Shown here in pieces: positions 1-64,000 of a stretch of DNA of 64,000 nt. Under the pieces are notes generated by a model. The model was not told where the DNA came from. It worked only from the letters and a program-made list of their open reading frames with translations, and ran no database searches. Location: positions 1 to 64,000 of IMG/VR virus record IMGVR_UViG_3300026521_000466; one strand, written 5' to 3'. Source of the DNA: a virus. A program made the position numbers and the translations under genes. The first letter of the stretch is position 1; each line of letters opens with the position of its first letter.

Positions 1-35
1 GATATATAGATCGAGGTTATTTCTAACCATATACT

Positions 36-49
36 ACTGTAATAATATA
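36..49 (-). promoter_or_regulatory. putative early phage promoter TATATTATTACAGT
   Basis: Identical 14-mer at 14285-14298; resembles the phiKZ early consensus TATATTAC. Confidence 0.6.
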
Positions 50-114
50 CAAATATTCCTCTTTGGAAATCTATATTATCTTAATTATAAGAGTAGAACC
101 ATAAAGGGATTGTA

Positions 115-2421
115 ATGATAATAAAAAGATTAGTACTAAGACGATATAATCGTTTTACATTGAATAATATCAGAGAGTTTGATTATAGGCCCACAAGGTC
201 CAATTTAGTAGTGGGTAGTAATGGAAGTGGTAAATCATCATTGATGTCACAGTTGTCTCCACTGCCTGTAAATAAAAGTGATTTTGATCACGGCTATAAA
301 ATGATTGTAATAGAGCATAATGGGAGTGAATACAGATTAACCTTTGATGATGGCAAGTATTCATTTATCAAAGATGGAAAAGAACTAAATGAAAGCGGTA
401 CTGTAAAGAAACAAAGTTCATTGGTGACAGAACATTTTGGATTGACACAGTGGATATTTGATATAATGATAAACAAGAGACTATTTACATCCATGAGTCC
501 CAATGAGAGAAAAGATTGGTTTACTATGATATCTCCGATGGATTATGATTATCTATTAAAAGTATTCCAGAATGCAAAGACAAAACTGAGAGACCTACAG
601 GGTGCTCTGAAAATAGTGAGTAGCAGAGCAGTGAGTATAGAGAGATCACTCCTATCAAAAGAGGAAGTGACAATACTTGAAAAAGAGAGAGAGAAACTAA
701 ACTCTCTAATTAACGATTTTAGCAGAGCCATTACATCAATAGACTCAGATGTCAAGGTGAGTGATTTAAAAGCTTTAAAAGCTAAATACGACCTTTTAAG
801 AGAGGGTATTAAACCAGTAGTATCGCTAGAGAAGAAGTCAGCTGAATTAAAGTATACAAAAGAGAAGATAGATCAAGTGATGGAGAGATTGAATCAGTGG
901 GAGGAGCAGAATAGAACTACTGAAGTAGAGAGAGAGCTCAAAGATATAGATAATCGTATTTCGCAACTCTACTATCTTGATATTGAAGATATCAATCTAG
1001 TAGAACAATTACTCTATGATAGTGATAATTTTAGAGATATCATAGATAGAGTAACAGATACCCAATACAGTATTGAAGAGTATCAGAAGTGTAAACAGCA
1101 GTGTCATATATATCAAGAGCAGCTTAATGCGTACAATAGAGAGAGTGACCGTCTAAAGGCGTTGGAGAGTGAACAGTTAAATGCATCCAAGAGTGACGAT
1201 ATAGCATGTCCTAAATGTGAACATATATTTAAGGCCGGCTATGATAAAACCACACTGGACTCAACACGTACAAAACTATATACGGTAACAGAGAAGATAG
1301 AGAAACTTACTGCTACACTTAATGAAGAGAGTGAGGTTTTAGGAAAGATGGAGGTCTATTTTAAAGATACTTCCCGTCTCAATGATCTCTTGTCAAATAT
1401 GCCTAAACTGAAAACATTCCTATTAACAGGTTCTTTAAAAACAAAATATGCCAACCTTATAAGTGGTTTAGAGGATACGAAACAGTACCAGACATTGATA
1501 AAGAGAAAAGAGAAACTCCTACATGTAAAACAGGGTATGGATACAGCGTTCAAAGAGATTAGTGATAAACAGAAAGAGGAGCACGACGAATTGGAGTTTA
1601 CTCTTCGTATCTTAAATAGCAGAGTAAGAAGATTAAATAGAGATATATCTGTTATTAAGAAACAGTTGGAATTAAGGGATAAGTTAAAAGAGTTAGAAAT
1701 AGAACTTCTTAAAGGTATAGATGATACAAAGCAGGCAGTGGAGAATAGGAAGAGAGAGATATTCAATAACTACCTTGAAGAGTGTATACAGAAGTCAAGA
1801 GTATTACTGAAAGAGAAGGAGAGTGTATTAAATGCTTATAGGAACGAAGAGTATCTCTATAAGAAAACTAAATCAGAGATGCAAGAGTTGGAGAAAGATA
1901 TACAGGCAGCTAAAGAATTGGTAGATGCACTCTCTCCAAACAAAGGATTGATAGGTAGCACTCTATCAGGATTTCTAAAGGACTTTACAGATAGAGTAAA
2001 TACCATCATTTCAAAGATATGGACTTATGAGATGAAAGTGCTGCCTCCTGATATTGGTGAAGGTACACTTGATTATAAATTTAAAGTAGTGGCTAATGGA
2101 AAGGTAAGGAAAGATATAACAGATACATCTACCGGTATGGCAGAGATGATAAATCTTGCATTTAAACTGGTTAGCATGCATTATTTAAAGATGGATGATT
2201 ATCCTATATACCTTGATGAATTTGCCAGTAGTTTTGATATTGAACATAAGAGAAAGTCACTTGGCCTATTGAAGGATTTGAGAAATACATACCCTCAAAT
2301 GTTTGTGATATCCCATTATGAAAATATCATCTCCTTGGATGCTGATGTAGTTGTCCTTGATGAAGACAATATAAACCTCACCATATTTAACGAGTATAAC
2401 AAAACAGTAAAAATAAAATAG
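115..2421 (+). CDS. sbcC: SbcC/Rad50-like SMC ATPase
   Basis: Walker A GSNGSGKS, long coiled coils, central CPKC zinc hook, signature-like TSTGM, Walker B YLDE, H-loop ISH. Confidence 0.9.
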   Translation: MIIKRLVLRRYNRFTLNNIREFDYRPTRSNLVVGSNGSGKSSLMSQLSPLPVNKSDFDHGYKMIVIEHNGSEYRLTFDDGKYSFIKDGKELNESGTVKKQSSLVTEHFGLTQWIFDIMINKRLFTSMSPNERKDWFTMISPMDYDYLLKVFQNAKTKLRDLQGALKIVSSRAVSIERSLLSKEEVTILEKEREKLNSLINDFSRAITSIDSDVKVSDLKALKAKYDLLREGIKPVVSLEKKSAELKYTKEKIDQVMERLNQWEEQNRTTEVERELKDIDNRISQLYYLDIEDINLVEQLLYDSDNFRDIIDRVTDTQYSIEEYQKCKQQCHIYQEQLNAYNRESDRLKALESEQLNASKSDDIACPKCEHIFKAGYDKTTLDSTRTKLYTVTEKIEKLTATLNEESEVLGKMEVYFKDTSRLNDLLSNMPKLKTFLLTGSLKTKYANLISGLEDTKQYQTLIKRKEKLLHVKQGMDTAFKEISDKQKEEHDELEFTLRILNSRVRRLNRDISVIKKQLELRDKLKELEIELLKGIDDTKQAVENRKREIFNNYLEECIQKSRVLLKEKESVLNAYRNEEYLYKKTKSEMQELEKDIQAAKELVDALSPNKGLIGSTLSGFLKDFTDRVNTIISKIWTYEMKVLPPDIGEGTLDYKFKVVANGKVRKDITDTSTGMAEMINLAFKLVSMHYLKMDDYPIYLDEFASSFDIEHKRKSLGLLKDLRNTYPQMFVISHYENIISLDADVVVLDEDNINLTIFNEYNKTVKIK

Positions 2422-2423
2422 TT

Positions 2424-2447
2424 CAGTGTAGTGAATTCACTACACTG
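2424..2447. terminator. perfect 24-bp palindrome at convergent junction
   Basis: CAGTGTAGTGAA|TTCACTACACTG immediately after the sbcC stop. Confidence 0.7.
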
Positions 2448-2474
2448 GGTTATTTAACGCATTACAATATTATA

Positions 2475-2693
2475 CTATTCTTTTTTGGGTGCATTTTGGT
2501 CGCATGGACTATATGATTCAAGTCTATCTTTGGAGTACGCCTCTTCTAACTGTGTTAAATCATCATATATCTTTTTAGTGTCTGTTCTGTGCACTGTTTT
2601 GTATATTGTTTTCCAGAAGAGTAAACAACATCTCTGCTGCACATAATACCAAATTGTTCCATTGTATCTGTCTGTTCTTATTCTGTATTTCAT
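2475..2693 (-). CDS. hypothetical protein (72 aa)
   Basis: ORF with AAGGA RBS, downstream of 2703-3215. Confidence 0.65.
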   Translation of the reverse strand: MKYRIRTDRYNGTIWYYVQQRCCLLFWKTIYKTVHRTDTKKIYDDLTQLEEAYSKDRLESYSPCDQNAPKKE

Positions 2694-2702
2694 TATTTTC
2701 CT

Positions 2703-3215
2703 TTATTCAAACATAGACTCTACATACTTCTTATAATCTCTGAATTTCAGTGTTGGGTTAACTATTATATACTCTCTTAAGTCATTTCCATATCTCCAGT
2801 AGATACTTTTTATATCTTTATAGAAATGTCTACCCATATCTTTCACGCTCTTTTTTGTTGGTGTGAATATAGTATTTTCATACACTGTTTCTATAATATC
2901 ATCGGTAGGCACTATATATGCTACTTCATCAACCGCAATCATAAACATCGCATCTATCTTATTCATAATGAAGATATTGTCCATATCGTTATTCATATCC
3001 TTATAATATTCTTTGTAAGGTCTCATGTTTATATATACTACGGCAGTATTTTTGCTTTTCAGTCCTTTTATCCGTTCAAAATCTCTTCTCGTTATATAAT
3101 GACCGTTTGTAATTATTACTTCTTTCTTTTTAGCTACCAGCATAGCACATACTATACCTCTTACAGATCTTGGTATCACCACTATTACTTTTTCATAACT
3201 TAACAAATCTTTCAT
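2703..3215 (-). CDS. hypothetical protein
   Basis: 170-aa ORF with AGGAG RBS. Confidence 0.7.
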   Translation of the reverse strand: MKDLLSYEKVIVVIPRSVRGIVCAMLVAKKKEVIITNGHYITRRDFERIKGLKSKNTAVVYINMRPYKEYYKDMNNDMDNIFIMNKIDAMFMIAVDEVAYIVPTDDIIETVYENTIFTPTKKSVKDMGRHFYKDIKSIYWRYGNDLREYIIVNPTLKFRDYKKYVESMFE

Positions 3216-3292
3216 TATCTTTTCTCCTACTTGATATTCTTATTTAATAAGTCTCATATATTTTTACTGAATTTAAATTTTAAGGAGATGAG

Positions 3293-3742
3293 ATGAAAAG
3301 GATACTGCTTGTTGATGTATTAAATAATACTACAAAAAAACATATAAGAAATATTGAAAAACACTATAGGTCAAAGGTTTATTATCTTAGTAAAGATAAA
3401 GTTATTATGACAATACTAGACGAAGCTCTTCCAAAATGGCTTTCCTTTTTTGTTAAGAATTATACAAAAGAATTGATGCACCTTTTTGAAATAGTTTTCG
3501 GTGATGCCATGAACGAATATATTTATGGGGTTATTGATAACCGTATTGAGTTACATAGAGGTGAAATAAATAATACACTATTCGTAATTACCGGAATGAC
3601 TCTCAGTAAGGATGTATACTATTTTAAAAAGTGTAAGTATAAAGCAGTGTCTGTTATGTCTGAATATACTAACTTTGCAGATTTTTCAGTGGGTGAATAT
3701 GATGAAAGAATTACAAAGGCAATAATCTCTTCTTTAGCATGA
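3293..3742 (+). CDS. hypothetical protein
   Basis: 149-aa ORF, AAGGAG RBS, TTTTTACTGA motif upstream. Confidence 0.7.
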   Translation: MKRILLVDVLNNTTKKHIRNIEKHYRSKVYYLSKDKVIMTILDEALPKWLSFFVKNYTKELMHLFEIVFGDAMNEYIYGVIDNRIELHRGEINNTLFVITGMTLSKDVYYFKKCKYKAVSVMSEYTNFADFSVGEYDERITKAIISSLA

Positions 3743-3777
3743 TGACTAATTCCTTGAATATAATTCAAAGGATATAA

Positions 3778-4083
3778 ATGGTTTCATTAGGGAAACAACG
3801 ATGGAGAAATAGTTCGGCCTATAGACATTGGGCAGAAGATATAAAAAAAAGAGACGGGTGCTGTATGATATGTGGTAGTGAAAAGAAATTGAATGCGCAC
3901 CACATCAACGATGCGTCAAACCACCCAGACCTTAGATACGATATGGATAATGGTATAACGTTGTGCAGAAAATGTCATGTACTTTATCATATTCTTTTTA
4001 GAGGCGGTTATCGAAAGAAAACAACCAAGAAAGATTTTAAAAAATATAGAGCGTTGGTAAAATACTATATGAACTTAGAGTAG
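3778..4083 (+). CDS. HNH endonuclease
   Basis: CMICG...AHHI...DLRYDMDNGITLCRKCH..YH: HNH motif with Zn-binding Cys pairs. Confidence 0.88.
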   Translation: MVSLGKQRWRNSSAYRHWAEDIKKRDGCCMICGSEKKLNAHHINDASNHPDLRYDMDNGITLCRKCHVLYHILFRGGYRKKTTKKDFKKYRALVKYYMNLE

Positions 4084-4105
4084 TGCGTCAAATGACGCAC
4101 TACTC
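4078..4105. terminator. 13-bp inverted repeat with 2-nt spacer at convergent junction
   Basis: GAGTAGTGCGTCA-AA-TGACGCACTACTC, includes the HNH stop codon. Confidence 0.7.
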
Positions 4106-4116
4106 CATGCTCTTTT

Positions 4117-5028
4117 TTAAAAGAGATCATTTAAGTTTTTCTTTTTCACTAACAGTTTCATATCAACAGATAGTTTTGGTGTATCCAACATCTTTGCAAA
4201 GTTTTTCAGCGTGTTCTTCAGCATAGTCTTTTGGTAGAGTCTTTCATTATCATACAACCATAAAAGAGCCAGCATAGTGACAGGTGAACGTAGACCTATC
4301 AAGAAATGAAGTCGGTGTGATTGAAATACCATTGATGATAACATACTATGCAGTACATCACCTTCCAGTTTTCTTAATGTTATAGAACATCTATCATTTT
4401 TGAATATGTCAAGCACATCCTGTAAAGTAACGAGGTCATTGTCTCCGATCATCTCATGAATGTCGTTCTCATTCATTACATCGCCTATTACACTGGTGGA
4501 TGCTACATGGAAACCTGAATATCCTTTAGTTTCATTCATTATATTATAAGCGTAAATGGCCACTATGTTGTTTACAATCATTAAGTCGCTGTTATCTAAC
4601 ATCAACTGTGATTTTAATTGTCCATTAATTAGAATTTGTAATGTCTTACTATATAATTTATAGTGCTCTCTTAAACCACCAATTGCTTCTTCATCAGTTA
4701 ATGCTGCTAGCAACAGTTTGTATCTGTAATCACTTCTTAGATTTAACATATCTTTTAAATTGTCTTTCTCGGGATGTCTAATCACATCTCTCATATCAAC
4801 AACCAGTTTATCATCAATGAGGTATGGGAACTTCAATACTGGAAGAGCTTTCTCCTCATATGTCTTGCCTGTTATAATATACAGGTCTTTTACTGTATCT
4901 ATTCCGTAGTTTTTCTTATCACCTAGTGTGAACTCTCTGAATTTTGTTTTATCTATAACAAAAGCCTTGCCAATGTCGGTATCTTGAGGTAACATATTTA
5001 TATCCTTATTTACATCTTTATAGGTCAT
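4117..5028 (-). CDS. putative phiKZ-like virion structural protein
   Basis: 303-aa ORF divergent from terminase; function inferred from context only. Confidence 0.5.
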   Translation of the reverse strand: MTYKDVNKDINMLPQDTDIGKAFVIDKTKFREFTLGDKKNYGIDTVKDLYIITGKTYEEKALPVLKFPYLIDDKLVVDMRDVIRHPEKDNLKDMLNLRSDYRYKLLLAALTDEEAIGGLREHYKLYSKTLQILINGQLKSQLMLDNSDLMIVNNIVAIYAYNIMNETKGYSGFHVASTSVIGDVMNENDIHEMIGDNDLVTLQDVLDIFKNDRCSITLRKLEGDVLHSMLSSMVFQSHRLHFLIGLRSPVTMLALLWLYDNERLYQKTMLKNTLKNFAKMLDTPKLSVDMKLLVKKKNLNDLF

Positions 5029-5094
5029 TGAATAGATTTAATTGAGTGTTTTCCTTATATACAAGGAGAAATATTTTATATTTTAGGATATGTT

Positions 5095-7218
5095 ATGATT
5101 TTATTTAAAGAGGATTGGGACAAATACCCATCTGCTATTGTACATTATACGACAAAGAACAAATCTGCGTTACAACTTTCTGTGTTACTGAAGAAGATGG
5201 GACAAGAGAACAATAAATTCTTTCTATCATTATTGAACCCAAAACTTATTAATATTGATCCACATGACCCAAACCTTACATACCAAGAAAAGGTAATGGT
5301 TGTTGAAGAGTGCCAAGCTAATTTTTGGTACTATATTAGAGAGGTAGCCAGAGTTCCAGTTAAAGGATCTCCGGAGCCCATTATGTTGGAACTTAATAGA
5401 GCAAATATTGCACTGTTCTGGTTATACTTTTTACATATAACACAGCTACTTATTCAACCAAGACAGACAGGTAAATCTCTGAATGTTGATGAACTTATTG
5501 TTTGGCTAAGTATTCTTGGATTAATAAAATCTAACATAGAAGGTGTTACAAAGAATACATCTCTTAGAGGGGATGAGATAGAAAGACTTAAAGATATTAT
5601 AAACACACTTCCACCATATTTGAATCTTAGAAGTAAAAAGGATACGAATAATATGGAAGATGTTACTATAAAAGCATTAGGTAACAGAGTCAGGTTCAGT
5701 GTTGCACAGAAAGATAAATCGGCTGCTTTGAATATTGGCCGTGGCGTTACATCAGCAAACGTATTTATCGATGAGATTGCTTTTATTCTTAATATTGATT
5801 TAACACTTCCAACTATACTTGCTGCAATGAATGCCGCTGTAGATGAAGCTAAAAAGAATGGTTCGCCATATGGGAGGGTTTTTTATACAACAGCTGGATT
5901 CTTGGATACTCCGTCGGGAGAGTTTGTTTATAAGAATATCTATAGTAAAGCATTTAGATTTAAAGAAGTTCTTTACGATATGAAAAATAAGGAAGAAGTT
6001 TACTCTTTCATTGTAAAAAATTCACAGTCAAAAACACCACTGGTGCTTGTGGAGATGAATCATAGATCTTTGAATAAAAGTGATGAATGGCTAGCAGAGA
6101 AACTATCGGAGGCTATGTCAAGCGGTGAAAGAGGTGAGGCTGACTATCTATTAAAGTGGAGTCGTGGTTCTTCAAACTCTGCGTTGGATAAAAAGATATA
6201 TAAAATATTGAGTAACTCAATAACAGAACCCGACCATACTGAAGTGAGTCCGTTTATGTTGTGTCTTGATTGGTATATTCCAGAAAATGAGAAAGAGAAA
6301 TATCAGTATAAACCATTTGCCATAGGATTGGATACATCAGATGGTTTCGGAAACGATGACCTTGGATTTGTTGGCCGTGATCCTATCACAGGAGAGGTGA
6401 TTGTTAAAGGTAAATATAATAATCTTTCACTGCATGAGTTTGGAGAGTTTCTATTTTGGTTCATGAAGAAGTATAGTCGATCTACTCTTATCTTTGAAAG
6501 AAAGAGTTCGGGCATGTCTATATGTGATCATATTGTTACTCATATGTGTGCAAATGATATGAATCCTTTTAAACGCATATTCAACTGGGTAATAGACGAT
6601 GATCGATATCATGAAGTAGTCGATAATTTCAATGGTGATTTATATCTTGCATATATTGAAAACAAAAAGTATTTCGGTTATGCAACTTCTGGTTCAGGTA
6701 GAAATGCAAGATCTAATTTATACGGTGATGTTTTAATGGAGTCTTTGAAACTCACTGGTGATTCTACCAGAGATAAGGATTTAGTCCATCAGTTATTACG
6801 ACTTGAGTTGAAGAATGGTAGAATTGATCATAAGCCCAATGAGCATGATGACCTTGTAATTGCTTATATGTTATGTTTCTGGTTATTCACACGTGCAAGA
6901 AATATTGATCTTTACGGATATCGGCCAGAAAGTATACTAACCGCAGTAATTATTTCTGATTCTGATTTTAAAAGTGAGCAAGAGAAGAAAGAGAAAGCTG
7001 CTGAAAGACACTCAATTGTGGATGAAATAAACATCCTTCTTGATAAACTAAAGGCTACAGATGATAAATACATCAAATTAAAATCTATAGCCCGTATTAC
7101 TTTATTGAAATCAAAATTGACAAAAGAAGATGTTGTTACATTGAACTTGGAACAACAATTAAAAGAGATACAAAAAAATAAAAAGGATACTCATGAGGAT
7201 CTCACTAGATGGTATTAA
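5095..7218 (+). CDS. terminase large subunit (phiKZ gp25-like)
   Basis: Walker A PRQTGKS, Walker B FIDE, nuclease GLDTS and HDDL motifs; upstream of the sheath/tube block. Confidence 0.92.
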   Translation: MILFKEDWDKYPSAIVHYTTKNKSALQLSVLLKKMGQENNKFFLSLLNPKLINIDPHDPNLTYQEKVMVVEECQANFWYYIREVARVPVKGSPEPIMLELNRANIALFWLYFLHITQLLIQPRQTGKSLNVDELIVWLSILGLIKSNIEGVTKNTSLRGDEIERLKDIINTLPPYLNLRSKKDTNNMEDVTIKALGNRVRFSVAQKDKSAALNIGRGVTSANVFIDEIAFILNIDLTLPTILAAMNAAVDEAKKNGSPYGRVFYTTAGFLDTPSGEFVYKNIYSKAFRFKEVLYDMKNKEEVYSFIVKNSQSKTPLVLVEMNHRSLNKSDEWLAEKLSEAMSSGERGEADYLLKWSRGSSNSALDKKIYKILSNSITEPDHTEVSPFMLCLDWYIPENEKEKYQYKPFAIGLDTSDGFGNDDLGFVGRDPITGEVIVKGKYNNLSLHEFGEFLFWFMKKYSRSTLIFERKSSGMSICDHIVTHMCANDMNPFKRIFNWVIDDDRYHEVVDNFNGDLYLAYIENKKYFGYATSGSGRNARSNLYGDVLMESLKLTGDSTRDKDLVHQLLRLELKNGRIDHKPNEHDDLVIAYMLCFWLFTRARNIDLYGYRPESILTAVIISDSDFKSEQEKKEKAAERHSIVDEINILLDKLKATDDKYIKLKSIARITLLKSKLTKEDVVTLNLEQQLKEIQKNKKDTHEDLTRWY

Positions 7219-7483
7219 ATTCCTTATAAAAAATAATGATCCATTATCCACCGATTGGATAGTTAATGCTATATTAATAGATTCAAACGGTGAAGAAGAA
7301 GAGGTATTCAGAAGCATGAATGATACAGAGAATATATACTCTATATCAGCTACATTGAAAAGAGAAGATGGTAGAGATGTATTGCCGGAAGAAATAGTTA
7401 AGCTTTATGCTGATATACGAGTAAACTACGACGAAGAGAGTCATAGTACCTTTAAACGATTTGAGTGCACCCAAGATATATAG
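7193..7483 (+). CDS. small putative virion protein (STDW motif)
   Basis: AAGGA RBS; shares TDW motif with the next two ORFs. Confidence 0.55.
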   Translation: MRISLDGIKFLIKNNDPLSTDWIVNAILIDSNGEEEEVFRSMNDTENIYSISATLKREDGRDVLPEEIVKLYADIRVNYDEESHSTFKRFECTQDI

Positions 7484-7492
7484 GAGAATAAT

Positions 7493-8404
7493 ATGAAAAA
7501 AAGACTTAAACTAATACCGCCAACAACGCCGGATGATATATCAATACGTTCTATTGATTGGTATGTGAATAACACTTCTGATTTTTCTGGTAGTGTTATA
7601 TTTCACGAAACAACAGCTGGCGATGTGGTTTCAATGGATGTTCCACTTACAATAACTGAAGAGGATGTTTATTATGGATTTATTGCAGTGACTCTTTCTG
7701 ACGATACTGTTGTAAATTCAGATATTCTTGTATTTAGTAAAAATACAAAATCCAAAGTTATTAATGAAGAGATTTATCCTCCGTTAGTTCGCATTAAACC
7801 AGAAGTGAAGCATATTGTTGTAGATGTAGAGCCTCCTAAATTCTTTTCAGGGATCAAAGAGCATTATGCAACTTCGTATGTTGTAAAAGATATATCCGGA
7901 AATATTGTTTTTAGACGAATGTTCGATACAGATAATTTATCCAGGCTCACTATTGATAGGAACGATATATCTAAAGAAGATGTGGTGATGATTGAGGTAA
8001 GACAAGAATTCAAAGGATTAACACATGATAATTGGTCAAGAACTTTTTTTAAAGTGAATGCTAGTATGTCTGATATCTATATTGTAAATGATCTTTTGTA
8101 TAATTTTAAAGACACTGAGCTGAAGATACACATCAATCTCGCTAAATATAACAATTTTCAGATAGAGGTTGTTACTATGGGTGATAGGGTTATTGTTTCT
8201 GACACTGTTGAAAATACGGACACATACACAATACGCGCAAGTGATGTTGGACTTTATACAAAAGTGAAAGTCAAATTACGTACACTTAGTGATGATATTC
8301 CTGTTCGGTATTATGAAAAGATAATGAGGGTGGTGAGTTATAGATTTATTAACCCTAATAATAATAGGTTGCCATATAGCCTACCATTTAATTTAGGAGC
8401 TTAG
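7493..8404 (+). CDS. putative virion protein with beta-sandwich (Ig/FnIII-like) modules
   Basis: Beta-rich; SIDWYV and HYATSYVV motifs; lies between terminase and sheath. Confidence 0.55.
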   Translation: MKKRLKLIPPTTPDDISIRSIDWYVNNTSDFSGSVIFHETTAGDVVSMDVPLTITEEDVYYGFIAVTLSDDTVVNSDILVFSKNTKSKVINEEIYPPLVRIKPEVKHIVVDVEPPKFFSGIKEHYATSYVVKDISGNIVFRRMFDTDNLSRLTIDRNDISKEDVVMIEVRQEFKGLTHDNWSRTFFKVNASMSDIYIVNDLLYNFKDTELKIHINLAKYNNFQIEVVTMGDRVIVSDTVENTDTYTIRASDVGLYTKVKVKLRTLSDDIPVRYYEKIMRVVSYRFINPNNNRLPYSLPFNLGA

Positions 8405-8405
8405 T

Positions 8406-10082
8406 ATGATATATAGAATACCAGAATATAATGGAACTGAAACACATACCGGTACGGATTGGTATGTTTTCCAATCTAATGATACCTCTGATAAATCAGA
8501 TTCTATTTTTTCAGTTACAAATAAACCGGAATATAAAAATATAGTGAATATTACAATCAATATACCGGTTGGAAATATTTACTATCTTGTAGCTTACTTA
8601 AAGTTATCGGATGGTACAGTTATCATCACAGACCCAATGCCTATGACACACTATGATATGGATGGTAAAAAGATACATCCTATTTCATACGGTGTGGAAA
8701 CACCGCGTATCAATATAGTCAGTAATGACTTTGCTAATGATGGCGATATTGTTATTTCTACTACAAAGATACGTCCTACGGATAACGTTTTAAAGAAACA
8801 GGTGATTGTTGTTACAGATGAAACAAACACTGTTTTAAAATATGATGAAGTTGAAGGGTATGAATATACAATAGATAGAAATATTATACCAACAGATACG
8901 CATGATATAATTGTCTACGTCGCTCATATAGACCATACAAATACTTCTAGTGAGTTTGCCAGACAGAGAATTCATTTAGTGGATAATGATATACTCTTAT
9001 TGAACCCTAAAATACTGCCTCTATATCAGTACATCCCCAAGTTTGAAGGTGAGTATGGAGCTGTTACAGAACTTGTTATCTCTGATAATGGTAGTATTGT
9101 ATTCTCCAGCCCAAATAATAAAGTTCCTAAAAACACACTTCTATTTGATAAAAGCTATGAAATGATTGTCACATTCAGGGTAGAGAATAATCAGTTTAAA
9201 ACATATACCTATCGCATTACCACAGTCAGCAGTAAAAGTGTTGATTATCTTGAAGAGTATGAGTATACAGGATTTGAAAATACAGATGAGTATAATCTCT
9301 TTATGGTGGATAATTCACATATTGATATTACTGCAAGAAACCTTATGGGGTTTGTGGATAATGAAGAGTATGTTGTAAAATATCTGAATAATGCTTCATA
9401 TACAGGTAAGATACATCTTCCATATGAGCCTTTAAGTAATTCAGAAACAATTAATCTCGCTGATAATATTGTTTATACAAAATATAAAACAGAAAATGGT
9501 TTTGCTGTTATTGTAGTTAATCTTAGTAGCGAGTACGCTGTCCCTGCAATATTGTCCAGCATAGAGATCACTGATGCTTTATCAAATGACTGTGTGATGA
9601 TAAGTGGACATGATATTGTTTATCTTAGAGAGAACGGCGCTGGTGAAGTAGAGCTAGTAAATAGAGATATCGATAGTGGCAATGATAAAATTATCACAGT
9701 AGTGCCAGACGAATATATCACAGACGATAATCCTCAAACCGGATATGAAGGCCTTTACAATAATCAATACTCTATGTTTTTATACGATAACCTTATATTG
9801 ATCATGAACAGAAATTTAGGTGTGTTTGCCTATGATAGATATACATCTTCTTTCAAATTTATTTTTAATCTTGAGGATGAGGATAAAGGCAAATCCTATT
9901 TTGGTTTAAGGTTACATGGTAATAAAATGATGTATGTCAATACTAATTCAAATGTTTATGTTTATGACTTTGATGTCGATGAGGCGATAGTGACCGCTAT
10001 AGATCCATCCAGTAATGTAATAAACATACTGGCATATGAAGTGCTTTTTAAAACAGAGAATGGGTATCTTATTTATAAGTAA
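8406..10082 (+). CDS. putative virion/fibre protein (Ig-like N-terminus, possible beta-propeller C-terminus)
   Basis: HTGTDWYV motif; beta-rich C-terminus; position in the structural operon. Confidence 0.55.
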   Translation: MIYRIPEYNGTETHTGTDWYVFQSNDTSDKSDSIFSVTNKPEYKNIVNITINIPVGNIYYLVAYLKLSDGTVIITDPMPMTHYDMDGKKIHPISYGVETPRINIVSNDFANDGDIVISTTKIRPTDNVLKKQVIVVTDETNTVLKYDEVEGYEYTIDRNIIPTDTHDIIVYVAHIDHTNTSSEFARQRIHLVDNDILLLNPKILPLYQYIPKFEGEYGAVTELVISDNGSIVFSSPNNKVPKNTLLFDKSYEMIVTFRVENNQFKTYTYRITTVSSKSVDYLEEYEYTGFENTDEYNLFMVDNSHIDITARNLMGFVDNEEYVVKYLNNASYTGKIHLPYEPLSNSETINLADNIVYTKYKTENGFAVIVVNLSSEYAVPAILSSIEITDALSNDCVMISGHDIVYLRENGAGEVELVNRDIDSGNDKIITVVPDEYITDDNPQTGYEGLYNNQYSMFLYDNLILIMNRNLGVFAYDRYTSSFKFIFNLEDEDKGKSYFGLRLHGNKMMYVNTNSNVYVYDFDVDEAIVTAIDPSSNVINILAYEVLFKTENGYLIYK

Positions 10083-10206
10083 TGGTGCGGATTACCGCAC
10101 TGTTACAAAAATATTTTTTTTATTAGTTGAATATGTTAATTCTATTCGCGATAGGGTTTATTTCCCACAATTAAAAACGTTTTTATTTCACAAGAAAGGA
10201 CACTAA

Positions 10207-12369
10207 ATGAACATTAGAAATGCTACTCCTATGCATTACATGGATGGTATGAAAGATGAGAGTGCGGGCGGTGTATTCCCCGAACCAAAAGGGCTGTCAC
10301 AATTCCAACCTCTTATTATATCCCATGCAGTAAAAGGACCATATGGTGAGTTTGAATGTACCGGTAAAGAACTCGAAGCTATTTTTGGCCTTGATACAAT
10401 CAACCCACTCAGCAAGTTTTACACGCACCAAACACACATGGCGTCAAAGATATTGAAGGCAGGTGGCGTTGTCAGTTTTAAAAGACTGCAATATATTAAT
10501 TCTCCACGAACACTACCTTATAACGTAGGCGATCCGGATGACACCAATGGTATTGCTAACATTGCATACTATTTGGTAATTACCGATGAGATCACAAGAA
10601 AACCATTCCTTAGAAATCAGGACGGTACTGTCGAAATGGTTGATGGGGTTCCACAAGAAGACCCAAATGGTGATGACATACAAGTTAAATATGCTATGCT
10701 TACCGCAAAGTATATACCGCAGTATAATGAAGATACGCAACTCTCTTCAATCATGGTAGAAGATGGAATGACCATATTTGGACAAACTGTAGATATTACA
10801 GCGTATCCTCTTTTTGTAGTTCCTGCTGAGGCTCACGGTGAATACTATAATAATATTGGTGTTGCGCTTACTGTTGCTGATGACATTGATATGGTTACAA
10901 AAGGGATGTTCCCATTCCAATTTTCACTGGTTGATAAGTCTACTGGTAGAGCAAAGATACATACAACAATTAATGAGGCAAAAGGTGCTAAGTTTACATT
11001 TAGACCAGATTCAAGTCACCCGTTGACAAATGCTTCTGTAACATTTGAAGATCTCATACCTCATGATTTCGGTAATTATACCGATGCTGATTATGAAGTA
11101 AAACCATATACTATTGGGGATGTTCGCTTGCTGAGAAATTATGTAAGTGATGTCACTATGATGGTGTCTGGTAGAGAGCTTGAGGGGTACAATGGCGTAT
11201 TGCCTGGATACTCAGATTATTCTGCTGGTGATGTTTCTGCATTACTCAACGAGCAGTATCTTGCAAATATTGTTGATTTTAAACACTCCAACGGTGCACT
11301 TTTCGAGTATACTAGATATGCATATAGTGGAGTATTGTCAGACCAAGCTAAAGCAGCGGTCGGTGTGAGAGTTCAAAGTACAATGTCTACACCTACTTAT
11401 ATGCAAGGTGGATATGACGGAGCAGTATTTGATAACGATGCATTTGAGGCAGCTATTGTAACAGAGCTGAAAGATGGATTTGGTGATCCTGCGAGCAGAT
11501 TGAACAATATGGCGATCAGTAGATTCTCTACATTTATCGATACTGGGTTCAGTGCAGCAACCAAGACAGAGTTTGGTGTAGTGCTTTCAAATAGAAAAGA
11601 CTTAAATCTCATTGGTGCGACTGCGTTCCTTAACAAACAGAACAAGAAACAAGAGAATGATGAAGCTATATCAATGGCGGCCATTCTTAACAGTATGTAT
11701 TCTATCTATACAGAATCAGAGCTCTACAACACACCTACATTCAGATACTGTATTGTTATGGGAAGTGGACTTTCCAGACATGAAAACTACAGATATCATC
11801 TACCATTAACATACGACTTCGTATATAAGAACGTAAGAATGTTTGGTGGTAAAGACGGTAAGTGGAACACTAAATATGAGTTCTCTGCAAGAGGTGGTAA
11901 TAACATTACCGAGCAAACAGATATCTATCCTGATTTTGTGCCTGACACTATCAAGAACAAACTATGGACATCTAACCTTATCTGGCCTCAAGGTAAAGAT
12001 AAACAGACATGGATATACCCAGCAATGCAAACAGGTTATAACGACGATACTTCAGTTGCAAACGGATGGTATTCAGTTATTGCAGACTGTTATGCGCAAA
12101 AAGTACTGAATGAAACATTCTTGTACCTGGTAGGTGATCAAGTGATGACCCGTACAGAATATAAAGATGAGTTTATTCGTTATGCATCAGCTATGTTGTC
12201 AGCAGAACACTTCGGTAATATTATTGAAGCTAAAGTAGTACTGCACTATACAAAAGAGGATGAACAAAGAGGTTACTCAGCACATGCGTATGTTGAACTA
12301 TATGTTCCTAACATGAAAACAGTGATAAATTCACATGTTGTTATGAAGCGTATTGATAACCTAGTATAA
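10207..12369 (+). CDS. contractile tail sheath protein (phiKZ gp29-like)
   Basis: N-terminal NATP..GMKDES, YMQGGYDG, DTGFS, 720 aa, directly upstream of the tube gene. Confidence 0.88.
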   Translation: MNIRNATPMHYMDGMKDESAGGVFPEPKGLSQFQPLIISHAVKGPYGEFECTGKELEAIFGLDTINPLSKFYTHQTHMASKILKAGGVVSFKRLQYINSPRTLPYNVGDPDDTNGIANIAYYLVITDEITRKPFLRNQDGTVEMVDGVPQEDPNGDDIQVKYAMLTAKYIPQYNEDTQLSSIMVEDGMTIFGQTVDITAYPLFVVPAEAHGEYYNNIGVALTVADDIDMVTKGMFPFQFSLVDKSTGRAKIHTTINEAKGAKFTFRPDSSHPLTNASVTFEDLIPHDFGNYTDADYEVKPYTIGDVRLLRNYVSDVTMMVSGRELEGYNGVLPGYSDYSAGDVSALLNEQYLANIVDFKHSNGALFEYTRYAYSGVLSDQAKAAVGVRVQSTMSTPTYMQGGYDGAVFDNDAFEAAIVTELKDGFGDPASRLNNMAISRFSTFIDTGFSAATKTEFGVVLSNRKDLNLIGATAFLNKQNKKQENDEAISMAAILNSMYSIYTESELYNTPTFRYCIVMGSGLSRHENYRYHLPLTYDFVYKNVRMFGGKDGKWNTKYEFSARGGNNITEQTDIYPDFVPDTIKNKLWTSNLIWPQGKDKQTWIYPAMQTGYNDDTSVANGWYSVIADCYAQKVLNETFLYLVGDQVMTRTEYKDEFIRYASAMLSAEHFGNIIEAKVVLHYTKEDEQRGYSAHAYVELYVPNMKTVINSHVVMKRIDNLV

Positions 12370-12385
12370 GAGAAGAGGAGTTATA

Positions 12386-13276
12386 ATGATATTAACAGAC
12401 GCATACGAAAATACAGCACCTGCGGGAGGAGCATCTTACGCACCTATGGCAAACCTGTTGTACGGTAGTACAGAAGGGCACACCGCCCATCTGTCAAGAA
12501 TGCTACAAGACGGTTCTGTCTTTGAAGAGTATATGTCCGCGGAACCATACATTAGTAACGATGTTGTTCCAGTGGTTGTAAGAACACCAAAGATATTTGA
12601 CGCACTAGCTGATGTAGCACTTGGAAAAAGATTAAAGCAACACTATATCAAAATGATGACGATCGCCCCTAAAACTATTGATGGACTTAAAAGAACAGTT
12701 AATGTCTCTTTTGCAGAAGATAGATTGAACGGAGGCGGTCAGATATTTGAAAGTGTTTCCAATGTGACTCGTGAAAGAGCTGAACCTACACACACATATA
12801 CAGATCGTGTCGGTAAGCCTTTCTGGTATTTGCTTGACTTTATCATTCGTTATGGTAGAATGGACCCTGAGACAAAAACTCCATTGGCTGTCACATTGCC
12901 ATTGAAGCCTGGGTTCCTTGATAAAGGACAACACTTGACTCCTGATTTTTATACAGGATCAATGCTTTACTTTGAACCAACACATACTGGAAAAGATATT
13001 ATTGAAGCATATGTTTGTGGTAATATGATGCCTAAAACAACAGGTGATAATACCAGCAAAAGAGATAAAGGTTCAGATAGAGAAAAGTCTGAATTGAGCA
13101 TTCCATTTACTTCAATCGATATCTCCGGTGATCCAGCTAAAGCAGTTGCTCAAATTGTACTTGATAAAATGAATGTGTTTAAATCAAATCCAGATAAATT
13201 GTCTGCATTTGTAAACGATACAGATATTCAGAAAGCTATGGAAGCATCACTTGGTTTTGACGAAGTAGTAAGATAA
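12386..13276 (+). CDS. tail tube protein (phiKZ gp30-like)
   Basis: 296 aa after the sheath; IDGL, DPETK.P, NMMPK motifs typical of the family. Confidence 0.85.
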   Translation: MILTDAYENTAPAGGASYAPMANLLYGSTEGHTAHLSRMLQDGSVFEEYMSAEPYISNDVVPVVVRTPKIFDALADVALGKRLKQHYIKMMTIAPKTIDGLKRTVNVSFAEDRLNGGGQIFESVSNVTRERAEPTHTYTDRVGKPFWYLLDFIIRYGRMDPETKTPLAVTLPLKPGFLDKGQHLTPDFYTGSMLYFEPTHTGKDIIEAYVCGNMMPKTTGDNTSKRDKGSDREKSELSIPFTSIDISGDPAKAVAQIVLDKMNVFKSNPDKLSAFVNDTDIQKAMEASLGFDEVVR

Positions 13277-13289
13277 AAAAAGATACTGT

Positions 13290-13313
13290 CCCTAGACCTT
13301 TTTAGGTCTAGGG
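13290..13313. terminator. hairpin at convergent junction
   Basis: CCCTAGACCT-TTTT-AGGTCTAGGG overlapping the 3' end of ORF 13292-13633. Confidence 0.7.
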
Positions 13314-13633
13314 GTTACTCTTTTTACATTTCTATGTATAACACTGGGGCTGGTGTTATACATTTCTGCTATTTTATGGTAGCTAATTCCTTGTTTTCTT
13401 AACTCTATCAGATCATCGAGTTGTTTATCGGTAAACTTAAACCTCTTCTTTTTTGCACAATACTTACATCCTTTAGTATTACCACATGTAATATTTGCGC
13501 CAGTAACAAGAAACTCATTTTTACATTCACTGCATTTTACTTTCCATTTACGATGGCCATATGGTGTGGACGGCCCTCTTTCTATTACAGTTAATGTATC
13601 TATTTTTCTGCCTAATAGATTGTTCTCTTTCAT
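13292..13633 (-). CDS. Zn-ribbon plus HTH DNA-binding protein (homing-endonuclease accessory domains, no nuclease core)
   Basis: LLGRKIDTLTVI..WKVKCSEC...GCKYC followed by HTH SYHKIAEMYNTSPSVIHR. Confidence 0.65.
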   Translation of the reverse strand: MKENNLLGRKIDTLTVIERGPSTPYGHRKWKVKCSECKNEFLVTGANITCGNTKGCKYCAKKKRFKFTDKQLDDLIELRKQGISYHKIAEMYNTSPSVIHRNVKRVTPRPKKV

Positions 13634-13666
13634 AATCTCTCCTTTTATTAGATATAAAAATAGATA

Positions 13667-13690
13667 CAGCAGCGAACTATGTCGCTGCTG
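13667..13690 (-). terminator. stem-loop after ORF 13699-14196
   Basis: CAGCAGCGA-ACTATG-TCGCTGCTG. Confidence 0.7.
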
Positions 13691-13698
13691 CGTAGCAC

Positions 13699-14196
13699 TT
13701 AGTACTTATTGAGTTTCTCCATAAGTACTGATTGGAGGTCTTTCATCTCCTCTTTACCAGCAAGGTATGGAGATTTATGCTCTGTTACAAAGAACGGCTT
13801 CGTAATTGTTTTGTCACTACCTGGAGCAGATGCGTTTCTACTTCTGGTCCCCGAGATAGCCAATTCGCCATGCTTTGTTCTTTCACCTTTACCGGCTTTA
13901 TGAGACGGTCCCCATCCACATTTTACGAAAACTTTATCTTCGTCTTCGTTTTCGTTCAGTTGTGTCACAATTTGACTCTCTGCCTCTTTTACGAAAGCGG
14001 CATCAAACTCTTTCATGAAGTTGAAAGTCTTTTCAACAGCTTCTACCATATCATCTGGCACGTTGTCCATGAATACTCCCTTGTCATATTCGACAAAGAT
14101 TCCTTTGGACTTTTTTTTGACTTCGGGTGTTCCAAAATCAAACACCATCTCTTTTTCAACCATTTTTACTTCTGGTTTTGGTTCTACATTACTCAT
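13699..14196 (-). CDS. hypothetical protein, probably early
   Basis: Strong AAGGAG RBS, own promoter motif and downstream hairpin. Confidence 0.75.
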   Translation of the reverse strand: MSNVEPKPEVKMVEKEMVFDFGTPEVKKKSKGIFVEYDKGVFMDNVPDDMVEAVEKTFNFMKEFDAAFVKEAESQIVTQLNENEDEDKVFVKCGWGPSHKAGKGERTKHGELAISGTRSRNASAPGSDKTITKPFFVTEHKSPYLAGKEEMKDLQSVLMEKLNKY

Positions 14197-14284
14197 TGTT
14201 TTTTCTCCTTAATTTATTTTACATTGTTAGCCTAAGCGCGCCTTTTTTCATAACCGGTTATGATGTAAGCTATTACTTAACATC

Positions 14285-14298
14285 ACTGTAATAATATA
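14285..14298 (-). promoter_or_regulatory. putative early phage promoter TATATTATTACAGT
   Basis: Recurrent motif about 90 nt upstream of the ATG at 14196. Confidence 0.6.
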
Positions 14299-14379
14299 TG
14301 TTTAAAAAATAATGATAACTAACAGGGTATTATATGAAGATACAGGCGCAAAGCACATTAAGAAGATAAAGGATTTTAT

Positions 14380-15378
14380 ATGGACACTCCTGTAAAATTG
14401 AGAGATGATTTAAAGATATCAGCTGAAGAGTTTAAGATAGAAAGTTATCTTGAGAAGTCTGAGGCATTTAAGTATATAGGTGAACTTCCTGGGGTAGAGG
14501 ACATAATAAAAGCTATTGATGGTTTCCTAGGTGATGTGGTGGCTTTTCTCGGTAAGCTTAAAGATATACTAATGAAGCTTTTGGAGTGGTTGGATATATT
14601 TGGATTGATATCAGGATTGGAAGATTTACTTCAGTTTATATTTGGTATATTTAACAATGGGCTATTCGGTTTCGGGTTTCCGTTACAAACGCGAGGATCT
14701 GTTTTGGATTCATTAAACGGAGGTTGTGTAGACTTAAATAGAAACTATGGATTTGACGGCTTAGAACATTTTGGGTTACTTTCATTATTGACTGCGCTAG
14801 GTTGTTCCGGCATGAGCAATTCATACTCCACAACATACGGGTTGTTTATGAATAATCCAAAACTGAAAGATAAGAAGACTGAGCTTACTTATTTACAATC
14901 CGAATATAATACAATAGATTCACAAGATGAGAAAGATAGATTGACTCAGGAGATAAGTAAAGTTCAACAAGATATCAATGGTAAAGAAAACGCCATTAAT
15001 GCATTGTTCGCAACCGCCACTCCATATATGTATAGTCTTATGTCAAAGAAACCAAACACCTCTCTTAAATCTGTTATAGATTTGACTAATGATATAGGTA
15101 CCACGCCGGTGGCAGGAATTATAGGCGGCACTACAACAGGAATATCAAATGTTATTACACACGCATTGAATAAATCTGATGGGGTCATGAATGGAATCAA
15201 TCCGTCTGGTTTTCCAACATTTATCGGCAACATAACAACTATGGATAGTGGGTTTATGAATAATGTAACTAAAGGAAGTTCAGTATTGTCTTCTCTAACC
15301 ACCTCGTTTAATAGATCAACTCCGGTTACCAGTTTTAGTAAACCATCATTCTCACCAAAAGATTTCTTACTATTTTAA
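14380..15378 (+). CDS. putative virion protein with hydrophobic/amphipathic helices and coiled coil
   Basis: 332-aa ORF, AAGGA RBS, convergent with the prohead protease. Confidence 0.55.
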   Translation: MDTPVKLRDDLKISAEEFKIESYLEKSEAFKYIGELPGVEDIIKAIDGFLGDVVAFLGKLKDILMKLLEWLDIFGLISGLEDLLQFIFGIFNNGLFGFGFPLQTRGSVLDSLNGGCVDLNRNYGFDGLEHFGLLSLLTALGCSGMSNSYSTTYGLFMNNPKLKDKKTELTYLQSEYNTIDSQDEKDRLTQEISKVQQDINGKENAINALFATATPYMYSLMSKKPNTSLKSVIDLTNDIGTTPVAGIIGGTTTGISNVITHALNKSDGVMNGINPSGFPTFIGNITTMDSGFMNNVTKGSSVLSSLTTSFNRSTPVTSFSKPSFSPKDFLLF

Positions 15379-15379
15379 G

Positions 15380-15407
15380 CTACAGTACCCTATATAGGGT
15401 ACTGTAG
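15380..15407. terminator. perfect 28-bp palindrome at convergent junction
   Basis: CTACAGTACCCTAT|ATAGGGTACTGTAG. Confidence 0.7.
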
Positions 15408-15411
15408 TTGG

Positions 15412-16188
15412 TTATGCATTAAAGTAGATGCAAGATCCGTCATCGCATCCTGTAATGATGCCTCTCAGTTCTCTTAATAGAGTAGTGTCGTGACCTTCCA
15501 TATTATGAGAATTTAACTCTTTATCAATATTGTCTAACATAATCATTTTATCTTTATCCGTTAGAATATGTTCGTCAGATTCAAGGTTGATGTTTGACCA
15601 TACTGATTTTTTAGCTATTGGAATACCTGGTCTATCTACCCAATCGGCATTGAATATAAGATATGTATCTTTATAGGTTACACCGCCCCTTACGTGATTA
15701 TTTGAAAAGCTACGAATACTAAATGCAGTATTTATAGATGGATTATCCAATGATTGTTGCAGGCTTTTGCCACGTGGTCCAGATGGGGTAATGTTTGCTG
15801 TCATTACATATATTTCATCTCCGACATTTGGGACAGATATCGGTATATCGTGTAGCCGTACACTATTGGTGACAGCACATACATTACTATCATCATATGT
15901 CAATAATCTTTTTCTGAAGGAATCTAGTGATTGTGTCGGGTTCATTTCTGGATGCCCGTCTTCAGACTTCATCTCTTTATTTTGTACTCTGATGAGCATA
16001 GGTGATCCTTCACTAAACATATTTCGGACAGTGTCCGAGATCATATAGAAATCACCGCGTGTGCTATGCAGGTTAAATGCTGTAAATACTACATTATATG
16101 TTCCGTCAGGTTGTTTACCTAGGTTAAAGCCTTCAAGGTTTATATCCCCAAGGTATGTCTCTCTGTTCTCTATAGATAAATAACTCAT
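15412..16188 (-). CDS. prohead (head maturation) protease, phiKZ gp175-like
   Basis: EDGHP (His), FSIRS (Ser), DWVDRPGI; start moved to the ATG at 16188, which avoids overlap with the upstream gene; synteny with vRNAP genes. Confidence 0.88.
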   Translation of the reverse strand: MSYLSIENRETYLGDINLEGFNLGKQPDGTYNVVFTAFNLHSTRGDFYMISDTVRNMFSEGSPMLIRVQNKEMKSEDGHPEMNPTQSLDSFRKRLLTYDDSNVCAVTNSVRLHDIPISVPNVGDEIYVMTANITPSGPRGKSLQQSLDNPSINTAFSIRSFSNNHVRGGVTYKDTYLIFNADWVDRPGIPIAKKSVWSNINLESDEHILTDKDKMIMLDNIDKELNSHNMEGHDTTLLRELRGIITGCDDGSCIYFNA

Positions 16189-16195
16189 CTCTTTG

Positions 16196-16897
16196 TTAGC
16201 TCCTAAATATCTTTTCAATATCAGATTTGATAGGGTTGTCATCATTCAGTGCGGCTGTAGTTCCTCTGTCTTGATAGCTCCCCATAAATCTTGACATATT
16301 GTTACTATAGGCTAGGTCAGCATTTAACATACTCACCCATCTAATCTCTTTTGGTTTTTTGTCGGTTAGTCTTAACTCTGTTTTTCCATCTTCTGCGCGT
16401 GCAGTAACTGCTATCAAAGCAGATATTCTAGTAGGGTCTAATCCTACTTTTTTGGATGTGGTAATTGTACTCTTTGTAAAAATATCAATAATATCTTCTC
16501 TACTTAAAAAGAATGGTACATTGCCTTTCATGAAGAACTCCACCAGCTCTTCATATACTGGATCTGCCATGTCGATTACGCTATCTGAGGTGATGAATGT
16601 ATTATCATCAAATGACATCAATGTATATGATACTTTATCAATTTCCACCTCTTCAATTTGATTAGGGGAATATTTTATCAAGTTTGGCAGTTTGCTTACA
16701 ACATAATTATAATCTTCATCAATTATGATGTTGATGCCTAAACACTCCACATCCATCTCTATCTTAGCAAATCCAATGTCTAAATAACGAGTTGGAAATA
16801 AAACCCTTATAGGACGAGCGCAGTCAATGCGCCCATCTTTTTTCGTTAACAGGGATTTTACTTTATCATTTCTCTTCAACAGAGATTTGTTAAACAT
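16196..16897 (-). CDS. conserved phiKZ-like protein (gp176 position)
   Basis: Synteny between protease and vRNAP beta; start moved to the ATG with AAAGGA RBS. Confidence 0.6.
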   Translation of the reverse strand: MFNKSLLKRNDKVKSLLTKKDGRIDCARPIRVLFPTRYLDIGFAKIEMDVECLGINIIIDEDYNYVVSKLPNLIKYSPNQIEEVEIDKVSYTLMSFDDNTFITSDSVIDMADPVYEELVEFFMKGNVPFFLSREDIIDIFTKSTITTSKKVGLDPTRISALIAVTARAEDGKTELRLTDKKPKEIRWVSMLNADLAYSNNMSRFMGSYQDRGTTAALNDDNPIKSDIEKIFRS

Positions 16898-16916
16898 ATT
16901 ATATCCTTTTTGATTA

Positions 16917-18317
16917 CTACTGGACAATTATACCTTCAAATAGTATGTCGAGTACCATGTCTATTCCAGTAAGGCCAGATGCTTCTGAAATCGTAAGTTC
17001 AGGAGATTGTTTTTGATAAAGAGATATAGAATCTACAAACTCTTTAAATCCGGTAATGCTAATGATGTATTCTCCAGTCATCTCTTCAATAACATCTTTG
17101 ATATTCATCAATTTTGCTGGGTCTTTAATACCTTTTATATAGGATATAACTCTTTGACGTACATCTTTCTTATCATCTTCTATAATGCCAGCACTTAGCA
17201 TTTCAATAATGCGATCTGTATTTTTAATATATGCATCAACATAGACTTCTTCAATCATATTCTTGCGAACAATATTATCTTTCATCTTTGCTTTGTTGTA
17301 CACATCCATCAGTCTTTCTTCATTGCTAATTACATAATCCATGCTGGCTTTATACTCTTTTGTCAAGAGTAGTCCCAATAGAGGTTCAATAGTGTGCTCT
17401 TTAAAGTATACACCTGCTACATCAGAATTCAAGATCAGTGTATTCTCAAATTTACGTACGATGAGTGTTTTTGATGTTATCATATCGTAATAACTTGTGC
17501 GGATTGCGTTCACTCTAGTATGTAGGAAATCTTTTAGTTCAACAATCATCTTATTATACTCTGCCACGCTACCAAGCGAACCATCAATAGGAGCTTGTTG
17601 TAATGAGTGAAGCATTGCATACGCAATAAAGATATAGTCAGGCTCAGCACTCTCGTTCTCTAGTAGGCCAGTATCTTTAGTATTTGATATTTCTGCCAAT
17701 CTTCTCCACACGTCCCTTTTTACATCAGGGGATATTTTATCCAAGTAATTGAAATTATCATTGAAGTTATCTACATCATATCTGCTTCCAAGGATGGCTC
17801 TTGTAGTAAACCCTTTAAATCTTGCTGTCGGTTCAGGCAGTTCAAGAACAAATTCGGGGATAGTTAAATATTTTACCTTTAACTTGTTGAGTGTTGTTTC
17901 TATTGGTGTGTTCTCTACAGACTCTTTTATTATCATAATAGAATCTTTGATTGCCTTAAAAACAGTATAACGATAAAAGTGCATTAGTTTACCAACTTTA
18001 CTCACGATGAGATCTTCTGTCTCTTCTCTTTCAGCAGGATTTAAACTCACTAATGTATTTAGAGGAGCACCTATTTTTGTGGTCAGTGTCTTTCCAGAAG
18101 CTGATAAATCGTTAAGGAGATTGTCTCGTCCAAAACGTACGTTGTTAAGGGCCTCATCTTTTTTTTGTAGTTTGATCTGCACCAGTTTCTCTACCTGTTT
18201 TTCAGCAAGATCAGTGTCCCTAGTTACGGAGAGTACTTTGTCAAGCAGCGCTTCTCCCAGTTTTGATGCTATGCTCAATGTGGAACCAATTATAGTATCT
18301 ATAATAACTTCATTCAT
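16917..18317 (-). CDS. conserved phiKZ-like protein (gp177 position)
   Basis: 466-aa helical ORF in the conserved gene block. Confidence 0.55.
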   Translation of the reverse strand: MNEVIIDTIIGSTLSIASKLGEALLDKVLSVTRDTDLAEKQVEKLVQIKLQKKDEALNNVRFGRDNLLNDLSASGKTLTTKIGAPLNTLVSLNPAEREETEDLIVSKVGKLMHFYRYTVFKAIKDSIMIIKESVENTPIETTLNKLKVKYLTIPEFVLELPEPTARFKGFTTRAILGSRYDVDNFNDNFNYLDKISPDVKRDVWRRLAEISNTKDTGLLENESAEPDYIFIAYAMLHSLQQAPIDGSLGSVAEYNKMIVELKDFLHTRVNAIRTSYYDMITSKTLIVRKFENTLILNSDVAGVYFKEHTIEPLLGLLLTKEYKASMDYVISNEERLMDVYNKAKMKDNIVRKNMIEEVYVDAYIKNTDRIIEMLSAGIIEDDKKDVRQRVISYIKGIKDPAKLMNIKDVIEEMTGEYIISITGFKEFVDSISLYQKQSPELTISEASGLTGIDMVLDILFEGIIVQ

Positions 18318-18370
18318 GTTTATCCTTTTTCTATTAAATATATCATATAAATTGAGGTAACTCTATTGAT

Positions 18371-18395
18371 TACAGGGTGGGTAAACCACCCTGTA
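18371..18395 (-). terminator. stem-loop after vRNAP beta gene
   Basis: TACAGGGTGG-GTAAA-CCACCCTGTA abutting the stop codon. Confidence 0.7.
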
Positions 18396-21300
18396 TTAAA
18401 AATTACCCTCTGCAAATCTTTTGTTCATTTCCATCAGTATCAAGTTTGTTGTAGCTATATCCTCTGGCGAGTTTACGATTCTTGCGCCCACACTTCTTCT
18501 ACTGATTTTTACATCAACGCTTCTACCATCCTCGGTAAGTAATTGTTCATAGATATCACCAACTGTATTTTTAAGTTGGTTACCCACAATAATTTTATCA
18601 CCTATAGTTAAAGTCTTCTCTTTTTCAATATAGTATTTGATATAGAGTTCATCTTCTGCTAGAGGTTTTCCTTTTATAGAGAATGTGTTTGTTACCTTGC
18701 CTGTATAGCCATAAAGTTCTTTCATTACCTTATCAGTCTTTTTAACCAATGTTTGTAACTCATCACTCAGTTCACTCAACTCACAACGATAGTATATCTC
18801 ATATCGAAACAGTGTCCCTTTTGCTTCAGCATAAACGTTATTTGTTTTTAAGTCGTCTATCTTCTCTCTGCTCTTCTTGAACACTGTGTCACCAATATCA
18901 TCTTCTGTAGTTAGTATATAACTGAAAACAATATCGTTATGAGATACTTTTGATCCCAACTCTGCAAGCTCTTTTATTTTGATGTCTTTGCTAAAACTTT
19001 TTCCGTTTACTTTGGTTACTTTCGTAGTAAAGTTTTCGCTAAACTTTTTACTTACGGCACAACTATCTTCGTATGTTTCATCGCTCTCTTCAAGAGCTGT
19101 CAACGCAGTCTCACCTACTTTATAAACAATACGCTTTCTATTAAACATATCTCTTCCAAAGAATAGATCGTCGTAGAATATGATATCGTATTCATTTACA
19201 GTATCACCTACCTTTAAATTGGTAACACTCTTATGTTTATAAGCTAATCCACCTACCTCTTTGGTAGTCCATTCTTTTAGCTTGTAGCTGACCTCTTTTG
19301 TTCCATATAGTATCTTCACCTCTTTATCAGTGACTTTTATTACTTTACCTTTCTCAGTAGCATATGTAACGTACTCTTTATTCATTCTGTATGGAACTAT
19401 TGATTCAAACCCTGTTCTAACAGGCAGTGATCTTTGATTCTTGGTAGGTATGATATGAGCATTTTGAATGGATATATAGAGCATACGTTTACCATCATCG
19501 GTTGTTGACCCTGGCATTAACAATACACCGCTACTAAATACATTAGCTGCTGTTATTTCTGACATGTCAATGTCTTTTAAAACACCATATATATTATTTA
19601 TTTTCGGAGAGGCACTTAGATATGTAGTAATACCAATATCGGCACTATCCTTTGACGCTTCTGATATTATACCAAAGTTAGACGGGTCATATACACGGTC
19701 ATTCATTGCAATAGAATCTTTCTGTCTACCAAACTTTCCGGTGAGTGTAACCTCTTCTTTTTGTTTCATAATGTTTAATGGGTTCATGTCTGTGTCAAGT
19801 ACAAATGTTCCATCTTCCGATAACATCCCTAAGAGCTCGTATGGATTTACAGTAACTTTACTGGTAACCAATCCTTGTCTCTGAGTCTGGTCCCTTATAG
19901 CTTTTGCCATAATATGATAGAGCATACCATTAAGTCTCTCATACCCTTTAACCATAATTCCATCAGAATCATTCTGAGGTTTGTAGTAATCGTCCTTCAA
20001 TAATTCTGCTGTTTTATACAGTATACCAACAAATGTAGTAGGTTCTTTTCTTAATTTAAGAATATCTTCTGTTATTGGATCGATCCACATAGCTTTTAGA
20101 TTGTCAAGTTCTATAAAAGTTCTTCTCTTATATCCTATTAACATCATTAAGTCACGCACTACACTACGTATATTAAGGCTTTTGCTATCGCCCTCTTTAA
20201 GTTCGGGCATTACTGTCAATGCTCCCACAACCACTTCGGTCCAGTCTCTTTTTACTACATACTTGGTGTCTTTAAAACGAATGATATATTCATCATGTTC
20301 AGTAATTACTCTTTTATTCGCTTCGTGCTCTTTATATTTAACGCCTAATGTGTTAAACATATTTGTGATGCCTTTGTAATACATCAATACCAGAGCCAAT
20401 GGTATCCTTTCGCCAAGCATATTAATAGTAGCATATTCGGCTTTTATTTTTCTTCTATCAATTCCAAGGAATGTTATAAAGTCATCAACATCATTTCCCT
20501 TTGCATCTAACAACACGCCGTCGTTTCTAAGATAGTAATAATTATTTTGTTTATCTTTTCCTACTACAATGCCATGTTTTTTATCATGTTTTGGAAAGAG
20601 TTCATCTATTTTACTATAGTTGAACGAAAAGAATATTTTATCTTTTATAAATGATTTCACTACAGACATCATTGTAGTATATAAGAATGGCAGATGTACT
20701 TTTACTACAGTTGCTTTTCCCAATACCAGCATAGATATCTGATTGTTGTCTTTTAATTTTTTCAACTCTCTTAGAATGGACGCGGACTGTTTGTTCTTAT
20801 TCATCTCACCACGTTTCACAAACATTTTATTGTAGTATGACGTCAGCGCTACTTCATTAGGTTTGACTTTTTTAATAGGTACGTCAGTTTTCATTTTTCG
20901 CAGTCGGTATTTATTTGTATTCAACTTCATGTATCCCTCATCATCAAGTGCGGGTATTCTTTGGTTTAGTGTTATTGTTGTCCCATTTGGTGTTAACATG
21001 GGAGTTGATAATATTTCTATATCATCAGATATATTCGTATCTTTTTCTGTTTTTATTTCATTCGCAAGGTACCCAGATTTTCCAAAGGATAACAGGATTG
21101 CTTCTCTCTGTTTTTTATATACCTTTTTAATATATTGTTTATCGAATGCGTCCACTGTATTTTCAAGCATACCTTCGTCTAACACAGTGTTCTGTTTAGG
21201 AAGTTTTTTCATCTGCAATTCGATATCTTCTTTAGTAAGTTTTAACTCTTCTAATCGTTTGTTGTTTTTTTCTATTAGCGGTAGAGCTTTCTTCACATAG

Positions 21301-22397
21301 CTATCTTTTACCATGCCGTCATCTAACTTATCGTTGATGTACTCTTTGGCCGTTTCCTCAAATGACTCTTCTTTTGATATTACTTCGTCCATGGTTTCGG
21401 CATGGATGGAGATAGTTTCATCTTTTTCTAGTTCCTCTTCCACTTTTTTATTGTGGACTTCAATGAGGTCTTCAACATCATCTTCCTTACTATCATTTGA
21501 GATAGCTACGTCTGTTTTGCTATTTTTCTCTAGTTCTTCCAAAGTGCGCGGTGTTTCAAGACTGATTTTCATTAGATAAGTAATGAATATTTTCATAGCT
21601 TTATCTGGGGATACCCCTTTTATAGGTGTCAATATATCATTGTCCTCAGAAAGACTGAATAGATTTTCTATACTACACATAGTAACTTTTCCAAGGTATC
21701 CAAAAACAAATACTATGTCACTGCTCTCTATATTTTTTATTCTGGAGAAAACACTTTTTCCTTTTGTCTTTTCGTCGAACATTTTCAATATTTCAAGTAT
21801 CAGTATCATGTCTTTGTTTTTAACGATGTCAAGTGAACGATATCCATCTTTCTTTAATGCGTTTTTTATTTCATTTAGTTTAGGCATGGATCTGGGAACA
21901 GGCACTGTAATAAATATTTTCCTATCTGTTATTCTATCTGGTTCCATAGACGCATCGACTAAGGTCTCGATCAGATTTCTCTCTTTGTCATACTCTGATG
22001 CTTTATATTTTTGATATTTATAAATTGTATCTAATCTATACAGATCCAGCATAATAACTTTATTACTTTGTGTCTGATATAGTTTTTTTACACTTGGAAC
22101 AAAGTCAAAATCTTTATCCCTATCCATCTTTTTTGCCATGGTATTTAACATAGACTGTTTAATATTTCTTTTTGAATATTTGCCAGGCAACTTTCTAAAA
22201 TAACTGTCTAGTATCAATACTTTAGTAGGACCTACTATATTTTTGAATAGCGGGTTTCCTATGTATTCTTTGTGATACCATAAAACAGCACTATTCTTTG
22301 GAAACAGGAATTCATTACTGTTTATGATTTTTGGGTTAATGAAGTCGTATTGCTTCCTTACACCGAATATTTTCTCCATTTGTTTATATGTAAACAT
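18396..22397 (-). CDS. virion RNA polymerase beta subunit, large part (phiKZ gp178-like)
   Basis: DDGKRMLYISIQNAH, TYEDSCAVS, GDKIIVGNQLK correspond to conserved RpoB motifs. Confidence 0.9.
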   Translation of the reverse strand: MFTYKQMEKIFGVRKQYDFINPKIINSNEFLFPKNSAVLWYHKEYIGNPLFKNIVGPTKVLILDSYFRKLPGKYSKRNIKQSMLNTMAKKMDRDKDFDFVPSVKKLYQTQSNKVIMLDLYRLDTIYKYQKYKASEYDKERNLIETLVDASMEPDRITDRKIFITVPVPRSMPKLNEIKNALKKDGYRSLDIVKNKDMILILEILKMFDEKTKGKSVFSRIKNIESSDIVFVFGYLGKVTMCSIENLFSLSEDNDILTPIKGVSPDKAMKIFITYLMKISLETPRTLEELEKNSKTDVAISNDSKEDDVEDLIEVHNKKVEEELEKDETISIHAETMDEVISKEESFEETAKEYINDKLDDGMVKDSYVKKALPLIEKNNKRLEELKLTKEDIELQMKKLPKQNTVLDEGMLENTVDAFDKQYIKKVYKKQREAILLSFGKSGYLANEIKTEKDTNISDDIEILSTPMLTPNGTTITLNQRIPALDDEGYMKLNTNKYRLRKMKTDVPIKKVKPNEVALTSYYNKMFVKRGEMNKNKQSASILRELKKLKDNNQISMLVLGKATVVKVHLPFLYTTMMSVVKSFIKDKIFFSFNYSKIDELFPKHDKKHGIVVGKDKQNNYYYLRNDGVLLDAKGNDVDDFITFLGIDRRKIKAEYATINMLGERIPLALVLMYYKGITNMFNTLGVKYKEHEANKRVITEHDEYIIRFKDTKYVVKRDWTEVVVGALTVMPELKEGDSKSLNIRSVVRDLMMLIGYKRRTFIELDNLKAMWIDPITEDILKLRKEPTTFVGILYKTAELLKDDYYKPQNDSDGIMVKGYERLNGMLYHIMAKAIRDQTQRQGLVTSKVTVNPYELLGMLSEDGTFVLDTDMNPLNIMKQKEEVTLTGKFGRQKDSIAMNDRVYDPSNFGIISEASKDSADIGITTYLSASPKINNIYGVLKDIDMSEITAANVFSSGVLLMPGSTTDDGKRMLYISIQNAHIIPTKNQRSLPVRTGFESIVPYRMNKEYVTYATEKGKVIKVTDKEVKILYGTKEVSYKLKEWTTKEVGGLAYKHKSVTNLKVGDTVNEYDIIFYDDLFFGRDMFNRKRIVYKVGETALTALEESDETYEDSCAVSKKFSENFTTKVTKVNGKSFSKDIKIKELAELGSKVSHNDIVFSYILTTEDDIGDTVFKKSREKIDDLKTNNVYAEAKGTLFRYEIYYRCELSELSDELQTLVKKTDKVMKELYGYTGKVTNTFSIKGKPLAEDELYIKYYIEKEKTLTIGDKIIVGNQLKNTVGDIYEQLLTEDGRSVDVKISRRSVGARIVNSPEDIATTNLILMEMNKRFAEGNF

Positions 22398-22408
22398 AGT
22401 TGTCCTTT

Positions 22409-24001
22409 TTAACGTGTCATGAATTTCATCATTTTGCTAGTGATAGAGTCATTCAGGGAGAGTAATGATTTACCGTCTGTACTAATATATAGTACATCTC
22501 TATTAAAGAGTTCCATAGTTTCCTCTATACTGTCATCCATCATCAGTGCTGTAACAGACATTTGATCTCCGTCGCGGTCGGCTCCAAAACCTTCCATTCT
22601 CATAAACGGAATATTCATTCCATGCACCCACTCATTATCCTGTGTAGGGTATTTATTTATAGAATACTTTTTACTATCAATTCCAACATATTTGAATTTT
22701 ACATTTCTTGTTTTTGTTGTTGTGTGTAATCCTAATATTACAGGTACAATACTTCCTTGCTCAGCGATAGGATATCTTGTTAATACAGCAGGGTATTTAT
22801 TTACAGTTTCATAAATAGATAGAAAGAATAACTCCCCGTATGTTATAGGTCTTAAATATTTGCTTTCTGGTATACTATGAGGGTCTGCATAATACGTGAT
22901 TGTTTCACCAGTGTCTTCCAATACTGCAAGGTAATGATCTTCAACCATAACAGGTTCGTTATTGATACTGCTATCCATTAGCATATTCATTACTTTGTCC
23001 AAACCATCGTCTGTTAACCAACGTCTTTTTACTTTACTGGTAGTTGGTATAGTAGTGAGCTTCATATTTTTATCAAATAGGTAAACATCATCTCTCTCTT
23101 CACTAATCGCATTTGAAATGAATTTTGATATAACATGGTGTTTTGTTATTGGGTCTAATGACTTTGTATACTGTAATATACCTACTTCACATCTATCTAT
23201 GATATCATCAGGTATCTCATCAAGTCTTTTCAATTTTAGCGGTGTCCCGGTAATAACGGTTCTACTTCTATACTCCACTGCACGACTGAAGTAATCACCA
23301 TTGATCAAACCTTTTTTACCATTTAAAAATCTCTTTATAAAGTCTCTAAGCAACTCTATTTTATTCTGAAGATTAAACATAAATGCATCGGCTGTACTAT
23401 CGTGGTCTATATTTTTCAATATTTGAGCAGCATTAAAGATAGCCCTATAGTAATCGTTTACCTCGTTTTCAATAACCCTATCATGTTTATCAACTTCAAA
23501 ATCTCTTAATCCAGCTGGGAGTACTAGCAATTTGTCGTTAGTGAGCGTTCCTTTCTTTTGATATTTTTTAAACACTTCAATAATATCATTACGTTCTGCA
23601 CCATCTCTCTTAGGAGGGTTTAGTTCATATACATGTTTCATAAAGAATGTAAAACCTGTCTCTCCATTGGCAATATCGCTGGCTTCAAAATCTTTTGTTT
23701 TGTTATTGAATACAGCATACGCTTTCCCGGCCATAATGTTCATATATAGTTTGCTTAGTTTTGTTAAGTAATAATAGATACGAGGATGTAACAGAGGAAC
23801 ATATATATCAATATACGCAAATGTTGTCATTCTTTTTTCGCTTCCTACACTGCCAAATATCCTTTGAGAATAGAGTCCGTTTTCGTCTATCTGTCGTCCC
23901 ATATTTTCAAACAGGTTTACTGTCGTTATCTCATTCATAAATCTTACATATTGTTTATTCGGAAATATTAATCCGAAATACATATATTCTTTTTCATTCA
24001 T
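22409..24001 (-). CDS. virion RNA polymerase beta-prime catalytic subunit (phiKZ gp180-like)
   Basis: GLYSQRIFG, GKKGLI, RTVIT, TRYP and catalytic ADRDGD; start moved to the ATG at 24001 (AAGGA RBS). Confidence 0.9.
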   Translation of the reverse strand: MNEKEYMYFGLIFPNKQYVRFMNEITTVNLFENMGRQIDENGLYSQRIFGSVGSEKRMTTFAYIDIYVPLLHPRIYYYLTKLSKLYMNIMAGKAYAVFNNKTKDFEASDIANGETGFTFFMKHVYELNPPKRDGAERNDIIEVFKKYQKKGTLTNDKLLVLPAGLRDFEVDKHDRVIENEVNDYYRAIFNAAQILKNIDHDSTADAFMFNLQNKIELLRDFIKRFLNGKKGLINGDYFSRAVEYRSRTVITGTPLKLKRLDEIPDDIIDRCEVGILQYTKSLDPITKHHVISKFISNAISEERDDVYLFDKNMKLTTIPTTSKVKRRWLTDDGLDKVMNMLMDSSINNEPVMVEDHYLAVLEDTGETITYYADPHSIPESKYLRPITYGELFFLSIYETVNKYPAVLTRYPIAEQGSIVPVILGLHTTTKTRNVKFKYVGIDSKKYSINKYPTQDNEWVHGMNIPFMRMEGFGADRDGDQMSVTALMMDDSIEETMELFNRDVLYISTDGKSLLSLNDSITSKMMKFMTR

Positions 24002-24025
24002 CTCATATCCTTGGTTGAATAGTCT

Positions 24026-24067
24026 AATCAATGAAAAAAGACTTCTGATACTTCTTTTTCATTGATT
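24026..24067. promoter_or_regulatory. back-to-back inverted 13-mers; putative divergent late promoters
   Basis: AATCAATGAAAAA (24026-38) and TTTTTCATTGATT (24055-67) between divergent vRNAP and tape-measure genes. Confidence 0.55.
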
Positions 24068-24097
24068 GCTACCTTTATATAGGAAAAAGGAAATGAT

Positions 24098-27000
24098 ATG
24101 GCTGATTTTGATGATTTAGATATGGGTCTTGATGACCTTGATAATGAGATAGATAATATGGATATTGGTGGTGGGAACACTAACCTAAAAGATAACCGTA
24201 AACCAATTGTGAAAGCTGCGTCTAATGCAGTAGCTGGTATAAAAGAGAATATTAAAACTGATGGCGTTGTAAAAAACGCTAGTAAGATAATTAATAGCGC
24301 CATGCCGTCTGTCTTAGGCGACAAGGGAAGTGATGGGTTAAAAGAGGTTACTGAAGAGGTAATAGATAGTATAGATGAGGTAAAAGAGGCTACACAAAAA
24401 GCAGCTTCGCCTCTATTAAAGAATTTAAAGAGAACGCTACCCAAAGATAGTATGTTCTCATCATTTGTTGATAAAATAGCATCTGTCACCGGTATAGACC
24501 TTGACAGATCATCAAGTGCTTTGTCCGAACCCTCTGAAGATGATAAGATATCAGCTTCTATAACTGAAACTTTTCAAGGGATAACAAACAATCTAAACGA
24601 GACACAGACTAAGATGGCTGCCCTTAGTGCGAGTGTAGCAGATGAAAATACTAAAAGGGTATTGTCCAGTCAACACGGTATATTTAATGTACTTTTATAT
24701 AACTCAAGAATAGCAGATACATATTATAGAAAAAGTATAGAGTTAAGTTATAAACAACTCTTTGAATTGAAACGTATTGTTAAGACTCAAATATCTTTGA
24801 ATGAAATTAATGTTGAAAAACTTGATGCCATTGTAAAGAATACAGGTTTGCCGGATGCGATAAAGTTAAGAACATCTGAAGCTGTTAAGCGTCAATTCCA
24901 AGCTAATGTAGGTGAATCATTATATCAAACTATGATAAGTAATAATGATTGGATACAGACTGCAAAGAAAGGTATTCGTAGAAAAGTAGGTAATTTCAAA
25001 AATTCTGTAGTTGATGCATTTATGATCGGAAATGAATCATTAAATGGTTACAACGACATGAATGAAATGATGTCTGGTGATATGCTAGACCCTGAATTTA
25101 TGACACCTGAACAAATGGCAGCTATGTCCAAAGAAGGCATACTTGCGGGACAGGCTACAGATTTCGGTAAGACTTCCATAGGTCGTCTTATAGGTAAGCG
25201 CTTATCTAAAACGAAAATCGGCAGACGCATAAAGTCAAATACAGATTATGTAATGGCAAATCCATATGAATTTGCAAAAGAGAAAAAAGCAGAATCTACA
25301 GGTATAGCTAGTTGGTTATGGGGCTTGGGTGCTAGTGTATTGAAACCAGACACTATGTATCAAGATATAAAGATCAATCATAAAGCATATGGGATAAATG
25401 ATATTGCACAATGGGATGGTCGTTCATATATGACTTTGAATTCTGTAATTCCTGGCTATTTATCCAAAATGCTTAATGAGCTAATGACAATGAATGGGAA
25501 ACAACCAACAGATTTAAAGTTTGATTATACAAAGCGTGCGTTCAGATCTGTTTCCAGTGTTACTAAAGATTTAAGAAAAGAGTTATCGGATGAATACACT
25601 CAAAAGAATGTAGGCACTAGGTTTAATACTCTAGTGGATAGACTTGAGAATAGTTCTGATATAAAGCTATCTACAAAAGAACGTAGAAAGTTTATCAAGG
25701 CATTAGCTAATCATGAAGGTCCATTGGATGTGGACAGAATAGAGAAACAGATAGCTAACGGTAAGTTTATAAAAGGGCTATCCGCAAAAGAGAAAATGAA
25801 GTTTACATCTTTGATAAAGAATGCTGGCGGTGAGCAGTATTTCGATAAAGAAGGTAAATTGGTCACAGATTCTGAAAGAAGATTTGAAGTAAATGATATG
25901 CTTAGGTCAGTGGCTAATAGCAAAATAAATGCTAGAGAGAGAATTGAAAGACTTATAGAGGACGGTTTTAAAGAACCGCTTATTAAGTCAGGTATTGTGA
26001 CATATGATAAATATGATGATTCGTACACTATTGATTATGACAAGTACAATGATTTCAATATCTCCGCTATGATGGATGCGTATGATAACAATATACTGCA
26101 TATAACAAAATCCAAAAAAGAATCATATAGAAATGCACAAAGTATTAAGAAGGCAGCTACTGGAGTAAAAGAGACTACTGTCAATCTTTTAAACACTGGT
26201 AAAGAGAAAGCGGGAACCTTTATAAAAGATAAGAAGATAGACAAATATTTTAAAGAGAAATTTGGCATTATTAAATCTGGCGCAAAGGATATTTACAATG
26301 GCCTTAAAGGTAAAGTGGAAGAGACTGAACTATATAAAACAGTGGCTAACTATCTTGATGCTCAGCTGAAGCCTTTACGGGACGAGTATGTTTCCCTCAA
26401 AGCGAGATTAAAAGTAGCTGATGGTGAAGAGAGTATAAAACTTAACGCCATGCTAAAAGAGGTAGAGTCATCTATCAGAAGTATTGAAAAAGAGAAACAG
26501 TATTATGCAAAACTAAAGGCAAAGGCTCTAAAGACTAAAAAATATTTAGAGAGTTCAGATGCCTATTCTGTAGAGAAAGATATTATCAAGATTTATGGGA
26601 AATTAAAAAGCGGTGCCGTCAATATTATTGAGGATAGAGAACTTGACGTAATGTATAAAGATATTACAGACCTATCTGCTAATATAGCAAGTGGAACAAA
26701 ATCAATATTCACATCCATGAAAGGGAAGGTAAAAGATACCGAAGTTTATAAGCAGACTAAAGAGTACTATGATACACAGACTAAAAAACTAGAAGAGAAA
26801 GAGTCTATGTTAGAGGCGGCTATTGAAACACTCCCTCCTGAAAAGAGAAGTAAGGCAAGAAGAAAATTAAAGAAATCGAGAGTCAAAATAGCCAGAGGCA
26901 GGCGTAAAGCGGAAAAAGAGCTACAGAATATATCCAAAGACACCATACGGACGAAAGCCAGTGAGACAGGTGCTCAGATATTTGGTACATTAAAAGAGGA

Positions 27001-30000
27001 TATGAAGTATACTAAAATAAAGAAAGCTGCAAAGGATGGTATTGATAAAGTAGATGTCGAGGCAGGTAAGAGTGGTTTGACAGGAGCAATAAATAAGCTA
27101 GTTAATATACTATCTCCTAAGAAGAAAATACAGGGTGATGAGGATGGCGATGGGCATAAAGACAACTCATGGTGGTCTATTCTTAGAAACAGAAAAAAAG
27201 AGAAAGAGAAAGAGGATAGTAAGAAGACAGTTGAGAAAGAGGAGAAAAAAGATGAGAGTTTTTTAACTAAAATATTTAAAACACTTGGACTTACTCTATT
27301 ACCGACGTTAATAGGCAAAATGTATACAGCCACTACTACCGCATTCTCTATATTGAAGGACATAGGAAAATCAGTATGGGGCGTTGGAAAGTTCTTTGGT
27401 TTCGGAGAGAAAGGAATGAATATAACTTCAATGTTTACTACATTTGCAAAGTATATAGGCACTAGCATGGCAGCATCATCATTAATGTCTGGTGGTTTTG
27501 TGTCGAAACTCATAGGTCATGCATTTACCATGTTAGGCATGAAAAAAGTTGGCGACTTCTTCAAAGGTGCTGGAAAAGCAGCTAATGAGAGCTCTAAGAA
27601 AATGATGAAAGGTAAATCTGTTTTCAGTAAGTTACTGAATGTAGCTAAACGACATAAAGGGAAATTACTATTAGCTACAGCCGCGGCAGGTATGTTTTCG
27701 GCAACACAATCAGAAGCATCTGATGATTTTGAATTGCCTGATATTAATTTACATGGAGCAGAAAAATCTAAAGAAGAGGATTCGGTTAAGGAAACAGGAG
27801 ATGATAATAGCGCTATCAGTATGGGCACTGATATAGCAACTGCTATGGCTGGAACATATGTGGTTGATAAAGTTATTGATAAAGTAGTTGGTGCGTTTAA
27901 GAAAAAAGATCCTAAAACTAAGGTTGTTGAGGAGCAGGCTAAAAAATCAGCTACTGGAGCAACAAAATGGCTTAGTAATAAGATAAAGTTATTGAAAAAT
28001 CCGAAAGTAGCTAAACGAATTGCTAAAATGGGTATTAAAAAGATACCTGGCATTGGATTGGTTGCTAGTCTAGGAACATCTATTGCAGATATGGCTGCCG
28101 GTAAATATAAAAGTGCAGGGCTTGGCGTACTCAGTGGTCTTTTGTCTATGATACCAGTTGTTGGCACGGTAGCGTCTATAGGTGTTGATATGTATGCGGA
28201 TGAGCCATCTAAAATAGAGTCTAAGCAAGAAATAGATGCTAAAGACCTTAGGGCTTCGCAAATAGCTGATGATATATTAGCTAATGAAAAGCAAGCAGAA
28301 TCTAATAAGAAAATAAATGAGGGTAAAGTATTAAAAGATAGATTTGATGCTATGGTTGCTGACAAGGGTGTTGTTGCAGAGAATACTTATAAGTCTAAAA
28401 AAGGAAAAGCTTCTATTACTTTTTATAAGAAAGATAATAAAATAGTTGGGCGAAAAATAGTTAATGCCGAGGGCAAAGTTACAGCAGCAATAAATGTTAA
28501 CGGAAAATTAAAGACATTTGATTATGATGTTGATAAACAACAAGTAAAACCTCTTAAAACAATAGATTATACTAAAAAGAAACCGCATGCAATAGAAAAA
28601 ACAGAAGTTGGAAATGCTGTAGTTCATGGGCACGAAGAGACTACCGCTTCCACACAGCCGCCCAAAATAATTAGAAAAATAATAACTAAGGGTGATAGAG
28701 TATTATTAGAATTCATTTCTAATAAAGAGAGCTCCAAGGGGGATCGCGGATATAATATGGTTGTTGGTAATGTAGATATAGGTAATAAGAAACTCACAGA
28801 GATGACCATCTTAGAGATATATAAATTGCAATCTATAATTAAATCACAATATAAAAAATCAGGCGCAGTCGGTAAATATCAGTTTGTGCCAATAACACTA
28901 AAAGAAACTGTGTCTCAATCTAAAAATTTAGGCATTACTAATAAAACACTTTTTACACCATTGACCCAGGATGTTTTAATAAAACAGAGATTAATAAATA
29001 AAAGAAAATATGACCAGTGGAAACTTGGAAATCTTTCAGATGTTGAGTTTGCTTATGAACTGGCAAAAGAGTTTGCATCTATTAAAGTACCTGGTACAAA
29101 CCATGGATATTACGATGCCACCACCAGTAATGTAGGCACAGTAAACTCTAGTGCAGTAATTGACACATTAGTTAAAGTAAGAGAGATAGACGGGTGTAAG
29201 TCTCACCCCGATAATGTTAAGCACGATACGTCTAAAATAGCGGGCGAACATTCAAAAACTAAACAGGGCCAGAATAAGCAATCACAGCCAGCTACTGTCA
29301 GTGGTCCAATGGCCGGATTGAAAATGGCTATTAATGCAGTTATGGAATTTTTTGGTGCTGAAGCGCCGACATCATTATCAACTCAACCAGCAAGAGAACT
29401 TGAAGATGCAGAGGGCAGACCTACGGTAAATATGGACTCCACAGTAGGTAATCTAAATAAGACTCCTATAGAATTGCCAGGTGGTGTAGATGCAGAACTT
29501 TGCGGCATAAAGGCAAAAAGGCTCTCCGCATTAGCATTTGGTAAAGCGGTAGCAATGGCTAATAACAGACATTTTAAAGGCGGTAAAGCTGAATACCTTA
29601 TGGTGCACAATACAGCAGGATCATCTCTCTATTTAGGTAGGATGAAGAAAGACGGTTATGGTACACAGTTATGGATTGATAAATCTGGTGCTGTTACTAT
29701 CATAGGTGATATTACACAGATCTATTATCATGTCGGCCCTGTAAAACCAGAGTGGAAAGGAAAAGTTAGTTCTTATAATACTATAGGTATTGAAATGGTC
29801 TGTGCTTATAAGAATGGTGAGTGGGAACCATATACAGAAGCACAAAAGAAAGCGTTATTGCAAGTAGGTTCATGCATTATGAAAAAGTTTGGAATTGACA
29901 GAGATCATATACTTTATCATGAGCAGGTATCCTATAAAACAAAAGACGAAGGCCGAATAGGCGCAATGATGTTAAAAGGCGTGGATGTAGGCGATTCAAA

Positions 30001-30430
30001 AGAACCTGATCAAGTAGTGTCAAAGCAAGCTGATGTGAGTGCCAACGTTGCTATGCCGAGGAACCAGCATGCAAAGAAAGAACTAGATGATGCAGAAGGT
30101 ATTAAACACATGGTTGTAAATAAAACAACCAGTAAGAAAAATAAAGATCGTATATCCTCACTTTCAAATTCTACACTTGATATAATAGATCCAAGTGCCG
30201 ATATACTACGTGCGAATAATGATCTATTAGATTTAGGATATAAACGACTTAATACATTAGAATCTATTGAGAAATATATGAAGATAATGGCCGAGAAGGA
30301 CAATGCCACAATACACCATCATTATGATGAAAATAAGAAAATAATAAAAACTGAAAAGATAGAAAATGAGAATAAGAAAACCTTTGATGTTATAGAGAAA
30401 GATAAAGAGCCAAAAATAAAACTGAAGTAG
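24098..30430 (+). CDS. tape measure / tail-associated lysin (phiKZ gp181-like) with lysozyme-like and Amidase_2-like domains
   Basis: 2110 aa, acidic N-terminus, long helical body, hydrophobic segments; ESS..GYN...AVGKYQF...QD (lysozyme-like); VHNTAG...YHVG...IGIEM...YH (amidase). Confidence 0.85.
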   Translation: MADFDDLDMGLDDLDNEIDNMDIGGGNTNLKDNRKPIVKAASNAVAGIKENIKTDGVVKNASKIINSAMPSVLGDKGSDGLKEVTEEVIDSIDEVKEATQKAASPLLKNLKRTLPKDSMFSSFVDKIASVTGIDLDRSSSALSEPSEDDKISASITETFQGITNNLNETQTKMAALSASVADENTKRVLSSQHGIFNVLLYNSRIADTYYRKSIELSYKQLFELKRIVKTQISLNEINVEKLDAIVKNTGLPDAIKLRTSEAVKRQFQANVGESLYQTMISNNDWIQTAKKGIRRKVGNFKNSVVDAFMIGNESLNGYNDMNEMMSGDMLDPEFMTPEQMAAMSKEGILAGQATDFGKTSIGRLIGKRLSKTKIGRRIKSNTDYVMANPYEFAKEKKAESTGIASWLWGLGASVLKPDTMYQDIKINHKAYGINDIAQWDGRSYMTLNSVIPGYLSKMLNELMTMNGKQPTDLKFDYTKRAFRSVSSVTKDLRKELSDEYTQKNVGTRFNTLVDRLENSSDIKLSTKERRKFIKALANHEGPLDVDRIEKQIANGKFIKGLSAKEKMKFTSLIKNAGGEQYFDKEGKLVTDSERRFEVNDMLRSVANSKINARERIERLIEDGFKEPLIKSGIVTYDKYDDSYTIDYDKYNDFNISAMMDAYDNNILHITKSKKESYRNAQSIKKAATGVKETTVNLLNTGKEKAGTFIKDKKIDKYFKEKFGIIKSGAKDIYNGLKGKVEETELYKTVANYLDAQLKPLRDEYVSLKARLKVADGEESIKLNAMLKEVESSIRSIEKEKQYYAKLKAKALKTKKYLESSDAYSVEKDIIKIYGKLKSGAVNIIEDRELDVMYKDITDLSANIASGTKSIFTSMKGKVKDTEVYKQTKEYYDTQTKKLEEKESMLEAAIETLPPEKRSKARRKLKKSRVKIARGRRKAEKELQNISKDTIRTKASETGAQIFGTLKEDMKYTKIKKAAKDGIDKVDVEAGKSGLTGAINKLVNILSPKKKIQGDEDGDGHKDNSWWSILRNRKKEKEKEDSKKTVEKEEKKDESFLTKIFKTLGLTLLPTLIGKMYTATTTAFSILKDIGKSVWGVGKFFGFGEKGMNITSMFTTFAKYIGTSMAASSLMSGGFVSKLIGHAFTMLGMKKVGDFFKGAGKAANESSKKMMKGKSVFSKLLNVAKRHKGKLLLATAAAGMFSATQSEASDDFELPDINLHGAEKSKEEDSVKETGDDNSAISMGTDIATAMAGTYVVDKVIDKVVGAFKKKDPKTKVVEEQAKKSATGATKWLSNKIKLLKNPKVAKRIAKMGIKKIPGIGLVASLGTSIADMAAGKYKSAGLGVLSGLLSMIPVVGTVASIGVDMYADEPSKIESKQEIDAKDLRASQIADDILANEKQAESNKKINEGKVLKDRFDAMVADKGVVAENTYKSKKGKASITFYKKDNKIVGRKIVNAEGKVTAAINVNGKLKTFDYDVDKQQVKPLKTIDYTKKKPHAIEKTEVGNAVVHGHEETTASTQPPKIIRKIITKGDRVLLEFISNKESSKGDRGYNMVVGNVDIGNKKLTEMTILEIYKLQSIIKSQYKKSGAVGKYQFVPITLKETVSQSKNLGITNKTLFTPLTQDVLIKQRLINKRKYDQWKLGNLSDVEFAYELAKEFASIKVPGTNHGYYDATTSNVGTVNSSAVIDTLVKVREIDGCKSHPDNVKHDTSKIAGEHSKTKQGQNKQSQPATVSGPMAGLKMAINAVMEFFGAEAPTSLSTQPARELEDAEGRPTVNMDSTVGNLNKTPIELPGGVDAELCGIKAKRLSALAFGKAVAMANNRHFKGGKAEYLMVHNTAGSSLYLGRMKKDGYGTQLWIDKSGAVTIIGDITQIYYHVGPVKPEWKGKVSSYNTIGIEMVCAYKNGEWEPYTEAQKKALLQVGSCIMKKFGIDRDHILYHEQVSYKTKDEGRIGAMMLKGVDVGDSKEPDQVVSKQADVSANVAMPRNQHAKKELDDAEGIKHMVVNKTTSKKNKDRISSLSNSTLDIIDPSADILRANNDLLDLGYKRLNTLESIEKYMKIMAEKDNATIHHHYDENKKIIKTEKIENENKKTFDVIEKDKEPKIKLK

Positions 30431-30453
30431 TTACCGGGACTGCCCGGTAACTA
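30428..30453. terminator. hairpin at convergent junction containing both stop codons
   Basis: TAGTTACCGGG-ACTG-CCCGGTAACTA. Confidence 0.7.
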
Positions 30454-30745
30454 TATCTTTTAGTATTTCTGTATATTCTATTTTTTCAAGAAATATATTT
30501 AATAGTTTGATAAATAGTTCATCAAACTTCCCCGCCCGCGCTTTTAGTATCTTTGTATTAATGTGAGTTAATATTTTATTGTCCTCACATTCATACGTGA
30601 ACCAGATAACATCTCGATAATCTATTAGATCTCGCATAGGTATAATCTCTATAGGGTCTATTATTATATCACCGATGCGTTCCATTTCATCGTCAAATGA
30701 AATGGTCTCTTTAAATTTGTTCCTCATATACCCATCTATGTTCAT
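30431..30745 (-). CDS. hypothetical protein
   Basis: 104 aa, GAGGAG RBS, downstream of the macrodomain gene. Confidence 0.65.
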   Translation of the reverse strand: MNIDGYMRNKFKETISFDDEMERIGDIIIDPIEIIPMRDLIDYRDVIWFTYECEDNKILTHINTKILKARAGKFDELFIKLLNIFLEKIEYTEILKDIVTGQSR

Positions 30746-30755
30746 TTTACTCCTC

Positions 30756-31184
30756 CTAGAAGTTTACTTTTATAACATCGATATCACTCCCATCAAAGAC
30801 TTCGTCTATAGCTTTACTCACATTATCTTTTGATAATCCACCTAAGCCACACCCTATTGGTGGTATTACTATGGATTTCATTTCATGGTCTTCCATATAG
30901 TTTCGTATACTTCTTAAACCAATGTATATCCAATACAGACGAGACGGATCTCTCCAATGCTCTTTAGTGGCTAGATGAAATATTTCGTTATATCCTTTGA
31001 TGTTACTTTTTGTTAATACTATATCTCCTCCGTTCAAACCTTGTGTTTTACAGACGCGTTTATACATTTCATAACTTTCGTGGTCTTTTTCCTTTACGGA
31101 AAGAGCCAATCCTTTGCCCATTACACCCTGTGTATTTACAGGATTAATAAATGCGTCTGCTTTCATCGCAAACAAGTCTGTCAT
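30756..31184 (-). CDS. macrodomain protein, DarG-like ADP-ribosyl hydrolase
   Basis: NPVNTQGVMGKGLA, ATKEHWR, PPIGCGLGGL motifs. Confidence 0.88.
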   Translation of the reverse strand: MTDLFAMKADAFINPVNTQGVMGKGLALSVKEKDHESYEMYKRVCKTQGLNGGDIVLTKSNIKGYNEIFHLATKEHWRDPSRLYWIYIGLRSIRNYMEDHEMKSIVIPPIGCGLGGLSKDNVSKAIDEVFDGSDIDVIKVNF

Positions 31185-31358
31185 GCCTCATCCTTTTTAT
31201 ATTATTATATGACAATAATATGTCCCTTAGCTAGAAATCATCGCTCTAGTTATTGTATTTTTTTCATTTTTTCGCCTAGCCAGCCCTGCCATAAAACTGA
31301 TTAGATGACTACTCCTTGATTTTACCCAGCCCTCTCATGGGCAGGGTTTTATCTTTTT

Positions 31359-32951
31359 TTAGATCTTATCACTATCATCGATGGTGATTGCCACTCTTGT
31401 AGTTAAGAGATTGCATGCTGCTGATACAGCGTTCTTTAACGCTGTTTCAGTTACCAGATATGGATCAACAATACCATGCTCGAAGATGTTATCAACTATT
31501 CTGTTTTTAGTCAAGTGATAGAATCTATTTTCTTCGCATGAGATACTGGCAAGCTGTTCTGCTTGGGTGTCATCAGGCGATGCATCATAATAATTCATAA
31601 TCAGCTGATATAGTGGATCGCATAGCACAGACCATACCACCCGTGTTCCAGGAGTCATATTTGATATATCACTATGATACTCTTTATATATTTTATTATA
31701 AATGCTGGATAACGCATTTCCACCCCCTGGCACTACACCCTGTTTCAATGCAGCATCTACCGCAGCTACAGTGTCATCGTATCTGTCTTTTCTCTCTTTG
31801 GCCTCTGCCTCTGTACTACCACCCACATAGATAGTGGATATTTGGCCTGATAGTTTAATTACCCTCTCTTCTAGTTTACCTTTTAAGAAAGGATCATCTT
31901 CTTCATCAATAGCTTTAGTTAATGCTTCGAGATGATCTTTTAATGTATCAGCATCAGCAGATCTTTTTAAGACGATCTCTTCAGTAGTAAGTTCAATCTC
32001 ATCTACTTCTCCTAATTTGATAGGCCCGCAGGATTCGGTTGTTGTAATGCCTGTATAAGCAGCGATATCCATGGCAGTGTCTTTTTTTCTTTCTCCGAAC
32101 CCATCTAGTTTCACAAAGACAATATCCAAGCCCGACTGTCTAATTCTAAGTTGTCCAGCTACTAGATTTGGTACTATCTTGTCAGCTATATCTTTTACGA
32201 AGATCACCAATCTTTTAGGCTTATTCTCTCCAAGACTTGCGATAATGTGTTCAATGTCTTCAGCACTACTGATCTCTTTATAATGAACCAATACTTTTGC
32301 ATTAACCATTGTATGTTTCATATCTACATTCGTAAAGATATCTCTCGATATTGGATCATGCCTATATGTAAGCCCGCTTGTAGTATGGACTTTATCGATA
32401 TGCGTCTGTCCTTCTTCTACTTTCACAACACCGTTCTCATCAGCTGCCCTATACGCATCCACTACAACTTTTGCGATGGTCTCATCTCTGTTTGATGATA
32501 TCATGGCAATATCATATGTCAGAGGGCTGTGTATGTCTATAGTCTTTTTCATATTACCCAATTCAGCAATGATTGGATAAATTGCCTCCTTCATATCTCT
32601 CGTCAGTTCGATAGGGGAAATGTTTTCATTCTCCATCATGGACCGACCAGCTATATATAGTCGTGTTGATAATAGTACACTTGTAGTTGTACCATCACCG
32701 GCAGTAAGTGCTGTTTCTCTAGCTGCTTGCCGTACAAGCTTTATTGCCATATTTTCAATATGGTCACGTGACTCAACATGTTCTGCTACAGTAACGCCGT
32801 CTTTTGTCAAATGGGGATCGCCTGCATAATCCTCGATAAGTACGTTTGCTCCACCAGGTCCCATTGTGGCTACCACAGCATCAAAGAGGGTTGTTAGCCC
32901 GTTCTCGATTGTATTTGTTAAACCGCTATGGCTGAAATGTGTTTGTTTCAT
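31359..32951 (-). CDS. groEL: phage-encoded GroEL-like chaperonin
   Basis: TMGPGGANV, TKDGVTVA, AGDGTTT, ERKDRYDD, GVVPGGG, GIVDP motifs. Confidence 0.95.
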   Translation of the reverse strand: MKQTHFSHSGLTNTIENGLTTLFDAVVATMGPGGANVLIEDYAGDPHLTKDGVTVAEHVESRDHIENMAIKLVRQAARETALTAGDGTTTSVLLSTRLYIAGRSMMENENISPIELTRDMKEAIYPIIAELGNMKKTIDIHSPLTYDIAMISSNRDETIAKVVVDAYRAADENGVVKVEEGQTHIDKVHTTSGLTYRHDPISRDIFTNVDMKHTMVNAKVLVHYKEISSAEDIEHIIASLGENKPKRLVIFVKDIADKIVPNLVAGQLRIRQSGLDIVFVKLDGFGERKKDTAMDIAAYTGITTTESCGPIKLGEVDEIELTTEEIVLKRSADADTLKDHLEALTKAIDEEDDPFLKGKLEERVIKLSGQISTIYVGGSTEAEAKERKDRYDDTVAAVDAALKQGVVPGGGNALSSIYNKIYKEYHSDISNMTPGTRVVWSVLCDPLYQLIMNYYDASPDDTQAEQLASISCEENRFYHLTKNRIVDNIFEHGIVDPYLVTETALKNAVSAACNLLTTRVAITIDDSDKI

Positions 32952-33006
32952 TTGATTACTCCTTATGTTTTTTAGTTAATGTCTATCGACACACCTAAAC
33001 CTATAC

Positions 33007-33020
33007 ACCATAATAATATA
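33007..33020 (-). promoter_or_regulatory. putative early promoter TATATTATTATGGT upstream of groEL
   Basis: Matches recurrent TATATTATTRYRGT. Confidence 0.55.
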
Positions 33021-33080
33021 CATACATAAAATAATGCTCATCTTATTTTTTAAGAAAAAAAATATATACAGGTACAGGGA

Positions 33081-33194
33081 CTAATCAAATAGTCCTTGTA
33101 CCCACTTTGAACGTGCCAGCAACAACGCCATTACTGTTGCTGGCACGCCGATGCCTACGAATGTAATCATCGTGATAGCCATATCTACAATCAT
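33081..33194 (-). CDS. small single-pass membrane peptide (37 aa), not in ORF track
   Basis: MIVDMAITMITFVGIGVPATVMALLLARSKWVQGLFD; AAAGGA RBS, promoter motif upstream, hairpin at the 3' end. Confidence 0.65.
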   Translation of the reverse strand: MIVDMAITMITFVGIGVPATVMALLLARSKWVQGLFD

Positions 33195-33252
33195 AATGTT
33201 CCTTTCTTTTTATTTAATTTTTAAGAACATGTAATGTATATGTCCTTAATCT

Positions 33253-33266
33253 ACTACAATAATATA
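33253..33266 (-). promoter_or_regulatory. putative early promoter TATATTATTGTAGT
   Basis: Matches the recurrent motif; about 60 nt upstream of the 37-aa ORF. Confidence 0.55.
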
Positions 33267-33340
33267 TAAACGACACTTGTTGGAAATTGATGTTTTGTCT
33301 ATCCTTATTATTAATTGAATTTATTGCATAAGGAGATATT

Positions 33341-33730
33341 ATGGCTAAAGTAGCGGTATTATCCGATGAAGAGAAAAAAATATTTGAACAGAATTTAGGC
33401 CGTATGGGAGATATAGTAGATGATCTTTTTAAAGACGGTACGCCCGATACAAATAGAGATAAGAGACTTGCATTGGAAGCAATGGAAAAACAGAACGATA
33501 GTGTTTTGAAGTTAGCGGAAATAAGAAGTAAAGCAGCGCAAGAAGAGGGTGATGAAGCAGTGAAAGGCATAGTCGTTGAGTTATTAAAGCAGGCACGACT
33601 AACTAAATCACAGCCATCAGAAAGAGAGTTTGTCGATATTGATGAGGCGGAGGTAGAACCTATTCTGCCTACGGCATTGTCAATGGAAAAAGAGGAACTT
33701 AATATTGAAGATTTCGTAGAAGAGGAATAA
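33341..33730 (+). CDS. hypothetical acidic helical protein
   Basis: AAGGAG RBS; first gene of the operon ending in ruvC. Confidence 0.7.
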   Translation: MAKVAVLSDEEKKIFEQNLGRMGDIVDDLFKDGTPDTNRDKRLALEAMEKQNDSVLKLAEIRSKAAQEEGDEAVKGIVVELLKQARLTKSQPSEREFVDIDEAEVEPILPTALSMEKEELNIEDFVEEE

Positions 33731-33734
33731 TGGT

Positions 33735-34529
33735 ATGATAGTAAATAAAACAAACACGACAATATATTCATCAATAGTAGATGCCGTAGTAAAAACAGGC
33801 ACAGGTATTTTAAATCCTATTATAGGATCGACGTTAAATGAGAAATACCATATCAATATTACTTCTGATGCATCTGACATACCTACACTGGGATACTATG
33901 GTGTCGGTCTTTCCCCAGAGAGTATAGTTTCAGAAAATGACCTTGACCTTTATAAATACAGACACTCGCCTACGTCAATAGACTTGTTCAGGCCTGTGCC
34001 ATTTATTGCAAGAGATGCTAATGTTGGATTGACAGATATAGAAGAGAACACATATCGAATTAAAGTGCGTAAAGAGATAGATAATAAAACATATATACTC
34101 TGTTATCTTAAAAAGATTGACTTTGTAGACACTGAACCGACAGTCGGCACATTTGAACTGAATGAAGATGGGAACTATGTAATGTCTGTATATGACCCAG
34201 AAATAGATGCTACTAAAGAGATGCCTGTTGATAACGATTCAAATTTCTTTATAGGCACGTCACAATCAATGACATTGACACTGACCGATATTGAAATAGC
34301 TAATATTAAAGATGCAGTAGCTTTACTCTATCCGGAATTAGCATCTGAGTTAGTAGGTCAATATATAGGAGAACTGGCTATTTACCACGGAGTAGAAAAA
34401 CCAGAGCAAAGAGATGAGGCCTCAAAAGTACAAGCTGCTTATTTTATACAAAGACATTTTTCGTTAGACTCTGAAAAGTTTAAATATATTCTGAATATAG
34501 GTGGTATGACACCTAGGATATTCGGATGA
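33735..34529 (+). CDS. putative phiKZ-like virion structural protein
   Basis: STLNEK, HSPT..DLFRPVPFIAR, YILCYLK motifs recalled from a conserved jumbo-phage family. Confidence 0.6.
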   Translation: MIVNKTNTTIYSSIVDAVVKTGTGILNPIIGSTLNEKYHINITSDASDIPTLGYYGVGLSPESIVSENDLDLYKYRHSPTSIDLFRPVPFIARDANVGLTDIEENTYRIKVRKEIDNKTYILCYLKKIDFVDTEPTVGTFELNEDGNYVMSVYDPEIDATKEMPVDNDSNFFIGTSQSMTLTLTDIEIANIKDAVALLYPELASELVGQYIGELAIYHGVEKPEQRDEASKVQAAYFIQRHFSLDSEKFKYILNIGGMTPRIFG

Positions 34530-35086
34530 GTACATATACAATTATGGGGATCGACCCTGGAACTTCGACAGTAGGAGTTGCAATATATCATTATGAAAAC
34601 AATAGGCTAACTAAAATAACAAGTGAGCTTATAGATGTATCCAAAGAGAACAACAGGCATAAGTTAAATACTCATCTTGATGTCAGGCTAACAGCTATTG
34701 CGACGGAGTTATCATTACTTTATAAAAAGTATAATCCTATTGCAGTGGCTATGGAGCATCCATTCATAAATGCTAGAAGACCAACGTCTATTATACCGCT
34801 AGCTAGGTCTATAGAGGCAATCATACACACTGCTTTATTGTTTAATCCCAATATATTCATATATAAACCAGCGCCTACAAAGATAAAAGCTTATGTAAAA
34901 GTAAAAGACTTCAAATCTAAAACTGCTGTCTTGAATGCCATGCTCGAACTTGATGAGATTAAAGGTATTATTGAAAATCCATTCTCAATATCAGAGCATG
35001 AGATAGATGGTGTAGTTATTGGATATCTTCTTCATAAACTAATAGAAGAGGCCCCGTTTATTCCATATATAGTAAGTGACAGGTAG
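34526..35086 (+). CDS. ruvC: RuvC-like Holliday junction resolvase
   Basis: IMGIDPG, VAMEHPF, PTKIK, HEIDG catalytic motifs. Confidence 0.88.
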   Translation: MSTYTIMGIDPGTSTVGVAIYHYENNRLTKITSELIDVSKENNRHKLNTHLDVRLTAIATELSLLYKKYNPIAVAMEHPFINARRPTSIIPLARSIEAIIHTALLFNPNIFIYKPAPTKIKAYVKVKDFKSKTAVLNAMLELDEIKGIIENPFSISEHEIDGVVIGYLLHKLIEEAPFIPYIVSDR

Positions 35087-35106
35087 TGGTGTATATACAC
35101 CACTAC
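35083..35106. terminator. perfect 24-bp palindrome containing both convergent TAG stops
   Basis: GTAGTGGTGTAT|ATACACCACTAC. Confidence 0.7.
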
Positions 35107-35252
35107 ACCGTCTTTGTTGTCATCATACTATCTTTAACTTTCTTAAACTTTGTGAGGATGTTCTTATCAGAACAATTTTTAATATGGTTATTTATTCTCT
35201 TCTCAGCCAACCGTAGTAAACGCATGATAAGAGATATGTCTTGTGTTTGCAT
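35103..35252 (-). CDS. small basic protein (49 aa), not in ORF track
   Basis: MQTQDISLIMRLLRLAEKRINNHIKNCSDKNILTKFKKVKDSMMTTKTV; AAAGGA RBS; TTTTTAATGA upstream. Confidence 0.55.
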   Translation of the reverse strand: MQTQDISLIMRLLRLAEKRINNHIKNCSDKNILTKFKKVKDSMMTTKTV

Positions 35253-35308
35253 TGTAATCCTTTTCATGGGTGAACATTACCATTTCATTAAAAAAAGAAA
35301 CTAAGACG

Positions 35309-36916
35309 TTACACATGCCGCATAACGTCTCTAGCTACTGTTTTTATAAAGTCGTACCCATCCTTTGTATTCTTTAAATTTGCATTCTGATTTGCCAACG
35401 TCTGTTTCTCGATTTCTAACATCTTGATTATTGTAGATTGATCATTTTCAGTCTCTATGATTTTCAGCATCTTTGTGATAAGATCTATTTTACTTTTCCT
35501 TTCTATTGTTATTTTAGATAACATTATCTGCTCATGTTTTCTTCTTAGCTCTTCCAGCTTTAGCATAAACATACGCTCTTCTATACTCTCCTTTTGACCT
35601 CCGTCTTCCAATGCCTTTTGGTAACTAACATAAATATTATGCTCTTTCATCAATCGCTCAGGAATCATTACTCTTTTAAGTTCATTATGGTGATTCTTAT
35701 AAGTGATGATTATCTCTGTTTTATTGTCCTTTATACATTCTACCTTATGAATAACGCCACACATAGGGATATAAACATAATCATATTTTTCAGAGAAGGC
35801 TTTTATTTTAATTCCCTCGACACTATTGATTATGTAAACATTATCTTTTATGTGTTTATACTCGTCAGGATTCTCTGTTATCAGATAGTAGTCTGATACA
35901 AACAGTGTTTTTCTGCGAATAATGTCCTCCATACTAATATGCTTTATAAGGTACATTGAATCGTTAATTATATTCTTTTCTATCTTGCCACTTTTTATCA
36001 TCCTCTCTTTTGTGTATTTAATAAGATTTTTTACAAGACTTACATCTATTCTGTTTAACCCTGTTTTTATTTGTGTTACTGGATCTGCAATATTGCCATA
36101 CTGATCAGTGGAGTCTTTTATGACATAACTTAACTCATCTATGAACTTCTTCTGCGTAAAGAGTTCACTTTGATTGAATGTTTTTCTATAGAGCTCAATC
36201 ATATCATTTATCTTCTCAGATATTGTAAGTAAACCCCCCACATCCTTTTTACATTCGTTCAGTATAAGTCTCTCAAAGTTACTCTCCTTTATCTCGTATA
36301 TACCAAACAGACTTTCAGGGATATCTTCTTCTCTAACCTGATTATAGAGATTTGTATTTTCCACATCAGCAGCATTCATTGTTTCAAACTCTATCCCTTT
36401 AGATGCAAGTAGTGCCTCTAATACTGTATTTCTTGTTATGCGAAATTTCCCCGTTGCGTCCTTATATATATTTGGATAGTATCTTGGTATCTCATTTACA
36501 AGCCCCTCGCTATTTACCAATTCTCTATTTATATCTCCAATATAGAACCTAAAATCAAAGTTTATTTTCATATTGTTGATAATGGTTTTTATCACAGGTT
36601 CTGTATATATCATATCCCCCACACTCAACTCTTTATTTTTGGCTATTGAAATAATATCATGCCAATCTATATTGAGTATGAAATTAATGATATCTGTTCT
36701 TTTCATAAATGAGAAAATTATATTTGGCGATCCAAATACTTTATCATTATTGATTTCATGTTTTTCTTCTTCACTGTTGTCTGTCTCTTCTATAACTCCT
36801 GTCTCTATTATATTATCGAGATACTTAGATATTTTAAGATACTCGTCTGTCTTTGGAATTTCAATATTATCGAATATCTCATTTTCCAATTCGTTCACTC
36901 TTTTGTTGATCTCCAT
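35309..36916 (-). CDS. hypothetical protein with C-terminal coiled coil
   Basis: 535-aa ORF, AAGGAG RBS. Confidence 0.7.
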   Translation of the reverse strand: MEINKRVNELENEIFDNIEIPKTDEYLKISKYLDNIIETGVIEETDNSEEEKHEINNDKVFGSPNIIFSFMKRTDIINFILNIDWHDIISIAKNKELSVGDMIYTEPVIKTIINNMKINFDFRFYIGDINRELVNSEGLVNEIPRYYPNIYKDATGKFRITRNTVLEALLASKGIEFETMNAADVENTNLYNQVREEDIPESLFGIYEIKESNFERLILNECKKDVGGLLTISEKINDMIELYRKTFNQSELFTQKKFIDELSYVIKDSTDQYGNIADPVTQIKTGLNRIDVSLVKNLIKYTKERMIKSGKIEKNIINDSMYLIKHISMEDIIRRKTLFVSDYYLITENPDEYKHIKDNVYIINSVEGIKIKAFSEKYDYVYIPMCGVIHKVECIKDNKTEIIITYKNHHNELKRVMIPERLMKEHNIYVSYQKALEDGGQKESIEERMFMLKLEELRRKHEQIMLSKITIERKSKIDLITKMLKIIETENDQSTIIKMLEIEKQTLANQNANLKNTKDGYDFIKTVARDVMRHV

Positions 36917-36961
36917 CTCAGCTCCTTAAAGAAACCGCGGACCCTCAGGCCTGCGGTCTCA

Positions 36962-37345
36962 TTATGTCTTTTTATTATCAAATGTTTGTGATAGCATTTT
37001 AGAATCTATAGGGAGTTCGGCTGAAGCAATGTTGCCGTTCCTCATAGTCACCTCTATTCTAAACACTATCTTTTTTGTTTTAAGTATTTTTACCAGTAAG
37101 AGGACAAATGTTTTCATTGTCATCTTTTCTCCATATATATACTCCCTCAGGTTTGTGCTGTTCAATTTCTTTTCTGACTCTGGATCGTATGATCTATTTA
37201 TATAGTCCAGAATCATGGCATCCACATTATCCACCAGACCTGCGTCCACTAAAAGTTTACGCCACAGTGTTGTTAATATCCCCCCTGCATTTTTTTCGGT
37301 AGATGGATTTAATAGGTTTTTTCTATCGTATTTTGCCATAGTCAC
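36962..37345 (-). CDS. conserved phiKZ-like small protein, probably early
   Basis: AAGGAG RBS; TATATTATTATAGT motif at 37370-37383. Confidence 0.65.
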   Translation of the reverse strand: MTMAKYDRKNLLNPSTEKNAGGILTTLWRKLLVDAGLVDNVDAMILDYINRSYDPESEKKLNSTNLREYIYGEKMTMKTFVLLLVKILKTKKIVFRIEVTMRNGNIASAELPIDSKMLSQTFDNKKT

Positions 37346-37369
37346 TCCTTTATTATTTACTATGTAACT

Positions 37370-37383
37370 ACTATAATAATATA
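37370..37383 (-). promoter_or_regulatory. putative early promoter TATATTATTATAGT
   Basis: Matches the recurrent motif. Confidence 0.55.
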
Positions 37384-37391
37384 TAAATGTA

Positions 37392-37766
37392 TTATTCTAC
37401 TATATCAGAAAATGATTTTTTCAACTCTTCTAATATATGATGTATCCTTGTTAATGCATCAATATCTTTTATTGTCTTTCCTTTCTTATATTTTTTACTT
37501 AAACTCTCTATTTTAGAATAGAGATCATCAACCACCTCTTCTATATTATTAATAACATTCCCATTATAGTCTGTAAAGAACATATGTCTTTTAATATAAC
37601 GTTTGTTAAAATTTGTATAGTATATTTGCTGTAAATCATTCTCTATATTATTGAGATTATTGTGAAGTTCAAATATGTTTACGGAGTGATACTCTTTTAC
37701 AACGTTAGGGAGTGTATATGGGTTTATGATTTTTCTTTTCTTCTTTCTAAATAGTCCAAACATCAA
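37392..37766 (-). CDS. hypothetical protein
   Basis: 124 aa, AAGGAGG RBS. Confidence 0.65.
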   Translation of the reverse strand: MMFGLFRKKKRKIINPYTLPNVVKEYHSVNIFELHNNLNNIENDLQQIYYTNFNKRYIKRHMFFTDYNGNVINNIEEVVDDLYSKIESLSKKYKKGKTIKDIDALTRIHHILEELKKSFSDIVE

Positions 37767-37840
37767 CCCTCCTTTAAATTATCAACTAATAGAAATATAA
37801 AAATAAATATAATTAACACCATTCGGAAGACCGAATGGCA

Positions 37841-38011
37841 TTAAAGATATCCTAGAATTGCCCCAATGGGAGGGACTAACATACCAACTCCGCGCAGTAT
37901 ATAACAACCTGTTGAGCAGTATTCGTCTAGCATCAGTACTATATTATATATGTATCCTATAGAGAGAAATATACCAGATAATATATTTAATATTTTTAAT
38001 GTTTTTTTCAT
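37841..38011 (-). CDS. small two-TM membrane protein (56 aa), not in ORF track
   Basis: MKKTLKILNILSGIFLSIGYIYNIVLMLDEYCSTGCYILRGVGMLVPPIGAILGYL; starts 1 nt after the upstream stop; hairpin 37819-37838 follows. Confidence 0.7.
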   Translation of the reverse strand: MKKTLKILNILSGIFLSIGYIYNIVLMLDEYCSTGCYILRGVGMLVPPIGAILGYL

Positions 38012-38012
38012 C

Positions 38013-40046
38013 TTACTGGTTTATTGTTTTACGCGCTACTTCATTTAGGAAGTAATTTTTTAATCTGTCATACTCAACCACATTTTTAGTCATTGCTAGT
38101 ACAGCACCGACGCCTACACTGATGTTAGTCTTTACATCACCTTCTGTAGTGTTTTTTCCAGCTTTCATATAGGAGAGCATAATAGGTGATCCACTGATAC
38201 CATTGCTTATTGCATTAAAGCTTTTTTCTACATCACTAATACTTTTGATATAGGCAGCTACTTTTTTATTTGTGAATTGGTCGTCTCTGATAAGTATCAA
38301 TATTTTGTTAACAACCATATTAAGTATGCCTTTTGTAACTACAGTGGTCTTTAACTCTTTTGATATCAATGCATTTTTCAACACTACGCCATCGATATCT
38401 ATGAGCTGCACCAATAGGGTAATATATGGAACATAAGTCATTCTTCCATGTTTTGCACTTTGTATACTTATATTGTAGTTTACCATAACAGCATCAATCT
38501 TTACACTCTTCCCATCATATAGACCAAGTTTATGATCGTATTTCGGTATCTTCTTATAATCAGCAGGATCAAGTATATTTATTAACTTTTGTCCGTAGTT
38601 TGTTTTTATTGCTGCTTTTGCGTCACCATTTATGTAGGACGCCAGTGTACTATTAATGCCTTGATAACCAATCATTATATCAGACAAACGTATTCCGTAG
38701 TCTTTACTAAGCACCCACAGGAAATGTAATTTAGCCAGCTCTTTATTCAATCTTAGCGGCACATCTCTTTTACCTATTTGCTCAAACAGCAATCTTGCTT
38801 TAAGTTGTGTATTTGCGGCTGTCTTTACATTGATTTGACCTATACTCTTAAGATACTTCCATGTATCATTATATTGCGATGGGGCGTAAGTACCACTCTC
38901 AAGGTTAAACAATTCTTGTAGTAGCATTGACTCTTTTTCATTATCTACGACCGGAGAGAAATCAACTGATGTGTCTGATTCCATGTTTGCATTATCAACA
39001 GAGAGAGTGTCCATAAGACTCAACGCCTTTTTGTTATAGCTATGTAATATAGAATAATAAGTTGGTGTTGCCGATAAATAGTTTCCTATAGCACGCATAT
39101 ATACATCATGATCGAGTACAGATATTTTTTTATTTTTATACCTGTCTACTATTTTGTCCATAGTCTTTTTATCTTTTATCTTTTTATTCAATTTGATAAG
39201 TTTATCTTTGAAAGATTCCATATTATCTTGCATTTTCTTATCATAATAGAATTTGAGTATTTGATGTTTCAAATCATCTTCGCTATACTCATCTGTTATT
39301 GTTATGTTATAATCTACACTCACTTTTTTAATGTAGACCAATGTGTTGTTCAGGTATTGTAGATTTAACAGATAGTATTTTATCTTATTCTCTTTCACTT
39401 TCCATGAATAGAGGACATAACGGTGAACTATCTTCTCTCCAGCGAACTCTTTTGGTATTTTTGTAATATGGATAGCTTTACTAAGAAGATCGCCCTTAAC
39501 ATTAGATTCGATCACCTTATCATCTTTCCCATCTACAATATTATTGATTTCATCATACATATCCAGTATAGTACTATCTACACCGTCTATTCCAAGACTA
39601 TCCATGTGTTTCCCAATAGCAACAATATATTTAGGAACATCTTTATCTTTTAACTTTTTGAATGCGTCTGCATTAAAGTGCTTTTCAAAACTCTCCTGTT
39701 TCTTCTCTTTGCTCTTTGGTGTTTTTTCATTACTGTTTCCGCCAAACAATTTGACGATGAAATCAATAATACTATTGATAATTTTACCGATCATTTCGGA
39801 TATAGTGCTGAATACTTCGAGGTTGCATCCGCTTAATTTCAATACCTCTTCTTTGTTAAGCTGGTATTCAAGTGATATTCTCTTGATGAGTTGTTCTGTA
39901 AATAAGGTACCGTCATTTTCCAGATTTATCACTCCTGCATTATATTTATTTTCCAAGTAATGCACTGCGTTGTCATACTTGGATATAATTGACTCTATAT
40001 CGATTGGTCGTTTTTTGGCTGCTTCTCTTAACTTTTTCATATTCAT
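38013..40046 (-). CDS. putative inner-head (ejection) protein with multiple N-[LM]-E sites
   Basis: Propeptide-like N-terminus, NLE then amphipathic helix; N-terminus resembles that of 40880-41947. Confidence 0.6.
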   Translation of the reverse strand: MNMKKLREAAKKRPIDIESIISKYDNAVHYLENKYNAGVINLENDGTLFTEQLIKRISLEYQLNKEEVLKLSGCNLEVFSTISEMIGKIINSIIDFIVKLFGGNSNEKTPKSKEKKQESFEKHFNADAFKKLKDKDVPKYIVAIGKHMDSLGIDGVDSTILDMYDEINNIVDGKDDKVIESNVKGDLLSKAIHITKIPKEFAGEKIVHRYVLYSWKVKENKIKYYLLNLQYLNNTLVYIKKVSVDYNITITDEYSEDDLKHQILKFYYDKKMQDNMESFKDKLIKLNKKIKDKKTMDKIVDRYKNKKISVLDHDVYMRAIGNYLSATPTYYSILHSYNKKALSLMDTLSVDNANMESDTSVDFSPVVDNEKESMLLQELFNLESGTYAPSQYNDTWKYLKSIGQINVKTAANTQLKARLLFEQIGKRDVPLRLNKELAKLHFLWVLSKDYGIRLSDIMIGYQGINSTLASYINGDAKAAIKTNYGQKLINILDPADYKKIPKYDHKLGLYDGKSVKIDAVMVNYNISIQSAKHGRMTYVPYITLLVQLIDIDGVVLKNALISKELKTTVVTKGILNMVVNKILILIRDDQFTNKKVAAYIKSISDVEKSFNAISNGISGSPIMLSYMKAGKNTTEGDVKTNISVGVGAVLAMTKNVVEYDRLKNYFLNEVARKTINQ

Positions 40047-40058
40047 AATTGTCCTTTT

Positions 40059-40883
40059 TTAATATAGTTTATGTTCATCATTCATTGTTTTGCTTTTGCC
40101 ATTAAACCTGCAAGCTGCTAAATGATTGCAGAGTTTCATAAATTTAGTCATAGCATCCACCATAAATCCACTGGCTTTTAGTGATATGGTGCCTGTGACC
40201 ATTTTGATCACTGATCTTGCATTGATGGTAAAGTTGCTTCCAGTAAAATTTACAGTGGTGATATTTACATCAAGCTTCTTATTAGCTGGGTCCCAGATTA
40301 TCTTTTCTCCATTCCCGGCATCAAATGTAACACTGCCTTTAGACATATCCATAGTAAAGTTAAATCCAATGGGCTCTCCATTGTTGGTAGGAGTTTTTAA
40401 TTGTATTCTATTTTCTAATGTAGATACAGTTAATAGGATAGATGTCTTAGAATCAAAATGTTTGCCAAAGTTCTTTTTTTTACTTTGGTCTGTATTAGAG
40501 AATGCGTATGTGACAACCTCTTTACCTTGTAAGTCAGGTTCAATATGCATGGGTTCGTAAAAGTATCTGTCCGTATCGAGTTTCTTAAACACTTCAACAG
40601 TTACACCTGCATATAACACAGGAGGAGTTATTCTATTGCTCCCTCTATTCATCCATCTTGCAGAGACTATCATGTCAGGCTCTTTTGCCGTAGCAAGAAT
40701 AATGTTGCCTTGACCATCTATTGCAGTGTCCGCTGCAATAGGGTCTTGACCTTCTTTCTTTTTCTTATACTCTTTATCCAGTGTTACATGTTCATATAAC
40801 GCTATCTCTATCTCACGCATGTCCGGTTTTGTGTCATGTATAACAACACCATGACCAACACTTATAAATTGCGGAGTCATCAT
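40059..40883 (-). CDS. baseplate central spike-like protein (phiKZ gp164-like)
   Basis: ARWM..SNRITPP N-terminal region followed by beta-strand repeats. Confidence 0.65.
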   Translation of the reverse strand: MMTPQFISVGHGVVIHDTKPDMREIEIALYEHVTLDKEYKKKKEGQDPIAADTAIDGQGNIILATAKEPDMIVSARWMNRGSNRITPPVLYAGVTVEVFKKLDTDRYFYEPMHIEPDLQGKEVVTYAFSNTDQSKKKNFGKHFDSKTSILLTVSTLENRIQLKTPTNNGEPIGFNFTMDMSKGSVTFDAGNGEKIIWDPANKKLDVNITTVNFTGSNFTINARSVIKMVTGTISLKASGFMVDAMTKFMKLCNHLAACRFNGKSKTMNDEHKLY

Positions 40884-41947
40884 TTATGTACCATATTGGC
40901 CATTATACGGTTATCCCCTTTGACCTTTTTAAACAATATTTTTATAGTGCTGCCGATCATACTTACCATATCTTTGACATCAACATTATATCCAATCTCA
41001 TGTAACGCCTTCCATAATGCAGAGTCCTCTTCCTCTTTTTCAAGTTTAGCAAGTGCTTTTTCTACTTTGGCCATTGCATTCATCGAGTTTTCCATATCAC
41101 TGAGTATATCTTTCACAATAGCTGGGTGTTTTTTAACATACTCTTCCACACCTTTTATTACATTCTCTTTTGATACTTCTATATCAAGATTATATTCTAT
41201 CGGAGCTAAGGACACGATATTGTCTTTAGTGTCTCTAATTACCGCTATAAGAGATAACTTGGCTGTTCCTGATAGCGCGTTATCCTTCTCTGTAATGTTA
41301 GTTACATCAATCATAAGTAATGCTAATTCATAAGATACTTCAAGTTTCTTTTTGAAAAGAATCATTCTTTTTTCATCGGGAATGTATCGTTTAATAGCCT
41401 GTTTAAAATCCTCTGTTTTAGTTGCCCATGATAAGTCAGCGGTATCTTTAAGAGGCGTTTTCAATTTACCTTGCAGTAAAGATAGAAGCATATCAGAAAG
41501 CGCATCATCAAATCTAACGCCCATCTTGTTAAGTAGATAAAGTTCTATTTGTGTTTTTGGACGCTTTTTCACTTTTTCAATAATTGCTTCAGGAGTACAT
41601 TTGTTTAAGCTCTTTTTAATATCTTGTTTTTTCCAGAAAAAGATAGCTCTTTTTATGTACCCGAATACCCCAGTAAAGAATTTCTTTATACCATCCAGTA
41701 TTTTTGTAAATTTTCCACTTTCAAGATTTGCGACTGCAAGCACTGTATCTTTGTCTACCTGATAAGCAGACATAAGTCCACCTATCTCTTTCTCAACATT
41801 TGTCTCTTTAAAGCCGAATGTCTGTTTTGTTTTAAGGTCTAACTCTATAAACTTTGGAATGCTATGGTCTTCCAAATTGGCCTCTTCCATGGCCAATTCA
41901 TACCCTTCTAACATATTATCCATCTTATATCCTTTTATATTACTCAT
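40880..41947 (-). CDS. putative inner-head protein
   Basis: Acidic propeptide with ANLED and ANLES, then an amphipathic helix. Confidence 0.6.
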   Translation of the reverse strand: MSNIKGYKMDNMLEGYELAMEEANLEDHSIPKFIELDLKTKQTFGFKETNVEKEIGGLMSAYQVDKDTVLAVANLESGKFTKILDGIKKFFTGVFGYIKRAIFFWKKQDIKKSLNKCTPEAIIEKVKKRPKTQIELYLLNKMGVRFDDALSDMLLSLLQGKLKTPLKDTADLSWATKTEDFKQAIKRYIPDEKRMILFKKKLEVSYELALLMIDVTNITEKDNALSGTAKLSLIAVIRDTKDNIVSLAPIEYNLDIEVSKENVIKGVEEYVKKHPAIVKDILSDMENSMNAMAKVEKALAKLEKEEEDSALWKALHEIGYNVDVKDMVSMIGSTIKILFKKVKGDNRIMANMVHK

Positions 41948-41978
41948 TCATTAAAAATCTGTGGATGTCATTGCCTAT

Positions 41979-44399
41979 TTACACCTCTTCATCCATTTCA
42001 TCATTTTTGTTACCTGTTCCCTCACTAGGTTTTTCTCCAGGAGTACTGTTATCTTCGTTTTCCTCAGGCAATTCATACTCATCCAGTTCATCTAGTTTCT
42101 TATCTGTCTTTTTTACATCTTTGACAGTTTTCTTTTTATAGTTTATAAATGCCTCTTTAGCATTCTCTACAAAGAGTTTATAATCCTCTAATGGTGTACT
42201 GCTTACACCGTCTTCTGTTTTGGTAAACAGAGTAAATAGTTCAGGCATATAGTTGTTCTCAGCCATCCATTGTCTTAGTAGAGCTGCCTTCATGGCATCT
42301 TTGATATCTTCAAGTTTTTCACCTATTGAACCACTTAACTCTTCAGAGATAACATCCGAAGAAAGATGAAGATCGATAACTTTCTCAATATTATCAAGTC
42401 TTGCTTCAAACTGTTTATCCAGCGCATTGTCTTCAAAGTTTTCTATCTTAGGCAATGATATTTTAAATATCTTGATAAACTCATTGATTAGGTATTCCAT
42501 TATGGCGTCGTCATCGATATTATTGTCTTTAAAGAATTGAATTAAAGAATCATCAAGTCTTCCAAGCAACTGTTTGAATCTTTTTTCTAAGATGTCGATT
42601 ACTTTGTTTCGTAGTGTGAAATCATGCTTGATTATTATCTCTGAAAATTCTTTCAGTGCTTTATTGTATGGTTTTTGTTTACGAATATTGTCTCTCGCAA
42701 ACATTAAGTTTTGCGTGTTTATAGTTCCTGCAAAATCAGCATCACTCAATGCACTCTCTGCAATCTCCGGTGCAATCCCTATTTTCATATAGGTAGCTCG
42801 TCTAAGTTCTTCATCGATATCGCTGTCTGGTATTTTAATGTCCATATCCATGACACTTCCTTCGATATCAAAGGTAGGTACATCTTTATGAGTGATGTTT
42901 AAAACCACACCACTATTATGCAACCAATCAGTTACATCAGTTGAGCTAACTAAACCATTTGGCATAGTCATTGATCTGTTTCTATTAATAAAGTTTCTTG
43001 CCTTTGCAATTACTTTATCTATACCTTTAACATCGTCATCAATAGTAATGTCATATTTCTCAAGAGGCAGGACACTTCTTAGATTACCGAATACCCTAGC
43101 GTGTCTAAGTAGAGATCGCAGTGAACTGATACTTGCCAAATCCTCTAGTACTGTTTTACCTGTTCCGTTATCTCTATAGTTTGCAGCCACATACCACAAA
43201 TATTCTTTTGGAATGAATAGTATTTTTGTTTTCTGTTTCTTCAAAGCTCTATTCAGCATAACCAGATAAATACTGTTTAACATTTCTGTATCTACAAGTT
43301 CAGAGAGCTTATTTCCAACTACCATATTTTTCAATTTGTTATCGATGATTGTTGAGGCGATATCATCAAGTTCATTAATGCGGGGCTCTTTTTTTTCATT
43401 TTCTGCCGATTTCTCTTTAGCTTTCTCTATAATAGATCTAGTTAATACTAATGCGTTAGACAAATCATCATTTTCATCTTTTTTCATTCCGTTCATTCTT
43501 GTATAGCTACTACCACTGATAGGCATGTAGTTTTCATCCAAGGTGATCACATACCCTAAATGTTTTTTTGGATCATGTTTATACGATATTGGGGTTACGG
43601 CCTCTGCTGGGATTTGCATTCTAAACGGCCTGCCTTGTGATTTATTCACTTTGGTGGAAAGAGCAAATAGATTTTTTACAGTATCCGTATCAGTTACTCC
43701 ATCTTTAAAGACTGCGTCTAGTATTTTTTTACTCTTTGCCTTGGAAATAGTGTTACTTAGATCATCACCTTCCAAATTTGCATCTAGTGATAGTTCACCT
43801 AGCTTCATTACAGACGGGTCATTAATTGGAGTTATATAATCCCCTACATAATTAAAAAACTCTCGATCGTCGTTGTCTGTTTCTATTTGGTAGTTTTCAG
43901 CAGTTCTATTTATTACCGCACTTTCAAGGTTAGCTGAGCCAGTAGTAAACATTATTTGATCTATCATCTGTTCTGGTAATATTAATTCGCAATATGCTCC
44001 GTCTGTCACCATTGCTGTTTTGATAATATCATAAATTCTCTCTTCTATTTTATAATAGTTTAGAATATCATCTTTAAATGTTTTTAATAGCTCTGTTCTT
44101 GTTTCAGCGTCAAACAGATTTGTATTTTCTGTAGACATCGCTATAGTATCTGTTATTACATCAGTAGGCGCTGTCATACTACTAATAATAATATTAAGTA
44201 TAAACTCTAATTCAGGGAATGTTTCCAATATTTCTCTGCTTATACGTTTTTTATCTCTAGTGAATCTACCGACGATGTTATAATCTATTTTATCTAGGTC
44301 TATTCCATGAGAATTGTCATCTCCATCAGAGATTATTTTATTACTGATATAGTCATGTGTGCCATTCTCAGGCTTTTTTAACGTCTTATCCATTTTCAT
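41979..44399 (-). CDS. portal protein (phiKZ gp129-like)
   Basis: 806 aa; FPEL, IPAEAV.P...P.KHLGY, YRDNGTGKT.LE motifs; head-to-head with a gp128-like gene. Confidence 0.8.
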   Translation of the reverse strand: MKMDKTLKKPENGTHDYISNKIISDGDDNSHGIDLDKIDYNIVGRFTRDKKRISREILETFPELEFILNIIISSMTAPTDVITDTIAMSTENTNLFDAETRTELLKTFKDDILNYYKIEERIYDIIKTAMVTDGAYCELILPEQMIDQIMFTTGSANLESAVINRTAENYQIETDNDDREFFNYVGDYITPINDPSVMKLGELSLDANLEGDDLSNTISKAKSKKILDAVFKDGVTDTDTVKNLFALSTKVNKSQGRPFRMQIPAEAVTPISYKHDPKKHLGYVITLDENYMPISGSSYTRMNGMKKDENDDLSNALVLTRSIIEKAKEKSAENEKKEPRINELDDIASTIIDNKLKNMVVGNKLSELVDTEMLNSIYLVMLNRALKKQKTKILFIPKEYLWYVAANYRDNGTGKTVLEDLASISSLRSLLRHARVFGNLRSVLPLEKYDITIDDDVKGIDKVIAKARNFINRNRSMTMPNGLVSSTDVTDWLHNSGVVLNITHKDVPTFDIEGSVMDMDIKIPDSDIDEELRRATYMKIGIAPEIAESALSDADFAGTINTQNLMFARDNIRKQKPYNKALKEFSEIIIKHDFTLRNKVIDILEKRFKQLLGRLDDSLIQFFKDNNIDDDAIMEYLINEFIKIFKISLPKIENFEDNALDKQFEARLDNIEKVIDLHLSSDVISEELSGSIGEKLEDIKDAMKAALLRQWMAENNYMPELFTLFTKTEDGVSSTPLEDYKLFVENAKEAFINYKKKTVKDVKKTDKKLDELDEYELPEENEDNSTPGEKPSEGTGNKNDEMDEEV

Positions 44400-44419
44400 T
44401 ACCTTTAAGGAGTATAATT

Positions 44420-46390
44420 ATGTATTATATTACATCAAATAATAACGTCGGTCAGATATTTAATCTGGCAAATTCATTAATAATAAAATCTCATGTCATG
44501 GCCGTACACATGAATATTCAACTAGAGAGTAAGATGGGTGTCCAATATGACAGCAATGACTTAAGTACATGGCCATATTATAGAAATTTAGCGGGATTGC
44601 CACATAATGCCAATACAGAAATTGTTGTGAGTTCGATTGATACTGGCACTAATGTTGTTATGGATAATACTTTCAAAAATACACATCCTAAAACATACGC
44701 TAAGTTAATGACGTATGACGTATTCTACGACGCATTAATTAACAAGTATGTTGGTCAAGAGTTATATATAATAGGTATGTTAAACCCAACAGACATCGAT
44801 GTTATTATATCGTCTGAAGATGGGACAATACTGTATTATAATAGAGACTATGTGGAGTATAATGAGCAGTCCCTTATACCAACATTAGAAGTTAATATTA
44901 AAGGGTATATGGCGAGGTGGTTATTTGAAGAGTATATATTGACAGATAATTTATACCTCCCAGGTTTTTGGAAAACTATGGTTGGTTTTATTGTTAAAAA
45001 GATATACAATATACGCCATAGGAACATTATTACCTATGAAGTAAATGAGTATTATAAAACAGTCATTCTAAATTCACATATGAATTTAGGTTTGTTTGCT
45101 TCTGTACTTTCAAAAGATGTAAAGTTATGGCTTGTTAAAAACATTGAATATATTAATTATAATATTGGTAAACACGAGATACTTAAATTAATAGTTGATA
45201 AAATATTTAGGCCTTCTAATATATATGTCGATGAAATAGTGTTGGAAAGAGTAAGGACAGAAAACGTAGAGGGATTGCCAGAGACTGTTACTGATCAGGT
45301 CTATATACGTGATTTTGAAACTGATAAGTCTATAAAATATAATATAGATGATTTAGCATCCATGTATCACAAAGCATATCTTATGAATTCCGATATAGAT
45401 TTAAAAAACATAATTAATGTAGAGGATAAGAGGTTAAGCGAGATAAGAGATATTGAAACGAAAACCAAATATCTGATATTAACTAACCGGTATACAGATA
45501 TTATGTCTCTTATTTACAATGTTGAATTACTCTTTGGCATTATTGTAGTTTCACTGGATACAGATGAGTCTATAAGATTTACTCTAAAGTGTGGCAAAAC
45601 TATATACACTACAAAAAAAGAGTTACTACGCACATTCATCTATCTGCTGTTGAAGTATCATGGTGATTCTGATTTTCATATTGAGAATGTTATTATACAT
45701 AGTATAATTTCTAATACTGCATCTGAATATGGGATAAATTACACACCTATCAGCGATTACCTCAATGTAGTAAAGTCAAATATAGATACAATACTTCAAG
45801 AAGAGAGTGATTTTGTAAAGCAACAACATGAAATATATAAATACTTACAAACAGAGAGAAGTAACTTACCAGATGATTTTTTTAGATTTGAATTTGATAG
45901 GTTTGTACATAGTATAAGAGATGAAAGTATTATTAATATCGATGTGAATAATAACCTAAGTAATGATTTATTATCAACTGTTATTACATTTGAACAACTA
46001 TTTGAAGCTATATGTGAGATAATGAATATCAGTATTCCCGATAATGATCGAGCAGATATGTTCAAAAATATAATGGATAGATTAACATCGTATACAATTA
46101 ATGCGGTGGTAGCAAATAATACATCTGATGCATTTATACCAGATCATACAATGAAATTAGAAGGACCAACTATAGCTACTATAGATGGGGCTACATTAGA
46201 TTGTAGAGGAGCTGTCGCAGAGCCTACTCCTATGGCTGATACTAGGAAGGCAGTAATAAGAAGAGGCAATAACGATATATTGTTTATAGAAGATATGGAA
46301 GCCCCTATATTCTTTACAAGGGCAGTAAAGGGAAGTACTCGCATAGTAAAAGATAGAATGCTAATAGACATAATAGATGCAGGGGATTAA
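44420..46390 (+). CDS. virion structural protein (phiKZ gp128-like, putative baseplate)
   Basis: TWPYYRNLAG..H...V.SIDT motif; start moved to the ATG at 44420 (AAGGAG RBS). Confidence 0.7.
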   Translation: MYYITSNNNVGQIFNLANSLIIKSHVMAVHMNIQLESKMGVQYDSNDLSTWPYYRNLAGLPHNANTEIVVSSIDTGTNVVMDNTFKNTHPKTYAKLMTYDVFYDALINKYVGQELYIIGMLNPTDIDVIISSEDGTILYYNRDYVEYNEQSLIPTLEVNIKGYMARWLFEEYILTDNLYLPGFWKTMVGFIVKKIYNIRHRNIITYEVNEYYKTVILNSHMNLGLFASVLSKDVKLWLVKNIEYINYNIGKHEILKLIVDKIFRPSNIYVDEIVLERVRTENVEGLPETVTDQVYIRDFETDKSIKYNIDDLASMYHKAYLMNSDIDLKNIINVEDKRLSEIRDIETKTKYLILTNRYTDIMSLIYNVELLFGIIVVSLDTDESIRFTLKCGKTIYTTKKELLRTFIYLLLKYHGDSDFHIENVIIHSIISNTASEYGINYTPISDYLNVVKSNIDTILQEESDFVKQQHEIYKYLQTERSNLPDDFFRFEFDRFVHSIRDESIINIDVNNNLSNDLLSTVITFEQLFEAICEIMNISIPDNDRADMFKNIMDRLTSYTINAVVANNTSDAFIPDHTMKLEGPTIATIDGATLDCRGAVAEPTPMADTRKAVIRRGNNDILFIEDMEAPIFFTRAVKGSTRIVKDRMLIDIIDAGD

Positions 46391-46404
46391 ACCCCGGCAT
46401 CTAT
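46373..46404. terminator. hairpin spanning overlapping convergent stop codons
   Basis: ATAGATGC-A-GGGG-ATTAAA-CCCC-G-GCATCTAT. Confidence 0.65.
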
Positions 46405-47046
46405 ATGTATTGCTTTCATGTATGCTTTTAACGTTTTCCCTATTTGGGTTTTATCCATAAACGGTTTCAGTTCTTGTTGGTTGACTTTGCCTTTTTTCAT
46501 AAGCATTCCTTTGAATGCATTTGAAGCACTTACATCACCGCCTCTAATTCCGAGTAGTTCTTTTAGAGAAACATCCATACCAATAGATTTCAGTATTTGC
46601 GTCTCCATATTTGAAAGTTCCCCACTTTTGCTATCACCTGCCACTTGGCCGGTGATGGTATTTCTTACCTTAGTGTTTTTATGCACTGTAAAGTTCTTCA
46701 TAATGTGTTGAGCAGCTAATCTTACCGGGAGTTCCAATATCTGATATTTGATATCAGGGGTAAATACATTTTCACCATCAGTAATGGTTAGTTTTTGATA
46801 TATATCTATTTTTAACTCTTTCAGTATCTTTCTGTTTCTGTTGGCATCTAACTTTATTTTAGGATGACCTTCTGGAGCGATTATGGTTAATGTACTTTTA
46901 CCATCTTTAATATCTTGTCTAAGTTGTTCAAACTCTTTATTGGAGAGTCCTTTAAAGAACTCTTCATATATTTTTTTATTTTCTCCGCTCGGGTCTATCT
47001 TTTGTATATATTTAAGAATAAACGACTCTGCTTTTTTTCTATCCAT
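46387..47046 (-). CDS. virion RNA polymerase beta C-terminal subunit (phiKZ gp149-like)
   Basis: TGQVAGDSKSGELSNMETQIL...LKELLGIRGGD parallels the RpoB C-terminal GQRFGEME...LQE.LT.KSDD region. Confidence 0.82.
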   Translation of the reverse strand: MDRKKAESFILKYIQKIDPSGENKKIYEEFFKGLSNKEFEQLRQDIKDGKSTLTIIAPEGHPKIKLDANRNRKILKELKIDIYQKLTITDGENVFTPDIKYQILELPVRLAAQHIMKNFTVHKNTKVRNTITGQVAGDSKSGELSNMETQILKSIGMDVSLKELLGIRGGDVSASNAFKGMLMKKGKVNQQELKPFMDKTQIGKTLKAYMKAIHIDAGV

Positions 47047-47312
47047 TATAAGTCCTTTAGGATATCATCCACCTCTTTTTCTGCTAATGCTATGTCTCTG
47101 TCAGCTTCTGCTACGGCTTGTTCTGTCTCTTCATCAATGCGGTCATTCACTCGCTGTGAATTAAATGTGGCGACTACATTGGTTTTTATACCTATGTAGT
47201 CTGTAATGGTTGTGTGTTTAGGCTGTTCTTTATACATTGGTTGTTTTACACATGCGGTAAATAGAGAAACAGTAAAAACAGCTATTGTAGATTTTACACT
47301 ATTCATTCTCAT
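47046..47312 (-). CDS. putative lipoprotein
   Basis: Signal peptide with lipobox LFTA-C, acidic helical C-terminus. Confidence 0.6.
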   Translation of the reverse strand: MRMNSVKSTIAVFTVSLFTACVKQPMYKEQPKHTTITDYIGIKTNVVATFNSQRVNDRIDEETEQAVAEADRDIALAEKEVDDILKDL

Positions 47313-47321
47313 TAAGCACTC

Positions 47322-48032
47322 CTAGAAAATGAGTGGTATAAGTAATTCATCTGGAGACCCTGACTTAAGCGAACTTACTTTTTTTGTATCAATGCCTGTA
47401 GTAACAATCGTTACGTAGTTAATATCGTCTCCGAAACTCAGTGCATCTGAGATAACAGCCCACTCAATGATCTGTGAGTGTGTTGCATTTACATTCAGTG
47501 TGTCACTGATCATCATCTCGTAATTATATCCATTTCCTGCACTCAAGCCTCTGGAGATCATTGTTACTGTTGTAACTGGGTCATCTGTAGTGTCTGGTTC
47601 TGGTAAATCATATGCTGTAGATTCAGTGTTGCCATAGAGTGAGTCAGACACTCTTAATCCAAGTATATACCCTGTTACAGACACTCCATCTTCAAACATA
47701 TTTGGATCAGGGAGCATGAACAGTGCTTTATTTGTTTTATCGTAATAAATATATGCTTCTGCTTTTTTGATATATGATGCTACTACAGTAATGAATGTAA
47801 ATCTATCTGAATCATCTTCACCAACTACCGTTAATATTGGCACCACAATAGAATTTAATTTATTTTTATCGTAAAGTTCTTCGGATAGAGCGTAATCTCT
47901 ATCTGCGTTGTCATTTCTTTTCTGCGCACCAAATGATTTAGGTACGTGAACTAAGGGCATCCCTCCGTCTAAGTTTAATGTGACGTTGCTTGTCACATTG
48001 CCGTCAATGTCTACATTCAATATGAGTTCCAT
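47322..48032 (-). CDS. hypothetical acidic beta-rich protein
   Basis: 236-aa ORF, translationally coupled. Confidence 0.65.
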   Translation of the reverse strand: MELILNVDIDGNVTSNVTLNLDGGMPLVHVPKSFGAQKRNDNADRDYALSEELYDKNKLNSIVVPILTVVGEDDSDRFTFITVVASYIKKAEAYIYYDKTNKALFMLPDPNMFEDGVSVTGYILGLRVSDSLYGNTESTAYDLPEPDTTDDPVTTVTMISRGLSAGNGYNYEMMISDTLNVNATHSQIIEWAVISDALSFGDDINYVTIVTTGIDTKKVSSLKSGSPDELLIPLIF

Positions 48033-48340
48033 TAGAATCCTTTGCTTATAAGTATTTGAATAATCTCATCTAATCTCCGTTTAAACATATCTATTCCGAC
48101 ATCGTCCATTAGTAATAGAGATAATCTGCTATCAATAGTAGCATTATGGATATTCAGCAGGCAATGGAATGCATAAGTGATTGATACAATACCAACCTGT
48201 TCCTGTATGCTAAATATCATGTCCTCTTTTTTTATTATGTAATTAAGTCTGGTAGACTCTTTTTCATATTGCTTGTTGATAATAGTCTTGCTCTCCTCGC
48301 TAAGTGGAGAACAATCTATCAATGATAAAATCTCATCCAT
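48032..48340 (-). CDS. hypothetical protein
   Basis: 102 aa, coupled to uvsX. Confidence 0.6.
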   Translation of the reverse strand: MDEILSLIDCSPLSEESKTIINKQYEKESTRLNYIIKKEDMIFSIQEQVGIVSITYAFHCLLNIHNATIDSRLSLLLMDDVGIDMFKRRLDEIIQILISKGF

Positions 48341-48341
48341 G

Positions 48342-49781
48342 TCATTTTCCTCTCTTTCTATCTTTTAAAAATTCTTCTTGTTTCCAGTAAGGTGTATATT
48401 TACCATGGTACATATTGAACAGATCTATGACAGACAATACATTAGGTGTATCGTCATCATACATACGAATTGTGTAATCATTCTCTGTAGTGAGTATTTC
48501 ATCCCAATCATACCCTTTTGCAATCAATCCTTCATAAAGCTCTTTAGGCTCTACATAGAGTCCTGTTTTAACAACAAATGGGTGATACTGTTTAACTTGT
48601 AGTATGTCGTGTCCTATCTCCAATGCCCTGTGTAGTTTTTTGTTTTTAGCTACTAAGTCACGGACTGTATTTTTACTCATCTTTACACCTGGTAAAAAAA
48701 CACTTTCATGGAAACGATCATTTCCTTCCATAGAGAATTTACCCTCTTCTTTCAAATTTAAGTAGTAACTAAATCCTTCCAAGACACCTTCAGATTGTGA
48801 TACCGCAACATCAATCTTGCAACCTGTAGGACCTGTCTTGTTTCGTAGAGCTTCTAATGTTACCAAGTTCAGGTCAGTTTCTGATTTTGAACCGAATTCA
48901 CTTGCATATTCAGGCTCTTTATCTTTGTTCTTTAATACTTTCAGTCTCACTACTTTCCAAAGCACTTTTGTTAAGTAGTAGAATTCAGGACCTACTTTTT
49001 TTAACTCCTCATTTTCTTTTAATGCAGATAGTTTCTTCATAGGTTTGCTGTATTTATTTTCATCCATAGTGCTTCGCACGCCTATATGGGCAGTAGTAAA
49101 GAAATACATGTTGTATTTTTGTGCCAGTACAGTGATACGACTCAACGCTTTTGTTTTAAACCCTCCAGCTTTCATAAATATCATATTGGTGGAGCCGTCT
49201 TCGCCTTTAGCCTTATCCATCATCTCTTCTGTAACTAATGGTTCAAACTTACTATATGAATCTATTATAGACATTGTTGGCGGGTAGTGTTGGTATACTT
49301 TACCATTCTTTTGAAACATGGGATATTTTATCTTTGGACTCTTGGCGATCTCTTTAGTATAATCCGTTACTATTTTCCACCATTGATCTCCAGCCATCAT
49401 AGATTTATCTGTTAATGACACTATACCTTCATCCTCCTCATCTTCATCAATGAATGGTTGAGGTAAATGCGGATACTTTTCCGCCAGTGAATTCAGTCTG
49501 GGAACACTGACGTTGTTTTCACTATCATAGTAGATGCAGTATGGCATAGTTGATGTTGCTATGGTATCCATGGCTTTCATTGCCAAATGTTGTATGATTA
49601 CAGATTTAAACGAGTTTCCTGGACCAGTCACTGCTGTTAAGGTATTGACTCCGCCGTTTAGAATAGTTTCGTCATATGGTCCTTTTACCCATACTCCTGT
49701 AGGTATATCGAACCCTGTTGACACATTGATAGAATATACTTTCTTAGGTTTTTCCAAATTTAACTTAGGTCTTCCTGACAT
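48342..49781 (-). CDS. uvsX: UvsX/RecA-like recombinase (phiKZ gp152-like)
   Basis: FDIPTG, Walker A GPGNSFKS, YDSE, Walker B IIDS, RNKTGPTG. Confidence 0.85.
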   Translation of the reverse strand: MSGRPKLNLEKPKKVYSINVSTGFDIPTGVWVKGPYDETILNGGVNTLTAVTGPGNSFKSVIIQHLAMKAMDTIATSTMPYCIYYDSENNVSVPRLNSLAEKYPHLPQPFIDEDEEDEGIVSLTDKSMMAGDQWWKIVTDYTKEIAKSPKIKYPMFQKNGKVYQHYPPTMSIIDSYSKFEPLVTEEMMDKAKGEDGSTNMIFMKAGGFKTKALSRITVLAQKYNMYFFTTAHIGVRSTMDENKYSKPMKKLSALKENEELKKVGPEFYYLTKVLWKVVRLKVLKNKDKEPEYASEFGSKSETDLNLVTLEALRNKTGPTGCKIDVAVSQSEGVLEGFSYYLNLKEEGKFSMEGNDRFHESVFLPGVKMSKNTVRDLVAKNKKLHRALEIGHDILQVKQYHPFVVKTGLYVEPKELYEGLIAKGYDWDEILTTENDYTIRMYDDDTPNVLSVIDLFNMYHGKYTPYWKQEEFLKDRKRGK

Positions 49782-49888
49782 ATTACTTCCTTTTAATTGT
49801 TCTCATTATAAAAACATCATTGATAAATATTTGATTTTTTGTTACTCGTATATTGCGAATTATATACTCTTAAACATTTAAAATGTGG

Positions 49889-49918
49889 TAGTCTGTATGG
49901 CATATGCCATACAGACTA
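49889..49918. terminator. perfect 30-bp palindrome including the dUTPase stop
   Basis: TAGTCTGTATGGCAT|ATGCCATACAGACTA. Confidence 0.7.
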
Positions 49919-50665
49919 TACTACCATGTCATGATAAGTATCATGCAATGCATTATACATATTATCAAATGTCAACTCATCATGTAGTAACAAGTGTTCT
50001 TTAATTTCATTCATTACTACATTATCTTCTACTTCACCCCATTGTTTTACATATGTTCCATCTTGATATCCATTATTAAGCCTCAAGTAGTTCAATGCAT
50101 TCTTTGAAATGTATAACTCATATATTTCGTTCCATTCCATATTGAGGTATGACATCATCACCATTAATACAGACATACTATTTCGAGCTGCCTCAGCCTG
50201 ACTATGTTGTATTACTGCATTGTTAAGAGCTAGAATATGAAATATAAAATTATTTAGTAGCACCCGTACTTTAAAGATATCGAATTCTTTACCCTCTATC
50301 ACATACTCATCATTCTTAGTCTCACCATTGTACTTAAAGGTTACAACTATGTCATCAAACAAACCGGTCAGTGTTTCATGCTTGAAATCTCTTATTTTCA
50401 TAACATATATGATAAGAGAGATGACAAAGTGTAGTAGATCAATTAGTTCCACCTTAGCGTTTTCAAAATCATCACCGCTGTATTTCCAATGTTTCCAGTC
50501 AAAGCTATCTATGAATTCGGCTGCCTCTACAAGGATGGCAGTATCATATGCGATAGGTTTGCCTGTTTTACATATCCCTTTTAACCAATCTTCTCCGCAA
50601 GTTGCGGCATTCAGTTTACTCTGCACTTCAAACAACGAATAGAGCTGTTTCTTGTTTATTCTCAT
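49916..50665 (-). CDS. dut: dimeric all-alpha dUTPase (dUTPase_2, Campylobacter type)
   Basis: Q..LN, EAAEFIDSFDWKHWK, VELIDLLHF, KNALN.LR.NNGY.DGTY.K.W...EDN. Confidence 0.9.
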   Translation of the reverse strand: MRINKKQLYSLFEVQSKLNAATCGEDWLKGICKTGKPIAYDTAILVEAAEFIDSFDWKHWKYSGDDFENAKVELIDLLHFVISLIIYVMKIRDFKHETLTGLFDDIVVTFKYNGETKNDEYVIEGKEFDIFKVRVLLNNFIFHILALNNAVIQHSQAEAARNSMSVLMVMMSYLNMEWNEIYELYISKNALNYLRLNNGYQDGTYVKQWGEVEDNVVMNEIKEHLLLHDELTFDNMYNALHDTYHDMVV

Positions 50666-50751
50666 ATTGATCCTTTACTATTTGATTCTTTAAATTATAT
50701 CAGAATAAAAAAATAGACCTATTAACTGAACTAAATTTCAAAGGTTATGTT

Positions 50752-51327
50752 ATGGCAATATTTAGAATTTTATACCATGAGGATATAAATATTCTTCATA
50801 AGAGTTTTAAAAACTCCAAAGTAAGAGTATATCCTATATCCTACAATGGCGAAGTTATATCGAAGGTCCTAGGCGACCTCCTAAAAGATAAAGTTTATAA
50901 GTCTATTTATAAAGAGACTACTATCTCTCATAGGGTCACTAGGAAGAAAGAGCGAGAAGAGGCATTGGAAAAAACCACTATTATACAGTTGCAGGATGGT
51001 GGGATACATACATATTATAATAATGTGCGGTATACAGTATTTCTTCCTATACATAAAAAGAGCACACGACTATCTTATTTAAAAGCTCCATTGATGCATC
51101 TGTTAACTAAAGCAAAAGAATATAATTCAATAGCTATATCCTTCCCTCTTTATGGAGACGCATTCAGTACGATAAAGATAAAAGATATATTGGACTTGTT
51201 GATTACTTATAGAGATAGATATCCTGCATTTTTTAATCTCTTTATCTTAAAGAAAGAGTTGCCTAAAGTCCAGAAGATATTGAAAAAACATAATATTATA
51301 TTTGATCTAAAAGAGATAAAACCGTAG
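50752..51327 (+). CDS. degenerate macrodomain-like protein
   Basis: Colinear similarity by eye to 30756-31184 but lacking the Gly-rich loops. Confidence 0.45.
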   Translation: MAIFRILYHEDINILHKSFKNSKVRVYPISYNGEVISKVLGDLLKDKVYKSIYKETTISHRVTRKKEREEALEKTTIIQLQDGGIHTYYNNVRYTVFLPIHKKSTRLSYLKAPLMHLLTKAKEYNSIAISFPLYGDAFSTIKIKDILDLLITYRDRYPAFFNLFILKKELPKVQKILKKHNIIFDLKEIKP

Positions 51328-51354
51328 ACTACAGTGGAGTTCCACTGTAGTCTA
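51325..51354. terminator. 14-bp inverted repeat bounded by the two convergent TAG stops
   Basis: TAGACTACAGTGGA-GT-TCCACTGTAGTCTA. Confidence 0.7.
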
Positions 51355-53424
51355 TTCAAATAGTCTGGTAATAGATTTGTTGCTGTTATTAAATTTTATA
51401 AAATCACCTACTATAGTATCGCCCATGAATGCTGCGTATTTAGCAGGATTTGTGCTATCAATAATGTTCTTTTTAGCTATGGCCAATTTATATTTAATGC
51501 TCTTACTTACATACCTTGTATTCGTATAAGATCTGCCACCAATCCCTCTGATGTATTTTGATAATACATCATACTCATTTGTATAGCCACCAAATATACC
51601 AAGTAAGCCGTCATTTACAGAGGCTGTTGCTATATCTGAGAAATCAGTTATGCCAAACTTTAAATCTATATATAAAGGTGCGCCATACACATTCTTTTCA
51701 GAACTTGATGTTAATGAGACGGAAGTGATCATTCCGAAGTCTATATTCAGTACGCCGCGTATAAAAGCTTTACATAAATATGGCGAAGTATATGCTGTAT
51801 CACCTATGCTTAATGGTAAAGACCCGCCTAGTATAAGTGAGAGTATTACATCAATATCCATGGTGTTACTTATTGGGTTGGAATATGGCCCGCCTAACCT
51901 CATACTAAAACTATGGCTTGGTAAGGATACGCTACTATCACTCCACATTTTTGGAAATGATAGGTAGCCGCCACTAACTAATCCCGCAATAACATTAGTT
52001 AGTCCAAAAGTAGTTTTACTTAATGTTCCTGCTACTACGTCTCTTCCTGCTTTTATAAAGCTATCCACAGTATCACCTAGAAATTTACCATCTCCAAAAT
52101 TAAATCTAATATCTCTACTAGCAGATCCTATAGAGTTTATCATAGATTTGGCAGGTATATCTTTCACCTCGTTTGAGAATGATATGGTAGACCCTCCATC
52201 ATAAGTTACATAGAGAGCAATATATTCCATGCCGTAATTCTCTACTCCTTGTTTATATTTATGAAAGTTCTCTGTCCAAATATCAAAGTCACCAATAAGT
52301 CTTTTAAATAGTCCCGTCTCTTTATCTTTCTCTTTGTACTCATTTGGGTCTATGTTTGCTGTAGTAGCCTCTGGCCGTGATTTGTTCTGCGGGTTGGTGT
52401 GGCCCTCATTATCTTTATCAGAAGAGACCAGTTCTTTAGCAGACTGCATTATGTTGGCTACAGCATCTTTAAACTCTGCCAATACAGGTACGTTGATATA
52501 GAGTTTATCTACAATACCTTCTTCTAATGCAAGTCTATTCTTTTGTATGAGTTCATTGACCATCAACTGTGGTCGCGCAATAATATTGTAAATATTAAAT
52601 CCATATTTAGGATGCATAATATCTGGATATTCGGACTGTAGTTCTTTTAATAGTGATGCATCTACTTCTACAGGAACACCATATCTATCAGATTTACCAC
52701 TGCCTGTCTCCAACACCTTAAATTTTATTAAACCCCTTTCAGTTTGTAGTTGTGTTAATATATTGTTAGCTGTCTGTAGATAGTTGTGCATGTCTGGTTT
52801 AAAGCTGTAATATCTAAAGTCATCTCCGCCCACTAAGGTTTTAGTTACGGAATATATTTCATAAGCCGCTGTTATCCCTGGCATAATTGCCCATCTGGCC
52901 GCTTCCCCAGCTCCCTGGCCTAATGTATAAAAGAATGTAGTCCTACCCTCGTTAGCAATTATGGCCTTGCCATAATCTACAGCATTTGCAAAATTAGAGA
53001 ATATATTTCTATGCTTCGGTTTTCCAAATTCAAGATATAGTATGTTTGGCTGGCTTCGTAATTGTACCTCATCCCCCCACATAGTTCCCATACCCATATT
53101 CTTAGCATAAATATTATCTTCAAAATCCTCCCTGCCTTGTAACACGCCTTTTCTTGGCGGATCTGCCAATGGTGTATTTGCATAAGGAACACCCAAGGCG
53201 ATGTGACCACCTAATGAGGTATTCATAAATTCATTATTAGCAGTGCATCGGAATTGTGCACCATTATATTCATCTGGTATTTTCACAGAGGTTGTGATTA
53301 AATAATTGTTTGTAAAATAGACGTCATCTAGTATCACTACATCCTTTTTCGGTGCGACATATTCTGTTAATGGGTCGTATTCGATTTGAGGTAATTTATA
53401 TTCTATTGGTTGTTGTGCGGACAT
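51352..53424 (-). CDS. conserved phiKZ-like virion structural protein (probably baseplate/tail)
   Basis: NTSLGG, FPKMWSDS, GMITSVS motifs recalled from a jumbo-phage family. Confidence 0.6.
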   Translation of the reverse strand: MSAQQPIEYKLPQIEYDPLTEYVAPKKDVVILDDVYFTNNYLITTSVKIPDEYNGAQFRCTANNEFMNTSLGGHIALGVPYANTPLADPPRKGVLQGREDFEDNIYAKNMGMGTMWGDEVQLRSQPNILYLEFGKPKHRNIFSNFANAVDYGKAIIANEGRTTFFYTLGQGAGEAARWAIMPGITAAYEIYSVTKTLVGGDDFRYYSFKPDMHNYLQTANNILTQLQTERGLIKFKVLETGSGKSDRYGVPVEVDASLLKELQSEYPDIMHPKYGFNIYNIIARPQLMVNELIQKNRLALEEGIVDKLYINVPVLAEFKDAVANIMQSAKELVSSDKDNEGHTNPQNKSRPEATTANIDPNEYKEKDKETGLFKRLIGDFDIWTENFHKYKQGVENYGMEYIALYVTYDGGSTISFSNEVKDIPAKSMINSIGSASRDIRFNFGDGKFLGDTVDSFIKAGRDVVAGTLSKTTFGLTNVIAGLVSGGYLSFPKMWSDSSVSLPSHSFSMRLGGPYSNPISNTMDIDVILSLILGGSLPLSIGDTAYTSPYLCKAFIRGVLNIDFGMITSVSLTSSSEKNVYGAPLYIDLKFGITDFSDIATASVNDGLLGIFGGYTNEYDVLSKYIRGIGGRSYTNTRYVSKSIKYKLAIAKKNIIDSTNPAKYAAFMGDTIVGDFIKFNNSNKSITRLFE

Positions 53425-53487
53425 AAAACTCTCCTTTTCCTTATAATCAAGTAAAAAACTGAAAAAGAAAAGGGTGACAGTATGGCA

Positions 53488-53613
53488 TTACCACCATACT
53501 GTTGTATTTGTTTTTGATAATATTTTTTTGTCTCTGTAGATAATACGTAATTTTTTACCTTGTATCTCTATATTCAGTACCCTTAAGTTACTCTTCTTCT
53601 GACTTTTGCTCAT
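53488..53613 (-). CDS. small basic protein (41 aa), not in ORF track
   Basis: MSKSQKKSNLRVLNIEIQGKKLRIIYRDKKILSKTNTTVWW; AAGGA RBS; hairpin over the stop. Confidence 0.45.
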   Translation of the reverse strand: MSKSQKKSNLRVLNIEIQGKKLRIIYRDKKILSKTNTTVWW

Positions 53614-54163
53614 CACGTTCCTTTTTGCGCTTTTTATCAATGACAATAATTTGGTGTGTGTGTATATTTGAAACTAATTGTTTCATTGCATCAATGTATG
53701 CATTTGCTGTTAAGTAATACATCTGTTTATCAACATTAGTTCCATTGATATAGAAATTGAAGAATTTGGCATCCAGTAATACAGGAAAATCAAGATTATA
53801 CTCACCATGCGCGATGTTAAGTATCAGTGCACCAGACACAGCATCTACCCGTGTTGTTATTTTACCGACAGAGACAATATCGTCAGATTTGACGTTGTTC
53901 TCATAGTTATAGTTCTTGCTGTCAATTGTGATGGGTTCGCCACCATCTAACACGTTCTTCATTGCTGTGAACAGTGTCATAATACCAAGTAATGTGAATG
54001 TTACTTTTACATCAGGGTATTTTTTATTGCTCTCCCTTACTGTAAATCTTGGATATCCATCCATAAATTCTACTCCCAGGAAATACTCTTTGCCGTCCTT
54101 AATTGTTCTCAGGTTCATATGATAGAGTGAGAAGTACATTTTTTTTATATCGTTCATTGTCAA
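53588..54163 (-). CDS. conserved phiKZ-like hypothetical protein of the sbcD block
   Basis: GYPRFTV motif; synteny. Confidence 0.55.
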   Translation of the reverse strand: MTMNDIKKMYFSLYHMNLRTIKDGKEYFLGVEFMDGYPRFTVRESNKKYPDVKVTFTLLGIMTLFTAMKNVLDGGEPITIDSKNYNYENNVKSDDIVSVGKITTRVDAVSGALILNIAHGEYNLDFPVLLDAKFFNFYINGTNVDKQMYYLTANAYIDAMKQLVSNIHTHQIIVIDKKRKKERDEQKSEEE

Positions 54164-54381
54164 CTCCTTATTTTATTATGTATCCAATATGGACAGTTTG
54201 CTCCGTCGTTATATACATGACTCGGTATGTTATGCCAGCATTTCTTTTTCATTGCTGAACTATCATATATACGAGCAGCACAGTTTAAACAAGATTTTCT
54301 CTCATCACCTTTTTCTTTTAGCAGTATGACAACTATAAGCACTACTGCAATTATGATAACTACCGCTATTATCTTTTCCAT
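54160..54381 (-). CDS. membrane-anchored Cys4 protein
   Basis: N-terminal TM helix then CLNC...C...CPYW. Confidence 0.65.
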   Translation of the reverse strand: MEKIIAVVIIIAVVLIVVILLKEKGDERKSCLNCAARIYDSSAMKKKCWHNIPSHVYNDGANCPYWIHNKIRS

Positions 54382-54390
54382 ATATACCTC

Positions 54391-55212
54391 CTAGTATGGA
54401 TTGTTAAATGTTTTAATAAAGTCAGACGCATATTTACTACGCATAAGTATAGTTCTTACTCTACTGTATGTTGTAGTTTGCGTCACTGCGTTTTTAGCCA
54501 ATGTTTCAATGGCGTCTTTCCTAGCATTTCTATCTATTAGTTTAAGTAATCCCGTATCATCCGCCAGAAGATATAGTAACAGACTATTAAAGGGTAAGAA
54601 TGACGTATCCATTGATGTCTTTCTATACTTCTTATTATACATATGTTTAGGAAGTATCTCTCCTGTATGACTTTGAAGTATATCCACTTTGCTTTTGTTA
54701 ATAAGTAGATCAAACGGCATATGTGTAAGTAGTAACATATTACCATATTTCGGATTATGGTTGTCTTCATAATCATATTTGATTCTGTCTATAGATGTCA
54801 ACGCAATATACATTGTATCCGTTTTTTGTGTCAGCTTGTCGTTAAATACAAACGGTTTCAGTTTTTTATAATTTGGGGCCAATACTACTAGTTCAATATC
54901 TTCATTTGCACATAGGTGTGCAATAGTCTCTATCTCCATATTAGCAACGGCGATCAAATCATCTTTAATATTGCCAGACCCTTTGAATACTTTATGCTTT
55001 GTGTCTTTATCTAAGGACTCTATGACGTTCCTGATAATGGTATACCAGTTTACTGCGAATACATCATATTTTTCCAGAGCTATTCTTTTTGGTTTATGAT
55101 CCGTATCATAGACCTCATGTGTAGCATTGAACACTGCCTCTAACGCCATTCCTGTTCCTATAGACAGATCAAAACCACTCTTAGTTCTGTCTTGCATTTT
55201 TCGTAGGCTCAT
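54391..55212 (-). CDS. conserved phiKZ-like protein, possibly 5'-nuclease/PIN-like fold
   Basis: LSIGT.MALE, N..T..RN, LLTH.PFDL, LQSHTG motifs; next to sbcD. Confidence 0.55.
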   Translation of the reverse strand: MSLRKMQDRTKSGFDLSIGTGMALEAVFNATHEVYDTDHKPKRIALEKYDVFAVNWYTIIRNVIESLDKDTKHKVFKGSGNIKDDLIAVANMEIETIAHLCANEDIELVVLAPNYKKLKPFVFNDKLTQKTDTMYIALTSIDRIKYDYEDNHNPKYGNMLLLTHMPFDLLINKSKVDILQSHTGEILPKHMYNKKYRKTSMDTSFLPFNSLLLYLLADDTGLLKLIDRNARKDAIETLAKNAVTQTTTYSRVRTILMRSKYASDFIKTFNNPY

Positions 55213-55234
55213 TACTCCTCCTTATTTTGATTTC

Positions 55235-55248
55235 TATATAATAATATA
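55235..55248 (-). promoter_or_regulatory. putative early promoter TATATTATTATATA
   Basis: Core TATATTATT about 25 nt upstream of the ATG at 55212. Confidence 0.45.
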
Positions 55249-55251
55249 CCA

Positions 55252-56328
55252 TTATAAAATATCTAATAGCAACTTATCATGCCTCTCTGTCAACGGAAGT
55301 CTTTTCTCTATATTCTCCCGTATGTTGTTTTTATCTATTTGATATGGTATGTATGTAACGACTATTTCTGTATCAATTACCTCAGAGTCTTTTCTCTCTA
55401 TCTTTAGATTGACGTCGTTCTCTTTTATCATGTTTGCTATCGGTGTGTAGTCTATATTGCTTCTAATTATTAGACGCACATGTTTAGGCTTATGTTCATT
55501 AATATATTTTTCAATCTGTGTTGTCCAGTAATGCACATCCTCATCATTAATATCAAATGTTTTAAATAACATAGCGTGTTTATTTTCTATAAAGTTAAAA
55601 GATTTATTTCCAGTCCCTGATAGATTAAATAGAACAAATCCTTTACTCTCTTCTTCATTAAATGCCATCCTATCAAAACTGCCAGGGGCTATGATGTTGT
55701 TCATGACACTAAACTTATGAATATGGTTTATTATTATATAGTATTTAACATAACTAAATTGAGAGACATCAAAACTATGCTCTAGTTTTATGGGTAGTTG
55801 ATAATCAAACATACCGTGAATGAATAGTAGATCCAGTGTATCAATTCCATACTTATCCATCTTCTCTCTCAATATCCGTTCTATCTCAATAGGAGAATAT
55901 CCAGTATCATCAGGTATAAATCCAATATGTAATCCTAACTCTTTATTATATACTATATCAATCTTTTCTATATATTTAAACAACTTCGAGTCATTATAGA
56001 GAGTTAATGTTTTTATTTGGTTATAGTCATGTGTAAATGTACCTTTTAAATAATATAGATACACATTGTGTTTTATAGCTAAATCATTTAGATACTTATC
56101 AAATTCAGCTATCATTAACGCATCTTCACTGCCTAATAATATATCTCTGTCATATAGATCGCCGTTAACTACAAAGATATCTATATTTCTAAATAGGTCA
56201 GGAGTGACATATCTATATAGATTAGCTATTATATATTTCGTTTCGTTTCTAGTATTGCCAAGATGGATATCTCCTATGGTGGCTCCTCTTACTTTAAACA
56301 TATCGACCCCCGTATTAAATTCAGACAA
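55252..56328 (-). CDS. sbcD: SbcD/Mre11-like metallophosphoesterase nuclease
   Basis: GDIHLG, NGDLYD, GTFTHD, HGMF, HIH, PGSFDR motifs. Confidence 0.9.
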   Translation of the reverse strand: MSEFNTGVDMFKVRGATIGDIHLGNTRNETKYIIANLYRYVTPDLFRNIDIFVVNGDLYDRDILLGSEDALMIAEFDKYLNDLAIKHNVYLYYLKGTFTHDYNQIKTLTLYNDSKLFKYIEKIDIVYNKELGLHIGFIPDDTGYSPIEIERILREKMDKYGIDTLDLLFIHGMFDYQLPIKLEHSFDVSQFSYVKYYIIINHIHKFSVMNNIIAPGSFDRMAFNEEESKGFVLFNLSGTGNKSFNFIENKHAMLFKTFDINDEDVHYWTTQIEKYINEHKPKHVRLIIRSNIDYTPIANMIKENDVNLKIERKDSEVIDTEIVVTYIPYQIDKNNIRENIEKRLPLTERHDKLLLDIL

Positions 56329-56375
56329 AAAGCTCCTTTAAACTTTTTTATTGATATAAAACGAAAGGGGCTACA

Positions 56376-56765
56376 ATGGTTACGCTCAACATACATAGTG
56401 AATTAACGGATTCATTAGCTGTAAAAAAACTCATGGATTATTTCTTAATATCTGATTTTTCCCAAACCTATTTCTATACAGGGCATGTATCATCTTTAAA
56501 ATATTTACTACAAGAGAAAGAAGAAAATAAGGTACGTACTGTAATAGATAGGATAGAGGAGAGTTTACATGCGTTATATAGTACATACTATCCATCAGTG
56601 AAGGTTTCTGTATCTCCTATATATGAAAAAGATAGTAATGTATATAATATTGCAGTAAATGTTATTGTAAAAAATAAAGAGGGAAATACTTTTGAATTAT
56701 CCGATAGGGTAGCTATTGATAATCCGTATAACAACAAATATATAGCAGAGCTAAAGAAAAGATAA
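56376..56765 (+). CDS. putative baseplate/sheath-initiator (gp25-like fold) protein
   Basis: SDFSQT..Y.G.VSSL.YL motif, 129 aa; fold inferred. Confidence 0.45.
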   Translation: MVTLNIHSELTDSLAVKKLMDYFLISDFSQTYFYTGHVSSLKYLLQEKEENKVRTVIDRIEESLHALYSTYYPSVKVSVSPIYEKDSNVYNIAVNVIVKNKEGNTFELSDRVAIDNPYNNKYIAELKKR

Positions 56766-56819
56766 AAAATAGTTTAACATTATATAGTGAATATATAACA
56801 ATTTAGAAAAGGATATACA

Positions 56820-57323
56820 ATGAGTAATTTTTTGGAAAAGATGGCAGATGACTTAGATAGTCTTGATTATGGAGGTACAGTTAAACTGAATGAAGATGCA
56901 TTTAAGAGACTTTACCTTCCATATATGATAGGTGAAAAACATAATGAGAATCTTGTAGCGAAATGGATAGAGTTGTCAGGCTCGCCGTTAAAAGAGGTAC
57001 AGCTTGTAAATGAGCAGGGTGAGGTAGTAAATACACTTCCGCCACTAATACAGCCAAATATTGACGCTAATGAAAATGGCGAACTGGATAACATGGCAAA
57101 CAGTTTGACAGAAGGAAAACTTCAAGAAGATATGTATGGTGCAAGCCCTATTATATCTAGTAAAATGACCGCCATTGCAAATTGTTTCGATAAACAATCT
57201 ATGTCTGATGAGTGGGTGTCAGCGTTGAAGCCGTATATCTCAGAGACGAAAGATGGTGAAGAAGAGGTGGGTGTGCATTCATCTAACCTAGACAACGAAG
57301 ATGAAATCGAATTAGAGTTTTAG
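56820..57323 (+). CDS. conserved phiKZ-like hypothetical protein
   Basis: F...YLP, WIELSG, V.LVNEQG..V.TLPP motif; AAGGA RBS. Confidence 0.6.
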   Translation: MSNFLEKMADDLDSLDYGGTVKLNEDAFKRLYLPYMIGEKHNENLVAKWIELSGSPLKEVQLVNEQGEVVNTLPPLIQPNIDANENGELDNMANSLTEGKLQEDMYGASPIISSKMTAIANCFDKQSMSDEWVSALKPYISETKDGEEEVGVHSSNLDNEDEIELEF

Positions 57324-57348
57324 TAGAGTGGGTCTATGCCCACTCTAC
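57323..57348. terminator. hairpin at convergent junction
   Basis: GTAGAGTGGG-TCTATG-CCCACTCTAC. Confidence 0.7.
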
Positions 57349-57647
57349 AATATTTTAGCGCTATGTGTTATTCCACCTAACTCTTTAGAATCTTTTATAT
57401 AGATTTCCATGTTATATTTGCCCTTAACAGTAATTAGGATGCCCGCGCGTACATCATGCTGATTAATAAACTTATCTACTATAAATGCTTCAATAGCCAT
57501 ATACTCCCATGTCAAGTTTTTCACTGGCGCATACTGCTTTCTGTTTTTTGTAATCATTGCAGTAAAAGCCATAAATGATTTTACATACTCTATATCCTCA
57601 TCCATTATAGTGTATTCATATTTGTTGTTCTCAATATGATTAAACAT
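57345..57647 (-). CDS. hypothetical protein
   Basis: 100 aa, AAGGAG RBS. Confidence 0.6.
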   Translation of the reverse strand: MFNHIENNKYEYTIMDEDIEYVKSFMAFTAMITKNRKQYAPVKNLTWEYMAIEAFIVDKFINQHDVRAGILITVKGKYNMEIYIKDSKELGGITHSAKIL

Positions 57648-58950
57648 TTAACTCTCCTTTTTTGTTAAAGAATACTGATAGTTTTGAATTTTCTGTATTT
57701 GTCGCACTATCAATTACGGTATCTGTTCTTTGTAGCAGGCCCTCATGTCTGAATATAGCATTGTCGCTTTCATAAACATATACAACAGGCATCATTGGAT
57801 AGAGTAATTTAAAGTCGCTGTGGTGCCAATCGAATTGCACTACCATTCCATCATTTGCTAATACTTCTGTTCTATCTTGATAAAGGTTATTTGTTTTTCC
57901 TTTATTTTTATAATCAACTACTCCTGATTTTATCTCTTTATGTTGACTCTTTTCTATTAGATAGTCTCTTTTGACCTCTAGTTTATCTTTTGAAACACGG
58001 AATGGTCTACTCAATAGTGCGTCTGTGTTTAAAGATATTGTGCCGACACCCTCGCTTTTGAGTTTACTGTCATCGTCGAAGAATTTCTCTGTTTTCATAA
58101 CCACGATCTTCAACATATCATTACTCATTGCATATGTAGCCTTCACTCCAATGAGTGTAGTGGAGTCTACTCCGATTATATACAGTATCTTTTTATTAAA
58201 AGTTATAAGGTTAGGTCGGTATTTTGGAAAAATATACATATTGTTTTTAGAGTCAAAACTTTGTAGGTAAATATTAACATCTCCATTATATATACCAAAA
58301 CTTCCTTCCTGTAATGTTTTTGGGACATCTAGGAGAGGCGTATTGTTTGGTATATCAATATGCTTATATTTCCGTGTATTGTCAGGCGATATAATAACCA
58401 GATGACCTGGCATCTCACCAACTTCATAAGATGCTGATCGTAAATATTTTGCCATAGTGAGTATCAATGCATTTTCTACAGTTGTCTCTCTGAATATATT
58501 CTGTGTCTTCTCTTTTTTCAAAGATAGGAATAATTTACTTGTACATTCTGCTTTTATTGTAGCTAAATGATTATTCAAGTCATCCTGCTTCATATTCATA
58601 TATTTATTGGAGCGAATATCTTTATCATAATCCCCTAACACAACATGGTATTGTCGCGTAGTTAAATCACCTAACGAATAGTATGAGATAGATATAGAAA
58701 TATCGTCTCTCTCCGGATAAATATGGAATACAAAATCTCCGAGAGGTATTTGAAAAGTGATCTCTACAAAGTCACTTCTATAATTCAAATAGTCTCTTTT
58801 TACATATAGTGATGAAATCATGTTGAGATAATAGTTATCCTTCCCAACATGCAAGATCGCTTTGACATATGACTCTCTTTCTACTTCAGGATCTACCGTA
58901 ATGACACTCAAAACTTCACTTGTTATTTTATCCTCTGATGACAGAACCAT
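57640..58950 (-). CDS. putative baseplate hub-like virion protein (phiKZ gp101-like)
   Basis: RDY, PDN..Y.HI.IP, LQ...GIY, LLYPMMPV motifs; synteny. Confidence 0.55.
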   Translation of the reverse strand: MVLSSEDKITSEVLSVITVDPEVERESYVKAILHVGKDNYYLNMISSLYVKRDYLNYRSDFVEITFQIPLGDFVFHIYPERDDISISISYYSLGDLTTRQYHVVLGDYDKDIRSNKYMNMKQDDLNNHLATIKAECTSKLFLSLKKEKTQNIFRETTVENALILTMAKYLRSASYEVGEMPGHLVIISPDNTRKYKHIDIPNNTPLLDVPKTLQEGSFGIYNGDVNIYLQSFDSKNNMYIFPKYRPNLITFNKKILYIIGVDSTTLIGVKATYAMSNDMLKIVVMKTEKFFDDDSKLKSEGVGTISLNTDALLSRPFRVSKDKLEVKRDYLIEKSQHKEIKSGVVDYKNKGKTNNLYQDRTEVLANDGMVVQFDWHHSDFKLLYPMMPVVYVYESDNAIFRHEGLLQRTDTVIDSATNTENSKLSVFFNKKGELNV

Positions 58951-59797
58951 AATTAACTACTTTCAGTATCTTACTCACATGATCAATATGTGTTTCAGCT
59001 ACCTGTACGTATGAACCAACATCCAGCAACTTATCTATTGTACGCAGATGAATCTCTTTAAATTCAATATCCTCCATAACACTTGCAATAGTCTCCAAAG
59101 AATCCATCGCTTTCTCATAGTCAAACGCAATCAATAGTTTGAGTTGTGTGAGTATTTCGATATATATAGATTGTTTTGTATAATCACTTGAATTGTCAAT
59201 GTCATCTTCACAATGCACTTTATCACTTAGAAAGTTGATCGTTTTCCACTCTTCATCTTTTGCCAGTTGAGGATATTGTATGTTATACATGATTTGTCTC
59301 ATATACAGGTTATGATTGAATATAGCTCTATTGTTGATATTCAACATTTTAAGTATCTTTAAAAAAGAGTCTTTTTCAAACCCTGCTTCAGCGATAGCTT
59401 TATCCACCATATTCATAAACGTCGCATGCTCTGTAAAGTCTCCCTCATTAGCTCTTCTTAAGAGTTCATTTATATCATCTTCAGTTCTTTTAGAGAAATC
59501 ATTTTTTGTATCGCTGAAATATTTTAGTAACATCTTTGATTTACTCTTCAGCTCTTCAGTCATCTTCTCTTTCTGTTCTTCTAGTTGTTCTCTAAACTGT
59601 CGAATCGTGTACTCTTCCAGTTTTCTGTTTACACTACAAGAATCAACCAGTCCTTTCATATCTGTTATAAAATCAGACTGATAACTGTGTTTCATTTCGT
59701 CCAGTATATTTGAGAGTTGACCACAATCCTCAATATTTGTGTATTTTGCTTTTGTTATAACTGCAATAGCGAGCAGTGTTGTATTTATATGTATCAT
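58928..59797 (-). CDS. hypothetical helical protein
   Basis: 289-aa ORF with GGAG RBS. Confidence 0.65.
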   Translation of the reverse strand: MIHINTTLLAIAVITKAKYTNIEDCGQLSNILDEMKHSYQSDFITDMKGLVDSCSVNRKLEEYTIRQFREQLEEQKEKMTEELKSKSKMLLKYFSDTKNDFSKRTEDDINELLRRANEGDFTEHATFMNMVDKAIAEAGFEKDSFLKILKMLNINNRAIFNHNLYMRQIMYNIQYPQLAKDEEWKTINFLSDKVHCEDDIDNSSDYTKQSIYIEILTQLKLLIAFDYEKAMDSLETIASVMEDIEFKEIHLRTIDKLLDVGSYVQVAETHIDHVSKILKVVNYGSVIRG

Positions 59798-59888
59798 AGT
59801 TTAATCTCCATAAAAAGTTATGTGGGTTTCCCCGTATTGTTAGTACATAGTACACCTGAAACACCAATGCTATAGTCGCAATGATTGA

Positions 59889-60401
59889 TTACCAACTTAC
59901 TTTGGTTGCTCTCTTTGTTATATTAATAGGTTTATTGGACTTAGTATCCGGAATTACCATATTTATATCTTTGCTCATCTTCTTAAATTGGAACATAATA
60001 TTTGGAAGACTATTTTTATTCAACTCAAACACTTCTTCTGCAAATGCAAACATTAACTCCTTTTCTTCCACGGAGCGTGTTGATGTATTGACCTCATACT
60101 CAGATGCGCCAACGGCATATTCCTTATACTTTTTCAGTAGTCGATAAATTGTATCAAAGTCCTCTTTCTTATATAATGATATCCCAAACCCGTCCATGGC
60201 ATGCTTGGCAATATTGTATAGGGTCATGCCATAAACTTCCAGATCCATTGAAGTATCTACTTCAGCGCCATCGATTACCGAAGTACATACAGGAAACTCT
60301 TTTCTTTCATATTCACTATATTTCAATATAGCAGGTGCATTAACGATAAACATTTTATTATGTATTTCATCCATCACCCTGTCATAATTACGATCAAACA
60401 T
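59889..60401 (-). CDS. conserved phiKZ-like hypothetical protein
   Basis: 170 aa, coupled to the upstream structural gene. Confidence 0.55.
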   Translation of the reverse strand: MFDRNYDRVMDEIHNKMFIVNAPAILKYSEYERKEFPVCTSVIDGAEVDTSMDLEVYGMTLYNIAKHAMDGFGISLYKKEDFDTIYRLLKKYKEYAVGASEYEVNTSTRSVEEKELMFAFAEEVFELNKNSLPNIMFQFKKMSKDINMVIPDTKSNKPINITKRATKVSW

Positions 60402-61551
60402 TTGTCCAGTACTCCCTTAATAGAATCATTATGATTGGTCCATAATGGTATTTATCCATATCATCCATTGTGTAATAATCTTCAACTAGAGAGAAAAGAA
60501 GATCTCCATCCAATGCATTATATTCAATATAATCCATTACCAATTTCTCAATCCCATCGACCGCATCCCCGTTGTAGAATGCTTCGCTAAACAGATATTT
60601 TTCCGTATCAATGTATGAAGATGTATATTCCCCATCTGCTCGTATGATTTTATTCGGCATTCTATCAATTACAGTCATGAGCCTTACTGCATATGGATTT
60701 GAATTGTATGGATTATTATCTATATACCCAACACTCTCCATAGAGTTGAATAGGTGTATATCCCTCTCTTCTATTAAAGAAATTGGTGTTATATAGTTAA
60801 CCTCTTTATTTCTATATAGATGAAAATACTCCCCTGCTATAGAACCAAAAAGATTATTGATCTCATAGTTGAAATAAATATTGTCTTCAAAAGTCACCCA
60901 TAGGTAGTTTTCTTCAGATTTAAATCTTCTTATAAAATCTCTTTTTATATTATGAAATGTCTTTTTGGCATCGAATATTGAAGCCTGTTCTTCTGTAGTG
61001 ATGATTGGTTTTTCACCAAGAGTATCTACGTTATTATAGACAAACTCTTTTACCACTCTATTTTCTAATACTTCAAATTTTACAGGGTCCAGCACTTGAT
61101 ATGTATCAAGATGGTAAACTATCTCATATATAGTATTACTTACGTATGTTCTTTTTGTATGTTCTGTTATTACGAACATCGCACGTTTGCCTTCTGCAAT
61201 ATCTACAATGAAAACATCTCCGATATTTGGTATAACATGAAGTAAGTTTGCTGCACCATTTATATTGTCTGGAGAATCCATATTAATAGGTGTGGTTACC
61301 TTTATCTCTAAATCACTGTATTTGTAATACTGCTGCTCGCCATCAGGTAGTGATGGATCGAGGTTATGGGCTTGGTCATTACTGGTCAATACTTGACGAT
61401 AATAATCCACGGTCCAGTTTTTTCCTTCGATGTACTGTACACCGTTTACATTTATCTCTTGTTCCTCTGTCACAACCTGTCTTTCCAAATCTTCTTCAGG
61501 TTGGTGATCAGGAATTTCGAGATTAGAGCCTATGTCTGTTGCTAACATCAT
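60394..61551 (-). CDS. putative neck/head-completion virion protein (phiKZ gp99-like)
   Basis: YIEG..WTVDYYRQ, PNIGDVF, YLFSEAFY motifs. Confidence 0.6.
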   Translation of the reverse strand: MMLATDIGSNLEIPDHQPEEDLERQVVTEEQEINVNGVQYIEGKNWTVDYYRQVLTSNDQAHNLDPSLPDGEQQYYKYSDLEIKVTTPINMDSPDNINGAANLLHVIPNIGDVFIVDIAEGKRAMFVITEHTKRTYVSNTIYEIVYHLDTYQVLDPVKFEVLENRVVKEFVYNNVDTLGEKPIITTEEQASIFDAKKTFHNIKRDFIRRFKSEENYLWVTFEDNIYFNYEINNLFGSIAGEYFHLYRNKEVNYITPISLIEERDIHLFNSMESVGYIDNNPYNSNPYAVRLMTVIDRMPNKIIRADGEYTSSYIDTEKYLFSEAFYNGDAVDGIEKLVMDYIEYNALDGDLLFSLVEDYYTMDDMDKYHYGPIIMILLREYWTNV

Positions 61552-63026
61552 TTATCCTTTAACATGGCCAGTATATGACTGGTCAATACTGTTTTCATTA
61601 TCGGAGTATTTTTAAATATACACTCTGAATATATATCATATATAAAGAAACTATCCAAGATCATCAGATGCCCCTCTTCATATACTATGTTTGGTCTATC
61701 GCTGTTAATAAGTTTTTTCATTACATCTACTCTGAAAGCTTTATACCGTTCATAAGCAGGTCGTTTAAGAAACCCTATATCTGTAACTAGACCTATGCCT
61801 ATTCTATAGATAGCATTTAAATCTAAATCATCTACCGCAGACACTATTAGATCATCATTTATCTCTAGTGGAATGCCTGACAGACGATTGTCTTTAAATA
61901 ACATTACCTGTATAATAGATTCACCTTCATTTACTATGGCATTTCCTTCTCCCCTAATGAATTCAAGCACATCATCTGTAAACTGAATATCTCCCAGATT
62001 TTTCAAGTCTATCAGAGATTTACTGTCACTTGGACTCAACAAGGTAAGTCCGCACAGTATAGTGTTTATAAACGGATGTCTTTCAACATTACTGTCAACA
62101 TCATTTTCAGGCAATCTTATATATTTATTTGCCATAATATTATTGATCACTCTATTGAATAGAGATTCACTAATATTAAACCGTGACATTTCACTAATCA
62201 TTGTGCCAGGGCTATCTTTTTCATAAGATGTGTCTTCTGGTATCAATGCTTTTGGCAAGAATTGGTTTGCAATAACGTAATTATAGAATATATCAACATA
62301 CATAAGTTTACTATACTCTATCTCATATGAGAAATCAATAGTGTAGTAACCAGTCTCCTTATTAAACTCTATCTTCGGTTCTCTTATGTCTTTAAAAATA
62401 CCATTGATATTATTTATAGTTGTTGAATATGTCACGTTTACAGGGCGACCACTATTATCATATGTTAATTCCAAACCATTATCGGATATAGATGAAAGGA
62501 ATTCTAATAGCTCCATATTAATCAAATTATAATTTGTTCTGTATTTATGGATAAATAGTATCAGGTAGGAGATGGTGTTGTTTAAGTAATAGATATACTT
62601 TGAATGGTGGGTCAATCTGAATCCCTCCATGGCTACACGATATAACCTATCTGCTATTTCATTTATTACGGTTCGTGATTTTGAAATCACTTTAAAATTT
62701 AACTCCATTTTATACTGTATATAGACAGGTTTTACAGTTAAATCCCTATCTTGTATAAACGGTTTGTTTGTATTATAGGCAGGCATAAAATATAATGGGT
62801 CTTCAGAAGGACTTTCCTCATAGTAGACATCTATTTTATTTGCTCGTATTTCGTTATCTTTTTTATATTTCAATAGATACTTTTCATTTTTAAAATCACT
62901 ATTGTCATATACTAAGTCTACTGCATTAGTGAAATGCAGTAGCTCTCGTACATTATCCATTACTCCTAGAGCAATGGTGTGACTAATAGTTTTATCAGTT
63001 GCGGGTAGTGTTTCACGTATTATCAT
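61548..63026 (-). CDS. putative virion structural protein (phiKZ gp98-like)
   Basis: 492 aa in the structural operon; family assignment recalled and from synteny. Confidence 0.55.
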   Translation of the reverse strand: MIIRETLPATDKTISHTIALGVMDNVRELLHFTNAVDLVYDNSDFKNEKYLLKYKKDNEIRANKIDVYYEESPSEDPLYFMPAYNTNKPFIQDRDLTVKPVYIQYKMELNFKVISKSRTVINEIADRLYRVAMEGFRLTHHSKYIYYLNNTISYLILFIHKYRTNYNLINMELLEFLSSISDNGLELTYDNSGRPVNVTYSTTINNINGIFKDIREPKIEFNKETGYYTIDFSYEIEYSKLMYVDIFYNYVIANQFLPKALIPEDTSYEKDSPGTMISEMSRFNISESLFNRVINNIMANKYIRLPENDVDSNVERHPFINTILCGLTLLSPSDSKSLIDLKNLGDIQFTDDVLEFIRGEGNAIVNEGESIIQVMLFKDNRLSGIPLEINDDLIVSAVDDLDLNAIYRIGIGLVTDIGFLKRPAYERYKAFRVDVMKKLINSDRPNIVYEEGHLMILDSFFIYDIYSECIFKNTPIMKTVLTSHILAMLKDK

Positions 63027-63283
63027 ACAGCCACTCCCTCATTGACAAAGGCTAATGAGTGGCCATACAACATTTCATAAATATTGATGTCATCTTTATT
63101 AGTGGTCAATTTATTGGTATCAGGAACATAAGTTATATCATTTGAAAGATTTAAGATTGTGTCTCTACCCATTCCCATAGAGACAAGCTCAAATGCATTA
63201 TTTTTAATATGGAATAGATTTAAATCCACACCTAAGGAAAATGATATCTTTTTCATTGTTGACTCTATTGTTACACTTTTCAT
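63023..63283 (-). CDS. hypothetical protein
   Basis: 86 aa; AGGAG RBS. Confidence 0.6.
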   Translation of the reverse strand: MKSVTIESTMKKISFSLGVDLNLFHIKNNAFELVSMGMGRDTILNLSNDITYVPDTNKLTTNKDDINIYEMLYGHSLAFVNEGVAV

Positions 63284-63361
63284 ATATTGCTCCTGTTAGT
63301 AAAATCATTAAATTAAAGGTGTTTATTTTTTATTGATACTTATATATAAAAGGAAAAACCT

Positions 63362-64000
63362 ATGTTAAAACTACATATCGATGCCTATACTGATATGAAT
63401 CTTGAAGATTCCATGTTTATCGACATAAAACGACTCTCAAAAATGAATAACCATATATTCCAATCTTTATCTGCTAAGTTATATAAATTGTTCAATTTCA
63501 AAGAACATTTGGATAACCTGATAAAAGATGATATGCTCATCGGACTTATGACTGCGGCCAAGAATGAAAAGCTGTTTATTGCTAAGTATGACGAAATAAA
63601 AGATGAAAGTATCCCTGTCCCTATGGGATTCAACGGTAACTTAATTGGAATTACCGGAGTAATTGATAAATACTTCAGAGATTATCTCACTATGTATGAA
63701 GAGAGAATGACTACTTTCAATCAGGAACTTTCTGAATTTATCAACAGCAAAGATGCAAGAACAAAATTGGTATTCAGCTATGATAATACTGATCTAAAGA
63801 AACATTTAATTAAGATGGATAAAGAGATACATGACCAGCTGACAAAATATAAAAGTCCAGTGGCCACTGTAGGTGATCTTTTTGTAAGTAAAAAAGGGTT
63901 TGGAGAAGTAGTAAAAAACCTAACACCATCTATGAGGTATATTAACAGTAAACGTATGAAAGAGTATGTTGGTATGGTACGTGCATTGAATGTAAAGTTG
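63362..64000 (+). CDS. putative inner-head protein, partial (runs off the window)
   Basis: MLKLHIDAYTDMNLEDSMF...PVPMGFNG; AAAGGA RBS; NLE at residues 13-15; TTTTTATTGA upstream. Confidence 0.65.
   Translation, partial: MLKLHIDAYTDMNLEDSMFIDIKRLSKMNNHIFQSLSAKLYKLFNFKEHLDNLIKDDMLIGLMTAAKNEKLFIAKYDEIKDESIPVPMGFNGNLIGITGVIDKYFRDYLTMYEERMTTFNQELSEFINSKDARTKLVFSYDNTDLKKHLIKMDKEIHDQLTKYKSPVATVGDLFVSKKGFGEVVKNLTPSMRYINSKRMKEYVGMVRALNVKL

Follow-up and report, generated by a model that had tools for sequence, protein, structure and literature searches.

Palindromic hairpins at the convergent gene ends of an uncultured phiKZ-like phage as probable two-way transcription terminators

The window analysed here is a stretch of 64,000 nucleotides from the 164.8-kb, low-GC genome of an uncultured phiKZ-like phage, for which a search of a phage collection returned no nucleotide match and whose proteins, in protein searches, share only about 25% identity with those of known phiKZ-like phages. 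The genome contains two RNA polymerase beta-type loci, corresponding to two encoded multisubunit polymerases of the phiKZ type, and a gene for a PhuZ-like tubulin. A pairwise search of the genome found no counterpart of the phiKZ shell protein, and a 677-aa shell candidate had no match in Pfam, PHROG or the phage collection. Also phage-encoded are an SbcC-like protein (115–2421, plus strand), a RuvC-like protein (34526–35086, plus strand) and a possible SbcD (55252–56328). All junction counts given below are based on our own codon-scored gene calls. RNA folding was centred on the junctions, with intragenic and shuffled regions as controls; the best 46-nt fold was −17 kcal/mol or lower at every one of the 21 convergent junctions of the genome, and a T-rich tail was defined as a 5/6 T window within 16 nt of the stem. 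The tail sheath, used as the only query protein against viral contigs, gave no match; relatives came from profile searches of viral and metagenomic contigs. Rfam gave no match within the 64-kb window, in which the following elements lie between convergent genes or at the ends of units on one strand.

2424–2447, both strands: predicted two-way terminator palindrome between the SbcC-like gene 115–2421 (+) and a 72-aa gene 2475–2693 (−); 12 perfect pairs, spacerless; T-rich tail strong on the minus side, weak (TTATTT) on the plus side.
4076–4107, both strands: predicted two-way terminator palindrome between 3778–4083 (+) and 4117–5028 (−); 14 pairs with a 2-nt centre, including the 28-bp repeat 4078–4105; plus-gene stop within the stem; T6 run 6 nt downstream on the plus side.
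13290–13313, both strands: predicted two-way terminator between the tail tube gene 12386–13276 (+) and 13292–13633 (−); 10 pairs, 4-nt loop; minus-gene stop within the stem; T5 and T7 runs, on both sides, offset 6–8 nt.
15378–15409, both strands: predicted two-way terminator palindrome between 14380–15378 (+) and 15412–16245 (−); 15 pairs; T-rich tail on neither side, as at one other window junction.
30428–30453, both strands: predicted two-way terminator at the abutting ends of a 2110-aa gene 24098–30430 (+) and 30431–30745 (−); both stops inside the hairpin; T-rich tails on both sides.
35083–35106, both strands: predicted two-way terminator palindrome between the RuvC-like gene 34526–35086 (+) and 35103–35267 or 35309–36916 (−); 12 perfect pairs.
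46373–46404, both strands: two-way hairpin wholly inside the 4-nt-overlapping ends of 44357–46390 (+) and 46387–47046 (−); two TAA stops overlap in the loop; both flanks coding; T-rich tail on neither side.
51325–51354, both strands: predicted two-way terminator between 50752–51327 (+) and the 690-aa virion protein gene 51352–53424 (−); 30 bp, 2-nt centre; two TAG stops form the outermost stem triplets.
57321–57350, both strands: predicted two-way terminator between 56820–57323 (+) and 57345–57647 (−); both TAG stops in the stem.
10079–10106, plus strand: predicted one-way terminator hairpin after 8406–10082 (+), followed by a T8 run.
13666–13691, minus strand: predicted one-way terminator hairpin after 13699–14196 (−); U-rich tail on the minus strand.
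18371–18395, minus strand: hairpin overlapping the stop of the RNA polymerase subunit gene 18396–22397 (−), without U-rich tail.
33071–33102, minus strand: hairpin and then a U8 run, ending a short minus-strand unit, either a 37-codon ORF (33081–33194) or a small RNA.
37806–37851, minus strand: predicted one-way terminator hairpin after 37841–38011 / 38013–40046 (−); U-rich tail; sense strand more stable by 7 kcal/mol.
49890–49917, minus strand: perfect 15-pair palindrome overlapping the stop of 49916–50665 (−).
53477–53502, minus strand: predicted one-way terminator hairpin after 53588–54163 (−); long U-rich tail on the minus strand.

The first-pass annotation had listed nine inverted repeats and taken them to represent every convergent junction of the window. 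All nine were found, and they match exactly the convergent junctions in our independent gene calls; the six further sites that it placed after tandem genes also exist. Its description of the spacers needs partial amendment, in that three repeats rather than four are spacerless, namely the exact palindromes 2424–2447 (24 bp), 15380–15407 (28 bp) and 35083–35106 (24 bp). The 30-bp repeat 51325–51354 and the 28-bp repeat 4078–4105 each have a 2-nt centre, and the rest have loops of 4–6 nt.

The same arrangement holds for the whole 164.8-kb genome, where a strong hairpin is present at 21 of 21 convergent junctions and at 36 of the 47 same-strand junctions with a gap of more than 40 nt, versus only 5 of 79 tighter same-strand junctions and 1 of 20 divergent ones; the lone divergent case follows the short minus-strand unit at 33071–33102. 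Palindromes thus mark the 3' ends of convergent and operon-final genes, and not, apart from those five, of operon-internal genes. Dinucleotide shuffles of the convergent regions reached −14 in only 19 of 525 trials, and the median z of the real sites was −6.2. A genome-wide inverted-repeat scan, the check proposed with the first-pass annotation, gave a clear excess over shuffled controls, with 40 stems of at least 11 bp against 1–9 (mean about 5) in five dinucleotide shuffles. At each convergent junction one Watson-Crick palindrome lies where the two units overlap; it folds on both strands, with energies that differ by 2.5 kcal/mol on average.

Of 40 convergent gene ends, 29 have their stop codon inside the palindrome. 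The share of TAG among stops is 48% at convergent ends and 17% elsewhere, and 14 of 20 palindromes contain TAG in their 5' arm, where shuffled arms would give 5.1, so that the earlier observation of TAG/CTA near the ends of the repeats, with stops in the stem, is borne out. The stems otherwise differ in sequence from site to site. A shared recognition sequence was considered and rejected, the only recurrent features being a G-rich top and the TAG of the stop codon: in the 5' arm G accounts for 36% of bases and C for 17%, and G occupies 45–69% of positions 2–4 from the loop. Tetraloops dominate (37 of 55).

The flanks of these hairpins are less bare than had been supposed. A T-rich tract is found in 82% of the sense flanks of one-way, same-strand hairpins and in 21% of antisense flanks, although only about a third of these tails begin at +1. 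Between convergent genes, a T-rich window is present in 24 of 40 flanks when anchored at the core palindrome and in 22 of 42 when anchored at the folded stem, that is 52–60% against a background of 15–21% (p = 1.5e-8 and 3e-4). These tails are mostly set 2–8 nt off the stem, and T at +1 to +4 after convergent stems is at background level, so that the convergent hairpins depart from the textbook terminator. Simple T-runs are the most frequent words in the tails, with TTTT in 47 of 76 flanks. A U-rich tail is lacking in about 40% of convergent flanks, and 4 of 20 junctions lack one on both sides; in the window, tails flank three of the nine junctions on both sides and four on a single side, and the remaining two have none. 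The first-pass statement that adjacent U-tracts are mostly absent is thus only half right: the first four nucleotides of convergent flanks are not enriched in T, but seven of the nine window junctions have a tail on at least one side. The idea that the tandem T-tracts are merely the T-rich upstream part of an early-promoter-like motif was discarded, because 18 of 22 hairpins still have a tail once those followed by the early-promoter-like core are set aside.

Comparison with relatives shows that it is the structure that is kept. A 164.7-kb relative with a median protein identity of 33% has a hairpin at 21 of its 24 convergent junctions and shows the same biases in tails and in sense-strand stability, and in diverged relatives hairpins recur at matching gene ends with a different sequence. 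Nine related loci were examined at the end of the 690-aa gene, and the six in which the protein match reaches the stop codon have a different strong hairpin there; in one set, 5 of 14 pairs covary through compensatory double changes and none is broken. The proposal that structure rather than shared sequence marks 3' ends on both strands is supported by these compensatory pairs and by the diverged relatives. Two relatives that are 99% identical yielded no informative substitutions, with 7 differences within hairpins against 6.6 expected and none of them compensatory.

The best explanation is that the palindromes are transcription terminators acting as RNA hairpins, two-way between convergent genes, and we put the probability of this at about 80%. 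The data here establish the position, statistics, strand asymmetry, tails and conservation of the elements; that transcripts end at the palindromes, and which polymerase stops there, we infer. One palindrome between convergent genes would serve both strands, presumably read by the two phiKZ-type multisubunit RNA polymerases; the hairpin would pause or destabilise the elongating enzyme, and a U-rich tail, at sites with space for it, would help release. At tail-less sites with coding sequence on both flanks, the 3' end might be set by the hairpin alone, by a head-on polymerase block, or by read-through followed by trimming back to the hairpin.

Whether the elements act as RNA or as DNA is addressed by the strand asymmetry. 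Among 32 one-way hairpins, the sense strand gives the more stable fold in 26 (Wilcoxon p = 4e-4). It also holds 40 G:U pairs where the antisense strand holds 11 (p = 6e-5), a G:U asymmetry that purine-rich sense strands could inflate. Convergent hairpins have few G:U pairs, 4–5% on both strands, and their nearly perfect Watson-Crick stems are explained if both transcripts must fold, because a G:U pair on one strand is an A:C mismatch on the other. The bias of G:U pairs and stability towards the sense strand argues for a function in RNA and disfavours the earlier alternative of DNA cruciforms. It is true that the convergent elements are near-perfect DNA palindromes and that the phage encodes SbcC, RuvC and possibly SbcD; but that the palindromes serve as cruciforms for RuvC/SbcCD, or as sites for a dimeric DNA-binding protein, is very improbable, since a DNA structure would not be expected to tolerate G:U only on the transcribed strand or to fold better there. 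Moreover, the positions track the direction of transcription and not of replication, the stems have no common recognition sequence beyond the G-rich top, and phiKZ too has an SbcD-like gene alongside its mapped terminators. The palindromes that SbcCD is known to attack in cells are far longer than 24–32 bp.

Two further alternatives retain an RNA hairpin and give it another task. Polymerases might read through, with 3'-to-5' exonucleases then trimming back to a hairpin that protects the message. Stems of 10–15 pairs are strong exonuclease blocks, the convergent flanks without any U-rich tail would be accounted for, and the position and conservation data fit as well as they do with termination. 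This reading is nevertheless unlikely, because the directional U-rich tails would have no role, because hairpins are largely missing from the tight junctions inside operons, where stabilisers could also help, and because similar 201phi2-1 hairpins act as terminators in a reporter-trap assay (PMC11512511). Alternatively, a nuclease might recognise and cut palindromic RNA to set the 3' end, possibly followed by tailing, and the sequence-variable palindromes at gene ends do resemble those of Mimivirus (PMC4402537). Against this, RNase III (PF14622, PF00636) and poly(A) polymerase (PF01743) domains were not detected in the whole 164.8-kb genome by a Pfam search whose controls matched in 8–10 of 14 genomes. 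Typical RNase III substrates are longer than stems of 10–15 pairs, and the U-rich tails would be left unexplained, so that processing of this kind is hardly to be expected here.

If the palindromes are indeed terminators, it is possible, though we consider it doubtful, that the hairpin alone suffices to make the phage-encoded multisubunit polymerases stop transcribing, the U-rich tail being an optional helper, and that the stop-in-stem layout is a signature of uncoupling. Hairpin-only termination would explain the tail-less palindromes lying wholly inside overlapping coding ends, at 46373–46404 and, beyond the window, at 91377–91406. A general habit of placing stops in terminator stems would be best suited to transcription uncoupled from translation, as in a phage nucleus. 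A 2020 review (PMC7598289) describes no biochemical work on termination by jumbo-phage polymerases, and the stop-embedding stems together with the tail-less cases provide a concrete set of elements for testing how these enzymes terminate. In annotation, the hairpins mark operon ends and help in choosing between competing small ORFs.

Among known systems, Mimivirus follows a hairpin rule: palindromes without conserved sequence mark almost every gene 3' end, the hairpin is cut by a virus-encoded enzyme resembling RNase III, and the cut end is polyadenylated (PMC4402537, citing Byrne et al. 2009). Both are large AT-rich viruses with their own transcription machinery and sequence-variable palindromes at gene ends, but the hairpins of the present phage, unlike those of Mimivirus, bear directional U-rich tails. 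With bacterial intrinsic and two-way terminators, as in E. coli, they share a single hairpin read from both strands and flanks, A-rich upstream and U-rich downstream, that can pair and lengthen the stem (2416–2455, 57313–57357). They differ from these in that phage enzymes rather than host RNA polymerase are the presumed readers, and many of the hairpins lie inside coding sequence. The U-rich tract, which in the bacterial type measures about 7–9 nt and follows the stem directly, is here frequently displaced by 2–8 nt or missing. In a collision model, even a weak two-way terminator fixes the stopping point of converging polymerases (bioRxiv 10.1101/2022.10.23.513370).

The closest likeness is to phiKZ and 201phi2-1, for which long-read RNA sequencing (ONT-cappable-seq) mapped 133 transcript ends, 6 of them two-way, and 132, 15 of them two-way, respectively; in vivo, host transcription was halted as well by eight of the 201phi2-1 terminators (PMC10914365, PMC11512511). 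These phages likewise have two multisubunit RNA polymerases, stable hairpins at operon ends and convergent junctions, tails that are short or weak rather than long U-runs, and hairpins retained at matching positions in relatives. In the first 100 kb of phiKZ we found a palindromic hairpin at 7 of 7 convergent junctions examined. The suggestion of a U-tract-less, structure-only system peculiar to the present phage is therefore not supported, given these junctions and the directional U-rich tails, and the layout is common property of the phiKZ-like phages characterised so far, as their mapped ends (PMC10914365, PMC11512511) also indicate; the first-pass annotation had itself named such generality among the outcomes that would refute its idea. 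The differences lie in detail. Stems of phiKZ have one shared sequence, C-rich in the 5' arm and G-rich in the 3' arm, with TTAT after the stem, whereas here the stems are variable, G is abundant in the 5' arm close to the loop and the tail is an ordinary U-rich run; the flanks show no TTAT or TATG signal tied to a particular position. At the seven phiKZ junctions the genes stand 43–210 nt apart and the hairpin fits between them, whereas here it usually engulfs the stop. The palindromes are real and largely ordinary, being most likely two-way RNA hairpin stop signals like those mapped in phiKZ and 201phi2-1; they would extend the phiKZ-type terminator layout, independently of the conserved phiKZ stem sequence, to a deeply diverged, low-GC lineage of about 165 kb without a cultured member.

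The palindrome pattern in this phage is real and highly non-random. All nine inverted repeats reported in the first-pass annotation (2424-2447, 4078-4105, 13290-13313, 15380-15407, 30428-30453, 35083-35106, 46373-46404, 51325-51354 and 57323-57348) were recovered, and they mark exactly all nine convergent junctions of the window, where two genes meet head-on, in our own gene calls, for which a codon model was trained on this genome's long open reading frames. Three are exact palindromes (24, 28 and 24 bp); the 30-bp repeat, previously counted as a fourth lacking a spacer, has a 2-nt centre, as does one 28-bp repeat, and the remaining ones have loops of 4-6 nt. Genome-wide, the best 46-nt fold reached -17 kcal/mol or lower at 21/21 convergent junctions, while dinucleotide shuffles of these regions reached -14 in 19 of 525 trials (median z-score -6.2). 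A genome-wide scan gave 40 plain Watson-Crick stems of at least 11 pairs; five shuffled versions of the whole genome gave 1-9 (mean about 5).

Strong sense-strand hairpins are also present at 36 of the 47 same-strand junctions with a gap of more than 40 nt; they occur at 5/79 tighter same-strand junctions and at 1/20 divergent junctions. The lone divergent-gap hairpin directly follows a short minus-strand unit (a 37-codon reading frame or a small RNA) and is itself followed by a U8 run. Hairpin positions thus track transcription units, and the hairpins are therefore operon-end marks. The minus-strand unit, at 33040-33215 between the GroEL-like gene and 33341-33730, has an RBS-like AAAGGA, a hydrophobic 37-codon reading frame (33081-33194), a perfect internal stem of 15 pairs (33110-33149) and a terminator hairpin with its U8 run (fold z-score -7.2), and may encode either a small membrane peptide or a small RNA. 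Just past a junction palindrome there is another perfect hairpin, of 11 pairs (13334-13363), which lies within the minus-strand gene 13292-13633, 40 nt from its 3' end, and may be a back-up stop against plus-strand read-through.

A stop codon overlaps the palindrome at 29/40 convergent gene ends, in agreement with the earlier remark that TAG/CTA recurs near stem ends and that stops lie within stems. TAG makes up 48% of stops at convergent ends and 17% elsewhere, and is found in the 5' arm of 14 of 20 palindromes (5.1 expected); the recurring TAG/CTA is therefore a stop codon built into the stem, and its interpretation as a recognition site was rejected. After same-strand genes, the hairpin of these one-way terminators starts at or before the stop in 18/34 cases and within 10 nt of it in 9 more. 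Beyond this, the only features common to the stems are that the top of the 5' arm is rich in G and that tetraloops are favoured. Three terminator stems (window 49889-49918 and 53478-53503; genome 116495-116524) share a GTATGGC...GCCATAC core, and others a GTGTGGG...CCCACAC core that is present also in a relative of 164,667 bp, which suggests that loose sub-families may exist among otherwise diverse stems. When a single palindrome contains the ends of both convergent genes, its symmetry imposes near-identical C-terminal residues on two unrelated proteins. Both gene ends are enclosed in the following palindromes:

46373-46404, window; two TAA stops overlap at 46387-46390, inside the TTAA of the loop
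91377-91406, beyond the window
73023-73048, beyond the window

The palindromes had been described as lacking U-tracts. With a tail defined as a T-rich window (5 of 6) within 16 nt of the hairpin, this holds for a minority only (4/20 convergent junctions), the other 16 being tailed on one or both sides. Of the nine window junctions, three are tailed in both directions, 13290-13313 and 30428-30453 among them; four have a single tail, for instance 51325-51354; and two, 15378-15409 and 46373-46404, have none. Coding sequence occupies both flanks in some of the tail-less cases, such as the 4-nt gene overlaps 46390/46387 and 91393/91390. A T-rich window was found in 22/42 convergent flanks when anchored on the folded stem and in 24/40 when anchored on the core palindrome. 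Both values exceed the background, which is 15% across antisense coding sequence and 21% on the strand that faces C-terminal codons in other genes (p = 1.5e-8 and 3e-4). These tracts mostly start 2-8 nt past the stem, T at +1 to +4 being at background. After one-way hairpins, such a T-rich stretch is present in 82% of flanks on the sense side and in 21% on the antisense side (p = 6e-7). Part of these T-tracts double as the T-rich upstream block of a promoter-like motif with core GTATATTATTA; with such cases taken out, the tail was still present in 18/22 (p = 8e-6). The motif, mostly on the minus strand, has 46 copies at no more than one substitution and often begins right behind a terminator hairpin, so that the same bases can serve as terminator tail and as upstream block of the promoter. 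Copies lie at:

33011, 55239 and 40, minus strand, window
75382, 126936, 127334, 133655, 141449, 154782 and other sites, beyond the window

The palindromes had alternatively been proposed to act as DNA cruciforms, a reading that their near-perfect symmetry invites. G:U pairs can be used on the transcribed strand by a one-way hairpin and are useless to a cruciform. The sense strand of one-way hairpins folds more stably in 26 of 32 (mean 2.8 kcal/mol, p = 4e-4), and G:U pairs in these 32 number 40 on the sense and 11 on the antisense strand (p = 6e-5), a bias to which purine-rich sense strands may contribute. In convergent hairpins, G:U pairs are scarce on both strands, as expected if both must fold, and this explains their near-perfect palindromic appearance. 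The palindromes are best regarded as terminators that act as RNA hairpins, in both directions where genes converge, a reading to which we assign a probability of about 0.8.

A profile of the 690-aa virion protein encoded at 51352-53424 (minus strand) served to find related contigs. The 164,667-bp relative shares 79 reciprocal best hits (median identity 33%), has a hairpin at 21/24 convergent junctions and displays the same tail bias and sense-strand stability bias. An 81-kb second contig, 99% identical to it, spans its two ends with some 550 extra bases; it follows that the ~165-kb genome is circularly permuted and essentially whole, despite a completeness estimate of 62%. For 13 of the 21 convergent junctions, a flanking gene has an ortholog in the relative whose 3' end is likewise convergent, and a hairpin is present there in 12 of these 13. 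The 3' end of the 690-aa gene carries a different strong hairpin in six of nine related loci examined, these six being the informative ones with a protein match up to the stop codon (the match ends early in the other three). Across four alignable loci, both bases have changed in a compensatory manner in 5/14 pairs, with no broken pair.

The virus is a single contig of 164,797 bp (GC 33-35%), whose first 64 kb, the window, encode several phiKZ-family virion proteins as well as:

115-2421, SbcC-like protein
5095-7218, large terminase
10207-12369, tail sheath
12386-13276, tail tube
18396-22397 and 22409-24031, two adjacent RNA polymerase subunit genes

Beyond the window, at ~80.4-82.5 kb, there is another RNA polymerase beta-type locus, which gives the phage two polymerase sets, like phiKZ. 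A PhuZ-like tubulin is encoded at genome 129868-130290 on the minus strand, outside the window (E = 1.5e-8 to phiKZ PhuZ); a pairwise search of the genome with the phiKZ nuclear shell protein gave no match. The best protein identity to any phage in the reference collection is ~25-28%, and a nucleotide search of that collection returned no match.

In Mimivirus, the hairpin rule requires a poly(A) polymerase and a virus-encoded RNase III-like nuclease (PMC4402537); neither domain was found in this phage. In E. coli, a two-way element with weak intrinsic termination still sets the stop point of converging polymerases (bioRxiv 10.1101/2022.10.23.513370), which by analogy offers a possible route for the tail-less junctions. 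Biochemical studies of termination are absent from a 2020 review on the polymerases of jumbo phages (PMC7598289). Long-read RNA sequencing of phiKZ mapped 133 transcript ends, six of which are two-way regions between convergent genes; the majority of predicted intrinsic ends have a hairpin-plus-TTAT motif in common (PMC10914365). For 201phi2-1 the count is 132 transcript ends, including 15 two-way ones, and eight of its terminators functioned with the host polymerase when assayed in a reporter trap (PMC11512511). Our own inspection of phiKZ, covering its first 100 kb, showed a palindromic hairpin at 7/7 annotated convergent junctions. Together with the mapped ends, this means that the convergent-hairpin rule, which had been put forward as possibly phage-specific, is already general in characterised relatives. 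The terminator type itself is already known and this phage is a further case, whose local peculiarities are its sequence-variable stems, stops routinely placed inside the stem, and ordinary U-rich tails in place of the phiKZ tail.
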